A stretch of DNA of 64,000 nt from a virus (taxonomy: Duplodnaviria; Caudoviricetes), in IMG/VR virus record IMGVR_UViG_3300001594_000003, positions 32,001 through 96,000 of that record; one strand, written 5' to 3'. The notes beneath the pieces were generated by a model. The model saw only the letters and a list, made by a program, of their open reading frames with translations. It ran no database searches and had not been told where the DNA came from. The position numbers and the translations under genes were made by a program. Below, one piece after another: positions 1 through 64,000 of this stretch. Within the stretch, counting starts at the first letter, position 1; each line of letters begins with the position of its first letter.

Positions 1-953
1 TGCCACTCTATGCCTCGGCGTTTTTTGTGCCTACGAGTGCGGGGATTCCATATATCTTGGAGGATATCTATCTGCGTGGCGGTTATCGTTCGGTAGCTAC
101 TATAGCGGATATGTATGCCATTAAACCCGCCTCCCGTAAGGCCGGTATGATGTGCTACGTTCGAGAAGACTCGACGTTGTACGAAATCAAAGGTCCGGCA
201 ACATCTGGTGATGCTGCGTGGACAAAAGCTGATCTGACTCGCTACGTCAACTATGAATGGCAGCAACCGCTTGCCATGGAAAAGGACGAAACGACCGGAG
301 CCTTCAAAGTCTCTATCGATGAAAAGCGCATCGTGCCTGTAATCGATGAAGCCTCTGCTGGTTGGATTCTTACTGCTGACCCTGAACTCGGACCTGTTTG
401 GGTTAAGCTGGATGCCCTGCCTGTGCGTGACGCTGCGAGCGTAGGGGATGCCCTAATACTCGACGCTCAGAAGAACCCAATCTGGGGTCAGATCAAAGCA
501 CTTCCCTCTACGGAAGGCGTTGAAACTGGCAGCTCGCTCGTTCTTGGTGCTGAAGGTCCTGTCTGGGGTTCGCCTCAGCAAGTCGGACGTATCACCATCA
601 ACGAAGCGATGGACGTCATTATCGTTGCAGGTACTGCGCAGAAGGCAGTCGCTATTCAGTGCAATACCGCGATGGTTCTGCGTCTTGCCGTTTCTCATCC
701 AGACCTGTACGTGGAGATTCATTCGACCAACGCGTACAACGACAGTAACCCGTACAGCTTCCTGTCTTCCTCTGTCAAGCTGGAAGATGATGGTGTAACT
801 ACACTGGAAGATGCTTCCGAGATGCGTGCGCGCCGTTACGGTTTCTTCTCTAACCCGAACGACGGTGACAAGAAGATGTACGTTCGAGTCGAGAACCGTG
901 GTCAGGAATCTGCGAACGTCACGCTGTCTATGATTCTGCTGCCTCTGGAGTAA
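1..953 (+). CDS. putative virion structural protein (5' end at window edge)
   Basis: Frame is open back to the window edge ('tg cca ctc tat' suggests the ATG begins 1 nt before the window). Three short repeats G..L....GP(V/I)W..L.ALP. Confidence 0.6.
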   Translation, partial: PLYASAFFVPTSAGIPYILEDIYLRGGYRSVATIADMYAIKPASRKAGMMCYVREDSTLYEIKGPATSGDAAWTKADLTRYVNYEWQQPLAMEKDETTGAFKVSIDEKRIVPVIDEASAGWILTADPELGPVWVKLDALPVRDAASVGDALILDAQKNPIWGQIKALPSTEGVETGSSLVLGAEGPVWGSPQQVGRITINEAMDVIIVAGTAQKAVAIQCNTAMVLRLAVSHPDLYVEIHSTNAYNDSNPYSFLSSSVKLEDDGVTTLEDASEMRARRYGFFSNPNDGDKKMYVRVENRGQESANVTLSMILLPLE

Positions 954-958
954 CAAGT

Positions 959-2176
959 ATGTGGATCGCCGAAGCCAAGGTAGACCCGAAGTTGTTTAGC
1001 TGGTTTACCTTCAACGGACCTAAGGCGATCAAGCTTGGACGTGACCAAGAGTTCAACCAAAAGCATCCACTTCAGGTGCGCCCGGGTGAACTCGTTGGTT
1101 TGAAGAAAGCAACACGCGGACCCGGGGCGGGCAACTATCAAGTTCTCCTCGGGCACGCTGTTCACGTTGTTTTCCGCAATGTACCGCAGAAGATGATCGA
1201 TAAGCTGGTCGATCATCTAAAGCCACACAAGGGTACACCGCCTGAGCATGGTCAGCTTCAAGAAGGTCAAAAGCGGAATCGCAAGGTTCAGATTCGAGAC
1301 AAGATCGAAAGCGACAAACAGCGGGATGATTTCTACCGTCCGACTGGTGCAGTACGGGAGCATTCTACCTACGACAGACTCAACTACCAGTGGCGCAAAG
1401 TCGTTCACGCCGGTACGCCCATTAAGAGTTTGAAGCAGGGTCGCTCCAAGTATTCACTGCAACAGGACGATATCGTCGGTGTTCGGTATATGACCAAAGC
1501 CCGAGGAGGCTTCATCATTCTGCCTAACGGTCAGCGCGTCAACATATCGCATGACACCTACGAATCCGTTGTTGGTAGCACCCGTATTCTGCCGAGCAGC
1601 AAGCAGCAGAAGGGTATTGTGATCATAGCGGATGTGAAGGCTGCACTGCCGAAGCAAACCCGCATTCGTAAGCCAAAAGAGGAAGAACCTGACGTCCGTC
1701 GCGTTCCTCGGGACGCTCACGAAAATCGCACCGGCACTCGCATTAAGCGAGACATTCAACGCGGCGGCCTCGTGTACAAGCATGAGGACATTCCTGACGT
1801 TGAAATGGAAGACGATGAAGATGAAGACCTTGACGATATAGCCGAGCAAGAAGAAAGCCCGACCGTACCGCTTAGTCATCAGCCTGTATCGGTCCTGAAA
1901 GTCGGTACGAAGATCAAATCCGCTAAGCGCAGTGAAAACGAGTTCATCGTGGTTGATGTTCGTCAGGATACGGGCTATACCGAGTTTTCCCTGTACAGTC
2001 CGTTAAAGAAAGACGTGCGTAAGCTGCGTATTGGTACTGATGTGGACATGAGCACTTATCGGTCTGTGATCCCTGCTGGTGAAGCTGACAAGTCCGAAGT
2101 TGCTGCAGGCAAACGAGCCTTCAACAAAGCTGTAAAGGATAAGAAGTTCACCATAGGTTCCATTCACGATCAGTGA
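959..2176 (+). CDS. hypothetical protein, basic with acidic tract; candidate head protein
   Basis: 405-aa ORF tightly packed in operon; N-terminus MWIAEA. Confidence 0.6.
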   Translation: MWIAEAKVDPKLFSWFTFNGPKAIKLGRDQEFNQKHPLQVRPGELVGLKKATRGPGAGNYQVLLGHAVHVVFRNVPQKMIDKLVDHLKPHKGTPPEHGQLQEGQKRNRKVQIRDKIESDKQRDDFYRPTGAVREHSTYDRLNYQWRKVVHAGTPIKSLKQGRSKYSLQQDDIVGVRYMTKARGGFIILPNGQRVNISHDTYESVVGSTRILPSSKQQKGIVIIADVKAALPKQTRIRKPKEEEPDVRRVPRDAHENRTGTRIKRDIQRGGLVYKHEDIPDVEMEDDEDEDLDDIAEQEESPTVPLSHQPVSVLKVGTKIKSAKRSENEFIVVDVRQDTGYTEFSLYSPLKKDVRKLRIGTDVDMSTYRSVIPAGEADKSEVAAGKRAFNKAVKDKKFTIGSIHDQ

Positions 2177-2182
2177 GTTCCC

Positions 2183-4108
2183 ATGAATATCAAGGCTATC
2201 AAAAGGAATCCACGGGCCGCAGCCGAGGCGATGACCCTCGGCGAGCTCCGTAAAACGCTCCAACATTTCGACTATGAATATCACGACCAGAATGCTTCGT
2301 CTATCGCTGATGAGGTGTACGATATCCTTCGTGATGTTCACGATGAGCGCAGTAAAAAGCCGTATGCTCGTGTGGGTTCTAAATCCACACATGCTGCACG
2401 TCGTAAGAAACTGCTGGTGCCCATGGGTAGCCTCTCCAAACTAAAGCCCGGCTCGTCTGGGCTTTCTGCGTTTCTGGAGAAAGGCCCCTTTGTTGTTTCA
2501 GACAAGGAAGATGGCATTAGCCTGCAACTTGTCTACCGTAATCACGATCTGGTTCAAGCTCTACAGCGTGGCGACGGTAAGATCGGTACTGATTCGTCCG
2601 GCGTCATTCCAGCATTGAATGTACCGAAGCGTATCAAAGAGAAGGACTTGATCGTCCGCGTCGAGTTCACCATGGGTAAGGCAACGTTCAGCAAACACTT
2701 CGATAAAGCCAGTGGCGGCGAGTTTGAAAACGCACGCAACGGTGCTGGTGGTCTGCTGAATCGTAACCAACCAAATCCTATCATATCCAAGATTAAGTGT
2801 ATTGCGCACGAAATCATGGAAGGTAAGAATGCACGCGTGGCTCCGTCTAAGCAGTTCGCATTCTTGAAAACTCTAGGCTTCGATGTGGTGCCGCACAAGG
2901 TATATCCGAAGCTGACTGAGAAGATACTGACCAACTTGCTGTCGTTGCGCAAGTCGCGCAGTCGCCGTGAGATTGACGGTATCGTTGTGGCACAAGATCG
3001 CACGTACACCGTGTCAGGCAAATACCCGACGCATGCCGTAGCGTTCAAGATCAATGATCTGGAATCCAGTGTGCTTGTAACCGTCAAAGACGTTGAGTGG
3101 AATGAATCGCGGTATGGTCGATTGGCACCTCGCGTTATCATCGAACCGACACGCATTGGCGGTGTAACTGTCACACACTTCACAGGACACAACGGGTTCT
3201 ACATAGAGCACGGTTACACGTCCAAGGTGAAATCACCTCCGTATTCTCCACGACCCATCAACAAAGGGGCCGTTATTCGAGCAGTGCGATCTGGTGACGT
3301 TATTCCGTACATAGTTGAAGTCGTGAAAGCAGCCAAGAAACCTTCTCAACCCTCAATTGAGTTTGAGTCGGATGGCGTTCACTACTACGCCTCTACCGGC
3401 GGCGATGACCGCAAGGCGAAGCTCCTGCTCAACTTCTTCAATGCCCTTGAAGTGGATGGCGTTAAGCGCGGCACTATTGACGTGCTGATCAAGAATGGAT
3501 TCGACACCATCAAGAAGATCATCACCGCCAAAGCCGCTGACTTTGAACAGATACCTCGCTTCGGTCACACCAAGGCAGTTACGATAGAGCGCAATATCCG
3601 CGATGCTTTGGCTAAGCGTGCAACGCTGCCCAAATTGGCTGCAGGCAGTGCGCTGTTCGGCGATAAGTTTGGCGAGTCTCGACTACGCGATCTGTTTGAT
3701 TCAGTACCAAACATCGTATACTCTGACCTGAGTAAGCGTGAATTGGTTGATGCCATTCAACAGGTACGTGGCTTCAAAGCTCTGGCTGTTCCTGCTGCTG
3801 AGGCTATACCTAAGTTCCGTCTTTTCTTGAAGAAGCTCGGTGTCAAGGTAGTTGCAGAACAGAAGGTTGCCATAGTTGCCGGTGGTAAGATGGAGGGTAA
3901 ATCCGTCCTGTTTACCTCAGTACGCGACAAGCAACTGCAAGAGTGGATCATAGCGCAAGGCGGTAAGATGGCATCCACCGTCAAATCAGCTAATTTACTC
4001 ATTGTTAAAGACCAATTCGCATCCAACAACAAAACAGAGTATGCGCAACAGAATGGCATTCCGGTAATGACGTTGGATCAGTTCCGAACCAAATACAAGG
4101 TGTCCTGA
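2183..4108 (+). CDS. ligA: NAD-dependent DNA ligase
   Basis: Adenylation motif SDKEDG (KxDG), RGDG, EIDGIV, AVAFK, OB-fold RSGDVIP, HhH region, C-terminal BRCT-like domain. Confidence 0.95.
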   Translation: MNIKAIKRNPRAAAEAMTLGELRKTLQHFDYEYHDQNASSIADEVYDILRDVHDERSKKPYARVGSKSTHAARRKKLLVPMGSLSKLKPGSSGLSAFLEKGPFVVSDKEDGISLQLVYRNHDLVQALQRGDGKIGTDSSGVIPALNVPKRIKEKDLIVRVEFTMGKATFSKHFDKASGGEFENARNGAGGLLNRNQPNPIISKIKCIAHEIMEGKNARVAPSKQFAFLKTLGFDVVPHKVYPKLTEKILTNLLSLRKSRSRREIDGIVVAQDRTYTVSGKYPTHAVAFKINDLESSVLVTVKDVEWNESRYGRLAPRVIIEPTRIGGVTVTHFTGHNGFYIEHGYTSKVKSPPYSPRPINKGAVIRAVRSGDVIPYIVEVVKAAKKPSQPSIEFESDGVHYYASTGGDDRKAKLLLNFFNALEVDGVKRGTIDVLIKNGFDTIKKIITAKAADFEQIPRFGHTKAVTIERNIRDALAKRATLPKLAAGSALFGDKFGESRLRDLFDSVPNIVYSDLSKRELVDAIQQVRGFKALAVPAAEAIPKFRLFLKKLGVKVVAEQKVAIVAGGKMEGKSVLFTSVRDKQLQEWIIAQGGKMASTVKSANLLIVKDQFASNNKTEYAQQNGIPVMTLDQFRTKYKVS

Positions 4109-4809
4109 TGACTCAGATCAGAATACAGTCTGATGGCTCGGTCGAATCGCTCTCAGCACGCGCACGAAACAGGCAACCCAATAGTCGACCTGCACGTCCC
4201 GACGATGTTAAAGTTGTTCGGGAAGATGCTCCGATTCCGACTACTGTACGTCCGCGTAATGAGCCGAAGACCCGTGTCATTCCCGAGCCTGAACCGAAGA
4301 AGCGTATGCGTAAGAGCGGCATTGCAGAAGAAGCATTCCGCAATCTCCTCGATAAAGAACGAGGCCGCTTCGCACGTAAGTCCTTTGCTGTGCCAAAGCC
4401 AATGCCCCAAGAACTCAAAGACCATGCCCTGTTTAACGAGGCTGTTGGTATCTTGCGTGAAATGGGCGTTGATCCTTACTCGGATAGTGGCCAAGGGCAG
4501 TTGGAGCAGAAGTTGGCCGAACTGTCCAACATTCAGAGTGACGACAATTCCGATGATCAGGAAGTCTCAACTGAATTGAGTCGTATGCGTGCCAATCTGA
4601 AATCGCGCATACTGGAACTCCGAGAGCTCCTCAAAGAACGAGCAGCCTTGAAGGCAGTAGAGCAGCGCGAATCTCGGGACGAACACCAGAACCGCAGATA
4701 CGAAAGCCTTACCGATCGCCTCAAATCAACAATCAAATACGTTCGCCGCCTTCGTCTCGACGTAGACAAGGCACGCAAGCGTATCGAACGATCCCGCCCT
4801 AAGGTTTAA
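4108..4809 (+). CDS. hypothetical coiled-coil protein
   Basis: TGATG coupling to ligA; N-terminus IxIxxDGSxESLSA shared with next gene. Confidence 0.7.
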   Translation: MTQIRIQSDGSVESLSARARNRQPNSRPARPDDVKVVREDAPIPTTVRPRNEPKTRVIPEPEPKKRMRKSGIAEEAFRNLLDKERGRFARKSFAVPKPMPQELKDHALFNEAVGILREMGVDPYSDSGQGQLEQKLAELSNIQSDDNSDDQEVSTELSRMRANLKSRILELRELLKERAALKAVEQRESRDEHQNRRYESLTDRLKSTIKYVRRLRLDVDKARKRIERSRPKV

Positions 4810-4811
4810 TC

Positions 4812-5813
4812 ATGGCCAAAATCACAATTCACAAAGACGGCAGTTTTGAATCTCTTGCAGCCGTTGATTATAAGCAAAAGATTGCTCAGGCTAAAGTTGA
4901 AATCAAAACGAACAAAGAGCTTCTTCGTGGTGAAAGACGGGCTCTTGCCACCCTTAAGCGTATTGCCATAATGAAGGCTTCCGCTGACGCAAACAGCGGA
5001 GAGAAGAAAGAGAAGTTTCTTTCCAGTATTAAGCATCTGCGTATGCAGAAGGGCATCTCTCCTAGAAGTACACTCAGTTCAGTCAAAGCACGTATTTTAC
5101 GATTGGAAAAATCCATCATTCGAGAGCAGAATAACATCGAGAAGTGGAAGGAAAAGCTCGGTATTGCCAAAGCTAAGCCTGTAGCCAAAAGTGTTCCTGA
5201 GAAGAAACCTGCGGCCAAGGTCGAGAAGTCCAGCCCCAAGCCACAGCCGAAAATCCGCATCGTACCGGCTTCCGACAAGAAGACCGGCAACACTCTGGCT
5301 AAGATGCAAGCGTCTTATGCCGAAATCACCGAGCAGTTGAAGCACGATATGCCTCCGTCGAAGAAATCGCGTCTTCGTTCTGAGCGTGCGCGTCTGCGCG
5401 TTATGATTGCCGAGTTGAAGCGCGGTCAGAGAGCTGCGAACAAGAAAGCTACCGAGAACAAGGCTAAGCCCAGCGGTAATATGGGATCATCTAAGTCCAA
5501 AGTAGTTCCTAAGTCTGGTATGGGTAGCGCTGCATCAAAAGCTACTGCTGACACAAAGTCGATACGGAAGGCTGTAGGCAGTGTCCTGTCGTTGGGTACC
5601 TTGACTGCAAAGGAAATGAAGAACATCCATTGGTCAAGGTCAGCCAAGGGTATCAAGCTCGAAAGCTCTCAGTACAACATCGTTGGTGCCATTAGCGAGA
5701 AAACAGCTAATAACCACAAAACATCGTTGGATGAGATTGAGGAATATCTCAAAGAGCACGGAAAGCCGCTCAAACCAAAGCGTGTGAAGCCATTCCGTTC
5801 CTTGTACGATTGA
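4812..5813 (+). CDS. very basic Lys-rich hypothetical protein
   Basis: 333-aa ORF; N-terminus IxIxxDGSxESLAA. Confidence 0.7.
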   Translation: MAKITIHKDGSFESLAAVDYKQKIAQAKVEIKTNKELLRGERRALATLKRIAIMKASADANSGEKKEKFLSSIKHLRMQKGISPRSTLSSVKARILRLEKSIIREQNNIEKWKEKLGIAKAKPVAKSVPEKKPAAKVEKSSPKPQPKIRIVPASDKKTGNTLAKMQASYAEITEQLKHDMPPSKKSRLRSERARLRVMIAELKRGQRAANKKATENKAKPSGNMGSSKSKVVPKSGMGSAASKATADTKSIRKAVGSVLSLGTLTAKEMKNIHWSRSAKGIKLESSQYNIVGAISEKTANNHKTSLDEIEEYLKEHGKPLKPKRVKPFRSLYD

Positions 5814-5823
5814 GGACGTAACA

Positions 5824-6021
5824 ATGCCATACAGTGGACCCGAAGACCTCCATCAGAACCTTCAAGAAATACTCCCGAAACATGCCCAAGAAATCTACGT
5901 GGCAGCGTTCAATAACGCACTAAAGGAATATGGAACTGAGGATGCTGCACGCAAGGTTGCCTGGTCTGCTGTTAAGCATAAGTACAAAAAGGGCTCCGGT
6001 CGCAAATGGGTACTAAAATGA
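5824..6021 (+). CDS. chaB: ChaB family protein
   Basis: MPY...LP.HAQEIY..AFN.A..EY..E..A..VAW.AVK..Y.K signature; GAGGA SD. Confidence 0.9.
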   Translation: MPYSGPEDLHQNLQEILPKHAQEIYVAAFNNALKEYGTEDAARKVAWSAVKHKYKKGSGRKWVLK

Positions 6022-6512
6022 GACTGCCAACCAATACGCGAGGCCAACGCAAACTGCACGCTTTCATCCATATAGTGTGTAAGTCAATTGCAGGTCATCC
6101 CGATGGTTATTTAGGTACAGGGAAGAACGTAACCACATCGCATTGCCACACGCGATCTGCCCAGTTCATCCAGTCTCGTGGTGCACAACACATGAACGAC
6201 TACATGGTTCTTGTCGGTAACCCCGGCATGTACGAAATCATGCACTCGTTGATTGCATCACACAATGAGACGGCTATACTCTCGGACACAGGAGGCGGCA
6301 GCTTCATCGATGGTGTGTACCGAGCTGCGTTTGCACAGAACGCCACAACAACTCTGGATTACGAAATCTACTGCGCGTACCGCATTCGTGATCTGATCGA
6401 ATTGAGCAAGCACTTGGACGAGTTTGACGCGCATTACCCTGCGCTACAACCACTAGAGTTTCACGGTAAGGACATACCGAAACTCGGACTTGCTCGCGTC
6501 AACCTGAAGTAA
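6018..6512 (+). CDS. hypothetical protein
   Basis: ATGA overlap with chaB stop favours start 6018. Confidence 0.6.
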   Translation: MRLPTNTRGQRKLHAFIHIVCKSIAGHPDGYLGTGKNVTTSHCHTRSAQFIQSRGAQHMNDYMVLVGNPGMYEIMHSLIASHNETAILSDTGGGSFIDGVYRAAFAQNATTTLDYEIYCAYRIRDLIELSKHLDEFDAHYPALQPLEFHGKDIPKLGLARVNLK

Positions 6513-6540
6513 TCATGGAAGTCTAACCAAGGACCATAGA

Positions 6541-7671
6541 ATGAAACTTGCTGTATACGCCATCGCAAAGAACGAAATCAAGCACGTTGACCGTTGGTAT
6601 GAGTGCGTTAAAGACGCAGACGAAGTGGTTGTTCTCGACACTGGGTCCACTGACGGTACTGCCGAGCGTCTTGCTGAACTTGGCGCTCGTGTAATTTCAA
6701 CCGAGTTAGTGCCGTTTCGCTTCGACACTGCACGGAACACCGCCTTGAACCTAGTGAGTCCTGAGATGGACTACTGCATGTTTATGGACCTCGATGAGAC
6801 CATGCCTGAAGGTTCTATTGGTAAGATCAGAGAACTGATCGATGCCTCGAACCAGATGATGTACGGCGTGCGCCTGGTGTTCACATTCGATGCAAACCGT
6901 CAGCCGCTAGTGTCGTATACGCGAGAAGCCATTCACACTCGAAAGGACTTCTACTGGAAGTATCCTGTCCATGAGTTGTTGATGTGCCACGAACCCGACT
7001 ACTCGTTCTCTGAGCTTCCGATCGATGTTTTCCATGAACCAGATAACGACAAGTCGCGTGGTTCGTACTTGGACTTGCTGGAAACCGCAGTTCAGGAGAA
7101 TCCAACGGATGCCCGCTGCGTTCAGTATCTCGGTCGCGAGTATATGTACCAAGGCCGCTACTTCGATGCCATCATGTGGTTGAAGCGTCACTTGGAGGTT
7201 GAAGTTCACGGGCCGTTCCGTAGTGAGTCCGCACGGTATATCAGCCAGTGTTATTACTCTATGGGCGACTCGCTTGAGAACTCCACAGACGAAGCCGAAG
7301 CATGGTTATATCGGGCATGTGCTGAGCAGAACGACGCACGCGAACCCTTCTGTGACCTTGCATATCTGTACTTCATCTGTGGTGAATATGAGTGTGCGAT
7401 CGGTGCTATCCGTTCTGCGTTGCGTGTGGAGTCTCCGCCGAACGTACCGATGATTCGCCGTGACGAACTCTATCAGCACTGGCCGTACCACATGCTTGCA
7501 GCTTGCTACGAGAATCTCGGAAACAAACGACAAGCACAACAAAACATTCAACTGGCGATGATGAACGCTAAGAGCATCGATGGTACTCTGGCGCAAGACA
7601 TTGCAAAGATATTGGGGCTGCAAGATGTTAGTAAGTCTATCGCTAGCCAGGAAGTTCCCTCGCCTCTCTAA
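6541..7671 (+). CDS. GT2 glycosyltransferase with C-terminal TPR repeats
   Basis: IAKNE, VVLDTGSTDGT, FDTARN, DLDE (DxD), VHE motif, followed by TPR-like helices. Confidence 0.9.
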   Translation: MKLAVYAIAKNEIKHVDRWYECVKDADEVVVLDTGSTDGTAERLAELGARVISTELVPFRFDTARNTALNLVSPEMDYCMFMDLDETMPEGSIGKIRELIDASNQMMYGVRLVFTFDANRQPLVSYTREAIHTRKDFYWKYPVHELLMCHEPDYSFSELPIDVFHEPDNDKSRGSYLDLLETAVQENPTDARCVQYLGREYMYQGRYFDAIMWLKRHLEVEVHGPFRSESARYISQCYYSMGDSLENSTDEAEAWLYRACAEQNDAREPFCDLAYLYFICGEYECAIGAIRSALRVESPPNVPMIRRDELYQHWPYHMLAACYENLGNKRQAQQNIQLAMMNAKSIDGTLAQDIAKILGLQDVSKSIASQEVPSPL

Positions 7672-9235
7672 GGAAAAGTTCCTCAAGCTTTCCTCTAAAG
7701 AGCAGACTGCCTACTTGGACGAATACAAGAAAAGCAGTCACCGCTTCCTGTTGAAGGGTAACAAGGAGACACCCGAAGCGGCTCCTGAGAAAAAGAAAAA
7801 GGGTAAGAAGAAAGGCAAGAAGAAGGATAAGATACGACGCTTGACTCGTAACGAATACGATGCCCTTAGTGATAAGGATCGCGAGCGTTACGATGCCAAG
7901 TACGCGAAGAACTCGCACAAGATGCGATTCAAGAAGGGCGGTAAGAAGGGTAAAAAGGACGTCACGATTGACGGACGAGAATCCAAGAAAGAAGCCCAAG
8001 AGCGCCGCAAGGAGCTAATGTCCAAAGTAGATACCCAGCGCAACGTCATTCACGACGACGGTGCTGGCGTTATCAACCGCGAGAGCGTTAAGGCCCTAGC
8101 TTTGATCAAGCCTGAGCACCTGCATCAGGGTGCTGCCAACATTGAGAACAACCGCCACGAAATTCGTGATCTGGTTGAACATCAGTTGCGCGATAAGCCT
8201 GAGCTTTCTCAACGCGGTTTTGCTGCTGTGCGCGATATGATGCACGGCGGCCTTCTAGAGGACAAGTCGCAGGAAGACGATGAGGATATCATCGAGGGTG
8301 AATTTGAGGAAATCCCGAATGCACCTGCCGTTGTCGATAACGAAGACGACGATATCCTAGAGGGTGAGTTTGAGGAAATAGAGGAAGCTCCAGAAAAGCC
8401 CTCGTTCTCCAAAGAGCGCCTCAAAGAGTTTGAGAAGGATGGTGGCAAGTTTAAGCCTCGCCGAGGTGATGACAAGCCATACATAAACGAGAACGGCGAG
8501 AAAGAGTATTACGACGACGGCGATCCTGTAACTGTCGGCGATATGCGTGAAATCGAATACGACGAGATACGCAAATCACGGGCCGGTGATCGTAAGAAGT
8601 CCAAGAGCAAGAAGAAGCGTGACCGTGCACACAAGGACTCCAAGAAGCAACGCGACGGCCATTCGTTGTTGAACCTGGTGGTCAAGACAGCTATCATTGG
8701 TGCCGGCATCGGTATGCTTGCCATGGGTGCGGGTCCCCTTGGTATGATCATCGGTCGAGGTATTCTCGAACTTTGGTCTGATATGCCTAGCTTGAGTGCA
8801 GCTAACGGTCTGACCGACGAAGACAGCGACACCGTAGACGAAATCATCACGCAGACCATTAGCTACATGCGCAACATGGACGTGGACGATCTTAAAGGTC
8901 AGTCCACCGAAATGTTTACTGCGTTGTCTGCTGCTCGTCCTGACGTTGACGTGTTCAACATCGTCTACTCCGCAGTGTTACCTCTTGTTCAAGGTAGACC
9001 ATCTGGTCGCCCTGGAAAAAACTTCTTCGGCAAGACTTTTTCCGACATGGAAACACTGGCCGACGCTACTGAACAAGCGCTACAGAAAGCCGGCGTGCTG
9101 ATCGAACATGAAAGGTATTCGGACGATATCGACAAGAGCCATCACTTCTATTGTCGTGACCGTAAGAAGACCATCGTTGCTCTCGGAATGTTCGAGCAGC
9201 ACCAACTCTATCACTTTGCCTTCGTAACAAGGTGA
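7625..9235 (+). CDS. hypothetical protein with basic N-terminus, acidic repeats and hydrophobic hairpin
   Basis: Start moved to MLVSLS (7625); DIIEGEFEEI/DILEGEFEEI repeat; Gly-rich hydrophobic segment. Confidence 0.65.
   Translation: MLVSLSLARKFPRLSKEKFLKLSSKEQTAYLDEYKKSSHRFLLKGNKETPEAAPEKKKKGKKKGKKKDKIRRLTRNEYDALSDKDRERYDAKYAKNSHKMRFKKGGKKGKKDVTIDGRESKKEAQERRKELMSKVDTQRNVIHDDGAGVINRESVKALALIKPEHLHQGAANIENNRHEIRDLVEHQLRDKPELSQRGFAAVRDMMHGGLLEDKSQEDDEDIIEGEFEEIPNAPAVVDNEDDDILEGEFEEIEEAPEKPSFSKERLKEFEKDGGKFKPRRGDDKPYINENGEKEYYDDGDPVTVGDMREIEYDEIRKSRAGDRKKSKSKKKRDRAHKDSKKQRDGHSLLNLVVKTAIIGAGIGMLAMGAGPLGMIIGRGILELWSDMPSLSAANGLTDEDSDTVDEIITQTISYMRNMDVDDLKGQSTEMFTALSAARPDVDVFNIVYSAVLPLVQGRPSGRPGKNFFGKTFSDMETLADATEQALQKAGVLIEHERYSDDIDKSHHFYCRDRKKTIVALGMFEQHQLYHFAFVTR
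8285..8379 (+). repeat. two-copy intragenic direct repeat encoding DI(I/L)EGEFEEI
   Basis: gatatcatcgagggtgaatttgaggaaat vs gatatcctagagggtgagtttgaggaaat. Confidence 0.85.
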
Positions 9236-9582
9236 CTCGAATGGAACGTATCAGCTACAAAACATTGAAAGATGAGGCGAAGCTGCCCATAGCTCAACGT
9301 AAGAACTGGGACGTTCTGTTGGGCAGTCGCCGTATAGCAACCATCAGTGCGCAGGATGACATATCGAGTGATCGTAGTCATTCCCTGCGTATCTGGAAAG
9401 CCAAGCTGTACCCGAATGCGTTCGATCCGTTCGACTTCCCGCATCACGATGACGAGGAAGAAAAGACACGGCCGCACGTTGTACTGAGCAATGGCCAACC
9501 GACTCTGGTAAACCCGCAACCCATGACAATGCGCGAAGCTCGTTCATGGATCAAACAAGTAGTCCATAGAGGTTCAGAATGA
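9232..9582 (+). CDS. hypothetical protein
   Basis: Coupled at both ends (GTGA/ATGA overlaps). Confidence 0.6.
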   Translation: MTRMERISYKTLKDEAKLPIAQRKNWDVLLGSRRIATISAQDDISSDRSHSLRIWKAKLYPNAFDPFDFPHHDDEEEKTRPHVVLSNGQPTLVNPQPMTMREARSWIKQVVHRGSE

Positions 9583-10319
9583 CTCGCATGGTATCCACTA
9601 GCTTCTCCATCGGGCAGGTTCCCGTAGAGATGCACAAAGCAGAACGGAAGAACGGTGCTGTTCGCCTAACACAAGAACAAGCTGGTGGTGACGCTCGCGT
9701 ACTGGACGCTCACATTTGGTTGCCAAAAGCAGCAGAGCATTACCGAATCAGCGGTGATATACGTGACTACATCGTAGTGCCTGTACCGAGCATCATCACA
9801 TCGATTCCGAACACTAACGGCGACTCTGCATCGTTTGCAGAGTTGACCAAGTTCAATCCCGAGTTCGGTCAGATGGCGTTTCGTACTTGGGTAGGGAAAC
9901 CCACTCACGTTGAGCACGATAACAAGGACATTACAAAGGCAAAGGGTGTCATTCTCGATACATATCTGCGCCCGCTGCCTCGTTTCCCAAAGTTCGCAAA
10001 GCTGGTCAAACTGCTCGCCTTCGACCGCACCAAAGATGCGTTCCTTGTGAACAAGATTCTCAAGCGTGAAGTCAGCACTTACTCGATGGGTATGTACTAT
10101 TCATCGTACACCTGCCCTATCTGCAATGCTCGCGTAGGTAAAGGCATTGGTATGCCGTGTCAGCATACGCGCCCACGTCGTCCAACGTATCAGTTGCCGG
10201 ATGGTCGCCTCGCATATCGTCAATGCGAAAACCTCGTAGGGTTTGAAACGAGCGTGGTTATGGACCCCGCTTACATTGTAGCCCAATCGGACGTCATCTG
10301 GGACGTTGCTGGCTTCTAA
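9579..10319 (+). CDS. putative prohead maturation protease (HK97/assemblin-like fold) with Cys/His insert
   Basis: N.NGD, THVEH (putative catalytic His), YSMG, C-terminal ETSVVMDPAY (E-x-S-x-V-x-x-P-A); CPIC...CQH insertion. Confidence 0.75.
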   Translation: MTRMVSTSFSIGQVPVEMHKAERKNGAVRLTQEQAGGDARVLDAHIWLPKAAEHYRISGDIRDYIVVPVPSIITSIPNTNGDSASFAELTKFNPEFGQMAFRTWVGKPTHVEHDNKDITKAKGVILDTYLRPLPRFPKFAKLVKLLAFDRTKDAFLVNKILKREVSTYSMGMYYSSYTCPICNARVGKGIGMPCQHTRPRRPTYQLPDGRLAYRQCENLVGFETSVVMDPAYIVAQSDVIWDVAGF

Positions 10320-10329
10320 GGAAATGGTT

Positions 10330-10845
10330 ATGCAGATAACACTGTCGTTCAAGGCTGAGGCTGCCAATAAGCTGGAAATGATCCCGTACACAGGTAACAA
10401 CGGTCTGTACGTTTCAATGGTACCTCGTGACGATATGCTGGATGATGTTATGAAGCTCGCTGAGGAGCTAGGCATCACACCTGTACGCGAGGCACTTCAT
10501 ACAACTGTGATCTACAGTAAGAAACCAGCAGGTGAGTTGCCTACACCTGATCCTGAGCGACAGGTTACTGCTGTCATCACAAGCGTCGATAGTTGGGTTG
10601 GACACAACGGCAAAACCTACATCGTGTTGAAGCTGGCAAGCGAAGCACTGCTGTTTATGCACGGTGATTACAGCCGACGCGGCGCAGAAGCCACATTCAT
10701 TCCATACGCACCGCACATAACGCTGTCTGATGAGGTTGAAGTAGACGCGGAAATGAAGGTTCGCATGGAGAAGCTGAACAAGTATCTGAACTACGATCCC
10801 AAGCTGATCTATCTGACCAACGAGCGCATCGGCGATCTGGACTGA
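10330..10845 (+). CDS. acb1: Acb1-like 2H phosphoesterase (anti-CBASS nuclease, T4 gp57B family)
   Basis: GLYV, PVREALHTTVIYS and YAPHITLS (two HxT motifs), IVLKLASEAL; colinear with T4 Acb1 as recalled; TAAGGA SD. Confidence 0.85.
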   Translation: MQITLSFKAEAANKLEMIPYTGNNGLYVSMVPRDDMLDDVMKLAEELGITPVREALHTTVIYSKKPAGELPTPDPERQVTAVITSVDSWVGHNGKTYIVLKLASEALLFMHGDYSRRGAEATFIPYAPHITLSDEVEVDAEMKVRMEKLNKYLNYDPKLIYLTNERIGDLD

Positions 10846-10847
10846 TT

Positions 10848-10967
10848 ATGGCTGTTCGTAAAAAGAAAAAGAAGTTTGTGAAGATCAAGGTCAAAATACC
10901 AAAACAATACGTTCGTGTGGTTGAGACTGATCGCATGAACGTACAAGTGGAGTCACCGCCCTTATGA
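10848..10967 (+). CDS. small basic protein, 39 aa (below ORF-track cutoff)
   Basis: MAVRKKKKKFVKIKVKIPKQYVRVVETDRMNVQVESPPL; fills the gap exactly; stop overlaps next ATG. Confidence 0.6.
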   Translation: MAVRKKKKKFVKIKVKIPKQYVRVVETDRMNVQVESPPL

Positions 10968-11398
10968 GCATGACGTGTGCAACACCATTTCGAGCGAAGC
11001 CTCCGAGGCCACCTGTGCCCGAAGCGCCTATGCCTCGCTATGGTATCGGTCGCCTCGACACATACGATACCAGCATTCGTGACAATAAACTGAACTTCGA
11101 TATCGTCATGGGTTCGCAGCTTGAGGCAGTTGAACCTAATGCTACCTTTAGCTTGCCGAACACTGGTGACAATATCTACAGCTACTTTATGTCGCCAGTG
11201 GAGTATGGCACCGTATCGTTCAAAGCGAACGGCGGCTTTACTGGTGGTTGGGATGGCGCGTCCTGGCCTCTGGATGATATGGGTGACGAATACGGCCCAG
11301 TTACCATCACGTATGAAGGCGCAGAGTGGTATATGTATCGCACTGATTGGCCTGGTGCTGCTGCAACCACTTATACCGTAAACTTCTCCAATGTCTAA
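10964..11398 (+). CDS. stand-alone GGWDGASWP-domain protein (likely virion)
   Basis: Same domain occurs twice in 15769..19428. Confidence 0.75.
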   Translation: MSMTCATPFRAKPPRPPVPEAPMPRYGIGRLDTYDTSIRDNKLNFDIVMGSQLEAVEPNATFSLPNTGDNIYSYFMSPVEYGTVSFKANGGFTGGWDGASWPLDDMGDEYGPVTITYEGAEWYMYRTDWPGAAATTYTVNFSNV

Positions 11399-11636
11399 GA
11401 TCAAGATCAGACTTCACGACGCTAGACCAGGTCACCACGGTGAGCGCGCCACGATCATCGAGGAACCGCACGTTCGTTTGCCTAAAGCAAAGATCAAGAA
11501 CATGCTCAAGTCGAAGCTACGTGAGGAGAAAGATGGAGTGCAGCAGTCTCTTGGGCCGAGAGACGCTACACCTGAGAATACCTACGTTTCCCATGTAAAC
11601 TGGAAAAGCAGGCTTGAGAAGGGCGATCCCTACTAG
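11391..11636 (+). CDS. hypothetical protein
   Basis: 81-aa ORF overlapping previous stop. Confidence 0.55.
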   Translation: MSKIKIRLHDARPGHHGERATIIEEPHVRLPKAKIKNMLKSKLREEKDGVQQSLGPRDATPENTYVSHVNWKSRLEKGDPY

Positions 11637-11644
11637 GAGGCCGT

Positions 11645-12025
11645 ATGGCCGAGACAATACCGTGCGCGTGTGGCAATCCTGTGCCATGTTATCTTCGCGC
11701 TAATGAATCGCAGACGCCTTGCCCTAAAGCATCGCTCGCTGCTAAGTACACGCAACGGTGCATTCACTGCGAGTGCCTGCCTTGTAATTGCTACGCAGGT
11801 TCGTTGCCTAATGCTCCCGTTTACGGTGGTGCTATACGCTCGATAGCTGAGCTAATGATACGTTGCGCCAAAGAGAGCGCTGTGGTCATTTCAGCCAACG
11901 CATGTACAGCCCAAGAGATAGCGGAAGCCCGAGCAGATCAACGGCTTTTCGTTGATCCTAGCGGTGCTGGTTATGTTCTCCAAAGTCGCGCTTGGTTAGA
12001 CAAGCTGCGCAACTGTAAGTGCTGA
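11645..12025 (+). CDS. Cys-rich hypothetical protein
   Basis: AGGAGG SD; multiple CxC/CxxC motifs. Confidence 0.65.
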   Translation: MAETIPCACGNPVPCYLRANESQTPCPKASLAAKYTQRCIHCECLPCNCYAGSLPNAPVYGGAIRSIAELMIRCAKESAVVISANACTAQEIAEARADQRLFVDPSGAGYVLQSRAWLDKLRNCKC

Positions 12026-12035
12026 CCAGAGACCT

Positions 12036-12077
12036 AAAAAAGGCCACTGCTCTTTCGGGCATGTGGCCTTTTCTTTT
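12036..12077. terminator. bidirectional intrinsic terminator
   Basis: aaaaggccac...gtggcctttt stem with A/T tracts, between convergent genes. Confidence 0.85.
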
Positions 12078-12327
12078 ATCTTGCGTCCCAGTAACCGGTA
12101 ACTTGTGTGTAACCGAGTTCTGTTACCTTGCTCTGCACTTCTAGGTCTTGTGTGTCGAATTGTTCCATTAAGTACATGAACTGGTCTCTACCCGCAGAAT
12201 GTCTCGGCGAAAACAATTCCAATCGCTCTTTGATACTCTGCTCGGCAGTGCCTCCCCACGACTCATGACCTACTGCCATGATTTCCCTTCTGTCGTGGTT
12301 AACGGCAAACACTTTCTCTGCCATCAT
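12076..12327 (-). CDS. hypothetical protein (83 aa)
   Basis: AAGGAG SD immediately after thyA stop; start MMAEKVF. Confidence 0.65.
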   Translation of the reverse strand: MMAEKVFAVNHDRREIMAVGHESWGGTAEQSIKERLELFSPRHSAGRDQFMYLMEQFDTQDLEVQSKVTELGYTQVTGYWDAR

Positions 12328-12334
12328 TATCTCC

Positions 12335-13471
12335 TTAAACCGCAACTGCTGCTTTGATAGCGTCGTGGCTCTGGTATCCGAGGATTTGGATGTCCTCAAA
12401 CTTGAACTCTGTGATCGACTCATACGACTTATCACCGTTCATGGTGTTGAGTTGCAAGAACGCTTGCCCTTCTTCGAGTTCCTCTCGGCTCAGTTGTTCG
12501 CGCACTTGGTCTTCGTGGTTGCTGTAGATGTGTGCGTCACCGAACGTATGGAACAGCTTGCCTGCACGCAGACCGTGCAGTTGTGCAAGCATGTGGGTCA
12601 TCAGCGCATAGAAGCCGAAATTGAAGGGTACGCCGATGAAAAAATCTCCCGAGCGCTGATAGAGCTTGCAGTGCAACATACCGTCTTCGACAGCCCACTG
12701 AGCAAGCGTGTGGCAAGGCGGCAATGCCATCTCATCGATGCGAGCTACGTTCCACGCGGACAGGATGATACGTCGGCTGTCCTGCTTGTTACGAATCTGA
12801 TCTTCCAGCTCTGCGATCTGGTCAATCTCCCGCTTGATGATCAGGTTACCGTTATCTAGTTGGCCTGCATGAACGAAGCCGCGCTTGCCGTACTTTTCCC
12901 ATGCGCCTTCGTTGTAGATTTCGGATGGGTGAATCTCACGTATGTCCTCTGTGCGTCGCCACTGTGCACCATACACCGGGCCAAGGTCACCGCTTACCAG
13001 TTCTTCTTCTGGAATACTCCAGTTGTTCAGAGACATTTCCAGACGGTTGAGAATCTCCGACTCATTGAAGCCTTCGTCCGTCAGATACTGCTTGATTTCG
13101 CTAAACTTTTCCAGTTGACCTGGGGTCATTTTGCGAATACGCTCACCCCACTCCAACATGCGATACTTTGCGGTGCTTGGAATTACCCAGCTATCCCAGA
13201 TACTTACATTGTTGGCCTTCAAGTAAGCCACATCGCTACTGCCGCTGAGCATCCAAATCAGTTCGTGAATGAACGAACGATGGAATATCTTCTTGGTCGT
13301 CAGCAGAGGCAGAATAGGCGCACCGCCGTCGTCCATAAGATCGAACTCAAGATTGATCTGTCCGAATACGGAGCGGGTGCCTGTACCTGTTCGATCCGTC
13401 TTGACGGTACCGTTGCGCATGATGTAATCCAATGCACCAAGATACCCTGCCTCGTTGTGGCCGTAATACAT
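12335..13471 (-). CDS. thyA: thymidylate synthase with two insertions
   Basis: DRTGTGT, PLLTTKK, LGPVYG.QWR, SRR, LPPCH, YQRSGD..GVPFN, GDAHIY.NH. Confidence 0.97.
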   Translation of the reverse strand: MYYGHNEAGYLGALDYIMRNGTVKTDRTGTGTRSVFGQINLEFDLMDDGGAPILPLLTTKKIFHRSFIHELIWMLSGSSDVAYLKANNVSIWDSWVIPSTAKYRMLEWGERIRKMTPGQLEKFSEIKQYLTDEGFNESEILNRLEMSLNNWSIPEEELVSGDLGPVYGAQWRRTEDIREIHPSEIYNEGAWEKYGKRGFVHAGQLDNGNLIIKREIDQIAELEDQIRNKQDSRRIILSAWNVARIDEMALPPCHTLAQWAVEDGMLHCKLYQRSGDFFIGVPFNFGFYALMTHMLAQLHGLRAGKLFHTFGDAHIYSNHEDQVREQLSREELEEGQAFLQLNTMNGDKSYESITEFKFEDIQILGYQSHDAIKAAVAV

Positions 13472-13537
13472 ACAGTTTTCCTTTGTTTGGTTGTGGCTTA
13501 CACCATACGTTTACAGTATCCCGGACCACTCAGTCGA

Positions 13538-13544
13538 TAATTTA
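13538..13544 (+). promoter_or_regulatory. putative late promoter TAATTTA
   Basis: Intergenic; ATG 27 nt after motif end; recurrent motif. Confidence 0.7.
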
Positions 13545-13570
13545 TGTGCATATAGTTTTGGAGACCGAAA

Positions 13571-13897
13571 ATGAGCAGTCTCGATCTAGTTTTGAACTTG
13601 AAGGGTCAGCGCAACATTCGTTTGGGTGTAGACGCTAGTACGGGTCACGGTTGTTTTCCTTCTACCATTCCAGCGTCTGCATCTATGACCGTACATACAG
13701 ACCAGATAGCTGAGGTACGTGTCAGTGATCGTTACGTGCCGCACTGCTGCCCGAATCAAGGCTGTCACGTGCCTATGGTTACAGTCGGCGCCCGCATCAC
13801 TTACACTGATCAGCTAGCCACGCATCGAGCAGGTGATCCGCTTGGGTGCGGTGACACTTCTTCTGGCGGATCAATGACGACCTACTCTGGAAACTGA
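13571..13897 (+). CDS. PAAR-like tail spike tip protein (T4 gp5.4-like)
   Basis: TGHGCFP, PHCC...CH, RAGDPLGCGD pattern; precedes gp25. Confidence 0.85.
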   Translation: MSSLDLVLNLKGQRNIRLGVDASTGHGCFPSTIPASASMTVHTDQIAEVRVSDRYVPHCCPNQGCHVPMVTVGARITYTDQLATHRAGDPLGCGDTSSGGSMTTYSGN

Positions 13898-13898
13898 C

Positions 13899-14297
13899 AT
13901 GGCGGACATGCGCGATTCTCCCCTTTACTCTGACGTGAACCTGTACGTCGGAAGATTCTCCAACAAGGAGCTGGTGTACGACTACGAGTCGATCAACCAG
14001 AACATCTTCCTGATCATCACCACGCCAATTCGTTCAAAGTGGTTCCGGGTGCGTTACGGATCAAACATTCCGAAGTATCTGTTTGAGCCGATGGATGATA
14101 TGACTGCCGCACGTATTCGCGCGGAGATTCAGTCTCTCCTAAGTAGGAACAACGAATTGCGAGTAGTGATCCAAAGCGTTCGCGTCATACCGAACTACGC
14201 TAATCAGGTCTACGCTTGCGAAATCATATACACTGCCGTAGAGATTGGCGATCAGCCATTCCAGTTTCAGTTCGGCCTTAATCGACAGGCAGCTTAG
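13899..14297 (+). CDS. baseplate wedge subunit, gp25-like
   Basis: YSD.NL, SI.QNI..I..TP, YGS.IP.YLFEP.D. Confidence 0.9.
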   Translation: MADMRDSPLYSDVNLYVGRFSNKELVYDYESINQNIFLIITTPIRSKWFRVRYGSNIPKYLFEPMDDMTAARIRAEIQSLLSRNNELRVVIQSVRVIPNYANQVYACEIIYTAVEIGDQPFQFQFGLNRQAA

Positions 14298-14305
14298 GAA
14301 TTACC

Positions 14306-15769
14306 ATGTCTACTCTCCCAATCAGCAAGGTCGTCGTTGACCAACAAGACATATACAACGAGCTGGCTAGACGGCTATCCGAGAAGGGCACATGGAAAGA
14401 CCTGCTGCCTACGAACGTCGGCTCAACTATTCTGGATATTGCCTCAGGTGCTACCACTGTAAATCAACACTACATCAACGTCAGCTTGCGGGAAGCGTTC
14501 TTGAGTGTGGCTCGCCGTGATAGTTCGATCTTCGAAGGCACACGTTCCCTCGGTATCAAAATCTCGCGTAAGACCTGCCCAGGTACTGCGTGCTTCCTGC
14601 AGAACAACCTGCAGACCGTGAAATTTATCCCTGCATATACGGAGTTCTTCGTCGGCAGCGACAAGTTTTTCAATCGTGAGCAGTTGATGGTTCCGCCGGG
14701 TCAAGTGATCGAAGACGTGTACCTGTATCAAGGTGAGATACGCACCTCCGAATTCGATATCGACACCCTCGATCCTACCGCACTGCAAACGTTCAAGCTG
14801 GACATGCCGGGTTTCGTCGTGTCAGAGACCGATCTTCTCGTTTGGGTAGAAGACAAGGTAACTGGCGAAGCAATCGTGTGGGAACCTACGGACAAAGCTC
14901 TGTTTGAACTCGGACCTACCGATCGCAACTACTACGAGTTCACAGCAGGTAACGGCGACGTTGCTTTCATGTTTGGCACAGGTGAGTACGGTGCTCGCAT
15001 CCCGGGTAACTCCGTATTGAAAGTTCGCTACGCTGTAACCAAGGGTGCTTCTGTTGTAGGCATCAGCGGTGAGCGCGTTCGCATGACTGCGCAGCCAGAA
15101 ATAAGCGGCTTCACCACGTCCAACATCACTGGCGGCAGCGACCAAAAGTCTGCAATGTATTACAAGCTGTTTGCACCGACTATGTTCCGTAGCAATCGTA
15201 AAGCAATCAGTGCAACCGAAGTTCGCGCCCACATTATGAACTACCCTGGAGTTGCGGACGTTGCGTTGTTTACCCAGCGAGACATTGCACCGAACGATCC
15301 AAAGTGGCAAAACGTAATGCGTGTTTGCATTCTTCCAGAAACGACTGATACCTGGGGCGGTGCAAACCCGAACCCACGTTCCGCAGCGTGGGAGCAGTTC
15401 TTGCGTTGGTTGGAAGATCGGTGTCATGGTCTTGCTCAGTTTCAGTCGTGGAACCCAACGAAATCTTTCGTACCTGTGCGCGTTCTGCTTGCCGTCGATA
15501 AGGATGTTGATGTTGAGGAAATGCGTATCGTAGTGACTGAGCGTATCCTGAAGTTGTTTCAGCGTAAGCCTGGAATACTCGGACGTCGTCTCTCCAAGTC
15601 CGATATCGAAAAAGCCTGTCGTGTAGGTGGTGTCGATTACATTGAGGTGAAGTCTCCCACAGAGGAGATTATACCGTCAGACCGTACGCAGTATGTCGTA
15701 CTTGACGGTACCCCTGATGTTCAAATCGTCTACTCGGAACGTAAGCAAGGCACCACTGGAGCCTACTAA
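14306..15769 (+). CDS. baseplate wedge protein, gp6/J-like
   Basis: EAFL..ARR.SS, FG.G.YG..P, GG.D motifs; synteny. Confidence 0.85.
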   Translation: MSTLPISKVVVDQQDIYNELARRLSEKGTWKDLLPTNVGSTILDIASGATTVNQHYINVSLREAFLSVARRDSSIFEGTRSLGIKISRKTCPGTACFLQNNLQTVKFIPAYTEFFVGSDKFFNREQLMVPPGQVIEDVYLYQGEIRTSEFDIDTLDPTALQTFKLDMPGFVVSETDLLVWVEDKVTGEAIVWEPTDKALFELGPTDRNYYEFTAGNGDVAFMFGTGEYGARIPGNSVLKVRYAVTKGASVVGISGERVRMTAQPEISGFTTSNITGGSDQKSAMYYKLFAPTMFRSNRKAISATEVRAHIMNYPGVADVALFTQRDIAPNDPKWQNVMRVCILPETTDTWGGANPNPRSAAWEQFLRWLEDRCHGLAQFQSWNPTKSFVPVRVLLAVDKDVDVEEMRIVVTERILKLFQRKPGILGRRLSKSDIEKACRVGGVDYIEVKSPTEEIIPSDRTQYVVLDGTPDVQIVYSERKQGTTGAY

Positions 15770-18700
15770 TGGAAAAGACAAACTTCGAAGGACTACAGCC
15801 TGAGATTTTCTACGCTCAGCCGTGGTTCGCCGATTTCATGGAAGTATACGCCCAGGTCTTGGATGACCGTATTCGTTACCCGATCTACCAGCTCGAAAAG
15901 ATTCGGGATATAACTGCGCAGAGTGACAGCTACGTCATCATGCAGACGTTGAAGCAGATCGGGTTTGACTTACCTACTGACTTCGTGCGCCATAACCTAA
16001 ACGTTCTGGCACAGTCGATCCCGATGTTGACGTTGTACGCTGAGCGCTCTGGTACGAACGACTATGCCCGCACAATGTCTTTCATATACGGACGAAGCAT
16101 CGACGCAACGACCTTGTATACGGAAGACTACGCCAATTTCTACACTCAACCGTATGGTCCACTCCAAGTAGATGGTGGTGAGTGGTATAAGACAACGCAC
16201 GTCGAACTCGGTATGCAGATGCTTGCCTCCGACTACTCGCTGCTGTTGCCTAGAAACAAGACCATCAAAGATCGCTTCTTGGAGGCGTTCTACGAGTTCG
16301 CCCCTTGGAACGTTGTTGTCGAGCGGTTCCACTTCAACGTGGATATCGAGATACCACTGTTCATTACGGGTCGCATCATCAAGCAACCTAAACGGTATAT
16401 CGACGTGGGTATCGGCGATCTGAAAGTAACCGACATGAAGATCATAGGTCCTGGTCAAGTCTACGAGTCCAGCATCCATGAGTACGAACTGTACGTGACC
16501 CTAGAGAATGGGTCAGGTTCTACCGTAGACGTGTTCCCGCGTCGCCCTCTGTTGGGTGTGGCGGGATTTGCTGCAAATGAGGCGGAACTCAAGACGTTCA
16601 CGGAACTGAGCAACTACGATCAGATTGTAAAGCTGACCGTTCCAGATAATCAGTACGGTTATCTGTGCTACCCAAAGTCCATGGGTCTCGCCACTTTCAC
16701 CGACACAAGCCTCGGTATCGAAGGTGGATGGGATGGTGCGTCCTGGCCTGAATTTGATGTGGGTGATCAGTACGGTCCGATTGTAGTCTCTCGCACTATC
16801 GGAGACACAACCTCAGACTGGTATTTGTATCGTACAGACTTCTCCGGTCTTGGTGAGGTTGAGTATGAAATCAAGTTCGACAATCCTGGGGTGGACGAGC
16901 ACGACACGGTAACGACTGGCAGTACAGACACCTACGTGACCCAGACAGTCCAAGTAAAAGGCAACTGGTCTAGTAACCGCACTGGTTTGGTTGATTGGAC
17001 TGACGGCTTCGCTTCGTTCGGCAACGTCGGGTTGGATACCTCGATGCTCATCTACGCCGAATACCAAGGCCGCAGCGTGTCGAAAGCAGTGCTGGTAAAA
17101 AACAACACCAGCAACGTTCGCAGCATTGAGATTGTCGGTCCAAGCTCTGTTCGTGCTATGGAGTCCGAAGCGTATCAAGTGATTGCACACACTGACTCTG
17201 GCGAAGAAGTAGCGGACGTCCCCATTAGCACCGTCAGTGTTTACGGTTATATGGAAGGAAATCTCCTGCACATATACCAGATCAACGAAGACAGCCCAGT
17301 GTATCTTCGTGCAGAGCTTGCCTTGCCTGACGGTCAAGTGCTGAAAGCCACGCGACGTATCGAAGCGCTCTATGTTGATCCAGAAGTGCATCTGGTTCAC
17401 CTTGAGATTACTGGACCTAGTGAGTTCTACGAGAACGAGCAGAAGCAATACCACTGCATCGCTCATTACTCAAATGGTACCTCCGAGGGTGTGCTCGCTG
17501 TTTGGAACTCTGGCTGCGCTGGTGTGTACATAACCCCAAGCGGCGAGTTGTTCAGCAGCACCACAGAGTCAGACCTGAACCTCAAACTGAAGGCAACACA
17601 CCAAAATCGCAATGTAACGCTAACCGCTGAACTTCCGGTTAAGTTCCGTCGCCGTGAGATAACAGTGACTCACACTGAAATCCTTGGGCCTAACACTGTG
17701 ATTGAATTGACCAAGAATCAGTTCCAGACAGTAGCTCGATTCAGTGACGGCAGTACAGGGGTTATCGAAGCGGAGTGGAGTTCGGATCGCTACTACATCA
17801 ATGATCGCGGTGAGTTGGAGGTCGGTTCTGTAGGTGCTACACCTATTCAGCTAACCGTTCGCTCGCGTGTTGATGGTCGTTTGGCGATCAAGCAAGTCAC
17901 CGCAATCAATACGCCCGTCACTCTGGACAACCTGCTCATCACAGGCCCTGATGATCTACGTGAAGGTGCAAGCGGTAAGTTTACTGCGTATGCTCACTAC
18001 TCTAACGGACGCGACATTGAAATCGCACCTGAGTGGTCTATCCGTGGTAATCCGAGTTGGGTTTCTATCGATGCTAACGGCCTGCTCTCGTTCAGTGATC
18101 CAGAAGACGGTATCATTGAAGTCTCCGCAGTGTATCGCGTAGCTGGTCGAGTTCTAACGCAAACCAAACCGCTGGTTCTCGTTCCGAAGACGCGCATCAT
18201 TCAAGGTCTTCTGGTAAGTGGACCTAACGAGGTGTTTGAGGGTGAGCGCATCTATCTGACCGGAACCGCAGTGTACAGCGACGGTAAGATTGAGACAGTG
18301 AGTCCGCTATGGTCTGTATCTTCGTCTGACCCGTTGAACGACCCAGAAGCCATGGCAGATATCGTGAGTCCTGGTGTATTGCAAGGACGTACCGTTTACG
18401 AAGACACCAAGGTCGTTGCAATCGCCCGATACTTCAAGGAGATTGCCGAGTTTGAAATCACGGTTAAACCCAAGATAGAGAACTCTCCAGATAAGCCTAT
18501 CTCCAGTCGTATCATCGGACCCGCTGCATTCTACAGCGATCAGCGCGGTAGTTACTCGCACATGATCCTGTTCGAGGAGTGCCCGGCAGAGCTTGCCGTT
18601 AGTAGTGACTGGTCGATTGACGTTGGGCCTGATGTTGCCGTTATCGATAACGCCGGCTTCTTGTGGTCAGTGAATGGTCGGAGCGCAGTTGTTACCGTGA

Positions 18701-19428
18701 CTTCCACCTACACTTGCGGTACGTACACGGTAGTCGATAGCTTCCTAGTCAACATCCTGGGACAAGCCGACGTACTTAAGGAATTGCTCATCATCGGACC
18801 TGACGCGGTTATCGGCGATCAGCAGACTCTGTACACTGCCGAACTGTTCAAGACAGGTGAGGTAGTAGAGCCTGGTAAGGGATTGACCGTAGCTGCTGAG
18901 TGGAGCATCGTGAACCCTGACGGTCGTGTCGCTGTTAACGGTAGCGGTCAAGTGTATGTTGTAGACGCATCCAGCTCGTTTACCTTTATCTTGAAGGCCA
19001 TGTACCAAGAAGGATTTGAGAAGGTAGAAGCGACCAAGGAAATCAACGTCATCCGCAACGCGCGACCTATATTCGGTGTTGGGCCAATCGGAGTTCGTAA
19101 CGATCCCGAAATCGCAGACTACTTAGACAAAGAGCTTCCTACGGTAGCTTCTGGTCAGCGATTCACCTTGACTGCCGGCTCAGGTCAGTATATGTACTTC
19201 TGCTACCCTGCCAGTTTGGGTCTCGCCGAGTTCATCGATACTGCATCGCAGTTTATCGGCGGATGGGATGGCGCGTCCTGGCCTGATGACGGTTCAGTCG
19301 GTGATCAAATGGGGCCGATCGCTATTCAGCGTACCAATGAACTCGGTATTTCTTCCACGTGGTATCTGTATCGTACGGACTTTGACGGGATCGGTACCTA
19401 TACTTACGAAGTGACATTCGGACATTAA
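15769..19428 (+). CDS. large baseplate protein (gp7-like N-terminus) with Ig-like repeats and two GGWDGASWP domains
   Basis: Repeated I.GP..V.E...Y.A...YS.G units; TAATG coupling. Confidence 0.75.
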   Translation: MEKTNFEGLQPEIFYAQPWFADFMEVYAQVLDDRIRYPIYQLEKIRDITAQSDSYVIMQTLKQIGFDLPTDFVRHNLNVLAQSIPMLTLYAERSGTNDYARTMSFIYGRSIDATTLYTEDYANFYTQPYGPLQVDGGEWYKTTHVELGMQMLASDYSLLLPRNKTIKDRFLEAFYEFAPWNVVVERFHFNVDIEIPLFITGRIIKQPKRYIDVGIGDLKVTDMKIIGPGQVYESSIHEYELYVTLENGSGSTVDVFPRRPLLGVAGFAANEAELKTFTELSNYDQIVKLTVPDNQYGYLCYPKSMGLATFTDTSLGIEGGWDGASWPEFDVGDQYGPIVVSRTIGDTTSDWYLYRTDFSGLGEVEYEIKFDNPGVDEHDTVTTGSTDTYVTQTVQVKGNWSSNRTGLVDWTDGFASFGNVGLDTSMLIYAEYQGRSVSKAVLVKNNTSNVRSIEIVGPSSVRAMESEAYQVIAHTDSGEEVADVPISTVSVYGYMEGNLLHIYQINEDSPVYLRAELALPDGQVLKATRRIEALYVDPEVHLVHLEITGPSEFYENEQKQYHCIAHYSNGTSEGVLAVWNSGCAGVYITPSGELFSSTTESDLNLKLKATHQNRNVTLTAELPVKFRRREITVTHTEILGPNTVIELTKNQFQTVARFSDGSTGVIEAEWSSDRYYINDRGELEVGSVGATPIQLTVRSRVDGRLAIKQVTAINTPVTLDNLLITGPDDLREGASGKFTAYAHYSNGRDIEIAPEWSIRGNPSWVSIDANGLLSFSDPEDGIIEVSAVYRVAGRVLTQTKPLVLVPKTRIIQGLLVSGPNEVFEGERIYLTGTAVYSDGKIETVSPLWSVSSSDPLNDPEAMADIVSPGVLQGRTVYEDTKVVAIARYFKEIAEFEITVKPKIENSPDKPISSRIIGPAAFYSDQRGSYSHMILFEECPAELAVSSDWSIDVGPDVAVIDNAGFLWSVNGRSAVVTVTSTYTCGTYTVVDSFLVNILGQADVLKELLIIGPDAVIGDQQTLYTAELFKTGEVVEPGKGLTVAAEWSIVNPDGRVAVNGSGQVYVVDASSSFTFILKAMYQEGFEKVEATKEINVIRNARPIFGVGPIGVRNDPEIADYLDKELPTVASGQRFTLTAGSGQYMYFCYPASLGLAEFIDTASQFIGGWDGASWPDDGSVGDQMGPIAIQRTNELGISSTWYLYRTDFDGIGTYTYEVTFGH

Positions 19429-19437
19429 GGAAACACA

Positions 19438-19680
19438 ATGAACATCAAGATGCCAAGCGGCCGTACAGTAGTAAACCCATTCGCACAGGATGAGAAGCCG
19501 CAACAAGTAGTAGCTTCCGCTGATGGCCAAGAAGTTGCCGTAGCCTCTGTTGACAACTCCAACGAAGGCGTGTGCCCGAAGTGTCGCGGTAGTATGGGTA
19601 CTGGGATCATCCCACAGGGTCAAGTTTACTACTGCACAGGTTGTCGTGTGACTACGCCAATCCCGGAAGATGGAGTGTAA
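19438..19680 (+). CDS. small Zn-ribbon protein
   Basis: CPKC...CTGC; TAAGGA SD. Confidence 0.7.
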   Translation: MNIKMPSGRTVVNPFAQDEKPQQVVASADGQEVAVASVDNSNEGVCPKCRGSMGTGIIPQGQVYYCTGCRVTTPIPEDGV

Positions 19681-19683
19681 CTC

Positions 19684-21996
19684 ATGGCAGCAGAAGTCCT
19701 TGAACTATCCGACGTTGGCCTTAAGGCAATCAACAACGCATCGGCTGGTGGACAACTGGTAGACGCCACGTTCTTCAAGATCGGCGATTCGGCCAGCAGC
19801 CCACAGAAGCGCGATATGACTGATATCCTCGGACAGACTCTGTTCGAGGGCAGCATTCACCATGTTGAAGTTTTGAACAAAAATACGGCGCGCTTCGTGT
19901 TTGAAGTACCTGGCTATCAGGTTGTAGAAGACACGGAGATTAAGGAAATCGCCGTGTACCTGAGTAACCACGTTAATCTTGGTCGCGCGGTATTCAAAGC
20001 ACCGCTCATCCTGATCAAAGGCGAGACTACTCGATTCAACTGTCTGCTGGTTACGAACCGTTGTGACTTGACCACAATCAATGTCACATTCGGGGATTAC
20101 TCCTCGATACCGATGACTCCGTTCTTGCACCAGTTGCAAGCACCGAGTGAGAGTTCGTTCAACGCTGTGACGGTACTGGACGGACAGCAGAATGGCGACG
20201 GTTCCACCTCGCCTGTTCTAGCAATGCGATACGGAGCTGGCAGCTTTCAGTGGGCATTCAGTAATCACACTCGAATCTACTTCGGTAAGCCCACTGCTGC
20301 CACTTCGACCACAGTGACGGTCGATGGACTGGAGCTTGAAGAAAACGAACTGCTCATCGGGCACATCGTTTCAGGTAACGGCATGGGTCGCACACGTCGC
20401 TTCCGTTTTACCAACAACAAGTTGGTTGAAGCAGACAGCAAGCCCATTAGTGGACTCGATGCGCAGTCTACTATCGCTCTGTGGCGACTGAGTTCTGGTG
20501 CTGGTGCTATCGGCGGTGCATGCCCGTATCCACCTAATCCGAAAGGCGTTCCTAGTGACTGGGTACTGACTCGCGGCTTCGGTGAGTGTCCGCAGTGGGC
20601 CCCTCCGAAAGGCGGTGGCGGTAACGTCAGTACGCTCTACCAAGCACCCAGTAAGCTCGTTATGTCGAGTGTGAACTTCACGGGCACTGGCGACGATGCG
20701 CGGTTTACGTTCGGTGCGCTGAACATCGAGAACGTCAACTACATTCAACCTGCTCTAGGTGGCGTACAGCAGCATCGAAGCGCATTCGATATGCAAGGTA
20801 ACGAAATCGAGTTCGTGGAGAAGATCAGCCCGGATATTCCTGTTGATCTTCGGATGTTCACTCGCATACCGTCAAACGGAAGCCGGTTGATTATCAAGAC
20901 GGACTACTTCGTCGGTGATGGTCAGCGTCAGTCGTTCAAGTTGAGTCAGAAGGTAGAGAACGCCAACTACATCAAGGCGTATATACGCGGTACTCGCCAG
21001 AGTCTTACCACGTATACCTACGATGAAGCGACTCAAACCCTGACGTTCGTGTCTCCGATACCAGAAGGGATCGACGTTGAACTGCGCAGTTTCCGAGTCG
21101 AGGACTACGAAGGCTACAGCACGGTAATCACTACCGCGACCACGACAACAAGCGACGATACGTTGTTCCTTGAACTGCCAGTTACGCCGCAGTCTATCGA
21201 ACAAGTGGAAATCAGCCAGAGCGGTTCCCATATTCACGGCAACCTGTACACGATGGTAGACAACAAGATCATTCTTGCGGGACCCATCCGCAAAGGTCTT
21301 GAAGTCGAAATCACCATCTACGACAACGTGATATCCCAAGGCAGTTCCACTACGAACCTGTCTGGTGTAGTTACTGATGCCGTGTTGACCGGACGTAGCT
21401 TGAAGCTGTTGCGTCATAACGCGAAGCCGATCAGCTTGCCTATCCCAGGTGTTCATCTGGAACAAGGTCCCGGCATACGCATTACTGGCGAACATCCGTT
21501 CTACCGTATCGAGTCTACGATCAGCGAACAACTCACAGACGAGAAACTGAACTTCAAGTTCTCGGACACTCGCGTATCCCGCGATTCCAGTGAGATTCTG
21601 TTCACACACCGTATCAACCTGTCGCAAGACGTGATGGTTCAGGTGTACGCTGATTTCGGCGCAGTGTTGGGTCCTGGATTCCAGTCGCTCGAAGGTCTGG
21701 AGATTATGGAGTTCGTTGTAGGCTTCCGCTCTAGCAAGTCGCGTGAACCTGACTACGGCCGTCAGATCGCTGGTACCAATGTTGCAGGATTCAGTTCGCT
21801 TGCCGGCGATAAGAACGAACGTGCCTACAGTAACGCTTCGATGAGTCAGGTATACGATGTGATTGCAGACAACCATGCCGCCGGTTATATCGACGTTGTG
21901 GTCAAGATGCGTGTGCAGAATGCCAACATTTCGCAGTACGGATCGCTGCTAAGCCTGAACGTCAACATCATCGGAACTCCGAAGATTAAGCGATGA
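19684..21996 (+). CDS. tail fibre/baseplate-attached fibre protein
   Basis: N-terminus LSDVGL.AI.NA...G......FKIGD resembles tail-collar fibre domain; F.GDG....F.L repeats. Confidence 0.7.
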   Translation: MAAEVLELSDVGLKAINNASAGGQLVDATFFKIGDSASSPQKRDMTDILGQTLFEGSIHHVEVLNKNTARFVFEVPGYQVVEDTEIKEIAVYLSNHVNLGRAVFKAPLILIKGETTRFNCLLVTNRCDLTTINVTFGDYSSIPMTPFLHQLQAPSESSFNAVTVLDGQQNGDGSTSPVLAMRYGAGSFQWAFSNHTRIYFGKPTAATSTTVTVDGLELEENELLIGHIVSGNGMGRTRRFRFTNNKLVEADSKPISGLDAQSTIALWRLSSGAGAIGGACPYPPNPKGVPSDWVLTRGFGECPQWAPPKGGGGNVSTLYQAPSKLVMSSVNFTGTGDDARFTFGALNIENVNYIQPALGGVQQHRSAFDMQGNEIEFVEKISPDIPVDLRMFTRIPSNGSRLIIKTDYFVGDGQRQSFKLSQKVENANYIKAYIRGTRQSLTTYTYDEATQTLTFVSPIPEGIDVELRSFRVEDYEGYSTVITTATTTTSDDTLFLELPVTPQSIEQVEISQSGSHIHGNLYTMVDNKIILAGPIRKGLEVEITIYDNVISQGSSTTNLSGVVTDAVLTGRSLKLLRHNAKPISLPIPGVHLEQGPGIRITGEHPFYRIESTISEQLTDEKLNFKFSDTRVSRDSSEILFTHRINLSQDVMVQVYADFGAVLGPGFQSLEGLEIMEFVVGFRSSKSREPDYGRQIAGTNVAGFSSLAGDKNERAYSNASMSQVYDVIADNHAAGYIDVVVKMRVQNANISQYGSLLSLNVNIIGTPKIKR

Positions 21997-22475
21997 CAGA
22001 CCAGCCTGAAATCTTTTACGTTAGGGCAGATAAGACCTGGGGTAAGGCAACTGCTTTGCCTCAGGATGCCTACCAGATAACGGAAGAAACGTTCAATCTA
22101 CTGCAAGACAACGCGGACTGCCTGGACATTTCCATAGTCGACAGCACCCTTCATATCAGCGTTTCACTTATTTCCTATAAGAGAAAAGCACTTCATCTAG
22201 TGGAGCTGACTGTCAGCAATTATCGCGCAGGTGAAGACCAGCTAGCTGATCTGCGGGATTGTGTAATAGCAGAGACCAGTTTCTTCGACAGTGCTAACGG
22301 CAACATATTGGATGCGGTTGAAGCAAAATCCCTATTCGCGTACTTTGTGAGCCGTCAGAACGAGTTGCGTCGCGTCGCATATGTGTACAGTGATCTGGTG
22401 CGTAAAGCCCAATCGCCGGAAGACGTAGACGCGGCACTTGAAAGTTTAGACCAGACTCTTAAAGGTATCCCATGA
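21993..22475 (+). CDS. putative tail fibre assembly protein
   Basis: Small acidic protein after fibre; C-terminal A.S.EDVDA helix. Confidence 0.45.
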   Translation: MTDQPEIFYVRADKTWGKATALPQDAYQITEETFNLLQDNADCLDISIVDSTLHISVSLISYKRKALHLVELTVSNYRAGEDQLADLRDCVIAETSFFDSANGNILDAVEAKSLFAYFVSRQNELRRVAYVYSDLVRKAQSPEDVDAALESLDQTLKGIP

Positions 22476-23872
22476 GCGTAAACGGTGTGTCCGACTCTCC
22501 CTTGCTGGAGAGAGCAGTCTACGGAGATCAGTCAAGAGTGCCGATTGGCGCACCGGTGATTACCAACAAGAAGCAACTGAACTCCAAGGAAATTCAGCTT
22601 CTCATCACTGGAAACGATCTTACCGAGCCGCTGCTCAACCAGTTTGAAACGTTCGGCAATGATGGAAAAGAGGCGTATCGCAAGCCCGAAGAAAATGGGT
22701 TAGATTTTCGTGATCGCCAGAATCTAAACGATAGGCTCATAGCAGAATGGGCTTATGACAGAGACACCGGCGACCTAGTGCTGGTGCGTACAAACAAAGA
22801 AGAACTGCGCTTACCCGGATTCATGCGTCAAGATGACTTCGGCATAGGCGCTACAGGTCCACGCGGTCTTCCTGGGCGTGACGGCAAAGACGGCTTTGAT
22901 GGACGTGACGGCAAAGACGGTAATCCCGGGTGCGCTGGACCACAAGGTCCGGTTGGTAGCATGGGTACTTCTGGTCGAGAAGGTAACCCCGGAGTTATAG
23001 GCATCGAAGGTCCCGAAGGTTGCGAAGGTTCTACGGGCGATCGTGGTGTTATGGGTCCTCAAGGTCGTCCCGGTTTCGAAGGCTCACGTGGTCTGACTGG
23101 ACCTTCTTGTGGTGATGATAAGCAAGGCAGTGAAGGCGCACAAGGCGAAGAATTCGGCCTTGGTGTCATGTTCGGCCTTGCAGCGATGAATGATCGTCGC
23201 GTAGCCATAATGGGACTAGACGATGACGGTATCGACGCAGTTGCTCCACCTGGAGGATGGGGAGGTGCAACAATTCCTCCACCTACTTCCACACCTGCCG
23301 TACCGCCTCCACCGCCGCCTACAGGAACTGCCAAGGTAGACTTATGTACTAACCATGGTGATGTTAAGCAGTCTTGCGGTAATACAGTCAACGCTTGGTC
23401 GAGCACATGGGCAAACTATGATGGACCAAACGGTACAAAAGGTATTTCGAGTCTTCCGCGTCCTAACCAGATCGTGGAGTACATACCAGATAGTCTCGTT
23501 ATGTGCGGTACGTTGGCACCCAACGCTTCGTATCTGATCGAACTGACGACACCGCGGGGCGTAGCGTCTTCGTTGTTTGCCAACTGTTCTATTGTAGGAC
23601 AGACAGATTACCCAGGAGGCACTGCGAAGATTCGTCTGACACCTACGAAACCGACCAGCTTGCGTGTTCGTTATCTGTCGAACGCTGCGAAGATTCCGTT
23701 CTGGGTAGCGCTGCGCATTCTCAACGCGGATACGGGCGAAGTGCTGTATCGTACAGGTCAGAACGCATATAACTCAGGGTTGCAGCCCTCCAAGCCTTAC
23801 GATCCTAATGCAAACACGTACATGACCGATCCAAACTGGCGTGGTAACGCAACAGTCAAGCATTACAACTAA
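22472..23872 (+). CDS. collagen-like fibre protein with Pro-rich linker and C-terminal PA14-like domain
   Basis: Long Gly-X-Y run; C-terminus resembles late domain of 26060..29983. Confidence 0.8.
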   Translation: MSVNGVSDSPLLERAVYGDQSRVPIGAPVITNKKQLNSKEIQLLITGNDLTEPLLNQFETFGNDGKEAYRKPEENGLDFRDRQNLNDRLIAEWAYDRDTGDLVLVRTNKEELRLPGFMRQDDFGIGATGPRGLPGRDGKDGFDGRDGKDGNPGCAGPQGPVGSMGTSGREGNPGVIGIEGPEGCEGSTGDRGVMGPQGRPGFEGSRGLTGPSCGDDKQGSEGAQGEEFGLGVMFGLAAMNDRRVAIMGLDDDGIDAVAPPGGWGGATIPPPTSTPAVPPPPPPTGTAKVDLCTNHGDVKQSCGNTVNAWSSTWANYDGPNGTKGISSLPRPNQIVEYIPDSLVMCGTLAPNASYLIELTTPRGVASSLFANCSIVGQTDYPGGTAKIRLTPTKPTSLRVRYLSNAAKIPFWVALRILNADTGEVLYRTGQNAYNSGLQPSKPYDPNANTYMTDPNWRGNATVKHYN

Positions 23873-23878
23873 GGTTGA

Positions 23879-24568
<690 letters not shown>

Positions 24569-24611
24569 GACAGTACCAATGAACTAATGGGCCAACTAAT
24601 AGTAACAATAC

Positions 24612-24646
24612 TAATTTATGTGTACGCAAATAGGAGACGTACACAT
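24612..24646 (+). promoter_or_regulatory. TAATTTA promoter plus 9-bp hairpin enclosing HNH SD and start codon
   Basis: ATGTGTACG(24618-26) / CGTACACAT(24638-46); loop contains AGGAG. Confidence 0.8.
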
Positions 24647-25508
24647 GATTAGAGCTAAGCATTTGAAGTCTAAAAAAGAACGTAACTTTGGCCGAACTAT
24701 ATTCGATATGGATATAGACTTTTGGAAGAAGTTGAAACTACAGTCTGGCCCATTAAAAACACCATGTTGGATTTATACCCACACGACATTTAAAAATGGA
24801 TATGGTCGTGTGTATAAACAACTGTTCAGAACCCGTATATCGAAAGCCCATAGGTATGCGTTCATACTGATAAACGGTTTACCTGAAGGCTTGGTTTGCC
24901 ATAAGTGTGACGTTAAGTTATGTTGTAATCCAAGCCATCTCTACGACGGTACCCATGCGCAGAACATGCGAGACGTTGTGAAACGTAAAACAGCACCTAG
25001 CGGCACGGATCATTTTCGCTCTGTATTGACCGAAAAACAAGTGGCAAATATTCGAATGTTGGATGCACACATACCAAGAATACACGTTACCTTGATGTGC
25101 CAGTTATACAAAATTTCCAAGCAAACCTTCTTTCGCATACGTAGGTGTGAAAAGTACCCAGATGTGTCCGCATCGGAATTCGATCAAAAACTTATCGATA
25201 AGTATAACGATCGGCTTCGTAAGTATGTGAATGATCTACGGGACACGCAAGGTGCGAGAAAAGAGGTTTCCGATACGGTTTGGATATTTCGACACGACCT
25301 GGACAGGCAAGTTTGTTTCTACCATCACAAAGTTCTCGGCTGTACGCAACAGGCTACCGCTGATTATTTTGCATGTTCCAGAAACGCAGTGCGAAATGCC
25401 CTAAATACCGTTCGTAAAAATGGGCTACCTGTTTTAACGTTTGAACAGTATAAACAAGCTGCGCGGGACTATGAAAAGTTTCGTCCAGAAGCAATGAAGT
25501 CTGCTTAA
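24645..25508 (+). mobile_element. free-standing HNH homing endonuclease
   Basis: CW...GYG...AHR.A...VCHKCD...CCNPSHL..GT..QNMRD; HTH-like C-terminus; AT-richer; sits between collagen paralogs. Confidence 0.9.
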
Positions 25509-25524
25509 AACACAGGATTAACCT

Positions 25525-26046
25525 ATGTCAGGTTTAACAAGAATCCCAGTTCGTATGTTGTCAGCTAAAGGTAAAGCTGGCAGTGACGTTCGATTTGACG
25601 GTACGAACGTAGTTCTCTCGTCAGAGACAGAAGATACAAACGATTACGGTGTTAGTGGTGGTAGATATGATGCGACCACAGGCACTATCACTCTCATGCT
25701 ACGTAACGGCGCTCAGCTTGATCTAACAGGCTTTATGACGCAAGGTGAGATCGGTGTTGGTCCGCCTGGTCCTACAGGCCCTGCCGGTCGCGATGGGCGT
25801 GACGGGCTAAATGGTGTTGATGGTGAAAAGGGAGCTACTGGTTGTCAAGGTCCTGCAGGTCCTCCTGGACGTCAAGGTCCTCGAGGCGAACAAGGCATAC
25901 CAGGACCAACAGGACAGAAGGGTGCCACTGGCCCAACAGGTCCAAAAGGCGAAGACGGCATAGTCACCATCTTCATACAGAGCGAAGACCCTGTTCAGAA
26001 GTCTGCTCAATTCGTAGTCCCTGGGGCGTTGTGGGTCAAGCCGTAA
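25525..26046 (+). CDS. collagen-like fibre protein
   Basis: MSGLTRIP; Gly-X-Y run; LWVKP. Confidence 0.85.
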
Positions 26047-26059
26047 TAGGAGTGAAGCG

Positions 26060-29000
26060 ATGAGTCGCCTTCGCATTAGAAACAACGATAACAGCCGCTG
26101 GATTGATATTTGCCAAAGCGAGTGGTACGTTCGCAACCCGGCAAATACACATTGGCAGCGTATCATGCCAAGTCAAGGAATGAAAGCCCGTCACGGGAGT
26201 AATGATTACTGGCTAGACATTAACTGTCTGTCAGAGGGAATAGAAGATTGCGAAGCCGAAGACGAATACGGCGGCACTCCAGATGGCAAAGGCGCTAACG
26301 GTTCTGGCCCTGGTACGGGTACTGGAGGTGGTAGTGATAGCGGTGTAGGCGGTAGTGGCAGTGGGACCGGTGGAGGTAGTAGTGGTGGAGTAGGTAGTGG
26401 CGGTGGGGCCGGCGGAGGAGGCAGCGGTGGCGGCCTTAGTGGAAATGGCCCAAGCTCTCCTGACTACAGCAACGACGATTTAGGTTCTGGTGATGGTAGT
26501 GGCGGTGGGACCGGCGGCTGGTCTCCTAATGCCCCCTATCCGCCTGGCTACGATCTTCCAGACAGTGATGGAGATGGCGCAGGCGATCGCGGCGACTGTA
26601 TCTATCGACCCGGATTGAATACTTGTGAATCCAAGCAGCCAGTAATAGCCCGACCAGACAAGGACTGCGGCACTCGTTCTGCTGGCTCGTGGGATTGTCC
26701 GTTCGAGTGTCCGGATTCGGTTAATGGTGCAGGAAAAGGCATTACCGAGTTTTACATTGACATGGGCAATGTCAGCGGCAAAGTCAATCTGCCGTGGAGT
26801 GTGCCTGCAGGTTCAGCCAGCTTCGATGTGTACTATCGTGGTAAGCGTGTTGCAACCACTAGCGGTCAACGTTCTGGTAAAGGCAAGCTGTCTTTCGTGT
26901 TTACCCCGATCGATAATGATGGCAAGCTGTTTGTGCGCGTTCGTACTAAAGTCAATCACGCTCGTTGGACCCTACAGATCAAATGTAAGGACGACGAAGA
27001 CGATGGTACACTAGACGATCCACGCCCATGTCACGGTACCTACTCTGCAAAATCCGGAGGTCAAGGTGTTCACGAGTTTTACCATGCAATGGGTGAGACT
27101 GAAGGTGAAGCGCAAGTTCGATTCCAAATGTGGAATCAACCTGACAAGATGGAAATCTTCCGCGACGGTGTTCTGATCAAAACGACTGGAACATACATTG
27201 CGGGCGAAGGGTCGTTGAAGTTTAACTGGGTGCCTGGTGGATCAGGGTTGATTCTCATCCGCATCACTGCACGCGACCCTGGAACAAGCTGGAACTACAT
27301 GATAAACTGCCCTGGTCAAAAAGGCGCAGAAGACGATCCACGCCCGTGTGATGATACCAGCCCTGTTACTTCTGGCGGTGCGGGTATCACGGACACTTAT
27401 GTCTATATGGGGTTCAAAGCTGGTAAAGTCGGTATTCGCTATCAGATGTGGAACATTCCAGACAAGCTGGACGTGTATCAGAACGGCTCCCTCGTTGCTA
27501 CTACTGGTGGTCCTGTTACAGGCGATCATTGGTTGTATTTCGAGTACGATCCGTCTCGCGGTACTAAGATCATGATCCGAGTTACTGGCAGCGGTAAGAC
27601 TTCGTGGAGCTTTCTGCATACGTGTCCAGGCGAAGACGACCCCAACATTTCGATCAACTCTCCAAGTGTTCGTGAAGGTGCTGAGGGTGAGAATCCGAAC
27701 CTATGTTGGACTGTTTCCATGGATCGCCCGCAGGGTGCACCAGTTACAGTTGACTACGGTACGAACGGCGGTAGCGCTCAGCCTGTAGTTGCGCAAGGTC
27801 GCATTCTCGCTACTGACCAGTTCGACAATCCGTTTATTGCAGTTGTTGACCAAGCTGACGTAGGTAAAGTTGCTTTCGACGGTGGTTTTCCGAAGTTCTA
27901 CAACAACGGATTCAGCGCACCGATGGCTGCTCCTACTGGAACTGAGGTATTTGACACTTGGTGGCGTACTGCTGGAGCAGAACTCTATCAGACTCCAGCA
28001 TCTATTCCGAGCGGCAGTGAAGCTGCCGCGTGGTCGTTCTCTGGTGGCGCTATCCGTTCTACCGTGAACTCCAGCAACATCATCACGTTCTTGAGTCCAG
28101 ACGAGTACGATAGCTATACCTTCGAAGCTACGCTCAGCAGTGCCGACGGCGATAACGACATGGTTGGGTTGGTTGCCGCGTATAAGCGCGTAGGCAGCGA
28201 CAACATGATGATCCTGGCTATTCGTCAACGTGGCGGTATGGGTAACTTCGGAAGCAACTTTAGCTTGGTGCTGTGCAAAAACAACACAGTTCAGCAAGTC
28301 TACGGTGGCGCTAACTACGGCACAAACGGTGGATGGTCTGGCGTAGAAACCAGAGTTCGAGTAGAGCGCGACTGCAACAAGTTGATTGCGTATTGCTCGC
28401 CGTTTGGATCGACGACAATCAATGAAAGTTCCAAGATAGAAATCACTCTGCCTGAAATGTTTTTGCCTTCGTCTCGTTGGGGTTTCTGTGCGCAGTCTCA
28501 GTTGGGCGCTACGTTTGGCAGCATCTTCCTGAGCGGTATCGGCCTTCCGCCCGCTTTTACCTACTTGAAGAACCTGATGTTGTGGTGTGCCAAAGCTGGA
28601 CGTAACCGTATTCTGATTACGTGTGATGCCCCAACAGGAAACACGTACAGTCTGGATAATCAGCCGACAGGCTTCGCACTCTCCATGGCGGGCACTGTAC
28701 AGGCTGCGGGATTTGAGCCTGTTATAAACGATATCTACGCATGGAACGATGTGGGTGTTATTCCGCTTTCCGATATGAATCAGTATGCGGCCATCGTTGT
28801 CATCGGTTCCAATAGTGATCGAGTACCTCGGTTCAAGTCCGCGACTATCGCCAACTTCGGTGAATACGTTCGCACGGGTGGTGGACTGATCTTGATCACG
28901 GATCATGACGTGTTCCAAGCATCGGTTAACCAACTCGCCGCTCTGTTCAATGTCGAGTTCTACGCCAGCGTTGATCGTGCTCCTATCTCTGTAGCGGATA

Positions 29001-29983
29001 CGATCACCAAGCACGGCGATCACGAAGCGTGGGAAGGTCTGCTCTGTAAGATGCTCCCAGCCGGCGGTAGTGAGGGTGCCATTCGACTCAAGCAGGTTGT
29101 ACCTGACTACAGGCCCATTGCAGGCACAGTGACGTTTGCGCCGGGCGAGACTTCAAAAGAGGTATGCGTACCGATTATAGGCAACAACATACAGCAAGCC
29201 GATCGAACCATCAACATGAACATCAGCAATCCGAGTCGCGGTAAGATAACGACTGCTGTTGGTGTTGGCACAATCATCGATGACGACAGTGCAATCTGTA
29301 AGCAGAATCCAACTGGTGCTGTCTATCAGAGAGCAGGCGGACCTGATGGTTCCTATCTGCTGCACGTTCAACCTGATTTCAACTGTGCTGCAGGTAACGT
29401 CAAGTACCTAATGATGGCGAATCTGAACTTTGCCTACACAGGTCCTTACGTATTCAACATCAGCAACGATGATGACTTTGAGTTGTACATCGACTGTAAG
29501 CTGGTGGCAAGTGGTGGTCTTGGTAACAAGGCATTTACGATCAACGTCGCTGCCGGTACTCGTAACGTGATTCTGCGTTACCTGAACATACCGAACTGCA
29601 CACCCGGTTACGCTGGGTTCTCTGTTCGATTCAACAACGCGATCACTTATCTGACCAAAGCATCTGATTGGAAAGGCCAAGTGAACTCTATTGGAGAGAT
29701 TGAATCGGGAAATGAACCCGCACCTTCTCCTACGCCTCCACCTACATGCAACTCTACTCCAGAGATTTGCCAAGTTTATCAGGAGCTCTTTAATCGACTG
29801 CCTGATGAACCCGGCGCTCAATTCTGGTTGAGTGATATTAACGCCAATGGTTGGGACGTAAAGACGCCTGAAGGATATGCCGCGTTTAAGGAGAGGGTGC
29901 GCCAATCGGCAGGACAGAGTGACTGTGCATACATGGGCGGAACGTGGGACTCGGTAAACAATCGCTGCATCCTACCGTCGTGA
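26060..29983 (+). CDS. large multidomain fibre/adhesin-like virion protein
   Basis: Gly/Ser tract, three beta-domain repeats (QMWN.PDK type), split Calx-beta, PA14-like domain, C-terminal YQELFNR.PD..G..FW domain. Confidence 0.8.
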   Translation: MSRLRIRNNDNSRWIDICQSEWYVRNPANTHWQRIMPSQGMKARHGSNDYWLDINCLSEGIEDCEAEDEYGGTPDGKGANGSGPGTGTGGGSDSGVGGSGSGTGGGSSGGVGSGGGAGGGGSGGGLSGNGPSSPDYSNDDLGSGDGSGGGTGGWSPNAPYPPGYDLPDSDGDGAGDRGDCIYRPGLNTCESKQPVIARPDKDCGTRSAGSWDCPFECPDSVNGAGKGITEFYIDMGNVSGKVNLPWSVPAGSASFDVYYRGKRVATTSGQRSGKGKLSFVFTPIDNDGKLFVRVRTKVNHARWTLQIKCKDDEDDGTLDDPRPCHGTYSAKSGGQGVHEFYHAMGETEGEAQVRFQMWNQPDKMEIFRDGVLIKTTGTYIAGEGSLKFNWVPGGSGLILIRITARDPGTSWNYMINCPGQKGAEDDPRPCDDTSPVTSGGAGITDTYVYMGFKAGKVGIRYQMWNIPDKLDVYQNGSLVATTGGPVTGDHWLYFEYDPSRGTKIMIRVTGSGKTSWSFLHTCPGEDDPNISINSPSVREGAEGENPNLCWTVSMDRPQGAPVTVDYGTNGGSAQPVVAQGRILATDQFDNPFIAVVDQADVGKVAFDGGFPKFYNNGFSAPMAAPTGTEVFDTWWRTAGAELYQTPASIPSGSEAAAWSFSGGAIRSTVNSSNIITFLSPDEYDSYTFEATLSSADGDNDMVGLVAAYKRVGSDNMMILAIRQRGGMGNFGSNFSLVLCKNNTVQQVYGGANYGTNGGWSGVETRVRVERDCNKLIAYCSPFGSTTINESSKIEITLPEMFLPSSRWGFCAQSQLGATFGSIFLSGIGLPPAFTYLKNLMLWCAKAGRNRILITCDAPTGNTYSLDNQPTGFALSMAGTVQAAGFEPVINDIYAWNDVGVIPLSDMNQYAAIVVIGSNSDRVPRFKSATIANFGEYVRTGGGLILITDHDVFQASVNQLAALFNVEFYASVDRAPISVADTITKHGDHEAWEGLLCKMLPAGGSEGAIRLKQVVPDYRPIAGTVTFAPGETSKEVCVPIIGNNIQQADRTINMNISNPSRGKITTAVGVGTIIDDDSAICKQNPTGAVYQRAGGPDGSYLLHVQPDFNCAAGNVKYLMMANLNFAYTGPYVFNISNDDDFELYIDCKLVASGGLGNKAFTINVAAGTRNVILRYLNIPNCTPGYAGFSVRFNNAITYLTKASDWKGQVNSIGEIESGNEPAPSPTPPPTCNSTPEICQVYQELFNRLPDEPGAQFWLSDINANGWDVKTPEGYAAFKERVRQSAGQSDCAYMGGTWDSVNNRCILPS

Positions 29984-29988
29984 GGTGA

Positions 29989-30162
29989 ATGATGGCTGTT
30001 CGACTACGTGTTCGTGATAAGCCTGACGGAGCGTGGATCGAAAACTTTGATAAGCTAGGCTGGAAAGTTCGTAAGGCCGATAACTCCGGGTGGATTCAAA
30101 TGCACCCGGGGAACACCAAAGTTCGATCCTCTGATAATACCAGATGGCTAAACGTTAAGTGA
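29989..30162 (+). CDS. 57-aa protein homologous to N-terminus of 26060..29983 (not in ORF track)
   Basis: MMAVRLRVRDKPDGAWIENFDKLGWKVRKADNSGWIQMHPGNTKVRSSDNTRWLNVK; GAGG SD. Confidence 0.8.
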   Translation: MMAVRLRVRDKPDGAWIENFDKLGWKVRKADNSGWIQMHPGNTKVRSSDNTRWLNVK

Positions 30163-30169
30163 GGAATTT

Positions 30170-30976
30170 ATGGGTGGATTAACAAGACCGCCGCTCGCCA
30201 TGATTGACCCAGGGTTCGGGGCAACAAACGATCAGGTGCGCTTCAACGGTGAATTGCTTGAGTTGCAGTCTGACGATGACAACGAAAGTAATTCTCAAGT
30301 TGTAAATGGAGAGTACGACTCCGAAACTGGTACCTTGAAGTTAACTAAGGAAGATCGATCTACAATCATCATTCGTGGTTTTCTCACTAAAGCTAGTGTG
30401 GGTGTTGGCCCAACGGGTCCGACTGGTCCGCAAGGTAAGCCTGGGTCAAATGGGCGCAACGGTAAAGACGGACGTACTGGCGCTCAGGGTTGTATGGGAC
30501 CAAAGGGTGACCCAGGTCCAGCGGGCCCCACAGGTCCAGCGGGTCCACCCGGTACTGTAGGTAGTTTGGGTGCAACCGGCCCGACTGGTCCTACGGGCCC
30601 GACTGGTCCTGCAGGTGCAGACGGTAAAGCTCCAGTATTTGGTGTCGGAGAATCTGCTGCATACGAGCTGTTTGAGAATGCAACTCTGAAATGCTGGGGC
30701 CGCTTCACTTCAACAGAAGCCGCTGTATTCCAACGCATTGTATTCCCAGAAGCGTTCAAGACAGACAAGCCTCGCGCCATGTTTTTGCAGTTCATCGATC
30801 CGACCAGTAATGTAAAGGATGCTATACGTGTCGATCGAATCAACAAGGGTAATGCCGAGTTGAGTGTGGTCGAAAGTAAACTGCCGCAAGTTCCAGACGG
30901 TACGGGTGAAACAGTACCCGCACCTGCGACTGGCTGGGATTTTTACTGGTTCGTTATTGGCTCTGACACTCCGTAA
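30170..30976 (+). CDS. collagen-like fibre protein with C-terminal gp53/H-lectin-like domain
   Basis: MGGLTRPP; GPT-rich Gly-X-Y; CWG...I.FP.AF...FYWFVIG. Confidence 0.85.
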   Translation: MGGLTRPPLAMIDPGFGATNDQVRFNGELLELQSDDDNESNSQVVNGEYDSETGTLKLTKEDRSTIIIRGFLTKASVGVGPTGPTGPQGKPGSNGRNGKDGRTGAQGCMGPKGDPGPAGPTGPAGPPGTVGSLGATGPTGPTGPTGPAGADGKAPVFGVGESAAYELFENATLKCWGRFTSTEAAVFQRIVFPEAFKTDKPRAMFLQFIDPTSNVKDAIRVDRINKGNAELSVVESKLPQVPDGTGETVPAPATGWDFYWFVIGSDTP

Positions 30977-30985
30977 GGTGAACAC

Positions 30986-31471
30986 ATGCTGCCCGCTCCG
31001 TACTATCATCTGTACTATGACGAGGAAACTGGTGAGATTCTAGGTTTCTGGAATCCCAACAACGGTGAGTGCGAATACTCACCAAACATCCTAGTCGACC
31101 TTGAAACGCACGGCATGGTTCAACCGCGCTCGCACCAGTTTCGAGTTGTTAATGGAAAGGTAGTGTCCGTAGAAGAACTCAATGCACAGCAGTCCAACAG
31201 CGATGAAGCATCTGACGACGATGAAGCCCCAGCGCCATCTCGACAGAGTGAACCTTCTCTTGCAGGCGGGCTTGTTGTGGATGGTGTCTGCTACGCCATA
31301 GTACCTCATCACTTATCCGTATTGATGTTGGACTTGTCCGTTAACGCAGATGAAGTACGAGCGATCACATACACTAAGGAAGGTAGGCGTCTTGTTAAGC
31401 TGTCAAGAGCCGATGCCGAAAACGTAGCCTCGAAAATCGCCGAGCATCTGTCCAATCTACTGGTTGGATAA
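30986..31471 (+). CDS. putative fibre assembly chaperone
   Basis: YYD.ETGEI.GF N-terminus; follows fibre gene. Confidence 0.5.
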   Translation: MLPAPYYHLYYDEETGEILGFWNPNNGECEYSPNILVDLETHGMVQPRSHQFRVVNGKVVSVEELNAQQSNSDEASDDDEAPAPSRQSEPSLAGGLVVDGVCYAIVPHHLSVLMLDLSVNADEVRAITYTKEGRRLVKLSRADAENVASKIAEHLSNLLVG

Positions 31472-31475
31472 TTTA
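31469..31475 (+). promoter_or_regulatory. putative late promoter TAATTTA
   Basis: ATG 31502 lies 27 nt after motif end. Confidence 0.65.
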
Positions 31476-31501
31476 CTCAGAGCATATACCGAGGTATAAA
31501 A

Positions 31502-32329
31502 ATGACACTACCTATTCAAAGACTCATTGAGGCTGCAACCCTGCGCGGCCTTTCCGAGTCTAACGGCATCATACTGTCAATCGACGGTCCGCTCGGTGTT
31601 CGCATAAACGTCACGGTAAGTCATCAGGAGCCGATAACAATCGTGGCTCCGATGGACCTTATCTGGATCAAACCAGATACTGGCGATGTTCTTCGACGTG
31701 TGAGTCGTGCGCAGAGTCAAACACACTCACACACGTGGCAACTTGCGGACGAATCCAACTTCTGGCAACAACAGATATGGGACGAGCCGCGACCGAATGA
31801 TCAAGACTTCCAAGAGCTAAATCGTAACATCGGCAACACGCACCTGTTGAAAGCTGAGGATATCGGTGCTATCAGCACGGACGGTGCGCAGATGTTGGGT
31901 GAGCTTCGTCCACGTGTGTTGGACCCAGCTACGACCGATACTTACTCTGCGGAAGAAGCCGTACCTCGTTCGTTCGTTGAGAAGTTGACATTAGCGGCCC
32001 AGAACCTAGCGGCTTCCGTATATCAGCAACTCAACAGCGTTCGTAGCAGCTTGACCAACGCTCGTAACCGATTAGTTGTCGTAGAGCAGAAGCTACAGGA
32101 TATTGAAATAGGCGAGGGCACTCCTCGTTACAAACATGATCAGCTAGAAGCGTCGCTTGAGTGGAGAATTACCCACTCGCTAAACACTCTCGACGTTACT
32201 GTGGAAGTCCGCAACTCTGACGGGTTGTTGATGGTACCCGATGTTCAGCAACCAATAGACGCTGACAACATTCTGCTAACGTTCGCCGAACCTAGAACTG
32301 GCAAAGTCCTCATACTTGGCCTAAGGTAA
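31502..32329 (+). CDS. virion structural protein with coiled coil and C-terminal W-x-I-x-H-x-L domain
   Basis: HDQ....EWRITHSL; domain shared with genes in 34845-37412. Confidence 0.7.
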   Translation: MTLPIQRLIEAATLRGLSESNGIILSIDGPLGVRINVTVSHQEPITIVAPMDLIWIKPDTGDVLRRVSRAQSQTHSHTWQLADESNFWQQQIWDEPRPNDQDFQELNRNIGNTHLLKAEDIGAISTDGAQMLGELRPRVLDPATTDTYSAEEAVPRSFVEKLTLAAQNLAASVYQQLNSVRSSLTNARNRLVVVEQKLQDIEIGEGTPRYKHDQLEASLEWRITHSLNTLDVTVEVRNSDGLLMVPDVQQPIDADNILLTFAEPRTGKVLILGLR

Positions 32330-32334
32330 CTAAC

Positions 32335-33195
32335 ATGAAACGGCTTTTGGCATCCTTGTCGCTAATTTATGTCATAACGGTAAGCGCCCAAAGCCTTCTG
32401 GTTGTCCAATCCGCTCAGGTCCATGATCTGTACGGAAACTCGATTGTGACAGCCCTTCTGGAAACTGAAGGAATTGAGCAGGTGGATGTTTTCCACGCTC
32501 GTTTGTTCACCCATGATTCGTCCGAGTATTCTCGCGCAAACCTCAAACGTGTGCTAGCTGCTCACGTCGAGAAAGCGAAGCCGGCCGAAATCCTGTTTTT
32601 GGGTGAGCCTGTTATCGATGTTGGAGTTCCGTTTAAATACACTCCGATACTTGTTGGATCGAAATCGTTTAACACCACTGCACTGACAGCGGCGCGCGAC
32701 TACGATCCAAAGATGAACAAAGTATACATCATTTCAGGTCCTTCGCATGTCGCTCAATTGCGACAAGCAAACCTACAAACATATATGGATGGATTCGACG
32801 TTGAGACCTTCACTGTCTCAACTGTCTTGGATTTCCAAAAGCGCCTCTTGTCGATTCAGGACGAACCGAAAGGCATCATTCTGCTAAATGCGTTCACGTT
32901 GTTGGATGAGTGGCAGCAGGATGTTGGCTATGCCGAGCTTGAGAAGATTCTAGTATCAGTCAACAAGAAACATTTGGATGTGGGCCTGTGCCGTAAACGG
33001 TTCAACACTGCACTTGCGGTAGGCCCAACGCCGAGAGAAGCTGCTGAATTGGCTTCGTCTTCATATCACGTTGCTGAGAATGAACTTCCACACATAAGTT
33101 CGTGTGCAAATCTGAGGAGGCTTAGTGGTAAATGGTTACCTGTTTACCGTAAGTCCCAAGGAAAATTCGACATTGTAGTAGGTGGATATGACTAA
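32335..33195 (+). CDS. exported protein, periplasmic-binding-like alpha/beta fold
   Basis: Sec signal MKRLLASLSLIYVITVSA; alternating beta/alpha pattern. Confidence 0.5.
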   Translation: MKRLLASLSLIYVITVSAQSLLVVQSAQVHDLYGNSIVTALLETEGIEQVDVFHARLFTHDSSEYSRANLKRVLAAHVEKAKPAEILFLGEPVIDVGVPFKYTPILVGSKSFNTTALTAARDYDPKMNKVYIISGPSHVAQLRQANLQTYMDGFDVETFTVSTVLDFQKRLLSIQDEPKGIILLNAFTLLDEWQQDVGYAELEKILVSVNKKHLDVGLCRKRFNTALAVGPTPREAAELASSSYHVAENELPHISSCANLRRLSGKWLPVYRKSQGKFDIVVGGYD

Positions 33196-33469
33196 CATGC
33201 ACTCGAACGTTTCGAGATTCGTTCTCCTAGCGCTACTTGTAATAGTTTTGTACATCTTCTGGACGTACAGCTACAAGGCGCCTGGCCGTGAGTCCGTAAT
33301 CTACACTCGCATGGATTGCATTCAAAGCGTATGTGTGTACAACAAAACCACGGGCGAGTTGTGTGCAGTTCGTAAGCCTACGGTTTCCGAGTTGATCATT
33401 GAAACTGATCCAAACAACTACAATGTTCGTAACATACGAGTGATACCAAGCGATGATTTATGCCAATGA
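33188..33469 (+). CDS. small single-TM protein with Cys-containing soluble domain
   Basis: FVLLALLVIVLYIFW; four Cys. Confidence 0.65.
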   Translation: MTNMHSNVSRFVLLALLVIVLYIFWTYSYKAPGRESVIYTRMDCIQSVCVYNKTTGELCAVRKPTVSELIIETDPNNYNVRNIRVIPSDDLCQ

Positions 33470-33478
33470 GGCTGCTCA

Positions 33479-34027
33479 ATGGATGCCATCCAAACCATTT
33501 TCAGTAGCCCTCTGCCAGTTGCCATATCCGCTGTAATTGCAGTAGCGTGCCTGGCCGGTTACTGGTTTTTTGTTATACCTATGCTTGAAGAGGTAAAGAC
33601 CCTCCGGGAGACCAACGTCGAACTCCAGAGCAAACTGGGCGGCGAGTTTGAACAACAGAAAGCGAGCATACAGCGATTCATGCAGGAAGTGATGACCGGT
33701 GTGCAGAATCAGCAGAATGTTGGTGAACTCGTGTCCGTAATAAACGCTCTGAGGACAACGGTCGAACAACAAACGAACGCACTGAACAGTACACTTGTTC
33801 GTATACTAGACGACATTCAGGAATCGATAGCGCGTCTAAGTCCAGTGATATCCAATCTTTCGGAAACTTCTGCTCGTAAAGACGATGAGATTCGGCGTGA
33901 GGTAGAACGTCTTGGTAGGTTGCTTGAGTCGCTTACTAGGACAGTCGCTGATATAAGCGACAAGCAAAGCCAAGTTGCCGGCGTCCTAACAGGAATGTCC
34001 ATCGCGTCTATGAACAGGAGTCTGTAG
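33479..34027 (+). CDS. single-TM coiled-coil protein
   Basis: N-terminal TM followed by heptads. Confidence 0.7.
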   Translation: MDAIQTIFSSPLPVAISAVIAVACLAGYWFFVIPMLEEVKTLRETNVELQSKLGGEFEQQKASIQRFMQEVMTGVQNQQNVGELVSVINALRTTVEQQTNALNSTLVRILDDIQESIARLSPVISNLSETSARKDDEIRREVERLGRLLESLTRTVADISDKQSQVAGVLTGMSIASMNRSL

Positions 34028-34037
34028 GAATTTAGAC

Positions 34038-34829
34038 ATGGCCTATGTGCTGAATAACATACGGTTTCGCTCCGTCAGCTCTAAAGCCCTTCAAGGGTAC
34101 TACGATTCCAAGTCCTTCATTTTGAATGAGTTGATTGACGAGCGAAAACAATTTAGCCAGGTCGCAAGAGAGGTGCTGCTGTTATTCTTCAACAGCTATT
34201 CCGATTGGGCGTCCAAGGTGGAGTATCTCTTACTTAATCGGAACGTGTTGGATGACTCGGATATCCAGATTATCTTTCAACGTTTCGGTGAAGTAGTAGA
34301 AAGCAACAAACACATTTTCCGCGTGCATAGCGATGTGTTTAATGCTGATTTCATGCGGGTCTGGGGTAAGGTTCATTACCATATACCGCAAAACTTCAAA
34401 CGCAAAGTGCGCCGTGTGTCGGGCAAATCGCAATTGGAAGCGTACCCGCTCATTATAGATGCGTTGGTTAAAGCGTTGCAGTCAACGTTGTTTGAACTGT
34501 ACGAGGTCGATTGTCTGCTAGGCTCTAATTTAGTAGAGAAGCGTGTAACGACTAACGCATCGAACATGGATAACCTCATAACCTATATAGACGAAGGTGA
34601 CCTAGCGTACTATCGCAACACGGGAGTCTTCATCATTAAGGAGAGGTTGAACTACTATCTGGACGAAGTAATCCTACCGGGAATACAAGTTCCGATCGTG
34701 GTGAAAAACTACACGGAAGAAAAGATTGAATTGCAAAACGGCGTGGTTGTAGGCGATCAGCCATTGGCTAAACTGCTTACCGATATTCAAGAAAACCCAC
34801 GTATCAAAATTGTTGAAGTCCTTTCCTAA
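34038..34829 (+). CDS. hypothetical cytoplasmic protein
   Basis: 263-aa ORF in operon. Confidence 0.65.
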   Translation: MAYVLNNIRFRSVSSKALQGYYDSKSFILNELIDERKQFSQVAREVLLLFFNSYSDWASKVEYLLLNRNVLDDSDIQIIFQRFGEVVESNKHIFRVHSDVFNADFMRVWGKVHYHIPQNFKRKVRRVSGKSQLEAYPLIIDALVKALQSTLFELYEVDCLLGSNLVEKRVTTNASNMDNLITYIDEGDLAYYRNTGVFIIKERLNYYLDEVILPGIQVPIVVKNYTEEKIELQNGVVVGDQPLAKLLTDIQENPRIKIVEVLS

Positions 34830-34844
34830 ACGGAGAAGCATATA

Positions 34845-36584
34845 ATGCTCAAGAATGGTAACATTACGCTGCTCGGCGAAATTCGTGGTTTGAAGCCGCA
34901 ACGTCTCGCCGCCGACCCCATCGAAGCCGATCTGCGTCAAGGCCTCGTTTGGGTAAACACAACTGAAAAGGCTATGAAGTGGTACGACGGTGAAGTGATC
35001 AACCGTATCGCTACCGGTGACAGCCTCGACGAGTACATGCGTCTCGATGGCGCTGAAATGACTGGTCCGCTGCTGCTCTCCGGTGATGCTACCGAAGCTC
35101 TGCACGCTGTACCGTTCAGCCAACTGAACACCCTGCTGGAAGGCAAACAGGACGATATCACTGGTGCTGCCAGCACTGTCGTCACTGCTGATCTGACCGC
35201 AAGCTCCGTACTCGTTTCTGACGAAAACGGCAAGATCGCTGCTGGCACCATCAACGTCGCTACTCTGGGTTATCTGGACGGCGTCACCAGCAACGTTCAA
35301 ACCCAGCTGGACTCCAAGCAAGACGACCTCGGCTATGTGCCTGTTGATCGCGAAGGCGACACTCTGACCGGCGACCTGAACTTTAGCAACTCCGCTACTG
35401 TTACTGGTCTGCGTGCTCCTGTCAGCCAGACTGACGCTGTTCGTCTGATGGACCTGGACAACCTGGCTTCTGGCCTGGACTTCCAGCCGGACGTTCTCGC
35501 TGTTCAGCTGGACGATACTCTGGTCCCGTTCTCGCCGACCGAAGAAGTGATCGATCCTGATACTCAGGAAGTCACCACTCCTGCCTTCGATCTGCCTGAC
35601 TCGGTCGTTCGCTACATCGTAACTGACGCTTCCACCCTGAACGCTGCTTTCGGTACCATCGAAGGTCTGGAAGATGGCGATATCATCCAGCGTAATGCTG
35701 ACGATACCTTCAGCGTTGTCTACGACGTGAGCGAGCGTGGTCCTGGCGTACTGGCTTGGGATCGCGGTACTGCCAAGTTCATGAAGTACAACGGTACCAT
35801 CTGGAACGAGCACGGCGGCCTGAGCGGTGTTACTGCTGCTGACGGTCTGCGCAAAGAAGCCAACACCATCATGGTTGACTTCGGTGGTGGTGTTGAAGCA
35901 TCGGCTGAAGGTGCGCTGACTCTGGCTGTCGATGACGGTCTGGCTCTCGTCGATCCGACTACTGGCCTGGCTTCGACCGGTGCTGACGCTATCCTCGCTC
36001 TGGTTGCTCGCGCTACCGGCGGCCTGACTGTCACTGCTGAAGGTGTTGGCGTTGCCGCTGAAGGTATCGATGCTGACAAGCTGGCTGCCGCTGCTTTCGG
36101 TAACGGCCTGACTGGCGGTGCTGGTACTGCTGTTAGCGTTCGTGCTAATGCTGATGCCTCCATCGTCGTTGACGCTGACGGCGTTCGCGTTGGTGACCTG
36201 AGCGATACCTACGTTGCTCGCACTGGTGACACTTCGGTCGATGGTCAGCTTGCTGTTCCTGCTCCGACTGCTGAAACCAGCGCTACCAACAAGCTGTACG
36301 TTGATACCGCTGTTACTGGCGTAAGCGATGCCGTTACTGCTCTGTCTGACAACATCGCTCAGAGCCGCATGGTGTTCGATGGTACCGTCGGTGATGCAAT
36401 GGATACCTACTCCATTCAGCACAACTTCGGCGACAAGTACGTTCAAGTCACCGTGTATGACGAGAACGACAACGAAATCATGCCGGATACCATCCAGCTG
36501 ATCGACGCCAACAACGTCCAAGTTACCCTCGCCATCGCTCAGCGCATTCGCGTAGTGATCACCGGTCGCAAGGTCGCTGTTTAA
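34845..36584 (+). CDS. abundant fibre-like virion structural protein
   Basis: Strong CTG/GCT/GGT codon bias; G.GL repeats; ATNK.YVD; C-terminal I.HN.G domain. Confidence 0.75.
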   Translation: MLKNGNITLLGEIRGLKPQRLAADPIEADLRQGLVWVNTTEKAMKWYDGEVINRIATGDSLDEYMRLDGAEMTGPLLLSGDATEALHAVPFSQLNTLLEGKQDDITGAASTVVTADLTASSVLVSDENGKIAAGTINVATLGYLDGVTSNVQTQLDSKQDDLGYVPVDREGDTLTGDLNFSNSATVTGLRAPVSQTDAVRLMDLDNLASGLDFQPDVLAVQLDDTLVPFSPTEEVIDPDTQEVTTPAFDLPDSVVRYIVTDASTLNAAFGTIEGLEDGDIIQRNADDTFSVVYDVSERGPGVLAWDRGTAKFMKYNGTIWNEHGGLSGVTAADGLRKEANTIMVDFGGGVEASAEGALTLAVDDGLALVDPTTGLASTGADAILALVARATGGLTVTAEGVGVAAEGIDADKLAAAAFGNGLTGGAGTAVSVRANADASIVVDADGVRVGDLSDTYVARTGDTSVDGQLAVPAPTAETSATNKLYVDTAVTGVSDAVTALSDNIAQSRMVFDGTVGDAMDTYSIQHNFGDKYVQVTVYDENDNEIMPDTIQLIDANNVQVTLAIAQRIRVVITGRKVAV

Positions 36585-36603
36585 GTTGTAATAGAGAGGC
36601 TTT

Positions 36604-37203
36604 ATGAAAATCAACGGTACGCTTGATCTGATGGGAAACTACCTGAAGAACCTTGCGTTTGAACCCGTTGACACTTGGCCGCTCGAACCCAAGCCGGGCA
36701 CGTTCATCTTCAAGTCTAAGCGGATTTACATCTGTTTGGAAATACAAGATGGTGTGCCGGCTTGGCTCCCTATCAGCACCGATCTTCACACCCATGTTCA
36801 TGACCAGTTTGTTGCGCAGACCGAATGGGTCATCGAGCACAACCTGCAAACGGCTGGGTGTGTTGTTCAAGTGCTTAGTGGGGATAATCGAGCGATTGAG
36901 TTCGACGAGGTTGACTTCGAGTTCAACAGGGCAACCATCCGATTCGCTGAGCCTCAAGCTGGTCGTGTCATACTTGTTATGGGTGCGACAGAAGGGATTC
37001 CGCGTCCTGTAGTAGCTTTCGAGCAGGCATTCACGGACAGTGCTACTTGGGTAGTTAACCACAAGCTAGGTTACGCCCCGATCATTCGTTGCTTCGTTGG
37101 CAACGTTGAAGTGCAGCCTGTTTCCATCATCCATAACGATACGTTCACCTCTGCTACCGTTACGTTCAACAGTCCGCTGTCGGGCAAGGTACGGTGCATA
37201 TGA
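36604..37203 (+). CDS. structural protein with two W-x-I/V-x-H-x-L domains
   Basis: EWVIEHNL, TWVVNHKL. Confidence 0.7.
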   Translation: MKINGTLDLMGNYLKNLAFEPVDTWPLEPKPGTFIFKSKRIYICLEIQDGVPAWLPISTDLHTHVHDQFVAQTEWVIEHNLQTAGCVVQVLSGDNRAIEFDEVDFEFNRATIRFAEPQAGRVILVMGATEGIPRPVVAFEQAFTDSATWVVNHKLGYAPIIRCFVGNVEVQPVSIIHNDTFTSATVTFNSPLSGKVRCI

Positions 37204-37412
37204 GTGGTCGCTATCAGCACGAACAACCTACGCCGAGTGATCTTTGGGTCATTCAGCACAATCTTTCCACTCGCGCTCCGATCATTGACGCTTATGTTGA
37301 TTACGATGGTAGTCAGCAGAAAATGCTTCCTAAAGAAGTACGCGCTATCGATCTGAACACCTGCCATCTTGTATGGTCTGTTCCGCGCACTGGCCGAGCT
37401 GGGGTAATCTGA
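37200..37412 (+). CDS. single W-x-I-x-H-x-L domain protein
   Basis: HEQ....LWVIQHNL; ATGA coupling. Confidence 0.7.
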   Translation: MSGRYQHEQPTPSDLWVIQHNLSTRAPIIDAYVDYDGSQQKMLPKEVRAIDLNTCHLVWSVPRTGRAGVI

Positions 37413-37963
37413 TGCTTATCGACAGTCTAACAATTGCCGCGGGCTCGGGACTCCAGATTCAAATGCTCGACGATGCACGTCGCGGTCCCGCGTTCCCAGA
37501 TTCACCTAACACTGGTGATCTGTGGGAGCTGACCGAAAGCGTTAACGCTGGCATTTACGAGTACCAGACCCAGTGGATTCTTCGCAACCCAAGCCTCAGC
37601 GCACTGTCTTATGACCTGTCTGGCACCATCTTCGGAAAGCCAGAGCCGAGTGCTAAGGTCATGTACTACGTAGCTTCGCGCACGTTCTACATTCAAGGTG
37701 CACTGGCTGGAGCTATCGCGTATGCTCTGCAAGCTCCAGAGCTGGCGCAAGACTTCCCAATCACACTGACTCGAAACCAACAGCCCATGTACGTTGGCAC
37801 GATCCATTTCGATGCGTTCAGTGAGAAGGGCCTGTTCAACCCTGCAAGTCAGGAACCGATCCGCGTACAGCGTGGCGATATCATTATGATCACTGCACCT
37901 GATGTAGTCGATAGCCTGATGGCTGATATCTCCTTCACGTTGTGCGGTTACCTATCTATCTAA
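37412..37963 (+). CDS. hypothetical structural protein
   Basis: TGATG coupling; FP..P.TGDLW motif. Confidence 0.6.
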   Translation: MLIDSLTIAAGSGLQIQMLDDARRGPAFPDSPNTGDLWELTESVNAGIYEYQTQWILRNPSLSALSYDLSGTIFGKPEPSAKVMYYVASRTFYIQGALAGAIAYALQAPELAQDFPITLTRNQQPMYVGTIHFDAFSEKGLFNPASQEPIRVQRGDIIMITAPDVVDSLMADISFTLCGYLSI

Positions 37964-37975
37964 CGGAGCTTCAAC

Positions 37976-38956
37976 ATGGCTGGAAAAATGATCAAGCGGA
38001 CTAAGATTCAAAGCCTTAGTTCCCTCGCCTCTTCTCTGTTCGCAGACTTCAAAGAGTGCGGCCTCACCCAGGTTCTGCCGATTACTGGTCAAAACTTCAC
38101 ACCGACTGCCGGTGCTGGTAAGTTTGTTCTGGAGTCGTCCGCAACTGTAAACCCGCTGCAATCCACTCAACCTTGGCGCTTGTCGCTGGAGCTGAAAGGT
38201 GCTACGACTTTCGGTGGCTCTATCAGCATGGCTATCGCTAACCCGCAGCAGATTGACAACAACGGCGTAGTGTCTAAGTACCCGTTCAACACTACTGGCA
38301 CCAACAACACCATGGGCCAGCTGGGTAAGAACTACAACGAGCCGAGTAAGCTCGGAGACGTGTTCATTGACCGTACCAATTCGGTCAACCCGTACGACGC
38401 CGGTACCACAATGTCCTACATCATGATCGCCACTGCGCGCGGCCTTGGTCTGTTTGTGTGGGAAGAAGGTACGGACAGCAAGCCGAAGTTCTCTTGGTTC
38501 TTCTTGCAGACTCCTGTAGACAAAGAAAACGGTGCTCCTCTGTTGAATGCCAACAGCCCGATCTTCTGCGTCTTCTCTTGTGACAACACCTCCCCACTCA
38601 AGTACATCGTGAGTGAGTCGGATGTGTTCCGTCCTACTCCGGCGGTACCTGCGGATACTGACGGCTTGAACAGCACTGCCATCCTGAACTCGAAAGAGCA
38701 GGTTGCAATCGCCAAGGGCAACAAGTATCTGATCACGTTCCCGAATCGCCTGAACACCGAGCGCTATGCGTACACCGAAGAGCTTGATATGTTCGCCTAC
38801 ACCAGCGCTGATGTTATCGCTGACGAATCGGAAATCGCTATCCGCCCTTACGGTGAAACTACAGATCGCATCTACCGCGCCATGAAGGCCAACGGTAATG
38901 ACAACACAGGTATGCGACTGATGATGCTCATTTCCGGCGGTGGCATCACTGCTTAA
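37976..38956 (+). CDS. cassette protein A1 (probable major appendage subunit)
   Basis: Paralog of 45193 and 46224 (GAGKFVLES, FPNRLNT.RYAYTEELD); biased codons. Confidence 0.8.
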   Translation: MAGKMIKRTKIQSLSSLASSLFADFKECGLTQVLPITGQNFTPTAGAGKFVLESSATVNPLQSTQPWRLSLELKGATTFGGSISMAIANPQQIDNNGVVSKYPFNTTGTNNTMGQLGKNYNEPSKLGDVFIDRTNSVNPYDAGTTMSYIMIATARGLGLFVWEEGTDSKPKFSWFFLQTPVDKENGAPLLNANSPIFCVFSCDNTSPLKYIVSESDVFRPTPAVPADTDGLNSTAILNSKEQVAIAKGNKYLITFPNRLNTERYAYTEELDMFAYTSADVIADESEIAIRPYGETTDRIYRAMKANGNDNTGMRLMMLISGGGITA

Positions 38957-38972
38957 TCTTGAGTAAAGGAGG

Positions 38973-39004
38973 GGGGCTAAGGTTTTCGATCTTAGCCCCT
39001 TTTT
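38973..39004 (+). terminator. intrinsic terminator between A1 and B1
   Basis: ggggctaag/cttagcccc plus T-tract. Confidence 0.85.
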
Positions 39005-39021
39005 GCGTTTTGGAGCCCATT

Positions 39022-42000
39022 ATGTTCATACCTGCCAGTTTGGCTTTGGGTGCTGCATACGTTGATCTAGCCATCGATGTTAGTGGAACTCTAGTAGCGG
39101 ATTGCTCCGTTACGTATATGGGAATGGAATACGGTCCTGGAGTTGAGATTCCGGTAGAGCGAACGCGCACTGCACGCTTGAGTACGATTGTCACGGACTA
39201 TGCGGAAATCTCCGTTGTCTTAGCAGGCAAGCAACACTATTGGTGTGTCGATATACCTAGAACGTTGCAGTACGTTGACGATGACGCCTACAAACGTATC
39301 ACAGGCTCAGCGTACGGCGGTATCGTCAATACCGGTAACGGCTCAGTCATTCCATTCTCCCCAACGCCCGAGTTCGCGGGCGGCGACGTAGTTGCTACAT
39401 TAGACTACACGCGCAAGACCGTCTGGTTCACGAATGCTCAAAACCAAGTCAAGAATCTGATTCTCGACGAGGCTCCTGTGGCTGCCATCTTCCTGCCTCG
39501 TTGGAGTTACGTGGAAAGTATTCCAACCGTGTGTTACGTGGTAACGGCTTCTAAGATTCATCGCCTAGACGCTACGTTCAACATCGCTGAGACAGTTACT
39601 ATTGCATTTGGCACAGGTGTAATTGCAGCTTCTGGTGATGTTAATGGTCGGATTGTTTTGGCGTACACGAATCGTCTTGTAGTAGCCAACACAGATGGGT
39701 CTACTGTAACGAATTACGGAGCGTTCAGCGGATATCACTCGCTGTTTGTTGCGCCGGATAACACCTACGTCGTCGGCTGCGATGCTGGCGTTGTGTTTTT
39801 CACCTACACAACAGGCTGGAACTATCAGATCGTCTCTCCGTCTGCAGGTAGATTTTGGAGTTTCGACGTAAACGAAAACTATCTGTACACTGCGGATGCA
39901 GGGAATCGCTGTGTAATACGTACCGATCTGAGTACACGCGCCAACCACACTGCCTACTTCGACAAGATCCCGCGCGACGTAGTGGCAAACGGTGATGATG
40001 TATACGTCTCGTTCTTGAACGATGCAACATGCCGAAAGTACAACAGAGCACTTACAGAGTTCATCGAAGTGCCTGCCGTACGATCCTTTGGCGCCATCTT
40101 CTTCAATGGTAACTATCTAGTATCGAGTCTGTATAGCGATGCGAATGATGTGACCAAGACAGAGCCTTCGGCACCTGCGGTTCTGATTGAAAACCTTGAC
40201 CTTCCACATAACACCGCGTTTGGTCGTAATTATACCGTGACCTGGCCTCGTCCAGAGTTTGTAAGAGTTACACCATCTATATCGACTGTTACCAAGAACG
40301 GCAGTCCATTTACTGAAGGTTATTTGCGCAACGGCGACATTATTCGGGTGACAGACCCAGCGCACGGTGCGTGGTATGACGATACTGTAACTCACCTGTT
40401 TGGCCGTCGCATTACTACATTCAGAGCACGCACTGAGCCTAAGCTATTCCCTGATCGGTACACTGTACCTACTATCCTACGGGCGTTGCCTCGCGAGACG
40501 TATTATGATCAGTTCGTAGTGACCGGTATGACCTACGGGTTCAGCGTCAATATTTCCACAGAATCACTCGATATCTCGTTCGCCGTGAATGACGGCCCAA
40601 TCGGAAAGACTGGCGTCATAAAGAACGATGACATTATTAGGGTCGAAGGCGCCATCAAGAACCTTATTGCCATTCGCGTTGAGCATCTGATACTTACGCA
40701 ACACAATAAAGAAGTTGCAGGTTGGCTTCTTTTGCCGATGTTACTTGAAGGTGTCACCCTAGCGGAGAACACTGCCATCTCGAAGAATCGGTATGGCGAT
40801 CAGGCTGTGTATGATGGTCCAGAAGAGGTTTCAACCGAGACTCTCTTTGGCCCCTATTCGCAGACCTTGGTGCACTCTCAGGATAGCTACGCTGCGATGG
40901 GCGGTCAAGCAGTTCTCGTTTCGGTTGACCTAACTTGTCATGCCTCTGGTTGCCCTACGACTGGAATAACGCTAACGCAGGCTGCGCAACAATACGCCTC
41001 AAGCAGTTTCATTGCCGCAACAGAGGGCCTGCTTGCCTGTTCAACCACGGAACACGCAGTCGAAGACGCTTCGTTCCTGCGTTCGTATACGCGAAGTGTG
41101 TTCTCTGCGTCAACTCGTGGTATCATTGGTCCAACCGATGTTCGTTATGCACAAAGCACTACGGCCAATATTGGCACACAACGAAGTTCACTGGAGCTCG
41201 CCGTAACAACCTTCGACGTTAGCCTAAATAGCAAAACGTCAGCTATCTCGGCAGTATACGACTCCTACAATACGGACTCTTATGAGATAGTTGCGGAGTA
41301 TCGACCGCGCACACTCAGCACTGTGTTCTCCGAACATATGCCGTATGAGACGAGAACCCTGTACGCCTACGTAGAGCAGATGCCAGTCACGCTTCGGTTT
41401 ACCTGCTATAACACACATAGTCAGAATACAGTAGGCATGTTGTTGAATGATGTGTCGGTGTTTAAGAACGCCGCGACGCACCAAATGCACATTCTACATA
41501 CGCAGGCCGAGTTTGTCTCATCCGTTGATACGTTCTGGAAGTATCCTGTCTTAGAGTTTGCGGCTGCGGCACATCGCCGTCTCAGTGGACGCACGGATAA
41601 GTGGAGTTCGACAGGTCAGCGGCGCGGATCACTTGATAGATATCGCATCGATACAACAAGTCAATTGAGTGATTCTGACTCCAGTCGATTCTACATCGAC
41701 ACTATTGTCGATCTTCGTCATGGGTTGATCCGTACTGAGATATCCACATCGTATGTGTTGCGTCCATCAAAGGAACTCTACGGAGTTCACTCTGTATTTG
41801 AACGGCAAGCTAGATCAACCCGTCACGAGGCAACACCTGCGTTCGAGCTTCGGTCCACCAACTCAATGCAGGTAATCGAAGCGCCCCAGCGCGTCTTCGT
41901 TCACTCGTCTCGTGATGAGTACACGCTGGCTGATGTTATTAGCGGGTTTGGCAGTCGCGCGGAAGCCGAGGCTTACGCCACGTCGATCAACGTCGCAGGT

Positions 42001-42135
42001 GTTGCAGTGTACAAGCAGATCAACGGCAAGTGGGTATTCACTACGCCGCCCATTGCGAATGCTGCCGTCTGCGGCATTACAACCGCACCCACGTTGTCTG
42101 GTATGCAACGCAGAGGCTATATTGGAGGTGGCTAG
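39022..42135 (+). CDS. cassette protein B1 (beta-propeller-like N-half, beta-rich C-half)
   Basis: Start MFIPAS with GGAG SD; paralog of 47354 (RTEPKLFP, GMT.GFSV, GY.GGG end). Confidence 0.75.
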   Translation: MFIPASLALGAAYVDLAIDVSGTLVADCSVTYMGMEYGPGVEIPVERTRTARLSTIVTDYAEISVVLAGKQHYWCVDIPRTLQYVDDDAYKRITGSAYGGIVNTGNGSVIPFSPTPEFAGGDVVATLDYTRKTVWFTNAQNQVKNLILDEAPVAAIFLPRWSYVESIPTVCYVVTASKIHRLDATFNIAETVTIAFGTGVIAASGDVNGRIVLAYTNRLVVANTDGSTVTNYGAFSGYHSLFVAPDNTYVVGCDAGVVFFTYTTGWNYQIVSPSAGRFWSFDVNENYLYTADAGNRCVIRTDLSTRANHTAYFDKIPRDVVANGDDVYVSFLNDATCRKYNRALTEFIEVPAVRSFGAIFFNGNYLVSSLYSDANDVTKTEPSAPAVLIENLDLPHNTAFGRNYTVTWPRPEFVRVTPSISTVTKNGSPFTEGYLRNGDIIRVTDPAHGAWYDDTVTHLFGRRITTFRARTEPKLFPDRYTVPTILRALPRETYYDQFVVTGMTYGFSVNISTESLDISFAVNDGPIGKTGVIKNDDIIRVEGAIKNLIAIRVEHLILTQHNKEVAGWLLLPMLLEGVTLAENTAISKNRYGDQAVYDGPEEVSTETLFGPYSQTLVHSQDSYAAMGGQAVLVSVDLTCHASGCPTTGITLTQAAQQYASSSFIAATEGLLACSTTEHAVEDASFLRSYTRSVFSASTRGIIGPTDVRYAQSTTANIGTQRSSLELAVTTFDVSLNSKTSAISAVYDSYNTDSYEIVAEYRPRTLSTVFSEHMPYETRTLYAYVEQMPVTLRFTCYNTHSQNTVGMLLNDVSVFKNAATHQMHILHTQAEFVSSVDTFWKYPVLEFAAAAHRRLSGRTDKWSSTGQRRGSLDRYRIDTTSQLSDSDSSRFYIDTIVDLRHGLIRTEISTSYVLRPSKELYGVHSVFERQARSTRHEATPAFELRSTNSMQVIEAPQRVFVHSSRDEYTLADVISGFGSRAEAEAYATSINVAGVAVYKQINGKWVFTTPPIANAAVCGITTAPTLSGMQRRGYIGGG

Positions 42136-42665
42136 TGCTCACATCTAACGTGTTTCGTCACGCTAAGCCGAGCATTAACGCGATAAACGTTTTTGTTCGG
42201 CAAGTTACAGTGGCAGTTCAGACACAAACTTTTACGGACCGTCTTGCGATGGCTCCAATTAACCGTGGACTGTTTGATGTTATAGACAGTTCTGGGATTC
42301 TTCTGAACCGCGCAGAAGGCTTTGAACCTGATTATTGGTTTGAAGACGGATACCTAGTTACACGTTATGCCGGGACGTACACGCTGCGCGTCTTCGATAA
42401 CATCATGCCTTTTGATAGTTGTGAGATTAAGGTCGGCAATCGAATGGTACCGTCTAACGGAGGTGCGTTCTCCGTCAAGATTCCATTCTGGCCGCAGATC
42501 GTATCTCAGTCAAACAATGGGCTCGCCAGAGTGTCCAACGATGGTAAACACATCGCTTACGCTTCACAAGGATACGTCGGACAGGACACATTCTCCTATC
42601 GTATGGTGAATGCTTACGGTCAAGTCAGTGAACCTGAGTGTATCAACGTGACTGCCGTGCGTTGA
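42135..42665 (+). CDS. cassette protein C1 (C-terminal Ig/cadherin-like domain)
   Basis: GTG start overlapping TAG; paralog of 50413 (VFRHAKP, PFWPQI, FSYR.VNA.GQVSEP). Confidence 0.8.
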   Translation: MLTSNVFRHAKPSINAINVFVRQVTVAVQTQTFTDRLAMAPINRGLFDVIDSSGILLNRAEGFEPDYWFEDGYLVTRYAGTYTLRVFDNIMPFDSCEIKVGNRMVPSNGGAFSVKIPFWPQIVSQSNNGLARVSNDGKHIAYASQGYVGQDTFSYRMVNAYGQVSEPECINVTAVR

Positions 42666-42671
42666 TTTCGT

Positions 42672-42687
42672 AGAACAGGGACGTTCT
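42672..42687 (+). promoter_or_regulatory. CsrA/RsmA-consensus hairpin
   Basis: AGAAC-AGGGAC-GTTCT; contains CANGGAYG; intergenic leader. Confidence 0.55.
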
Positions 42688-42713
42688 CCTATTACACAAT
42701 CGGATCCGTTTTT

Positions 42714-45110
42714 ATGTTGACCAATTTGCCGATACTTAGCCCAAAGAAACTACTCACGACCATGCCGACGTTCAACATTGACGTTGTGGCTTCGGTCGAT
42801 GAGGGAAGCATATTCACAGCAACTATACGTACCACGAAACTGTCCAACGGTACCGTATTGGCTTATCGATTCGTCGGAGACATTGACGCTGCTGATATTG
42901 TAGGTAGCCTCACAGGCTCCGTAACAGTCAGCAACAACGTAGCAACTGTGACACGCACCATAGCGCGTGACGCTAGAACTGAAGGACCTAAAGTTCTTAC
43001 GTTTGAGGTCCTAGCGAATAACTCTATTGCTGTCTTAGCTAGGCTGCATACTGTAATCAATGACACCTCGCTTGATCCAACCTACAGCATTACACCCAAC
43101 ATCACCTCGGTATCGGAGGGTGAATCTGTAACATTCACCCTGAACACCACTGACGTGTTTGATGGTTCGACACTGCACTGGACCACTTTGTCGGATTCGT
43201 TGACAGTGGATGACTTTGCAGACGCTCGGTTGTCTGGGTCACTCACCATCACAGGCAACCGAGGCACAATCGTTCGACCCATAGCGTATGATAACGCAAC
43301 AGACGACGCAGAGTTTCGCATAGAGATTCGCACTGGTTCCATAGGGGGGCCGGTCGTCCTCACTAGCGAGCCCGTTGCCGTAAATGACTACAATATGAGC
43401 ATTGGTCAGGCAGCTTACACTGAGCCCGGTACGTATGAGTTTGTAGTGCCTACTGGTGTACCTTACCTATCGGCCGTTGTTATTGGCGGTGGCGCTAGTG
43501 CCGGTGGAAGTGGTGGAGTGCGTCCCGGCACCGGAGGTGGTGCAGGCGCTTTGCGGTTCAGAAATAAAATACCCGTAATATCAGGAGAAACACTAACAGT
43601 AGAAGTCGGCGCAGGCGGCGAGCCGATAGTAGGTGAAGTTGACGGCAAGCCCGGCCTAAGAAGTGCTATTCGCAGAGCATCTACTGATCTTGTCTATGCA
43701 AATGGAGGCTCGCCGGGCAGTCGTGGGTTAGCTTCTACCCAAACTACAGTTCGAGCGTACAATAGTTGGACCTCTACCAACACTAATCACGGTTCAAGTT
43801 CCTCCGGTGGCTACAGCCTCACGATGCGTAAGGACGAGCAGTTAAGAATAGCCTGCGGCGTTTCGTCCGAGTCTGGTTTCGATTTTATGACCGTGACTGT
43901 GAATAGCAATCAAGTTTATAGGCAGTCTGGTAGCAACTCACAAGTAGTAACATGGACTGCAACCAACGACGGTCAAGTATATATTTCCTGGACATACTCT
44001 AAGGACGGCTCCATTAGTAGGGGATCAGATCGTGGCTGGATCAGCTACATAGATCATCTAAAGTATGTTTCCAGCACTAATGGTGGGATTGGCGGTTCTG
44101 GGTCTTCTTTAGGTGGTGATGTAGGTGGATACAATGGAGGCAAGGGAGGTGATTCTAACGACACGACGCCGGGTGCAGGTGGTGGTACCGGTGGTTATAC
44201 CGATGTAGGTGCACCCGGTCAAGGGAACAACAACACCAACGTATCCTCGGTTACGGGCGGCGATGGTGGTACTATTGTTGATGGTAACGGTATGGGAGGT
44301 GGCGGCGCCGATCTGTTCGGTATTCAAGCAGAACGGTCGCCTCGTTCCACATCAAGCGATACCGTAGACGGCAAAGACTTTGGTGCTGGCGGTGGCGCAC
44401 GCAAAAGCGCAGAATCCTCACTACCGAGCGGCAAGGGAGGTAAAGGTGCAGTGCGTATCATTTGGGGATTCAATCGAATCTTCCCTAGTGCAGGTATGGA
44501 AGACCAAGACCCGATAACGTACACGCCGCCTATACCTAGTGATGATTCCAATCCTTGGCTATTAGCTGGGGACGATCAGCTTGGTTGGTATGGTGAAGTT
44601 TCCGCAGCTGACTTCATCACTGGCGATGCTCTTGCGTCACTTGTAAATCTCACTGCAGGTTCAAGTATCAACTCTGCACATGGTTGGTTGAAGTTTGCGT
44701 ATAAGGGCAAAACACTTCTTACCTCAAAGCGGCCGTTGAGGTCTACCATATCGTGGAATGATCTAAACGCCAGAGCACTAATAACAGGCAACACGGTTGT
44801 TTCCATCAATGGCCTGCAGTACAAGGTACGTCTGTTCTTCGGTAACACCGGTCTTGAGTGGGATGATCTGATGTATCGTGTGTGGGAAAATGACCCAACA
44901 GGCACGTTCTGGGAACGGTATACTTCTGTTGATCTAGTGGCAACTAATCCGGGTAGTGACCCAGGTCGAGATAACTGGTGCCAAGAGTCTGCAGGTACAG
45001 GCACATACCGTACTCGCGGTAACGGCGGTATGCAGGGGTACTATGACGGTTCTGCCGCGTCCGCGGATAGCGGTCGAGGATGGAGACCTGTTCTTGAACT
45101 GGTGCAGTAA
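42714..45110 (+). CDS. mosaic tail-fibre-like protein (Calx-beta-like repeats, Gly-rich domain, phiKZ-type C-terminal domain)
   Basis: SV.EG....FT..TT repeats; GGGG motifs; GWYGEV...GWLKF...GWRPVLEL. Confidence 0.7.
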   Translation: MLTNLPILSPKKLLTTMPTFNIDVVASVDEGSIFTATIRTTKLSNGTVLAYRFVGDIDAADIVGSLTGSVTVSNNVATVTRTIARDARTEGPKVLTFEVLANNSIAVLARLHTVINDTSLDPTYSITPNITSVSEGESVTFTLNTTDVFDGSTLHWTTLSDSLTVDDFADARLSGSLTITGNRGTIVRPIAYDNATDDAEFRIEIRTGSIGGPVVLTSEPVAVNDYNMSIGQAAYTEPGTYEFVVPTGVPYLSAVVIGGGASAGGSGGVRPGTGGGAGALRFRNKIPVISGETLTVEVGAGGEPIVGEVDGKPGLRSAIRRASTDLVYANGGSPGSRGLASTQTTVRAYNSWTSTNTNHGSSSSGGYSLTMRKDEQLRIACGVSSESGFDFMTVTVNSNQVYRQSGSNSQVVTWTATNDGQVYISWTYSKDGSISRGSDRGWISYIDHLKYVSSTNGGIGGSGSSLGGDVGGYNGGKGGDSNDTTPGAGGGTGGYTDVGAPGQGNNNTNVSSVTGGDGGTIVDGNGMGGGGADLFGIQAERSPRSTSSDTVDGKDFGAGGGARKSAESSLPSGKGGKGAVRIIWGFNRIFPSAGMEDQDPITYTPPIPSDDSNPWLLAGDDQLGWYGEVSAADFITGDALASLVNLTAGSSINSAHGWLKFAYKGKTLLTSKRPLRSTISWNDLNARALITGNTVVSINGLQYKVRLFFGNTGLEWDDLMYRVWENDPTGTFWERYTSVDLVATNPGSDPGRDNWCQESAGTGTYRTRGNGGMQGYYDGSAASADSGRGWRPVLELVQ

Positions 45111-45115
45111 CGAAG

Positions 45116-45122
45116 TAATTTA
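45116..45122 (+). promoter_or_regulatory. putative late promoter TAATTTA
   Basis: Intergenic, upstream of A2. Confidence 0.6.
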
Positions 45123-45192
45123 AACACAGAGTAGTGAAGTCGCGTTTGTGATTCTCAACTCTCAATCAAGGTTCATATACGGAGAAATACCA

Positions 45193-46185
45193 ATGCCTGG
45201 TAAAATTTACAAGCGTGAGAAGTTGCAGTCGCTTACCGAACTGGCCTCTTCCCTCTTCACGGACATGAAAGCTGCTGGCCTGATGCAAGTGCTGCCGGCT
45301 ACCGGCCAGAACTTCACACCGACTGCAGGTGCTGGCAAGTTTGTGCTGGAGTCCGTTGCTGCAATCAACCCTGTTCAAGCCAAACAGCCGTGGCGTATCC
45401 TCGTAGACCTCGAAGGCGCTACTGCGTTCAACGGCCGTCTGCGCATCGCCATTGCCAACCCGCAGCAGATCACCAACGCTGGCGGCACTTCTTCCTTCCC
45501 GGGTGCAACTGACACTACTGGTGCACGCATCATGGGTCAACTGGGTTCTGCCTGGAACAAGACTACCGGCGGTGCACTGGGCGATTGCTTCGTTACTCGC
45601 AACATCACCAACCGTACTTACGACGCTGGTACCACTCTGTCGTATCTGCTGGTCGCAACCAACCGCGGCCTGAGTCTGATGGTGTGGGAAGACGCATCCG
45701 ATGCTGCTCCTGTCTACTCGTTCTTCTCGATCCAGAGCCCTGTCAACAAACAAGACGGCTCGCCGCTGACTGACCTCAACAGCCCGATCTTCGTAGTCTA
45801 CGACTGCGACAACACCGGCATGAAGAAGTTTGTGGTTTCGGAAAGCGACGTGTTCCGCCCGACTCAGAGCAAACCTGCTGACAAGGACACCACAAACAGC
45901 GCTGCGATCATCAACTCCACTGAGCAAGTCGCAATCGCTCGTGGTAACAAGTATCTGGTGACTTTCCCGAATCGCCTGAACACTGACCGTTACGCTTACA
46001 CCGAGGAACTGGATCAGTTCGCCTACACTTCGGCTGACGTAATCGGTGAAGAATCCGAGATTTCTGTCACTGTCTACGGTGAAGCCACTCCGCGTGTCTA
46101 TCGCGCAATGAAGGCAAACGGTGCCGACAACGTCGGTATGCGTCTCCTGATGTTGGTAGAAGGCGGCGGCGTACCTGCAGTCTAA
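45193..46185 (+). CDS. cassette protein A2
   Basis: Start MPGKIY with GGAG SD; paralog of A1/A3; very biased codons. Confidence 0.8.
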   Translation: MPGKIYKREKLQSLTELASSLFTDMKAAGLMQVLPATGQNFTPTAGAGKFVLESVAAINPVQAKQPWRILVDLEGATAFNGRLRIAIANPQQITNAGGTSSFPGATDTTGARIMGQLGSAWNKTTGGALGDCFVTRNITNRTYDAGTTLSYLLVATNRGLSLMVWEDASDAAPVYSFFSIQSPVNKQDGSPLTDLNSPIFVVYDCDNTGMKKFVVSESDVFRPTQSKPADKDTTNSAAIINSTEQVAIARGNKYLVTFPNRLNTDRYAYTEELDQFAYTSADVIGEESEISVTVYGEATPRVYRAMKANGADNVGMRLLMLVEGGGVPAV

Positions 46186-46223
46186 CGAGCAGGATAACGC
46201 TTTCAATCTTACGGAGATAAAAC

Positions 46224-47291
46224 ATGCCTGGTAAAATCTACACTCGCGGCAAGATTCAGTCGCTCGGTGCTCTGCTTACTGCAATGCACGAAGACTTCAA
46301 ACTAGCCGGCTTCAAATCCATTCTTCCTGCTGCCGATGCTCAGCTTACGCTGACAGCCGGCGTAGGTAAGTTCGTCCTCGAATCTGACGCAGCGTTCAAC
46401 CCTGTTCAGGCCAAGCAAGCGTATCGCATTTTCGTGGAGACCTTCACTTCCGAAGGTGGTACCTCGATGCGCGTCGCTATCGCCAGTCCCGAACAGATCA
46501 GCGATACTGGAGAAGTAGCTTCGTTCCCGTACGAAGATACATACTGGGGAAGCGGTACGAGTCAAGTTGTTGCTACATACCAAGGTGAATACACCATGGG
46601 GCAACTCGGCAAGAAGTTCAAGCCGATGGCTCAACGAGAAGCTAACGGCTCTACTTCTCCTGCCATGCCTGGACTGCAACGCGGTGATGTGTTCATCGCT
46701 CGTGACGGTGTTTACGGACAGAACTACGACACCGGCTCTACCATGAGCTACGTGCTGAGCGTTAGTGGCCACGGCGTTGTGTTCTACGTTTGGGAAGACA
46801 CCAGCGACAAGGCTCCACTGTACAGCTTCTTCGCAGTACAGAGTCCAGTGAACAAAGACACCGGCGCTGCTCTGGTCGACCTGAACAGCCCGATCTTCTG
46901 CGTGTTCGATTGTGACAACACTGGCATCAAGAAGTTTGTGGTCAACGAAGCAGACACAGCTCGTCCTACTGTTGCAGTTGCTGCTGACCAAGACACCATC
47001 AACAGTTCCGCTATCGTCAACTCGGCTGAACAAGTTGCGATCAAGCGGGGCAACAAGTACCTGGTGACTTTCCCGAATCGTATCAATACGGATCGCTACG
47101 CCTACACCGAAGAACTGGATATGATTGCATACACCAGTGCTGACGTGATCGGCGAAGAAGCCATGATCCCTGTGCGTATCTACGGCGAAACCAGCGATCG
47201 TATCTACCGTGCAATGAAGGCCAATGGTCCGAACAACACAAAGATGCGTCTGCTTGTGCTCGTTGAAGGCGGCGGCATCCCCTCCGTCTAA
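46224..47291 (+). CDS. cassette protein A3
   Basis: Paralog with central insertion. Confidence 0.8.
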   Translation: MPGKIYTRGKIQSLGALLTAMHEDFKLAGFKSILPAADAQLTLTAGVGKFVLESDAAFNPVQAKQAYRIFVETFTSEGGTSMRVAIASPEQISDTGEVASFPYEDTYWGSGTSQVVATYQGEYTMGQLGKKFKPMAQREANGSTSPAMPGLQRGDVFIARDGVYGQNYDTGSTMSYVLSVSGHGVVFYVWEDTSDKAPLYSFFAVQSPVNKDTGAALVDLNSPIFCVFDCDNTGIKKFVVNEADTARPTVAVAADQDTINSSAIVNSAEQVAIKRGNKYLVTFPNRINTDRYAYTEELDMIAYTSADVIGEEAMIPVRIYGETSDRIYRAMKANGPNNTKMRLLVLVEGGGIPSV

Positions 47292-47298
47292 GTAACAC

Positions 47299-47336
47299 AA
47301 TGGGGCTAAGATCATCGTGTCTTTAGCCCCATTTTT
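47299..47336 (+). terminator. intrinsic terminator between A3 and B2
   Basis: aatggggctaa/ttagccccatt plus T-tract; homologous to 38973 hairpin. Confidence 0.85.
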
Positions 47337-47353
47337 GGTTCATGGAGCATGCC

Positions 47354-50300
47354 ATGTTTATTCCTGTAAGCATAAACACAGGCTTGACTACGGTTAGCTG
47401 CGTCGCTACAGCTACTGGTGATCTAACTGCTGACTGCGAGGTGCTGTACAAGTCAGCATCTTATCAGCCGAACGTTGCGATACCTGTTGTGAAAGGCGAT
47501 ACCATTCAGTTGCGGACTACTGTAACTGGACCTGCTCAGATCGTAGTTGAGTTGGGAGACAGAACTTACTACTGGCACGTCGATCTACCGAAGACCCTCC
47601 GCTACGTGGAGGACTTGGCATTTCAGCGCGTTACTGGTTCTGTGTACGGCAAGCTGTACTCTTTCCCGAGCAATACGCAGAAGACGTATGTTGAAACTGG
47701 TACGTTGACCAAGAACGAGGATATCCTTGCGTCTATTGACTACCAGAAGAAAGAAATCTGGCTGTTCGGCAGTCTCGGTGCCGTCAAGAAGATCACAACA
47801 CCGGAAAAACCTGTAGCCGTTGTGTTCTTGCCTCGTTGGTCTATCGATGAAGACGTTGCCACAAAACCGTACGTGGTTACTGAATCTAAGGTATACGCAC
47901 TTGCTGACGATATGTCGTTGGATGTAGCCGGTGGTGTTGTTATTGCCACAGGCCCGCTTGTAAACAGTGCGTGTGCTGATGCTTCTGGCATTGTATTCAT
48001 TACAGACACTTATGTTGGCCGGATCATACCCGGACAAGGCGCAACGCAGCTAACGAATACAGGAGGCAGCTCCGTTCAAGTCACATACGACAATAAGATC
48101 GTGGTTGGTCGTAATGACGGATTTATATCAATCTTCACTCAATCCGGTGCGTCGTACTCGGAAGAAATCATTTTCACCGAACGAGAGCTTCCAAATGGGT
48201 CCGTAATCGGCGTCAATAGCAAATACCTGCTCGATGTTAACCACGCAGAGCATGTGTTTGCCGTTGATATGGTTAATCGTAAAGTCATTTCCATCAAGCT
48301 GGATGACAAGACGGTCAATCAACTAAACCTAGACTTTGTTCCGAGCAGCATTGTCAGTGAAAAGGATTCGGTCTACGTCAGCTTCTTCAACCACACCAAG
48401 GCATTCAAATACGGCGTGGACTTAACCGGCTTGGAAGAAGTGGCGAGCGTTAAGACGCATGGCTCCAGCTTCCTTACGGAGTTTATGGCGACTGATTTGT
48501 ATGAAGATGCTGCTGACGTTACTAAAGCCGAAGACTCCACGGCCATTCGCTTCAACCAGCACGATATTGGCGTAGACGAAACCTCACTGACCGCAACTTG
48601 GACAGTACCGTGGACTCGCCCTCAGTATATACGCTTGGTGACGCCGGGTGCTACTGCAACACTGGACGATCAACCGTTTACGGAAGGTTATGTAGTATCG
48701 CCGAGCCAACTCGTCGTATCTATGTCAAACGACGGTGAGTATTACGCAGAGTCCCAAGTCGATTTGATGGGATACCGTCCAGTATCGATTCATTTCCGCA
48801 CTGAGCCGAAGCTGTTCCCGAACAGTGTCACGCTGGACACTGTTTACGAAGCGTTTATTCGCAGGCAGTACGATGATATCTTCCAAGTGGAAGGTATGAC
48901 TGACGGCTTCTCTGTTCAGGTTGGAACTGATTCTGGAGATATGGAGTTCAGTATCAACGACGCTCCGTATGCGAAGACTGGTACGATCAAGAATGGTGAC
49001 GTGGTTGAAGTGCGTGCTGTAATCAAGAACATGATTACCAAGCGCAATCAGCACGATATCATGACCGAGTTCGGTATGCCTGTCAGTCTGTGGACAATCC
49101 TTGTCATGCAGCTTAACGGTGCATCGTTCCGTCCTGATACAACTCTGGAAAAGCACAAGTTTGACGTGGTGCGTCAGGAAGAAAGCGCTACCGAAGAACA
49201 CACGGTTGAGCCTCAGATAAGCATCGCAGCTCCTCAGATGCTATCGACTGATACCTATGCTCCGTTGGTAAGTGCCAGCTATATGTGCGAAGGCGACGTT
49301 GAGTGCAACCATTGGGACTCGAACGTTGTTATGCAGGGTTCTCTTGTGCAGTCTCTTAGCGGCACGACTCGCATACTTGAACAGAGTACCTCAAGCTCAG
49401 TGGCAGGCACGACTCGTAGTGTCGAACACGGTTACGAGGCAGTTATTGCCTATTCCGACAGCAGCTATGACTCACCGTTGCTCCGTATGGAAGCCGCCTT
49501 AAGAGAAGGTGAAAAGTCGTTCTTCTACGATGCCGATTACTCGGTTAGCGTTTCGCTTGCGGTGTCTGAATATGCTTCCTATACGGAGCGCCGTGCTGGA
49601 GTAAGTGTATCCGTTCAGGACAACGTGTTCTATCTGACTCGGGACACCTCGAAGTACACATTGGATGCAGAAACGTTCCGTTACGTCAGTATGTCGTCCA
49701 TTGCTTATCAGTACGACTACCTACGCGAACATGCGGCACACACTATCGGCATTGACGCTGAATATGTGCGGCGCTTGTCGGCTTCTTTGGAGTTTGCAGC
49801 AACTGTCGATCGGTTCTACTCGAATCCGACTGTGGACCTGAACGCTGTATATGAAAAGACCTTGCTTCCTACACAGGTCGAGCATGTATCAGATTACGAA
49901 GCTCAGGTGCGTTCTCGCCAGTTCGCTACGGAGTCACCAACACAGTTGCTTGCCAACATTACCTACGCAGATCACAGTGCAGAAGGTCGTGTTCTATACG
50001 GACCTACGTATGGTGAGTTCGGTTCTGGTGTGGATGTAAATGGCCAGCAAAGCTATGTGGACTTCACTGCCACGGGTATTACCAACAGCAGCAACGAAAC
50101 ATTTGCTTCCAACGTTGTGATGTTCTCGCAACATGAGAGCATTTTGGTTCCGATGCCTGTTCGCGAGTGGGTTGTCGATACTCATCAGGAGCTTAGCCTT
50201 GAAGCAGATCAGAGTGGTTTCTTTGACACACTGGAAGACGCTCAAGCCTATGCTGCTACTCTAAACCTAGAGCTGAACACGCCTGCCCAATTCAAGCAGT

Positions 50301-50413
50301 ACGGTGACAAGTGGATTCTAGTTTCGGCACCTGTTGCAGACAATGCAGCGTGTTTCCCAACAACAGCGCCGCCTAGTTCGCAACGCAGGTTCGGCTACGC
50401 AGGAGGTGGTTAA
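47354..50413 (+). CDS. cassette protein B2
   Basis: Start MFIPVS with GGAG SD; paralog of B1. Confidence 0.75.
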   Translation: MFIPVSINTGLTTVSCVATATGDLTADCEVLYKSASYQPNVAIPVVKGDTIQLRTTVTGPAQIVVELGDRTYYWHVDLPKTLRYVEDLAFQRVTGSVYGKLYSFPSNTQKTYVETGTLTKNEDILASIDYQKKEIWLFGSLGAVKKITTPEKPVAVVFLPRWSIDEDVATKPYVVTESKVYALADDMSLDVAGGVVIATGPLVNSACADASGIVFITDTYVGRIIPGQGATQLTNTGGSSVQVTYDNKIVVGRNDGFISIFTQSGASYSEEIIFTERELPNGSVIGVNSKYLLDVNHAEHVFAVDMVNRKVISIKLDDKTVNQLNLDFVPSSIVSEKDSVYVSFFNHTKAFKYGVDLTGLEEVASVKTHGSSFLTEFMATDLYEDAADVTKAEDSTAIRFNQHDIGVDETSLTATWTVPWTRPQYIRLVTPGATATLDDQPFTEGYVVSPSQLVVSMSNDGEYYAESQVDLMGYRPVSIHFRTEPKLFPNSVTLDTVYEAFIRRQYDDIFQVEGMTDGFSVQVGTDSGDMEFSINDAPYAKTGTIKNGDVVEVRAVIKNMITKRNQHDIMTEFGMPVSLWTILVMQLNGASFRPDTTLEKHKFDVVRQEESATEEHTVEPQISIAAPQMLSTDTYAPLVSASYMCEGDVECNHWDSNVVMQGSLVQSLSGTTRILEQSTSSSVAGTTRSVEHGYEAVIAYSDSSYDSPLLRMEAALREGEKSFFYDADYSVSVSLAVSEYASYTERRAGVSVSVQDNVFYLTRDTSKYTLDAETFRYVSMSSIAYQYDYLREHAAHTIGIDAEYVRRLSASLEFAATVDRFYSNPTVDLNAVYEKTLLPTQVEHVSDYEAQVRSRQFATESPTQLLANITYADHSAEGRVLYGPTYGEFGSGVDVNGQQSYVDFTATGITNSSNETFASNVVMFSQHESILVPMPVREWVVDTHQELSLEADQSGFFDTLEDAQAYAATLNLELNTPAQFKQYGDKWILVSAPVADNAACFPTTAPPSSQRRFGYAGGG

Positions 50414-50943
50414 TGATCACGTCACCAGTATTCCGTCACGCCAAACCGGGCGCGGCGGAGTTGTTCTCGCTCGTCGGCGGAGCTACGGTTGATTTCACGG
50501 AGCAGGTCTTCACAGACTCAATCGAGATGGAGGAAACCAACTATGCCCTGTTCGACGTGATCCGAAGTGATGGCGTTACTCTGAATCGAGAGCAGGGTTT
50601 GTTTCCTGACTATTGGTTTGAGAACGGATCGCTACGTACTAAGGAACCCGGCACGTATACACTGCGCGTCTATTCCTCGATCATGCCGTTTGAGCAATGG
50701 GTTATAAACCTCGGTAAGAAGATGGTGCCTTCCGACGGTTCGTTGTTCAAGGTCGGTGTTCCGTTTTGGCCGCAGATTCTTTCGCAGCCTGAGCACGGCA
50801 TCGCCCGTGTCTCAAATGACGGGCGCCACATCGCGTATGTATCTCGTGGCTTCATCGGACAAGTAGCTTTCAGTTATCGTCTGGTGAATGCGTTTGGGCA
50901 AGTCAGTGAGCCTGCTTGTGTAAACATCACAACTACACGATGA
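50413..50943 (+). CDS. cassette protein C2
   Basis: TAATG coupling; paralog of C1. Confidence 0.8.
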   Translation: MITSPVFRHAKPGAAELFSLVGGATVDFTEQVFTDSIEMEETNYALFDVIRSDGVTLNREQGLFPDYWFENGSLRTKEPGTYTLRVYSSIMPFEQWVINLGKKMVPSDGSLFKVGVPFWPQILSQPEHGIARVSNDGRHIAYVSRGFIGQVAFSYRLVNAFGQVSEPACVNITTTR

Positions 50944-50944
50944 A

Positions 50945-50988
50945 GAAAGGGGTCGGAGAGCATAACAGCCTTCGGCCCTTTTCCTTTT
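50945..50988 (+). terminator. intrinsic terminator
   Basis: gaaaggggtcgga...ttcggcccttttc plus T-tract. Confidence 0.75.
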
Positions 50989-51001
50989 GCACTCCGTCGA
51001 A

Positions 51002-51008
51002 TAATTTA
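51002..51008 (+). promoter_or_regulatory. putative late promoter TAATTTA
   Basis: Directly after terminator; ATG 28 nt after motif end. Confidence 0.7.
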
Positions 51009-51035
51009 AGCGTATCACTTATGTAGGATACACTC

Positions 51036-53027
51036 ATGTTAGGGCTAATCAGAAAATTCGCACAGTGGCCTTATCCCCTGCAGCGACCTAGCGGCTTGCT
51101 CCAGCTCTTTACCGATCAAAGTTCTGGTGATGATATAGGTGCCGTAGTAAGTAACGGTCAGATTGAGACCATTAAAACGAACGTTGCCAAGTACCTTCGC
51201 AGGTCCTTTCGATATACGAATCAGGAAAGTGGAGAGATACTGGTAAAATTTAAAGCCAGAGTGTCTAATTCTGGTTTGAACAGTCAGATTCGAGTTGGTT
51301 TAGTCTCGCAACCGTATGAGGCAGGCAGCATAGCAATTCAGTACGATGCACCTCACGTCGGTATTTACATAAGCCCTTTAGCTATTTACCTGAACAACGT
51401 AGGCAGCACTAAACAAACGCATATTCCGTACGAAGCTGGGACAGAAATCGAAGTTCAGCTTGAGTACAATTTTGACCAGAATATCACTGTCCTTACCGTA
51501 AACGGGCAGAGTATGCGAATGGAAGGAGAGATACCTCTCCCTCAGACACAACTGCAACATTTAGGCATTCGCACGTATGCTGATGTTGAAATCAAAGAAC
51601 TGCGCGTTTACCTACGACGTGCTAGTTTGGTCCCTATGGGTTATCCTTGGTTGCAGAATTTGTTTTGGGATAATACCTCTTATGAAGAAGTGAATGGTAT
51701 TACAAACGCGCTTGCTTCGGGTAACTACATACAAGACAACAAGTTAATCGGTTCTCAGTCAACAGCACAAGCACTCGCTCAGCCGTTTACCCCGGACCCT
51801 GACGAAGATTTTACGATACAGCTAAGGTTTCATGTTGGTGACATATCAAACCTACGCGATATTCTTTGTGTTGCATTATCTACAATAGCTACAACATCAT
51901 GGCGTATAACGATGTTGGTTGGAGGTAAGATCGAGTTTGCTTTTGTGGTTGCAGGTGCAAGTGTTGAAACCAAGATAGAAACGACTACTGCGATCAAAAC
52001 AAACACAGAATATCAGATTGCTATTGTGCGTCGTACTGGCGTTATATCCATTTTGCTAGATGGTCAAGTAGAAGCTAGTACATTCTCGCAAGCTGGATTC
52101 AATAGAGTTAACGCTAGCGTATCAACTAAACGTTCCAACGTTGCTGGTATATTCGGAGCTCGTTGGGATCTTCGTATTGCTAAAAAGGCTCTTAGTGCGT
52201 CAGAGCTTGCGAAGAAACCAGAGAATTTTCTCCGACCGTTCTATTCAGATTTAGAAATCCCATTCATCAATTCACAAATCGTGGTTCGAGATGCCGAGGC
52301 TCGTAATGAAGTTGGTTCTACGATTCAAGGTACTTACACTCTGGGTGCAGGTAGTATCTATCAAGCAATCAACACGTCTGACGGGCAACGACTACAATGG
52401 GATGCACCTGCTTTCGGCGCTGGCGATTTCACTGTAGAGGTAGAGTTTTTACGCAATTCCCTGGGAAGCGCAGAAGCGCAGTTGATTGGTGATTGGTACA
52501 TCACCGGAACCTCTCAATACAACATCCAATACTTCAGGGGTTGGCAATTAACTTGCTCTAATAGTGTTATCTGGTTTTATCCATCTCCAAACTACGCAAG
52601 CGATCCTAGGGCGATTGTCGCTAGTGGACTCTCAATATCGGATGGGCTATGGCATCGTATTGTAGTTGAGCGCGTTCAGGGTATTATACGGATATACCTT
52701 AATAGCGCTAAGGTCGCTGAAGTCGCAGACGCGAAACCCATAGTTAGGACGAATAGCGGAAAACTTAACGTTCAAAACTTCAACTTAAACAACCAAAGTT
52801 GGGTTGCAGCTTCTCGTCTACAGTTGCGTAGTATACGTGTTGCAGATAAAGCTATGTATGGTGGTGATCTGACGAAAGTTGAAAACTTCTATCCGCGTAT
52901 ACCTGGAGACTATTCAGCTAGATGTACAGGTATTTCCGCTCAAGTTTTGGTTCCTGATGACACTGTGATACCATCAACACAGCACAACGTCACAGGCATT
53001 TCCGCTCAGATTTTGGTGAGAGTATGA
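51036..53027 (+). CDS. LamG/concanavalin-A-like multidomain fibre protein
   Basis: DFT(I/V)E, WH.IVVER..G.I.IY.N repeats. Confidence 0.75.
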   Translation: MLGLIRKFAQWPYPLQRPSGLLQLFTDQSSGDDIGAVVSNGQIETIKTNVAKYLRRSFRYTNQESGEILVKFKARVSNSGLNSQIRVGLVSQPYEAGSIAIQYDAPHVGIYISPLAIYLNNVGSTKQTHIPYEAGTEIEVQLEYNFDQNITVLTVNGQSMRMEGEIPLPQTQLQHLGIRTYADVEIKELRVYLRRASLVPMGYPWLQNLFWDNTSYEEVNGITNALASGNYIQDNKLIGSQSTAQALAQPFTPDPDEDFTIQLRFHVGDISNLRDILCVALSTIATTSWRITMLVGGKIEFAFVVAGASVETKIETTTAIKTNTEYQIAIVRRTGVISILLDGQVEASTFSQAGFNRVNASVSTKRSNVAGIFGARWDLRIAKKALSASELAKKPENFLRPFYSDLEIPFINSQIVVRDAEARNEVGSTIQGTYTLGAGSIYQAINTSDGQRLQWDAPAFGAGDFTVEVEFLRNSLGSAEAQLIGDWYITGTSQYNIQYFRGWQLTCSNSVIWFYPSPNYASDPRAIVASGLSISDGLWHRIVVERVQGIIRIYLNSAKVAEVADAKPIVRTNSGKLNVQNFNLNNQSWVAASRLQLRSIRVADKAMYGGDLTKVENFYPRIPGDYSARCTGISAQVLVPDDTVIPSTQHNVTGISAQILVRV

Positions 53028-54166
53028 CAATACATTTATTCGAAGGTTTCTTCGGTCCTGATTATCGGCCGCAAGCACCTACTTTGTTTCCAACCGCCAA
53101 CCCAACAGGTCAACTGTTTAACGTAACAGAGGACGGGTGGACGTTTGCGTACACGACCTACTATTCAAACGCGACCGGATATAGTGGTGCGTATATAGGA
53201 ACTCAACAAGGTGTTCCTAAAGGGAATAAACTCGTATTTGGGTTGAGATTTAAGAATCTCATCAACCAACTACACCATATAACCATGATGTTCCTTGAAG
53301 TGCCTCAGGTTTCAATTTCTTACAGTTCATCAAGTAGTATAGGCCTGTCTGCACGGTCTCCGTTGCCTGCATTTTGGATGAAAAGTACCACACCGAGCGG
53401 AGCGAACGCAGGATTAACCTCAGCTGGGCTACGGGCACCTAACACCAACGTAGGCACAACTGGGGCAAATCCGACCTCGATTGTGTCTTGGAACCTTGAA
53501 GGGTACGACACTAGAACAAATGAATATTGCGTAGAAGTTGAGTATGACTTCCAAAACAATATGATCAATATATGGATCGATGGTTTTAAAATTCAAGAGT
53601 ATGCGTATGTGTTTACGGAAGCTCAGAAGGCTATTCAGGTTCTATACCCTGTAGTTGAGAGCCACACACGCCATCCTCAATCCGGCAACTCCGCTGGTAA
53701 CTCATCCTACACTTTGAAGCATGTACACTTCGCCGACGAGGTTCTGGGTAACGTTCAAGCGAAACGTCTTGCTCCAACCGCAGACTTCAACGTTGATTCT
53801 GTGTACAACACTCCTGCATTTTCCAAATTCAATACGTACAACGCTGGCGTAACGACAACCAAAACAGGGAAGATGGTGTTGGATGTAGCTGACGTTACAG
53901 ATGAGACAATACTTGCGTTCAATTTGATTGGCACATTCTCCAAGTCGCACGTTTCGGCCTACGAAACAATTTCAACTGAAAAGCTACTCATTTCTGACGG
54001 CACGACAGAAAACGCAGGTCCAGCCAACGCTGTTGAAAATAGCTCGCGGGATTTCAGGATGTTGGAGAAGAATCCTATAACTGGATCGAACTGGACGCAA
54101 AGTCAGATCAATCAACTAAAAATAGGCGTTGACTTGACTATAACAGACAAGTTCCCAAGAAGCTAG
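53024..54166 (+). CDS. partner of LamG fibre protein
   Basis: IHLFEGF start, KNP.TG..WT...IN.L end; paralog of 57005. Confidence 0.7.
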   Translation: MTIHLFEGFFGPDYRPQAPTLFPTANPTGQLFNVTEDGWTFAYTTYYSNATGYSGAYIGTQQGVPKGNKLVFGLRFKNLINQLHHITMMFLEVPQVSISYSSSSSIGLSARSPLPAFWMKSTTPSGANAGLTSAGLRAPNTNVGTTGANPTSIVSWNLEGYDTRTNEYCVEVEYDFQNNMINIWIDGFKIQEYAYVFTEAQKAIQVLYPVVESHTRHPQSGNSAGNSSYTLKHVHFADEVLGNVQAKRLAPTADFNVDSVYNTPAFSKFNTYNAGVTTTKTGKMVLDVADVTDETILAFNLIGTFSKSHVSAYETISTEKLLISDGTTENAGPANAVENSSRDFRMLEKNPITGSNWTQSQINQLKIGVDLTITDKFPRS

Positions 54167-54176
54167 GTAACTGATA

Positions 54177-57008
54177 ATGTTAGGGCTAATCAGAAAGTTT
54201 GCACAGTGGCCTTGGCCATTGTTGCGTCGCACAGAAGAGGAAGTATCCGATACCTGGGTACAATTCCGATTTCAAGACAACGAAGCTATCAATGAAGTAA
54301 CCGAAGTGCCTGCTTTAATGTACGGCACTGCGACTGTCACGGAAGGGAAGCTGGTAACAAATCCACCGTCTACATCAAACTACATGGCGGCACCGAACGT
54401 AATCTTCGAGGCAAACGAAGATTTCAGCATTAGCTTGAACGTGAACATGCCCTTCACGGAGACACGACCTTATAATTGCATTGTCGGTGTGTATGATTCC
54501 TTCTCCTCCGGCAAATATGCGTGGGTCTTAGGTCGCCGAGGTAATGAAAGCCCATCTAAAAAATTGGCATTCAATTTTAACGATAACGGAAACTTGCGTG
54601 TACTGAACGGCATATCCGATATTAAACCTAATCTTGATTATCACGTTGAGATATCGCGCGTTTCAAACGTAGTCTATATGTTTGTTAATGGCAACCTAGA
54701 AAGCTCAATGGTTATATCAGGTGGGAACCCGAAAATAGCACTTCCGAGATTACGTACAGACGTTGTACATTCTGAGGGCCAAACTACCACCAGCACGCAT
54801 GTTGGCGGTGGCTATAAGTGGAGCATTCAGATAAAGAAAGGCCAAGGCGGACATACTGAGAATTTTACTCCTAGTGAGCTTGATCCGTACGTGCGTGCTA
54901 CATACTCTAAGTCACTTGCGGATAAAGTAGCAGCGCAGTACGGATTCCGTCGCAACTCTCTCGCAGATGAAGCTGGTAATGGTACAGGCGTTCTGTATGG
55001 TACAGCATCTGTATCTGAAGGCCGCATTAAGCAGACGGCAGTAACGACCTCGTACTTCCAGTTGCCTATCCGTAAATTTGGACAAGGTGACTTCACTATA
55101 GAGCTTATGGCAAAAGTATCTTCCGTTAACTCAAGCTATGGTGCAGCTATACTTGGTCATTGGAAGGCAGGAGCTGCTGCGAGTGATGAGAATAGATGGT
55201 GCATCCATATCGGTGCGCAAGGTCAAATCTCTTGGAATCAGGCTCGATCCGCCAACGCAGACGATAGGCACTACTTCATTTCACCTAGTGGTAAGTTTAA
55301 GTTCAACACAGACCAACACATAGTGGTTGAGAAGATTGGACAAACAGTTTCTATATACGTTGATGGAGAACTGGCTGCTAGTCAGGTCGGCTTCGATTTT
55401 CCTATCCGAGGAGAAGCGCCTCATTATGCGCGTAGCTTGAGTAGTCAGAATACCTATACAATGGCGGGCGAAGTATGGAACATTCGCATCGTCGATCAAG
55501 CTGTTTACGGCGGAACTGTCGTTCAGAAACCAACGTTCCCGCAGTTCCCGAAAGAAACTGTGTGGCCTTGGTTACAAATGACCAAAGACGGTAGATATGG
55601 TTACGATGAAGTCTCTGGTCATGACTGGTACACTACCAATAGTGCTACTGTGCAAAACGGCACAATCACTACAATAGCGTCCGCGTCAAGTAAAGCAGAA
55701 ACGTCATCGGTAACGTTCGACGAGAACGAAGACTTCACGATTGAATCGAAGTGGAAAGCATCTACCATACACTCAACGAATGGTGCCGCCATTCTATGTG
55801 TATGGAATACTGCAGGGCAAGGCGACAACTCATGGTGTTTGGTGCTGAATCCAAATCAAACGCTCAGTTTCGGTTTTTCCTCGGATGGTACAACGTACAC
55901 TGTCTTGGATGGGACGATAGTCGCTGCGTTGAACCAAGAGCACCATGTAGCTGTAGTGCGAAAGAATGGCGTCATTAGGATGTTTGTTGACGGCCAACCA
56001 GAAGCCGCTACGATTGTTTCTAATCTTGCATCGTTCAAATCGAGTCGTCCGCTATCTACGACGTGGAACGCTTCTACGTACATGGCAGCGGATCGTTGGG
56101 ATATTCGTATTATCAAGGGAGAAGCAAAATATACGGTCGCGTTCACGCCAGTCACGCTTACAGCTTTCCGTCGCCCATTGTATGAATCTGCTATTGAATC
56201 TGCCATAGCATCACAGTATGTTTTCCGTGAAAACGTAAACCATAACGAGATAACAGGCGAAGTAGCTAGCCTTTCAGGTACTGCGGCTGTAATGCGTGGT
56301 CGTATCAAGACTACAAATGACAACACGTCTCAGTATAGCCTGCCTACGAAATACTTCGGAGCGGGTGATTTCACCATTGAGTTTATGTTTAAGCTGCTTG
56401 CATCGCGCAGCGCAACGATGCAAATTCTCGGTCAAGCCTACTCCGGTAATCAGGTACACCAAGACAACAGTTGGAACATTTACTACAAAGACAATTCGCT
56501 TACAGTTGATATCTGGCCGGGTCTGACCTTAACTCGTCACGTTATTAGTTGCGGACCGTTGCCGCTTAACGTAGACTCGCACATAGTTGTAGAACGTGTT
56601 GAAGGTATAGTCACGGTATACGTAAACGGTAAAAGTGTCGGCACACTCAATCTGACAACGCCGCTGGTTGAGCCGGCTACAAACACGATGACGTCCAACA
56701 ACAAAATATCTGGCGCCAACAACCTATACGGCGAGCGTGAGATATGGAACATTCGGACGGCGTCTAGGGCACTCTATCGCGGAAATGTCAAAACAAAATC
56801 TACGTTTCCGCGTCCGGCAAATGGCTTCTCGGTACAAGCCCAGACTGTCAGCGTTCAATCGCTGGAAAGTAGCAGCTTCAATACGGAGCTAACGGACCAC
56901 ACCGTACAAACAGTCAGCGTACAATCCCTTGAGTCAGTACCAGTTAATACTGAGCTGACCGACCATTCGATTAACACCGTAGTAATCCAAGCATTGGTGA
57001 AAATATGA
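54177..57008 (+). CDS. LamG/concanavalin-A-like protein, four domains
   Basis: Four DF(S/T)I units; N-terminus MLGLIRKFAQWP identical to 51036. Confidence 0.8.
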   Translation: MLGLIRKFAQWPWPLLRRTEEEVSDTWVQFRFQDNEAINEVTEVPALMYGTATVTEGKLVTNPPSTSNYMAAPNVIFEANEDFSISLNVNMPFTETRPYNCIVGVYDSFSSGKYAWVLGRRGNESPSKKLAFNFNDNGNLRVLNGISDIKPNLDYHVEISRVSNVVYMFVNGNLESSMVISGGNPKIALPRLRTDVVHSEGQTTTSTHVGGGYKWSIQIKKGQGGHTENFTPSELDPYVRATYSKSLADKVAAQYGFRRNSLADEAGNGTGVLYGTASVSEGRIKQTAVTTSYFQLPIRKFGQGDFTIELMAKVSSVNSSYGAAILGHWKAGAAASDENRWCIHIGAQGQISWNQARSANADDRHYFISPSGKFKFNTDQHIVVEKIGQTVSIYVDGELAASQVGFDFPIRGEAPHYARSLSSQNTYTMAGEVWNIRIVDQAVYGGTVVQKPTFPQFPKETVWPWLQMTKDGRYGYDEVSGHDWYTTNSATVQNGTITTIASASSKAETSSVTFDENEDFTIESKWKASTIHSTNGAAILCVWNTAGQGDNSWCLVLNPNQTLSFGFSSDGTTYTVLDGTIVAALNQEHHVAVVRKNGVIRMFVDGQPEAATIVSNLASFKSSRPLSTTWNASTYMAADRWDIRIIKGEAKYTVAFTPVTLTAFRRPLYESAIESAIASQYVFRENVNHNEITGEVASLSGTAAVMRGRIKTTNDNTSQYSLPTKYFGAGDFTIEFMFKLLASRSATMQILGQAYSGNQVHQDNSWNIYYKDNSLTVDIWPGLTLTRHVISCGPLPLNVDSHIVVERVEGIVTVYVNGKSVGTLNLTTPLVEPATNTMTSNNKISGANNLYGEREIWNIRTASRALYRGNVKTKSTFPRPANGFSVQAQTVSVQSLESSSFNTELTDHTVQTVSVQSLESVPVNTELTDHSINTVVIQALVKI
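56841..56966 (+). repeat. 66-nt-period tandem repeat (QTVSVQSLES...NTELTDH)
   Basis: Two visible copies; same 66-nt period as TGISAQ repeats at 52926/52992. Confidence 0.85.
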
Positions 57009-58177
57009 TCCATTTACTAGATGGTTTCAACTGGCCGGTTAACGCAACTACAGCGAATGCCACTCTGGATAATCATCAAAATCAACCCACTTCGTTTTTT
57101 CAGTTCCCACCAAATCCGTACGTGCACCCAGAAAACGGCAAAGGGCTTTTTGGTGCACGAGAAAACACAGGCACCGCACTTATACACGGCCTAAGAATAG
57201 TTGCACGACCTGCGCTAACGTTCACAAACGGGAAACTCGTTGTTGGAGGTTCCTTCTATGCCAACAATATAAACACGGACGGTAACAGGAATTTTTTTGG
57301 CTTGCTTCTCTGCTATACGAACGACGGTTATATAGGTACCACTCAGGTACGCAGCAGTGCTGGTTCTTCAGATATGGCACCGCCAGTGACGCGATTGCCT
57401 TCCTTGCTACTTAAGGGAAGTATGTTGATGTTGCGCAAGTACGCATCAAGCTCTTCCAGTACGAGCGCATCTACCTACGTAGCAAGCCGTGATCTTACAG
57501 GGGTCACCTCTATGGGTAAGCATTGGTTTGAGGTTGTGTACGATTTCAATGCCAACACCGTAGAAGTCTTCATAGATAACGTATCCGTGTTGTTGCATCC
57601 GTACACGTTTACTGAGGAGGAGAAAACTGCTTCGTATCGTCTTCAAGTACACATGCAGGTCTGCTCATCGCTTCCTGAACTGTACGTGACTGCGGTGTAC
57701 GCAGCAGATGAACGATTTGGTCCGTGCAAGGTAGTAGCCAAATATGCAAACGCTGACGTGTCCGTTCCACCTGCATTCGGAGAAGGGCCGCATTTTCAAA
57801 AACTCAACGGCAGTTTCATATCTACCGACACCAACAAGTTGGTCACTAAGCAGGATGCCTCAGCTGAGTTTGGATTGACTCCTAGTGAAATAACGGGTGA
57901 CGTGAAGGGTGTAGTCGTGTTGGGTCGCTTGTCTTCAACTAACCGATCTGCGTATGAAACTGGGGCCGACGTACAATACGGCCTCAAATTGCCTCAAGGA
58001 ACATGGGCATCCAATAAAATACCGGTGCCGACACCGGTTGAAGCAACAGAGCGAATTGAAGCCGTAATGCTGGACAAGAATCCCCTAACTGGCACTGCGT
58101 TCACGAAAGACGAAATCAACTCGCTAGGTCTGACCCTAACGTTCGACGTGACCAACAAGTTTACCGTAGCTGAATAA
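57005..58177 (+). CDS. partner of LamG fibre protein
   Basis: IHLLDGF start, KNP.TG..FT...IN.L end. Confidence 0.7.
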   Translation: MIHLLDGFNWPVNATTANATLDNHQNQPTSFFQFPPNPYVHPENGKGLFGARENTGTALIHGLRIVARPALTFTNGKLVVGGSFYANNINTDGNRNFFGLLLCYTNDGYIGTTQVRSSAGSSDMAPPVTRLPSLLLKGSMLMLRKYASSSSSTSASTYVASRDLTGVTSMGKHWFEVVYDFNANTVEVFIDNVSVLLHPYTFTEEEKTASYRLQVHMQVCSSLPELYVTAVYAADERFGPCKVVAKYANADVSVPPAFGEGPHFQKLNGSFISTDTNKLVTKQDASAEFGLTPSEITGDVKGVVVLGRLSSTNRSAYETGADVQYGLKLPQGTWASNKIPVPTPVEATERIEAVMLDKNPLTGTAFTKDEINSLGLTLTFDVTNKFTVAE

Positions 58178-58182
58178 CCGAG

Positions 58183-58204
58183 TAATTTAATCACAAGGAT
58201 GTGA
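58183..58204 (+). promoter_or_regulatory. TAATTTA promoter followed by CsrA/RsmA-consensus hairpin TCACAAGGATGTGA
   Basis: ACAAGGAUGU matches the core of CsrA consensus RUACARGGAUGU; doubles as SD of uORF. Confidence 0.65.
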
Positions 58205-58209
58205 ATAAA

Positions 58210-58257
58210 ATGCCAACACTAAAATACGTTCAAGGAGCTCCACTTAATCATACGTGA
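58210..58257 (+). CDS. 15-aa leader uORF (MPTLKYVQGAPLNHT)
   Basis: AAGGA SD; stop 9 nt before GH5 ATG, inside a hairpin covering the GH5 SD. Confidence 0.45.
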   Translation: MPTLKYVQGAPLNHT

Positions 58258-58266
58258 GGCTCCAAA

Positions 58267-60315
58267 ATGAAACCAGAAGAACTCCTTGCTGCTATGCAGC
58301 CACTAGCGGAAGCCGTAGCAAAGGCGACCGCGGAATACACGAAAGAAGTTGCTTCTTATCGTGAGGAACTAGCACAGACCAAGGAAGAACTTCAACGAGT
58401 ACGGACGCAACTTGAAGAACTAGCAGGTGCAACACCAAAGCCGACACCCGAGCAACCAAAGCCAGAGCCTACTCCTGAACCGGAGCCAACACCTAAGCCT
58501 GATGTACCTGCGACCGGTGCCATCAAGATCAATGATTTCGATGGCGGTGATTGGCTGAACGGTGTCTGGATCAAGGATGATACCCGCCGGGTATCCATAC
58601 CGCAAACTGACCTGTTCACAGTTGGTGATGAAGTAACACTAGCTGATGGTGAACCCCGTCGCGTCAAAGTTGTTGAAGACGTTGGCGATAACATCAGTCT
58701 GGAACTCACTGGCGGCAAGATCGACCCTAACGTTGCAGGTGCACCCAACAACGTAACTAAGGTAGCAGACGGTGAGCCGGATGATCTGCCTGAGCCGGGA
58801 CCTGAGCAGCCAGCTCCAATACCAGAAGTACCAAAGCCTGAGCCGAAGCCGGACGTTGAAGGGTTTACCTCCAGCATCAACAACTTCACGGATGACAAGT
58901 ATTGGGATCGCGGTATCTGGCGCGGCGATAAGGCTGGTATCAGTATCACTAACTCGGCAGACAATCGTAAGCACTTCGTAGAGGGTGCTCCGGTTAAACT
59001 TGCCACTGGCGAGATTCGTCGAGTAACGTGGGCTCAAGAGGTTGGTGACAACATCAGCCTTTTCTTGGAAGGTACGACCTTGGATGCTTCTAAGGTCGGC
59101 TCACCCAACAAGATCGTATTGGCAACTGACGAAGCACCTCAGCCAGACCCAAAGCCGACAGAGCCGGAACCTACACCTACTCCAGCACCTACGCCGATCC
59201 CACCTGTTTCTGGTGTTGACGCTCAACTGCCTGCGTTCGGTCTAAACTTGGGTGGTCTGGGTAATAACCCTTGGCTTGCAGCTATCAATGGGCCGGATGG
59301 GGTTCGAGGCGATACACACTACTCGATCACCAAAGAGCCGCACATTGCGTGCTATGCGAAACACTTGAACGGTAAGCCGTGGATTGCGCGTCTGCCTATC
59401 GCTGCTGAGTACCTGATCACCAAGGATGGAGACAAGCTCAACCAGCGCTATGTGAACGACATTCTGGGTGTGATGAACATCGTCCACAAGTACGGCGGTA
59501 AAGTGCTGTTGGATATGCACAACTACTACCGCTTCTGGAAGAAAGTACCCAGCCCTGTTGCGGGTCGTGATATGAAGAACCACAACGACCACCTTGCAAA
59601 GGGTTCGGCTGTGTGGACTGTCATCAACGAGCCGGATTGTCCTGTCACCAACAAAGGATTCGCGCAACTGTGGGTAGACATTCTGATGGGCCCAATAGGT
59701 AAGCATCCTGCGATGTTTATGGCTGGGCTTGTGAATGAACCACACAACCGCGGCACCGACAAGGTTGATATCAACTCGAAGTGGCCTGTATGTGCTCAAC
59801 TGTGCGTCAACGAAATCCGTAAGGTCAACAAGACTATCTGGATTACAGTTGCGGGCAACTTCTACAGCAGCGCCAAGATGTGGACCAGCGTCAGCAAGGA
59901 CCTGCACAAGATCACTGATCCGCAAGACAAGCTGATCTTTGAAGCTCACCAGTACATGGACAAGCAGGGTAATGGTGGCGGGGCGTGGAACTCCCACACC
60001 GATCCGGTTGCTGCCGATCAAGGTACCAAGGACTGGGCAGGGTATGCCGCCTGGGCTATAGAGAAGAACGTGCGTGGTATGTGCGGTGAAGTAGGTGGTC
60101 CCGCTACTGCAGGTCAGTATTTGACTGCTGTTCGCCGCTTGTGTGATCTTATGGCATCACACCGTATGCCAGTAGTGTTTTGGATGGGCGGTACTGGCCA
60201 GAACGACAGCTACGCTAACGGTATGAACACCAAGGCAGGCGTACTCAAACCAAATGCTGCGCCTCTGATGGAGCGCATCGGACGCACGTTCCCATCGTAC
60301 GGGCCGAAGAAGTAA
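58267..60315 (+). CDS. GH5 glycoside hydrolase (endoglucanase-like) with N-terminal coiled coil, Pro-rich linkers and two repeated putative binding modules
   Basis: RLP, LLDMHNY, NEPH (acid/base), FEAHQY, GEVG (nucleophile). Confidence 0.88.
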   Translation: MKPEELLAAMQPLAEAVAKATAEYTKEVASYREELAQTKEELQRVRTQLEELAGATPKPTPEQPKPEPTPEPEPTPKPDVPATGAIKINDFDGGDWLNGVWIKDDTRRVSIPQTDLFTVGDEVTLADGEPRRVKVVEDVGDNISLELTGGKIDPNVAGAPNNVTKVADGEPDDLPEPGPEQPAPIPEVPKPEPKPDVEGFTSSINNFTDDKYWDRGIWRGDKAGISITNSADNRKHFVEGAPVKLATGEIRRVTWAQEVGDNISLFLEGTTLDASKVGSPNKIVLATDEAPQPDPKPTEPEPTPTPAPTPIPPVSGVDAQLPAFGLNLGGLGNNPWLAAINGPDGVRGDTHYSITKEPHIACYAKHLNGKPWIARLPIAAEYLITKDGDKLNQRYVNDILGVMNIVHKYGGKVLLDMHNYYRFWKKVPSPVAGRDMKNHNDHLAKGSAVWTVINEPDCPVTNKGFAQLWVDILMGPIGKHPAMFMAGLVNEPHNRGTDKVDINSKWPVCAQLCVNEIRKVNKTIWITVAGNFYSSAKMWTSVSKDLHKITDPQDKLIFEAHQYMDKQGNGGGAWNSHTDPVAADQGTKDWAGYAAWAIEKNVRGMCGEVGGPATAGQYLTAVRRLCDLMASHRMPVVFWMGGTGQNDSYANGMNTKAGVLKPNAAPLMERIGRTFPSYGPKK

Positions 60316-60326
60316 CGGATTCAATC

Positions 60327-60338
60327 GCCAAGGACGGC
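60327..60338 (+). promoter_or_regulatory. CsrA/RsmA-consensus hairpin
   Basis: GCC-AAGGAC-GGC, with ACGGAT at 60315-60320. Confidence 0.45.
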
Positions 60339-60360
60339 ACCCTATTCCAATGTGCTTCTG

Positions 60361-60367
60361 TAATTTA
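60361..60367 (+). promoter_or_regulatory. putative late promoter TAATTTA
   Basis: ATG 60395 lies 28 nt after motif end. Confidence 0.7.
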
Positions 60368-60394
60368 TACACAAGCTAAATGAGGAGCTAGTAA

Positions 60395-61057
60395 ATGCGT
60401 CTCCAACTTCGTATGACTGCGGAAGCACATTCCAAAGCAGAACACTTCACCCAATTCTCCAATGCGGACGAAGGTGAAATGAAATCCTTCATTCGCACAC
60501 TGATGCAATTGAAGGACATGCAAGACCTGTACGATGTAGGCTTGAAGGTTGAGAAGCTGATCCCTCGCCTACTGGACTTGTTCCAAGAAGCCAAGATTGA
60601 CCCGTCGTGTTCGTTCCAAGCAGCAAACGGTCGTCTCTGGGCACTGTACACAAAGTGGCGTCAGAGTTGTCAGGATAGCCTGAAAAACGGTATGTACGAC
60701 AAGTTCTGCCAAGCCAGAATGCAAGACGTAAAGTGTCCAGGCCTGTCCCTAGCCAACTACCCGATTCAGGGTATGTTCACTATGGATGGCGTGCGCTTTG
60801 TCGGTATAGGTTACGACAACGCAAACGTAAACGGTCTCGGTACAGATCAGTGGGTACTGCTGCTGTCGGTACGTGGGGAGAACACGTGTTCCACCATGTG
60901 CATGGGCAGTTTGAACGACTCGTTCGGTAAGATCGACTATGACAAGTTTGGTCAGATCGTGGTCAATCTAAAGGGATGGATGACAGAAAATGTTCGTGAA
61001 CTTCAAGATAATTCCACCGGGCCAACCCCAACAAGACAAGACCCTACCGAAGGGTAA
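60395..61057 (+). CDS. hypothetical protein
   Basis: GAGGAG SD; N-terminus MRLQLRMTAEA. Confidence 0.7.
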   Translation: MRLQLRMTAEAHSKAEHFTQFSNADEGEMKSFIRTLMQLKDMQDLYDVGLKVEKLIPRLLDLFQEAKIDPSCSFQAANGRLWALYTKWRQSCQDSLKNGMYDKFCQARMQDVKCPGLSLANYPIQGMFTMDGVRFVGIGYDNANVNGLGTDQWVLLLSVRGENTCSTMCMGSLNDSFGKIDYDKFGQIVVNLKGWMTENVRELQDNSTGPTPTRQDPTEG

Positions 61058-61091
61058 GTCAAAAACCGAGAAGAACCAGATCAAGGAAGAT

Positions 61092-61178
61092 ATGAGAACT
61101 ATCCAGAATCGACTGGCTAGATCGCTGCTGCGTGCTGTACGCAAACGAGCAGAGCACCAGAATTACAAGGAGATTTGA
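61092..61178 (+). CDS. possible 28-aa basic peptide
   Basis: AAGGA SD; MRTIQNRLARSLLRAVRKRAEHQNYKEI; stop abuts next ATG. Confidence 0.35.
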   Translation: MRTIQNRLARSLLRAVRKRAEHQNYKEI

Positions 61179-61179
61179 A

Positions 61180-61467
61180 ATGGAATCGTGGATCAGCAAA
61201 GCGCTTGGATACGCCAAGTATGCAGGTGCTGCCGTCTTAGCGTTAGGGGTTGCAGTTCTACTTCGCAAACAGCCAGTGGCTAAACCGAAGGAGAAGATCG
61301 AGAAGGGACCTGATATGAAGGTCGCTTATGACAATGCCGAGCAACTCGACAAGAAAGAAGAAGTAACCAAAGAACAGCACGGCAAAATAGAAGAAGTGCT
61401 GCAACCAAAGCCAATCACAAACAAACCTCTGCGCGATGCAGTAGATGACTGGAATCGCGACGCTTGA
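61180..61467 (+). CDS. single-TM protein, i-spanin-like
   Basis: AAGGAG SD; TM AGAAVLALGVAVLL followed by charged helix. Confidence 0.5.
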   Translation: MESWISKALGYAKYAGAAVLALGVAVLLRKQPVAKPKEKIEKGPDMKVAYDNAEQLDKKEEVTKEQHGKIEEVLQPKPITNKPLRDAVDDWNRDA

Positions 61468-61480
61468 CTTGGAGACTAAC

Positions 61481-61879
61481 ATGGAACTTCTGGCAGATGC
61501 AGTAAAAAATCTGTTGGGCGTTGAACCATCCATGGCACTCACATACTTGCTATGTGTACTCATCGGTGTAGGTATCAACTGGGCTAAATCCAGCAGGGAA
61601 GCCAACATTAGCCTTATGTCGTACTGGACACGATATCCGATTCGTTCGCAAACGGCTATCATCGGTACAATCTCTGCTTACCTATTCACGGTTATCACTG
61701 ATCCTGAATCAGGCAAGCTGACGTATATCGCTATCGGGTATGCGTGCGACAACCTGCTCAACAAGGTCCCCGTAGAGGGCAAAGCTGCGGATATCATCGC
61801 ACGGCAAGAAGCCGAAGTGATTGTTCAAGAGCAGCGCATAAGGGAATTGACCCAATCGCTCCCACAACAAGGTAGTTAA
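61481..61879 (+). CDS. putative holin
   Basis: GGAG SD; 2-3 hydrophobic segments, charged C-tail; lysis-gene context. Confidence 0.55.
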   Translation: MELLADAVKNLLGVEPSMALTYLLCVLIGVGINWAKSSREANISLMSYWTRYPIRSQTAIIGTISAYLFTVITDPESGKLTYIAIGYACDNLLNKVPVEGKAADIIARQEAEVIVQEQRIRELTQSLPQQGS

Positions 61880-61881
61880 GC

Positions 61882-62346
61882 ATGAAACTGTTCGCGTTGT
61901 TACTCTCGGTGTTCCTAGTTGGGTGTTCGAGCAACCTACCGAAGCCTGAAATCAGTGATCGCTACTCCAAGCTGGAGACTATGGATCACCTGACTGCTAA
62001 AGCCGCAGTGTTGCCTGCTGTGCCTCAGATCCGCGTAACGCCTATTGACGGCAAAGAGTACGCGGTGCTGGATGCAGACGGCATGAACCAGCTCAATCAG
62101 TTCAGGCAAGCGGCAAAGCAGAACACCGAGGCAGTTGCGCTTTTGATCGAGGCACAGAACGGGCTAATAGATCAGCGCAACCTCATGTTGCAGAATCTTC
62201 GGCTAGAGGAATCCCGCTCCAACTTCTTCGCTGAGAAGTACATGGAGTCGGAGAACTTGCGACGCGAACAGTACGACCAATTTCAAATGGAGCTGATCAT
62301 CCACAAGGTGACGCTCCTTCTATTCGGCGCATTGGTGGTGTTCTGA
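61882..62346 (+). CDS. lipoprotein with C-terminal hydrophobic anchor, spanin-like
   Basis: Lipobox LVGC then SS; helical body; C-terminal VTLLLFGALVVF. Confidence 0.65.
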   Translation: MKLFALLLSVFLVGCSSNLPKPEISDRYSKLETMDHLTAKAAVLPAVPQIRVTPIDGKEYAVLDADGMNQLNQFRQAAKQNTEAVALLIEAQNGLIDQRNLMLQNLRLEESRSNFFAEKYMESENLRREQYDQFQMELIIHKVTLLLFGALVVF

Positions 62347-62810
62347 TGGACGAAACGATAAAGATCGGCAAGAACTTCACACTCGCCGACGTACAGTTTA
62401 ACGAGATTGCAGTGCGTCTTGGTATGAGCAACGACGTGGTCGATGATCAAGTCATATCGAACGCGCGGCGTCTCGCCAAGAACGTACTGGACCCACTGAT
62501 TGAACAGTTCGGTCATGTGTTCATCACATCGTGGTATCGCAACCAGAATCTGGAGCGCGAGTACAGCCGCAACACCTTTGCTCGCTGGTGTATCGACAAT
62601 CGATTGCCGATCCGAGACGAAGCATGGCAGCAGTACATAGACCAGAAACAGCATCACACTGGTTGTGCCGTGACTATCCGCGCAAAGGACAATGACGAAC
62701 TGTTCGACTACATCAAGGACAATCTGGAGTTCGATACGCTAATGCACAAGAAGCATTGGATCAGTGTCAGCTTCACCCAGAATAACCAAAAACGGGCTAT
62801 TGGTAGATGA
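62346..62810 (+). CDS. peptidase M15-like protein with degenerate Zn ligands
   Basis: NFTL, LDPL...FG.V.ITSWYR, QH..G.AV(T)I, W.(S)VS. Confidence 0.7.
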   Translation: MDETIKIGKNFTLADVQFNEIAVRLGMSNDVVDDQVISNARRLAKNVLDPLIEQFGHVFITSWYRNQNLEREYSRNTFARWCIDNRLPIRDEAWQQYIDQKQHHTGCAVTIRAKDNDELFDYIKDNLEFDTLMHKKHWISVSFTQNNQKRAIGR

Positions 62811-63112
62811 TCATTACTCTTTCTATGGCGCTGCCTTCCCACCATCAAATAGGTGATGAAGTATTTCTACATCCGAATCCGTGGCGCCAAACAACAGAGC
62901 GCAACTCGGGTTTTCTGTGTCGTGTCGATAAGGTAAACTTTAGATCGGGAAAGGTAACGTATGATCTGGCGCTTCACGTAGTGGAAGGTGATGGCGAAGG
63001 TAATCTCGAATCAAGATATTACGATGCCATCACTATAAAGGACGTCGATAGCTCGTTCGTTTACTCGATTAAAGATTTGGAAGAAAAGGACCATACGCAT
63101 GAAAGTTCGTAA
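62807..63112 (+). CDS. hypothetical SH3/KOW-like small protein
   Basis: IGDEV...V.YDL...VDSSF. Confidence 0.55.
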   Translation: MIITLSMALPSHHQIGDEVFLHPNPWRQTTERNSGFLCRVDKVNFRSGKVTYDLALHVVEGDGEGNLESRYYDAITIKDVDSSFVYSIKDLEEKDHTHESS

Positions 63113-63803
63113 GCAGAGCGGCTGCGTAGTCTTTCGCTACAACCGCAACTTCGATTACGAGATACTGCTGGTCAAGTCCAGTGATGGTAAAGAGTGGGTA
63201 TTTCCGAAGGGTGGTGTAGAGTCTGATCTGACTGCGAAAGAGTCTGCCGCCAAAGAAGTGTATGAGGAAGCAGGCGTAGCGGGTAACATCCTGCAGACAC
63301 TCGGCAAGTACGAGTACAAGAAGAAGGGTCGCGACCAGAAAGTCACCATGTACTCGATGCTGTACACGCACGACACACCAGACTGGCCGGAGAAAGGACT
63401 ACGCAAGCGCAAGTGGTTCAGTTTTAAAGAAGCGCAGAAGAAACTACCGAAGATACTGCGTCCATTCCTGAAGGAGTTGAAGAACGGGAATGCGTTGGCG
63501 TTGAGTGCAAGCAATACGCTATCGCACTTAGCTGACCATTTCCGTGAACTGCCCGTGCTCAGCCAACACCCGTCAGAGGTTACCGTGGACGACGCAGACA
63601 ACTGCGTGTACATATCGGTATCGTTACCTAACGGCGATTTGCGATTGCAGATTGAGGAATGGGAACAGCACCCACTGTCACAAGCTCTTACCGTACACTA
63701 TGAGTTTTCGGGCGAAGACGAGAATCACGGCCACTTCAAGCGCAGCTCGCTGGATAGAGTGGTTGGTCACGTTGCACGTATCGTCGGAAAGTATGTAAGT
63801 TAG
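63099..63803 (+). CDS. Nudix hydrolase (DIPP/Ap6A-like) with extra C-terminal domain
   Basis: WVFPKGGVE...AAKEVYEEAG Nudix box; WPE...R.RKWF. Confidence 0.9.
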   Translation: MKVRKQSGCVVFRYNRNFDYEILLVKSSDGKEWVFPKGGVESDLTAKESAAKEVYEEAGVAGNILQTLGKYEYKKKGRDQKVTMYSMLYTHDTPDWPEKGLRKRKWFSFKEAQKKLPKILRPFLKELKNGNALALSASNTLSHLADHFRELPVLSQHPSEVTVDDADNCVYISVSLPNGDLRLQIEEWEQHPLSQALTVHYEFSGEDENHGHFKRSSLDRVVGHVARIVGKYVS

Positions 63804-63808
63804 ACCTG

Positions 63809-63837
63809 AAAAAGGGAGCCACTTGGGCTCCCTTTTG
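63809..63837. terminator. bidirectional intrinsic terminator
   Basis: aaaagggagcc/ggctccctttt. Confidence 0.85.
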
Positions 63838-63849
63838 TTGGCTTACGGA

Positions 63850-63879
63850 AAGAAAAACGGAGAGCCGAAGCTCCCCGTT
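63850..63879 (-). terminator. minus-strand terminator with C(UUCG)G loop
   Basis: Reverse complement reads aacggggagc-ttcg-gctctccgtt-tttcttt. Confidence 0.8.
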
Positions 63880-64000
63880 GTAGCTCTGCTATAGAGCCGG
63901 CTTTCGCCTTCCGCACTTTGTTAACCGAGTCGTGGTATCTCGGAGATACAGGATCACCTCCCGCTGCAATGGCGTGAGAAGTGTCTCTCGCCCGCATATA

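Follow-up and report, generated by a model that had tools for sequence, protein, structure and literature searches.

Two basic proteins of a PaBG-like jumbo phage share an N-terminal leader that ends in a motif concentrated in head-module proteins of related phages

In phage T4, internal proteins carry capsid-targeting propeptides of 10–19 residues, which are removed by gp21 (PMC9026906). A gp21-like protease also trims the N-terminal propeptides of many head and ejection proteins in phiKZ (gp175) and SPN3US (gp245), where scaffold-like proteins are cut at several sites (PMC9026906, PMC10052503). The cleavage motif of phiKZ gp175 is S/A-X-E (PMC9026906), and another study reported only a Ser preference at P1′ (PMC10052503). 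Herpesvirus assemblin cuts after Ala, for example at VQA-S and YLQA-T in pseudorabies virus (PMC4498786). PaBG-like phages belong to group 2.2 of the T4 superfamily (PMC7824862). In Pseudomonas phage PaBG, the major capsid protein (MCP) and other proteins are reported to be proteolytically processed (PMC7412058), a loss of about 20% being given for the maturing MCP (PMC7412058, section 3.2). PaBG gp219–gp221, gp83, and gp226 are among the closest known systems to the locus described here, with direct orthologues and synteny. The PaBG paper annotates their genes as hypothetical and names no motif, leader, or targeting signal (PMC7412058), and neither a maturation-cleavage motif nor a portable capsid-targeting leader of the kind considered below is described for PaBG-like jumbo phages in the searchable literature.

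Here we analyzed a 64,000-nt window from a jumbo phage that is kin to PaBG, with ORF counts taken from the 149-kb contig containing it (165 predicted proteins; gene calls and start codons are heuristic). A preliminary description of the window had proposed that nine proteins share short leaders or joints ending in [SA]-x-[SA], which would serve as targeting or cleavage signals. The peptides it quoted are all present at the positions given. On the plus strand these are MWIAEA (959), IRIQSDGSVESLSA (4108), ITIHKDGSFESLAA (4812), MLVSLS (7625), MTRMVSTS (the protease N-terminus, 9579), and MQITLSFKAEA (the Acb1-like protein, 10330); the others are MRLQLRMTAEA (60395), MIITLSMA (62807), and ALALSA at the Nudix joint (nt 63492). 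The motif itself is at chance level, since it starts within the first 12, 16, 20, or 25 residues of 20, 27, 34, or 38% of the 165 proteins and appears in 21, 26, 32, or 38% of internal windows of equal size. The variants E[SA].[SA], [SA].E[SA], and ..E[SA] were not enriched at the N-termini of the contig proteins either. By comparison, a 22-residue leader profile matched the 4108 (E 4e-11) and 4812 (E 3e-12) proteins and nothing else in the contig, including the 959, 7625, 9579, 10330, 60395, and 62807 proteins. Only two of the nine examples therefore have a statistically real shared leader, and the wider nine-protein "code" is mostly chance. We found no evidence that the 959 protein, the protease N-terminus, the 60395 and 62807 proteins, or the Nudix joint are tagged. 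On present evidence the remaining listed proteins lie outside the system, with the Acb1-like enzyme and, at an internal site, the 7625 protein as possible exceptions. What holds of the signal proposal is that the 4108 and 4812 leaders end in a motif found at head sites in PaBG and two related genomes, as would be expected of a cleavage or targeting signal.

The two leader-bearing genes are in tandem on the plus strand. Basic protein 1 (4108..4809; 233 aa, pI 10.1, K+R 22%) has a leader of 17 residues (nt 4108–4158) that ends in the core E-S-L-S-A (nt 4144–4158). Basic protein 2 (4812..5813; 333 aa, pI 10.4, K+R 23%), an orthologue of PaBG_00220, has a leader at nt 4812–4862 that ends in E-S-L-A-A (nt 4848–4862). 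The leader consensus in the two proteins is M-x-x-I-x-I-x-x-D-G-S-[VF]-E-S-L-[SA]-A. Its last five residues form a core, E-[AS]-[VLIT]-[AS]-[AS], which includes the [SA]-x-[SA] noted earlier. Basic protein 2 has no family match in Pfam or PHROG, an atlas search gave no usable match, and a metagenome scan found no relatives; in tblastn against isolated phages, PaBG was the sole match.

Leader-family genes occur as two to four tandem copies in the interval from ligase to glycosyltransferase in PaBG and in the related genomes L006 and L013. All leader-bearing bodies are basic (pI 8–11.4, K+R 18–26%), and the one leader is found on two unrelated body types, a short type of 136–144 aa and a long Lys-rich type. 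Among paralogues and orthologues, leader identity is 70–83% where the bodies are less than 30% identical or unrelated, so the leader family is conserved beyond its protein bodies, a pattern that indicates selection on the leader itself. Adjacent paralogues whose copy number varies from two to four between genomes could also suggest that the shared leader has no function of its own and is simply left over from a recent tandem duplication or from gene conversion. The disparity between leader and body identity is seen both within and between genomes, which argues against such a remnant, and we regard it as very improbable.

The head module, including the MCP gene, was not found on the 149-kb contig, so motif enrichment could be demonstrated in relatives rather than in the genome of the window. 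We used three complete or near-complete genomes, PaBG, G001, and G002, and a scoring matrix for leader positions 13–17 built from non-PaBG leaders only. With this five-residue window, which was chosen post hoc, 8 of the 20 best matches in PaBG fell in gp79–83, comprising 2.2% of residues (binomial P 5e-9). The result was replicated in the head modules of G001 (7 of the 20 best matches, P 5e-7) and G002 (5 of the 10 best, P 1.5e-6). Against composition shuffles of each protein, gp79–83 contained 8 core matches where 0.42 were expected. The core motif thus clusters in the head modules of all three relatives. Matrices that included leader positions 11–12 (S-F) gave no head-module enrichment, and false-positive core matches do occur, for example at the N-terminus of the SbcD nuclease.

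Within the PaBG head module, the MCP has the core in a linker at residue 75 of 368, a position that agrees with the reported loss of about 20%. The acidic, scaffold-like gp82 contains five core sites, gp79 has one close to its C-terminus, and gp83, which mass spectrometry identified in virions (PMC7412058, Table 1), has one at residue 9. The portal has conserved sites near residues 42 and 527. The form of the core is also specific to the genome. In PaBG, E-A-V-A-A is found alike in the MCP, gp82, gp83, and gp220; in G002, E-A-T-A-A is found in the MCP, two leaders, and the Acb1-like leader, with E-S-T-A-A in the orthologue of the 7625 protein. MCPs at greater distance have an altered linker motif or one that lacks the Glu, and outside the PaBG clade the cleavage site could not be placed from the MCP alignment alone.

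These observations bear on whether the leader might instead be a structural or interaction element, such as a β-hairpin for oligomerization or DNA binding, of lineage-specific basic proteins that are not in the virion, with the likeness to head sites being coincidental. The segment I-x-I-x-x-D-G-S-F does resemble a strand-turn-strand, and the leader family adjoins a DNA ligase gene. In relatives, the full 22-residue profile matched one PaBG protein and three G002 proteins and did not reach PaBG gp219, nor gp83 or any other head protein. Furthermore, the leader-protein orthologues gp219–221 are not listed in the PaBG virion gel proteome of 14 Coomassie bands (PMC7412058, Table 1); either they are not abundant virion proteins, or they were missed. 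A purely structural role is harder to reconcile with the enrichment of the core in the head modules of three genomes, with the leaders and the MCP linker having in common the residue typical of their genome (T in G002, V in PaBG), and with the presence of the leader on two unrelated bodies. We consider such a role rather unlikely, though it is the alternative that we take most seriously.

The assignment of ORF 9579 (9579..10319, plus strand) as the prohead, or head maturation, protease was borne out. Its match to PHROG 18299, "head maturation protease," has an E value of 3e-109, and its AlphaFold model (pLDDT 88.9, pTM 0.86) has T4 gp21 as the sole significant match in the PDB. The best three Foldseek matches were chains B, A, and C of 5JBL at probability 1.00 (E 1e-3 to 2e-3, with only chain B below 1e-3; TM by target 0.60–0.63), and the next had a probability of 0.02. 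A sequence search of the PDB did not match 5JBL, and Pfam gave only a chance-level match at E values up to 10. Among 88 homologues, H113 and S169, the putative catalytic His and Ser, are invariant, as are N78, G123, G171, E223, and S225. On this model, ORF 9579 has the T4 gp21 protease fold. It is 81% identical to the PaBG protease, and the proteases of leader-bearing genomes are only about 78–81% identical.

Our preferred explanation for the 4108 and 4812 proteins, which by analogy with T4 internal proteins we judge to be somewhat favored, is that they are loaded into the head and trimmed of their leaders at E-[AS]-[VLIT]-[AS]-[AS], the putative motif of the 9579 protease. The leader, whose front half is a short I-x-I … D-G-S-F segment, would bring the proteins into the assembling prohead core, as T4 capsid-targeting sequences do, and its end would be the motif recognized by the gp21-fold protease. 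As the head matures the leader would be removed, and the basic, probably DNA-associated proteins would stay inside. The cut may fall after the small-residue block, in the manner of herpesvirus assemblin, or after Glu, in the manner of T4 and phiKZ. From the sequences, a T4-like cut after Glu appears to fit as well as one after the block, because 13 of 14 leaders and 10 of the 11 closest MCPs have Glu immediately before the block. The Glu is replaced by Lys in the leader of the orthologue L006_3745 and by Gln in the gp83-like leader of G002.

As in T4, a short N-terminal leader (17 residues here) is carried by divergent, basic, non-essential-looking proteins; it terminates at a site resembling MCP and scaffold sites, as seen in PaBG, G001, and G002, and the protease has the gp21 fold (PMC9026906). 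Unlike in T4, the conserved information here lies after the Glu, in the small-residue block, rather than before it as in the T4 motif L/I-x-E, and the leader genes are far from the MCP gene, with the protease gene about 4–5 kb downstream of them. The phiKZ motif is a loose fit, since the leaders here have S/T-[FV]-E; the small-residue block, which is strong here, is absent from the published phiKZ and SPN3US motifs as summarized in PMC9026906. Those phages also belong to a lineage different from the PaBG-like one, and the propeptides here are much shorter than theirs.

Two other proteins near the protease may have related signals. The gene following the protease encodes a 171-aa Acb1-family 2H phosphoesterase (10330..10845, plus strand). 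It matches Pfam Acb1 (PF23474) at 66.5 bits (cut-off 27) from residue 24 and PHROG from residue 22, and all of 24 homologues keep its two H-x-T motifs (H57/T59 and H129/T131). By profile and motifs, ORF 10330 is assigned to Acb1, the anti-CBASS 2H phosphodiesterases. We rejected the idea that its N-terminus opens the 2H fold as a first strand, as Pfam, PHROG, and AlphaFold indicate an extra unstructured appendage of about 14–23 residues (nt 10330–10398, plus strand); in the AlphaFold model, residues 1–14 have pLDDT below 50 and the fold begins near residue 26. The appendage holds A-x-A-A-N-K-L, kept in 24 of 24 homologues, and the preceding residue (Glu) varies. The 7625 protein (7625..9235, 536 aa, plus strand), encoded two genes upstream of the protease, has no family match in Pfam or PHROG. 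An alignment of five orthologues shows charged regions, a hydrophobic helix, and then a small-residue block. This block, PSLSA (nt 8786–8800, plus strand), is kept in orthologues and has the full motif in G002 (I-E-S-T-A-A); TALSA (nt 8918–8932, plus strand) is a second one. The preliminary description had counted both proteins among the tagged set. They have small-residue blocks but do not match the leader profile, and the 7625 protein may be a head or core protein that undergoes processing and the Acb1-like enzyme a possible head cargo.

The variable Glu returns us to the full preliminary model, which treats all nine proteins as tagged head cargo and has the protease cut after [SA]-x-[SA] rather than after Glu. 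Herpesvirus assemblins share the T4 gp21 fold, and their cutting after Ala gives this model a precedent; the invariance of the Acb1-like block behind a changing residue points the same way. A cut after the block would produce the herpesvirus pattern, with V/L/I/T at P3, a small residue at P2, and Ala or Ser at P1 (PMC4498786). M-[ST]-A-x-A-A, with no Glu, occurs in some MCP clades, distant MCPs have [LIV]-[AS]-S-S, and orthologues of PaBG gp197 keep A-V-A-A preceded by E or V. The block without Glu is also still enriched in gp79–83, with 13 matches observed and 4.2 expected from composition shuffles. Adding Glu to the matrix, however, raises the head-module share from 4 to 8 of the 20 best matches. 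The 959, 60395, and 62807 proteins and the protease N-terminus lack the block in head-site form, the last being modeled by AlphaFold as a β-strand of the fold, and the ligase, glycosyltransferase, and Nudix proteins give no sign of virion membership. With the generic motif also at chance at N-termini, we find the nine-protein model improbable. Foldseek matched the protease to T4 gp21 and not to assemblin, and the hosts and capsid proteins of herpesviruses differ from those considered here.

In a further reading, the PaBG-like clade would use a modular N-terminal address label to load both the basic proteins and the Acb1-type anti-CBASS nuclease into the capsid, the latter to be injected with the DNA. 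The label would comprise a hydrophobic M-x-I-x-L start and an (E)-A-x-A-A block read by the gp21-fold protease, and cutting after the small-residue block would give a phage enzyme of T4 type a herpesvirus-like specificity. We view this reading as doubtful. Confirmation of the preferred T4-like account would provide PaBG-like jumbo phages with a capsid-targeting leader that is short and portable, together with a motif predicted to mark maturation cleavage. It would also explain orphan basic genes as encoding internal head proteins, mark a scaffold-like protein, and predict the ends of the mature MCP and portal. As with the T4 leader, the sequence could then serve as a simple tag for packaging foreign proteins. 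The findings also raise the idea of an anti-CBASS enzyme delivered pre-made, and the question of whether recognition by a gp21-fold protease has moved from Glu to small residues.

The 959 protein (959..2176, 405 aa, plus strand) has a Pfam KMPT-N domain from residue 13. Its start, M-W-I-A-E-A-K-V, is kept in close relatives, and a distant orthologue in genome L014 is without A-E-A. Because it does not contain the five-residue motif, the protein is set outside the leader system; its best leader-core matrix match is internal, at residue 202, and ranks 135th in the contig. As a marker of a set of proteins, A-E-A was rejected, since the proteins that have it (ligase, two with M-A-E-A starts, and others) form no coherent set. 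As a post hoc observation, A-E-A is enriched about 5-fold in the N-terminal 16 residues (P about 4e-4). A conserved 113-aa protein (9241..9582, plus strand) of PHROG 31356, a family annotated "function unknown," is encoded between the 7625 protein and the protease and is part of the conserved gene neighborhood only.

The window runs from base 32001 to base 96000 of one virus record, 148,991 bp long, and heuristic gene calling on the whole contig (a self-trained codon model with a simple ribosome-binding-site rule) gave 168 genes, 165 of at least 50 aa. No isolated phage searched at the DNA level matched the window. Its region 1-12,000 is collinear with genes PaBG_00216 to PaBG_00231 of Pseudomonas jumbo phage PaBG, whose protease is 81% identical to the one found here. 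All on the plus strand, the genes concerned encode a KMPT-N domain protein (959-2176), an NAD-dependent DNA ligase (2183-4108), two orphan proteins (4108-4809 and 4812-5813), a ChaB protein (5824-6021), an ORF with no family match (6006-6512), a GT2 glycosyltransferase with TPR repeats (6541-7671), a third orphan (7625-9235), a PHROG 31356 member (9241-9582), the head maturation protease (9579-10319), and an Acb1-family 2H phosphoesterase (10330-10845). Judged by eye, the N-terminal domain of the 959-2176 protein, of KMPT-N type, is similar to PaBG_00107 (locus L004, 22241-22795), a small protein whose gene lies between the portal and terminase genes of PaBG.

A preliminary description proposed that nine proteins share leaders ending in [SA]-x-[SA], which act as head-cargo signals for the protease. 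The quoted peptides are all present where they had been placed. However, of the 165 contig proteins, 20-38% have an [SA]-x-[SA] beginning within the N-terminal 12-25 residues, and internal windows of the same size give equal figures (N-terminal/internal ratios of 0.96-1.07), so the motif as defined there carries no signal. A leader profile based on the N-terminal 22 residues of ten family members matched only the proteins at 4108 (E 4e-11) and 4812 (E 3e-12) on the contig, with every other protein, the remaining seven examples among them, at noise level. In the 959 protein, A-E-A-K-V is kept in close relatives and absent from a 45%-identity relative; the supposed leaders at 60395 and 62807 lack the motif and are conserved to the same degree as the remainder of the two proteins. 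In the protease, the model places residues 4-11 in a strand of the fold, which argues against M-T-R-M-V-S-T-S as a leader. It is best to regard these four N-termini, and the Nudix joint too, as chance occurrences. The observation is partly confirmed and its interpretation partly supported: in what is a new lineage, sequence comparison still points to a T4-like leader and cleavage motif whose small-residue block is distinctive, attached with confidence to 4108 and 4812 and possibly also to the Acb1-like enzyme and to the 7625 protein, two genes upstream of the protease.

The interval between ligase and glycosyltransferase contains 2-4 tandem leader genes in PaBG and in two related IMG/VR genomes, G001 (locus L006) and G002 (L013), with the consensus M-x-x-I-x-I-x-x-D-[GD]-[ST]-F-E-[AST]-[VLIT]-[AS]-x. 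Metagenomes hold additional family members, and PaBG is the sole carrier among the isolated phages searched. The leaders are 70-83% identical, while the basic bodies that follow (pI 8-11.4, K+R 18-26%) share less than 30% identity or no detectable relation, and one leader occurs on two body types, short (136-144 aa) and long Lys-rich. T4 internal proteins have 10-19-residue capsid-targeting propeptides in common and differ in their mature parts (PMC9026906), which the family resembles in its common leader and diverged bodies. The PaBG orthologues gp219-221 are not listed in the 14-band virion proteome (PMC7412058).

The leader core (positions 13-17, E-[AS]-[VLIT]-[AS]-[AS]) is enriched in head genes of relatives, the window's own contig having no head genes. 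The public PaBG record was assembled from seven pieces and 310 proteins were called. E[AS][VLIMT][AS][AST] occurs 15 times in this proteome, with eight occurrences in contiguous gp79-83 (2.2% of residues): one in gp79 (near the C-terminus), one in the major capsid protein (MCP, gp80), five in acidic gp82, and one in gp83. Three further matches are in the portal, gp220, and gp197 (near the C-terminus). In gp83, which mass spectrometry identified in virions (PMC7412058, Table 1), a short I-x-I segment opens the protein and L-L-E-A-V-A-A comes next. Residues 73-79 of the 368-residue MCP read R-E-E-A-V-A-A, and this protein is reported to lose about 20% on maturation (PMC7412058, section 3.2). Shuffling each protein within its own composition gave 0.42 expected matches against 8 observed, and 4.6 against 21 for the block without Glu. 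Using a matrix of leader positions 13-17, trained only on non-PaBG leaders to avoid circularity, 8 of the 20 top PaBG matches fell in gp79-83 (P 5e-9), this five-residue window having been chosen post hoc from eight tried and then replicated in two further genomes. Without Glu the figure was 4 of 20, and windows including the S-F residues gave no gp79-83 enrichment in PaBG. For replication, leaders of the tested genome were left out; the head module took 5 of the 10 top matches in G002 (complete, 277.6-kb; P 1.5e-6) and 7 of 20 in G001 (228-kb; P 5e-7).

In G002, E-A-T-A-A occurs in the MCP linker, in two leaders, and in the leader of the Acb1-like protein; the orthologue of the 7625 protein has E-S-T-A-A. 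The PaBG variant is E-A-V-A-A, and judging from these sequences the motif variant tracks the genome. Across 119 MCP homologues, the motif position is a variable linker between the conserved N-terminal part and a conserved R-R-E; the motif is present there in 11 of the 11 closest MCPs and 19 of 27 strong matches overall. One metagenomic MCP reads G-S-M-E-S-L-S-A, near-identical to the 4108 leader. The portal has conserved sites near residues 42 and 527. Separately, gp82 (PaBG_00082, L004 2919-4850; orthologues in loci L022 and L023) is an acidic protein of 643-675 aa adjoining the MCP, labelled "ATPase" (PHROG) or "ribosomal-like" in databases, with 14 small-residue blocks against 2.3 expected. 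It resembles a scaffold protein cleaved at several sites, the scaffold role being suggested by position and acidity only. G002 also has a second short MCP match far from the head module (C1:186866-187054, locus L021; 44% identity over residues 252-314, in a 128-aa open frame).

The protease was modelled with AlphaFold from an 88-sequence alignment (pLDDT 88.9), in which H113 and S169 are invariant, and T4 gp21 (5JBL) was the only credible PDB match (probability 1.00, TM by target 0.60-0.63). Enzymes of this fold from T4 and phiKZ cut after Glu (PMC9026906), and a cut after Glu has about an even chance here as well: a Glu stands before the block in 13 of 14 leaders and in all but one of the 11 closest MCPs, and including it doubled the enrichment. 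A cut after the small block is somewhat less probable. In its favour, the block is kept where Glu is replaced, by Lys in the leader L006_3745 and by Gln in one MCP and in the gp83-like leader of G002. It is also better conserved than the Glu in several MCP clades, among all the Acb1-like leaders, and among gp197 orthologues. Read as P3-P1 (aliphatic, small, Ala/Ser), it resembles herpesvirus assemblin sites (PMC4498786). The protease model exceeds the crystal T4 gp21 chains by about 80 residues, and a Cys cluster at residues about 178-197 (10110-10170; C-P-I-C ... C-x-H, C179 nearly invariant) may be a zinc-binding insert. Many homologues (P0162, P0165, P0177, P0190, and others) are 600-870 aa, with the match split near query residue 105-115, close to H113, which looks like intein-type insertions in the gene.

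Profiles of the Acb1-like enzyme start at residue 24 (Pfam) or 22 (PHROG), and therefore the N-terminal part is extra. In 24 homologues this appendage comprises M-x-I-x-L-S-M-K, a variable loop, and A-x-A-A-N-K-L, and AlphaFold leaves residues 1-14 unstructured, which would fit a linear signal. The enzyme is a possible carrier: its conserved appendage includes the block, but the window's copy reads K-A-E-A-A-N rather than the five-residue motif. For the 7625 protein, the proposed N-terminal leader is at noise level, but a small-residue block after a hydrophobic helix is kept in all orthologues and is thus a plausible internal site. The annotated start of PaBG_00224 (L002, about 9220-10614; 292 aa) seems too late: the open frame continues in the 5' direction as far as M-L-L-S-L-S-L-A, and the extended product can be aligned from end to end with the 7625 protein and its orthologues.

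Elsewhere in the window, 58267-60315 encodes a protein of 682 aa in which a coiled Ala/Glu-rich N-terminal part comes before a GH5 cellulase-family domain (E 4e-25); the protein may be a virion-borne polysaccharide depolymerase. Flanked by the 60395 and 62807 proteins, 61132-62810 is identified as a lysis cassette from its resemblance to PaBG_00273-276, with two small membrane proteins, a spanin-like lipoprotein (L-V-G-C lipobox), and an M15 peptidase.

Follow-up and report, generated by a model that had tools for sequence, protein, structure and literature searches.

Intergenic hairpins near the fibre and GH5 genes

We analysed a 64,000-nt stretch of the IMG/VR virus record IMGVR_UViG_3300001594_000003 (positions 32,001 to 96,000; hereafter the window, numbered from its first letter). 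Its + strand carries a gene for a 798-aa fibre-like protein (ATG 42714) and a 682-aa GH5 glycoside hydrolase gene (58267..60315; Pfam PF00150, E 3.8e-25, residues 375-640). Intergenic DNA accounts for only 1,444 nt (2.3%) of the window, in line with the small fraction given in a preliminary description, and the three intergenic hairpins that the description reported, starting at 42672 (site 1), 58191 (site 2), and 60327 (site 3), were all found. Each lies on the + (transcribed) strand, has a hexaloop closed by a C-G pair, and matches CANGGAYG with its GGA in the loop. This motif had been likened to a binding site of CsrA/RsmA-type proteins, and it is indeed the published high-affinity RsmA/RsmF site, in which the GGA of CANGGAYG lies in a stem-loop's loop (bioRxiv 10.1101/315341).

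At sites 1, 2, and 3, respectively, the hairpins start 6, 13, and 11 nt after a stop codon, and the next annotated start codon is 26, 62, and 56 nt beyond their end; they are better described as post-stop hairpins than as leader elements. Placement in a leader, as first proposed, holds for site 1, which precedes the fibre ATG; site 2 adjoins a promoter motif well upstream of the GH5 start, and site 3 falls after GH5 and before the next promoter. The isolated hairpins are weak (-3.3, -3.8, and -4.3 kcal/mol), with short stems of 3-5 bp and no U-tract, and the three copies have just an 8-nt core in common. When folded in context, sites 2 and 3 belong to the minimum-energy structure, but site 1 is missing from that of its 71-nt context and forms only in isolation (-3.3 kcal/mol). 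A scan for Rho-independent terminators (G/C-rich stem of at least 5 bp plus a U-tract) listed none of the three sites, a sigma70 promoter scan returned nothing at them, and a comparison with Rfam gave no match across 42000-64000 at E up to 1.

GGA is also part of SD sequences, and we therefore scored as SD any GGA that lies 4-12 nt before a conserved start codon. The loop GGAs of sites 1 and 3 have no such start codon. That of site 2 lies 10 nt before ATG 58210, but this ATG is missing in 3 of 4 relatives. A fourth ANGGAN hairpin on the + strand, ATC-AAGGAA-GAT (61080..61091), does have SD spacing: it is simply the SD of ATG 61093, 4-5 nt further on, a start codon in the frame of the ORF at 61132-61467. 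Overlap with the ribosome-binding site of the regulated gene, a trait of most CsrA operators, was not seen: GH5 and the gene that starts at 60395 have SD sites of their own, and site 1 is the only window site with a second GGA at the downstream SD.

The site 1 junction

The site 1 hairpin, AGAAC-AGGGAC-GTTCT (42672..42687; stem 42672-76/42683-87, loop AGGGAC), follows the stop codon (42663-42665) of a 176-aa gene and has no promoter motif. A 17-nt block, TAGAACAGGGACGTTCT, is identical at 17/17 positions in the relative L066, where the following 26 nt have diverged and both coding flanks are ~77% identical. The second GGA (CGGAUCC; 42702..42704, + strand) serves the fibre gene as a weak SD, 20 nt from the loop GGA and 9 nt before the ATG. 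A GGA (UAGGACU) occupies the same place in L066, in a spacer that has otherwise diverged, and the conserved N-terminus MLTNLPILSPK fixes the fibre start codon. We rejected a fusion of the two products by read-through of the stop codon. The 48-nt spacer of the window is open and in frame, but that of L066, at 47 nt, contains a stop, and only 1 of 3 PaBG spacers is in frame.

The late-promoter-like motif and leader of the GH5 gene

The site 2 hairpin, TCAC-AAGGAT-GTGA (58191..58204; stem 58191-94/58201-04, loop AAGGAT), lies after the stop of a 390-aa gene and overlaps a late-promoter-like 16-mer, GAGTAATTTAATCACA (58180..58195, + strand), whose core GTAATTTA (58182-58189) is separated from the hairpin by 1 base. 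TAATTT(A) is the most enriched k-mer of late-block intergenic DNA (P 4.6e-12), and 13/13 copies of TAATTTA are on the + strand, with a Y-R step at the 5th-6th base past the motif. TAATTTA also occurs upstream of late genes, 2 of them orthologous, in G001, a 260-kb IMG/VR relative, and CTGTAAATATAGGACA is labelled a putative middle/late promoter in the Lu11 record. The 5' arm of the hairpin is inside the promoter 16-mer, and the predicted transcription start, A58195, is the first loop base. A start downstream of the site had been named as evidence against CsrA-type control; at site 2 this is so as a prediction only, and the 5' arm is probably not transcribed from the site's own promoter.

In relatives L062-L065, which are too close to be informative, the stem of site 2 does not vary, and loop base 6 is either T or A. 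A paralogous promoter at 45115 has CAC-AGAGTA-GTG in the same place, with the GGA missing. We rejected a DNA operator or class II activator site as the function of the hairpins: the loop is common to the sites but the arms are not, and the spacing to the promoter differs in G001.

Translation of GH5 is more likely to be controlled mainly by a second structure. The 111-nt GH5 leader has a folding z of -3.2, and in it GGAGCUCCAC (58234-43) pairs with GUGAGGCUCC (58254-63) in a stem (58234..58263, + strand) that would sequester the SD GAGG (58256-59). Both arms are kept in 5 genomes, whose loops vary in sequence and in length, and none of the 5 shows a compensatory change. Leader-peptide coupling is only a possibility. 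A 15-codon upstream ORF (58210..58257, + strand) ends in a stop that overlaps the GH5 SD, but its ATG is not conserved, being removed by a 4-nt indel in L062, L064, and L065, which have another ATG (AAAATGCG) that is missing from the window.

GH5 homologues are found in Stutzerimonas phages and in bacteria. A metagenome scan with GH5 returned only bacterial genes, 26-33% identical and followed by ordinary terminators, and IMG/VR searches with the genes that flank GH5 yielded no relatives.

The junction downstream of GH5

Site 3 is part of a double GGA element (60315..60338, + strand), in which an ACGGAU that overlaps the GH5 stop codon precedes the hairpin GCC-AAGGAC-GGC (60327..60338; stem 60327-29/60336-38, loop AAGGAC). 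The pattern GCC-AAGGA(C/T/A)-GGC, together with the upstream GGAUU, is shared by L062-L065 and the distant G001, and the 12-mer is retained in a phage with just 30-60% protein identity. Its counterpart in Lu11 is UAA-ACGGA-N5-GGCC-AAGGAC-GGCC. PaBG has ACAGCAC-AAGGAC-GTGCTGT at the syntenic place, so that site 3, the G001 copy, and this third PaBG hairpin share relative position and loop on different stems.

A second late-promoter-like 16-mer, CTGTAATTTATACACA (60358..60373, + strand), begins 19 nt past site 3 and precedes the gene at 60395-61057; the distance from site 3 to GTAATTTA is 21 nt. The same order of hairpin, GTAATTTA, SD, and ATG is repeated after PaBG gp215. Both site 3 and the third PaBG hairpin are upstream of the next promoter, which implies that they are absent from mRNAs of the downstream gene that are initiated there.

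A hairpin family in PaBG-like phages

Conservation in relatives, which the preliminary description had put forward as a check, was borne out by the L066 block at site 1, by the retained 12-mer at site 3, and by the presence of the same element in PaBG, Lu11, and G001. Sites 1-3 belong to a conserved intercistronic hairpin family of PaBG-like giant Pseudomonas phages. Members consist of a 3-7-bp stem of free sequence, a C-G closing pair, and an A-R-G-G-A-N hexaloop, and are located 4-13 nt past a stop codon. In distant relatives C-A-R-G-G-A-N-G recurs on varying stems, 4-10 nt past a stop. Besides the copy at the site 3 position (after gp215), PaBG has GGCAC-AAGGAC-GTGCC and GGCAC-AGGGAC-GTGCC after gp218 and gp216, respectively. 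These 3 hairpins start 4-7 nt past the stops, surround adhesin genes, and have a perfect ACA(A/G)GGACGU. Lu11 (n=2) has GGGCC-AAGGAA-GGCCC in addition to its site 3 counterpart, and G001 (n=2) has ATGAC-AGGGAA-GTCAT and GCC-AAGGAA-GGC. The PaBG and Lu11 stems are G/C-rich and 4-7 bp long.

Loop base 2 is a purine in 10/10 aligned members, and base 6 is never G (C 6, A 3, U 1), a composition that partly fits the Y of CANGGAYG. Relatives of the window sites vary at loop base 6 only (C, T, or A), and the Y is thus not strictly kept. We did not use a covariation count on the family alignment as evidence, because it is circular for the inner pairs, members having been chosen for their stem. The hairpins had been thought to mark accessory virion genes, and the family is often found where exchangeable fibre, adhesin, or glycanase cassettes begin or end, sometimes right beside a TAATTTA late promoter. 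It is not confined to virion genes, however, since the genes upstream of the Lu11 hairpins encode a DNA helicase and a small hypothetical protein.

A test for intergenic enrichment, also suggested at the outset, gave a divided answer. CANGGAYG is not enriched across the window (13 matches on both strands versus 16.8 expected), and 3 of its 10 + strand matches are intergenic. Hairpin-borne ANGGAN is above background: of the 45 sense intergenic ANGGAN hexamers that the 149-kb record contains, 4 form the loop of a Watson-Crick stem of at least 3 bp versus ~0.7 expected from a background rate of 1.58%, a count that includes the SD hairpin at 61080-61091 and whose P of ~0.006 is nominal and post hoc. 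Much stronger evidence comes from three related genomes, PaBG, Lu11, and G001, which are independent of the original finding: of their 181 post-stop hexaloop hairpins with stems of at least 4 bp, 6 have an ARGGAN loop, versus ~0.27 expected. Whole-genome intergenic counts showed no enrichment in G001 and were only marginal in PaBG. IMG/VR scans with the patterns GGATT-N3-6-GCCAAGGANGGC and the site 1 16-mer gave numbers of matches as by chance, among which G001 was the sole relevant one.

Candidate readers of the hairpin loop

Because constraint is limited to the loop and its closing pair, we infer that the element works at the RNA level and that its reader is a factor specific for the loop. 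The best single reading, to which we give a probability of about 0.35, is a putative docking site for a host CsrA-family protein (RsmA, RsmN, or RsmE in Pseudomonas). Such a protein is the most likely reader because the CANGGAYG loop is a defined high-affinity ligand and no CsrA gene was found in the four phage genomes examined (the window record, G001, PaBG, and Lu11). The hosts of PaBG (P. aeruginosa PAO1) and Lu11 (P. putida) are Pseudomonas, and P. aeruginosa PAO1 has RsmA and RsmN. More generally, Pseudomonas possess RsmA-type proteins (PMC8545117). A bound host protein would reduce translation of the next cistron on read-through transcripts, or uncouple it, or might instead protect the flanking RNA. 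Several observations argue against a CsrA-family reader. The sites are off ribosome-binding sites, unlike most CsrA operators; the 5' arm of site 2 is probably untranscribed from its own promoter, and site 3 and the third PaBG hairpin lie upstream of one; and the window stems are short, with site 1 outside the fold of its context.

A possible but unlikely alternative is that the hairpins are cassette punctuation alone, similar to the PeSL composites of T4-type phages (PMC2839356) and independent of CsrA. Stem-loops would then end transcription or translation units by attenuating read-through or protecting 3' ends and, with an adjacent promoter, would provide conserved joints for the exchange of fibre, adhesin, and glycanase genes. 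Site 2, site 3, and the third PaBG hairpin are tied to the GTAATTTA motif, and the hairpins coincide with module boundaries. When the window was compared with 4 DNA runs, with hairpin base changes read from the relatives' contigs, homology to relatives in runs X5 and X7 started at 58168-58170, and contigs in 3 runs broke at 60393-60422. The fibre gene after site 1 is missing from relatives of at least 80% likeness and has no close homologue, and GH5 is relocated to another genomic context in G001 with its 3' hairpin retained. Terminators fill equivalent slots in L067, L068, L069, L073, and L074, and those of L067 and L068 in the site 1 position are canonical; their presence suits a purely structural 3'-end role and argues against a CsrA reading. 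However, a structural or recombinational role leaves the conserved loop and closing pair on varying stems unexplained, and the ~8 nt common to the three window copies are too little for homologous exchange. The weak stems without U-tracts were not scored as terminators, and PeSL stem-loops are long and G/C-rich and lie within ~100 bp of conserved sequence.

The invariable purine at loop base 2 is as compatible with a CsrA-family site as with pairing to the 3' end of 16S rRNA, and the SD-like loop weakens the CsrA reading to that extent. The AAGGA loop is perfectly complementary to the anti-SD UUCCU, AGGGA pairs with one G-U, and AAGGA-type sequences are the usual SD of this phage. The constant place right after stops points to terminating ribosomes, and the loop might hold a 30S subunit freed at the stop codon, serving as a standby site or decoy that promotes or insulates re-initiation, or as a STAB-SD-like shield against RNases. 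We consider this rather improbable: loop base 6 is never G, although a G would lengthen the pairing, 30S subunits bind weakly to a 5-nt SD closed into a hexaloop, and an SD 5-10 nt ahead of the start codon is already present in most downstream genes. It is very unlikely that a phage-encoded or other RNA-binding protein or nuclease reads the loop as a group-specific translational repressor or processing signal. Conservation of the family across PaBG-like phages would suit such a reader, and ~70% of the group's genes are without known function (PMC7412058), but there is no candidate. A RegB-type nuclease had no family match in the window record or G001, and this search and that for CsrA lead us to reject phage-encoded CsrA or RegB-type nuclease in the genomes searched. 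Least probable of all is coincidence, by which SD-rich intergenic composition and promoter-proximal sequence, chiefly at site 2, would generate the pattern. The ATCACA that follows TAATTTA at G001 104526 without a hairpin, the closeness of the site 2 relatives, and the nominal within-genome P are consistent with chance; the family-level enrichment in three independent genomes, the deep conservation of site 3, and the local conservation of site 1 argue against it.

If a host global regulator reads the hairpins, a lytic phage would couple expression of host-recognition genes to the planktonic or biofilm state of its host. Such control is documented for a colicin plasmid but, among the papers found, not for phage structural genes. 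The first proposal, that virion composition follows the state of the host, found no support. A broader proposal, which the sequence pattern makes conceivable and which we regard as quite unlikely, is that PaBG-like jumbo phages plug polycistronic mRNAs into the host Csr/Rsm network via a portable post-stop GGA-loop hairpin. Genes for fibres, adhesins, and glycanases would then track the Gac/Rsm state, or abundant late mRNAs would titrate RsmA as RsmY and RsmZ do. The question is directly testable, since the group has cultured members with tractable hosts (PaBG with P. aeruginosa PAO1 and Lu11 with P. putida). Even without a bound regulator, the hairpins show where modules of the tail-fibre region meet and can aid annotation and studies of host-range evolution.

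Comparison with known systems

The hairpins bound by RsmA, RsmF, RsmE, and CsrA have the same motif in a C-G-closed loop, which the PaBG copies reproduce perfectly, and the named relatives infect Pseudomonas. They differ from the phage copies, putative ligands that are off ribosome-binding sites and just past stop codons. PeSL (promoter-early stem-loop) cassettes are intergenic composites of promoter and stem-loop that flank variable genes. Sites 2 and 3 likewise combine a stem-loop with a phage promoter, next to variable genes and module breakpoints. PeSL promoters, however, are early and sigma70-type, and their stems terminate transcription, whereas the motif here is a late, -10-only-like TAATTTA beside short stems in which the loop alone is conserved; neither a terminating stem nor ~100 bp of similarity was seen.

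The nearest worked-out architecture is the cei-cel junction of ColE7, where CsrA binds the loop of a stem-loop just past the upstream gene as well as the downstream ribosome site, and so lowers translation of the next cistron (PMC2896534). ColE7 is a plasmid with 1 site, whereas lytic jumbo phages carry a family of sites, with a second GGA at the downstream SD in some members only. In both cases an extrachromosomal element has an intercistronic stem-loop right after the upstream gene, and in ColE7 it is the single-stranded loop of this stem-loop, along with the ribosome site downstream, that host CsrA uses to repress the next cistron.

Hairpins with a GGA loop downstream of stop codons

The window covers positions 32001-96000 of a linear virus record (148,991 nt; completeness estimate, 56%). 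Among named phages, the jumbo Pseudomonas phage PaBG comes closest to it, with ≈50% protein identity in one of two duplicated tail-sheath genes. All window genes lie on the + strand, and intergenic DNA makes up 2.3% of the window, the small fraction that had been stated. The hairpin region encodes a Gly-rich virion or fibre-like protein of 798 aa, two tail-sheath paralogues, Laminin_G/ConA-like fibre proteins, and a GH5 cellulase-domain protein of 682 aa (gene 58267-60315). The latter appears as two protein calls (474 + 228 aa; P0022 and P0023) on a 149,082-nt JGI contig, through a split in the gene or a frameshift introduced by sequencing.

The three hairpins of the preliminary description are present exactly where it placed them: AGAAC-AGGGAC-GTTCT at 42672-42687 (site 1), TCAC-AAGGAT-GTGA at 58191-58204 (site 2), and GCC-AAGGAC-GGC at 60327-60338 (site 3). 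All match CANGGAYG, as it had stated, a consensus published for RsmA/RsmF in which a stem-loop carries GGA in its loop (bioRxiv 10.1101/315341). CANGGAYG showed no overall enrichment in the window (13 matches compared to 16.8 expected). The whole record has 45 ANGGAN hexamers that are intergenic and in sense orientation, of which 4 sit on a stem of at least 3 bp compared to ≈0.7 expected (nominal P ≈ 0.006); one of these four (61080) is an ordinary Shine-Dalgarno (SD) site. Sites 1-3 are thermodynamically weak hairpins, and site 1 is absent from the minimum-energy fold of its context.

Upstream of site 1, the 176-aa protein (gene 42135-42665) belongs to a family found across many PaBG-like contigs, and a paralogue 60% identical to it lies on the same 245-kb contig (P0057). 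Its TGA is in frame with the fibre-gene ATG (42663-42716) across a 48-nt spacer lacking a stop. This open frame is probably due to chance, because the corresponding spacer in the relative L066 is 47 nt long and contains a stop.

Conservation in relatives and in other phages

Relatives for the site comparison were found through protein matches. Four genomes keep the site 2 stem unchanged, with T or A at loop position 6; this conservation is uninformative, since these genomes are ≈90% identical. The conservation that had been suggested as a check was found at the other two sites. Site 3 is kept as GCC-AAGGA(C/T/A)-GGC in the same four genomes and in the distant 260-kb relative G001. Most proteins of G001 share 30-60% identity with those of the record, its GH5 gene lies in a different genomic context, and its spacer is unalignable outside the hairpin. 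The chance of such sharing is ≈4e-4 for the pre-specified 12-mer and ≈0.015 for any 12-mer shared by the two spacers. Site 1 (TAGAACAGGGACGTTCT) is identical at 17 of 17 positions in L066, followed by 26 diverged nt; at the local DNA identity of 77%, 17 consecutive matches have a chance of ≈0.012. Outside the window, five small genes (113329-115059 of the record; 130758-132459 of G001) share 83-98% protein identity, which in phages otherwise 30-60% identical points to recent horizontal exchange.

A scan of PaBG, whose host is P. aeruginosa PAO1, revealed three hairpins within the syntenic fibre and adhesin block, all beginning 4-7 nt past a stop codon: GGCAC-AAGGAC-GTGCC after gp218, GGCAC-AGGGAC-GTGCC between adhesin genes gp216 and gp215, and ACAGCAC-AAGGAC-GTGCTGT after gp215. 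The last is followed 8 nt further on by GTAATTTA, then an SD sequence and gp214, an order also seen at site 3, and downstream of both runs the same gene series, through endolysin in PaBG, to a Nudix hydrolase in both. Lu11, another Pseudomonas phage, contains GGGCC-AAGGAA-GGCCC after a DNA helicase gene and GGCC-AAGGAC-GGCC after small gene gp035, preceded by ACGGA as at site 3; in G001, another copy follows a 907-codon ORF.

In PaBG, Lu11, and G001, three genomes outside the original observation, 181 post-stop hexaloop hairpins have stems of at least 4 bp, and 6 of them carry ARGGAN loops compared to ≈0.27 expected from same-zone hexamer frequencies; for stems of at least 5 bp, it is 5 of 68. 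Ten aligned members share the C-G closing pair and A-GGA without exception. Only purines occur at loop position 2, and G does not occur at position 6, whereas stem sequences vary freely. The covariation count is not independent evidence, because members were picked for having a stem; the three syntenic copies (site 3, that of G001, and the third PaBG hairpin) are. We conclude that the post-stop GGA-loop hairpin is real, conserved, over-represented, and of a type that Rfam does not list. Outside the window, at 14495-14516 of the record and ≈60880 of G001, orthologous large genes are followed by another conserved hairpin after the stop codon (loop GGCAAC, stem GGGGA/TCCCC).

A putative late promoter and the GH5 leader

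An unbiased k-mer test identified TAATTT(A), often (G/C)TAATTTA, as the most enriched word in late-block intergenic DNA (P = 4.6e-12). All 13 TAATTTA copies are on the + strand, among them 13538, 24612, 31469, 45116, 51002, 58183, and 60361, and, inside genes, 3991, 32363, and 34526. Nine copies closely precede a gene, with 32-34 nt to the start codon in six cases, and terminators directly precede several copies. The word recurs ahead of late genes in G001, including two orthologues of window genes. The sixth base after it is A in 8 of the 9 copies close to a gene start; of 18 filtered sites from two genomes, 16 have a purine at this base, and a pyrimidine precedes it in 12. This pattern is the signature of a putative transcription start, from which starts were predicted. 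A putative middle/late promoter annotated in the Lu11 record, CTGTAAATATAGGACA, closely resembles CTGTAATTTATACACA in the window (60358-60373). Phages of the PaBG group have a sigma70-family factor of their own (PMC7412058), and G001 has a match to one. TAATTTA is likely a late promoter for such a phage factor. The putative promoter at ≈45115, before the first sheath gene, is a paralogue of the one at site 2 and agrees with it at 18 of 23 aligned bases; where site 2 has its hairpin, it carries CAC-AGAGTA-GTG (45123-45137), whose loop contains no GGA. For the ORF listed from ATG 24618 (24618-24645), the true start is more likely an ATG ≈27 nt downstream, with AGGAGA 8 nt and TAATTTA 33 nt before it. 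Three near-identical sigma70-type promoters (TTGACG, 17-nt spacer, TATACT or TATAAT) lie outside the window on the - strand, where the early block has long intergenic stretches (≈117.2, 121.2, and 123.2 kb of the record).

Between site 2 and the GH5 start, a stem at 58234-58263 buries the GH5 SD by pairing GGAGCUCCAC with GUGAGGCUCC; the 111-nt leader has a fold z of -3.2. Both arms are kept in five genomes, with loops of varying sequence and of 10-23 nt, and no compensatory change was seen across them. Translation of a 15-codon upstream ORF whose end lies on the SD would disrupt the pairing. Of four relatives, three have lost the ATG of this ORF; each of the five genomes has some short upstream ORF across the 5' arm, not the same one.

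Candidate readers of the loop

A conserved loop on freely varying stems suggests that the element works as RNA and that its reader recognises the loop. A host CsrA-family protein would be the best candidate, at a tentative probability of roughly 0.35, because the loop is its defined ligand, no CsrA gene was found in any of four phages (the record, G001, PaBG, and Lu11), and ColE7 provides a precedent. Recognition by another reader seems quite improbable. That the loops dock 30S subunits via the anti-SD is unlikely.

The hairpins might also be punctuation or recombination joints acting without CsrA, a possible but doubtful explanation given the invariant loop. On related-phage contigs from other metagenomes, alignment starts at 58168-58170 and breaks at 60393-60422, and these phages lack the fibre gene after site 1, for which no close homologue was found. 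GH5 has relocated between the contexts of the window and G001 together with its 3' hairpin, and the relatives L067 and L068 and more distant GH5 cassettes carry ordinary terminators in the same slots. Coincidence, chiefly at site 2, is very unlikely for a family so over-represented.

Recognition by CsrA/RsmA is a plausible candidate mechanism, and one open to direct test with PaBG in PAO1 and with Lu11 in P. putida. The broader proposal of an Rsm-gated glycanase and extra fibre, giving host-state-dependent virion composition, gained no direct support and is weakened by promoter geometry at sites 2 and 3. The preliminary description had held that a transcription start downstream of a site would speak against it; at site 2, the predicted start falls within the site, at the first loop base (A58195), leaving the 5' arm in the promoter 16-mer. 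At site 3, the next GTAATTTA starts 21 nt downstream. The broader proposal is also weakened by the Lu11 members, which lie beside non-virion genes.

In ColE7, CsrA binds both the cel SD and the loop of a hairpin immediately following cei (PMC2896534), a worked precedent for CsrA acting on a stem-loop just downstream of the upstream gene. The PeSL cassettes of T4-type phages (PMC2839356) combine a promoter with a stem-loop, similar to the hairpins at module boundaries here; unlike these hairpins, PeSL stems are long terminators within ≈100 bp of similarity.
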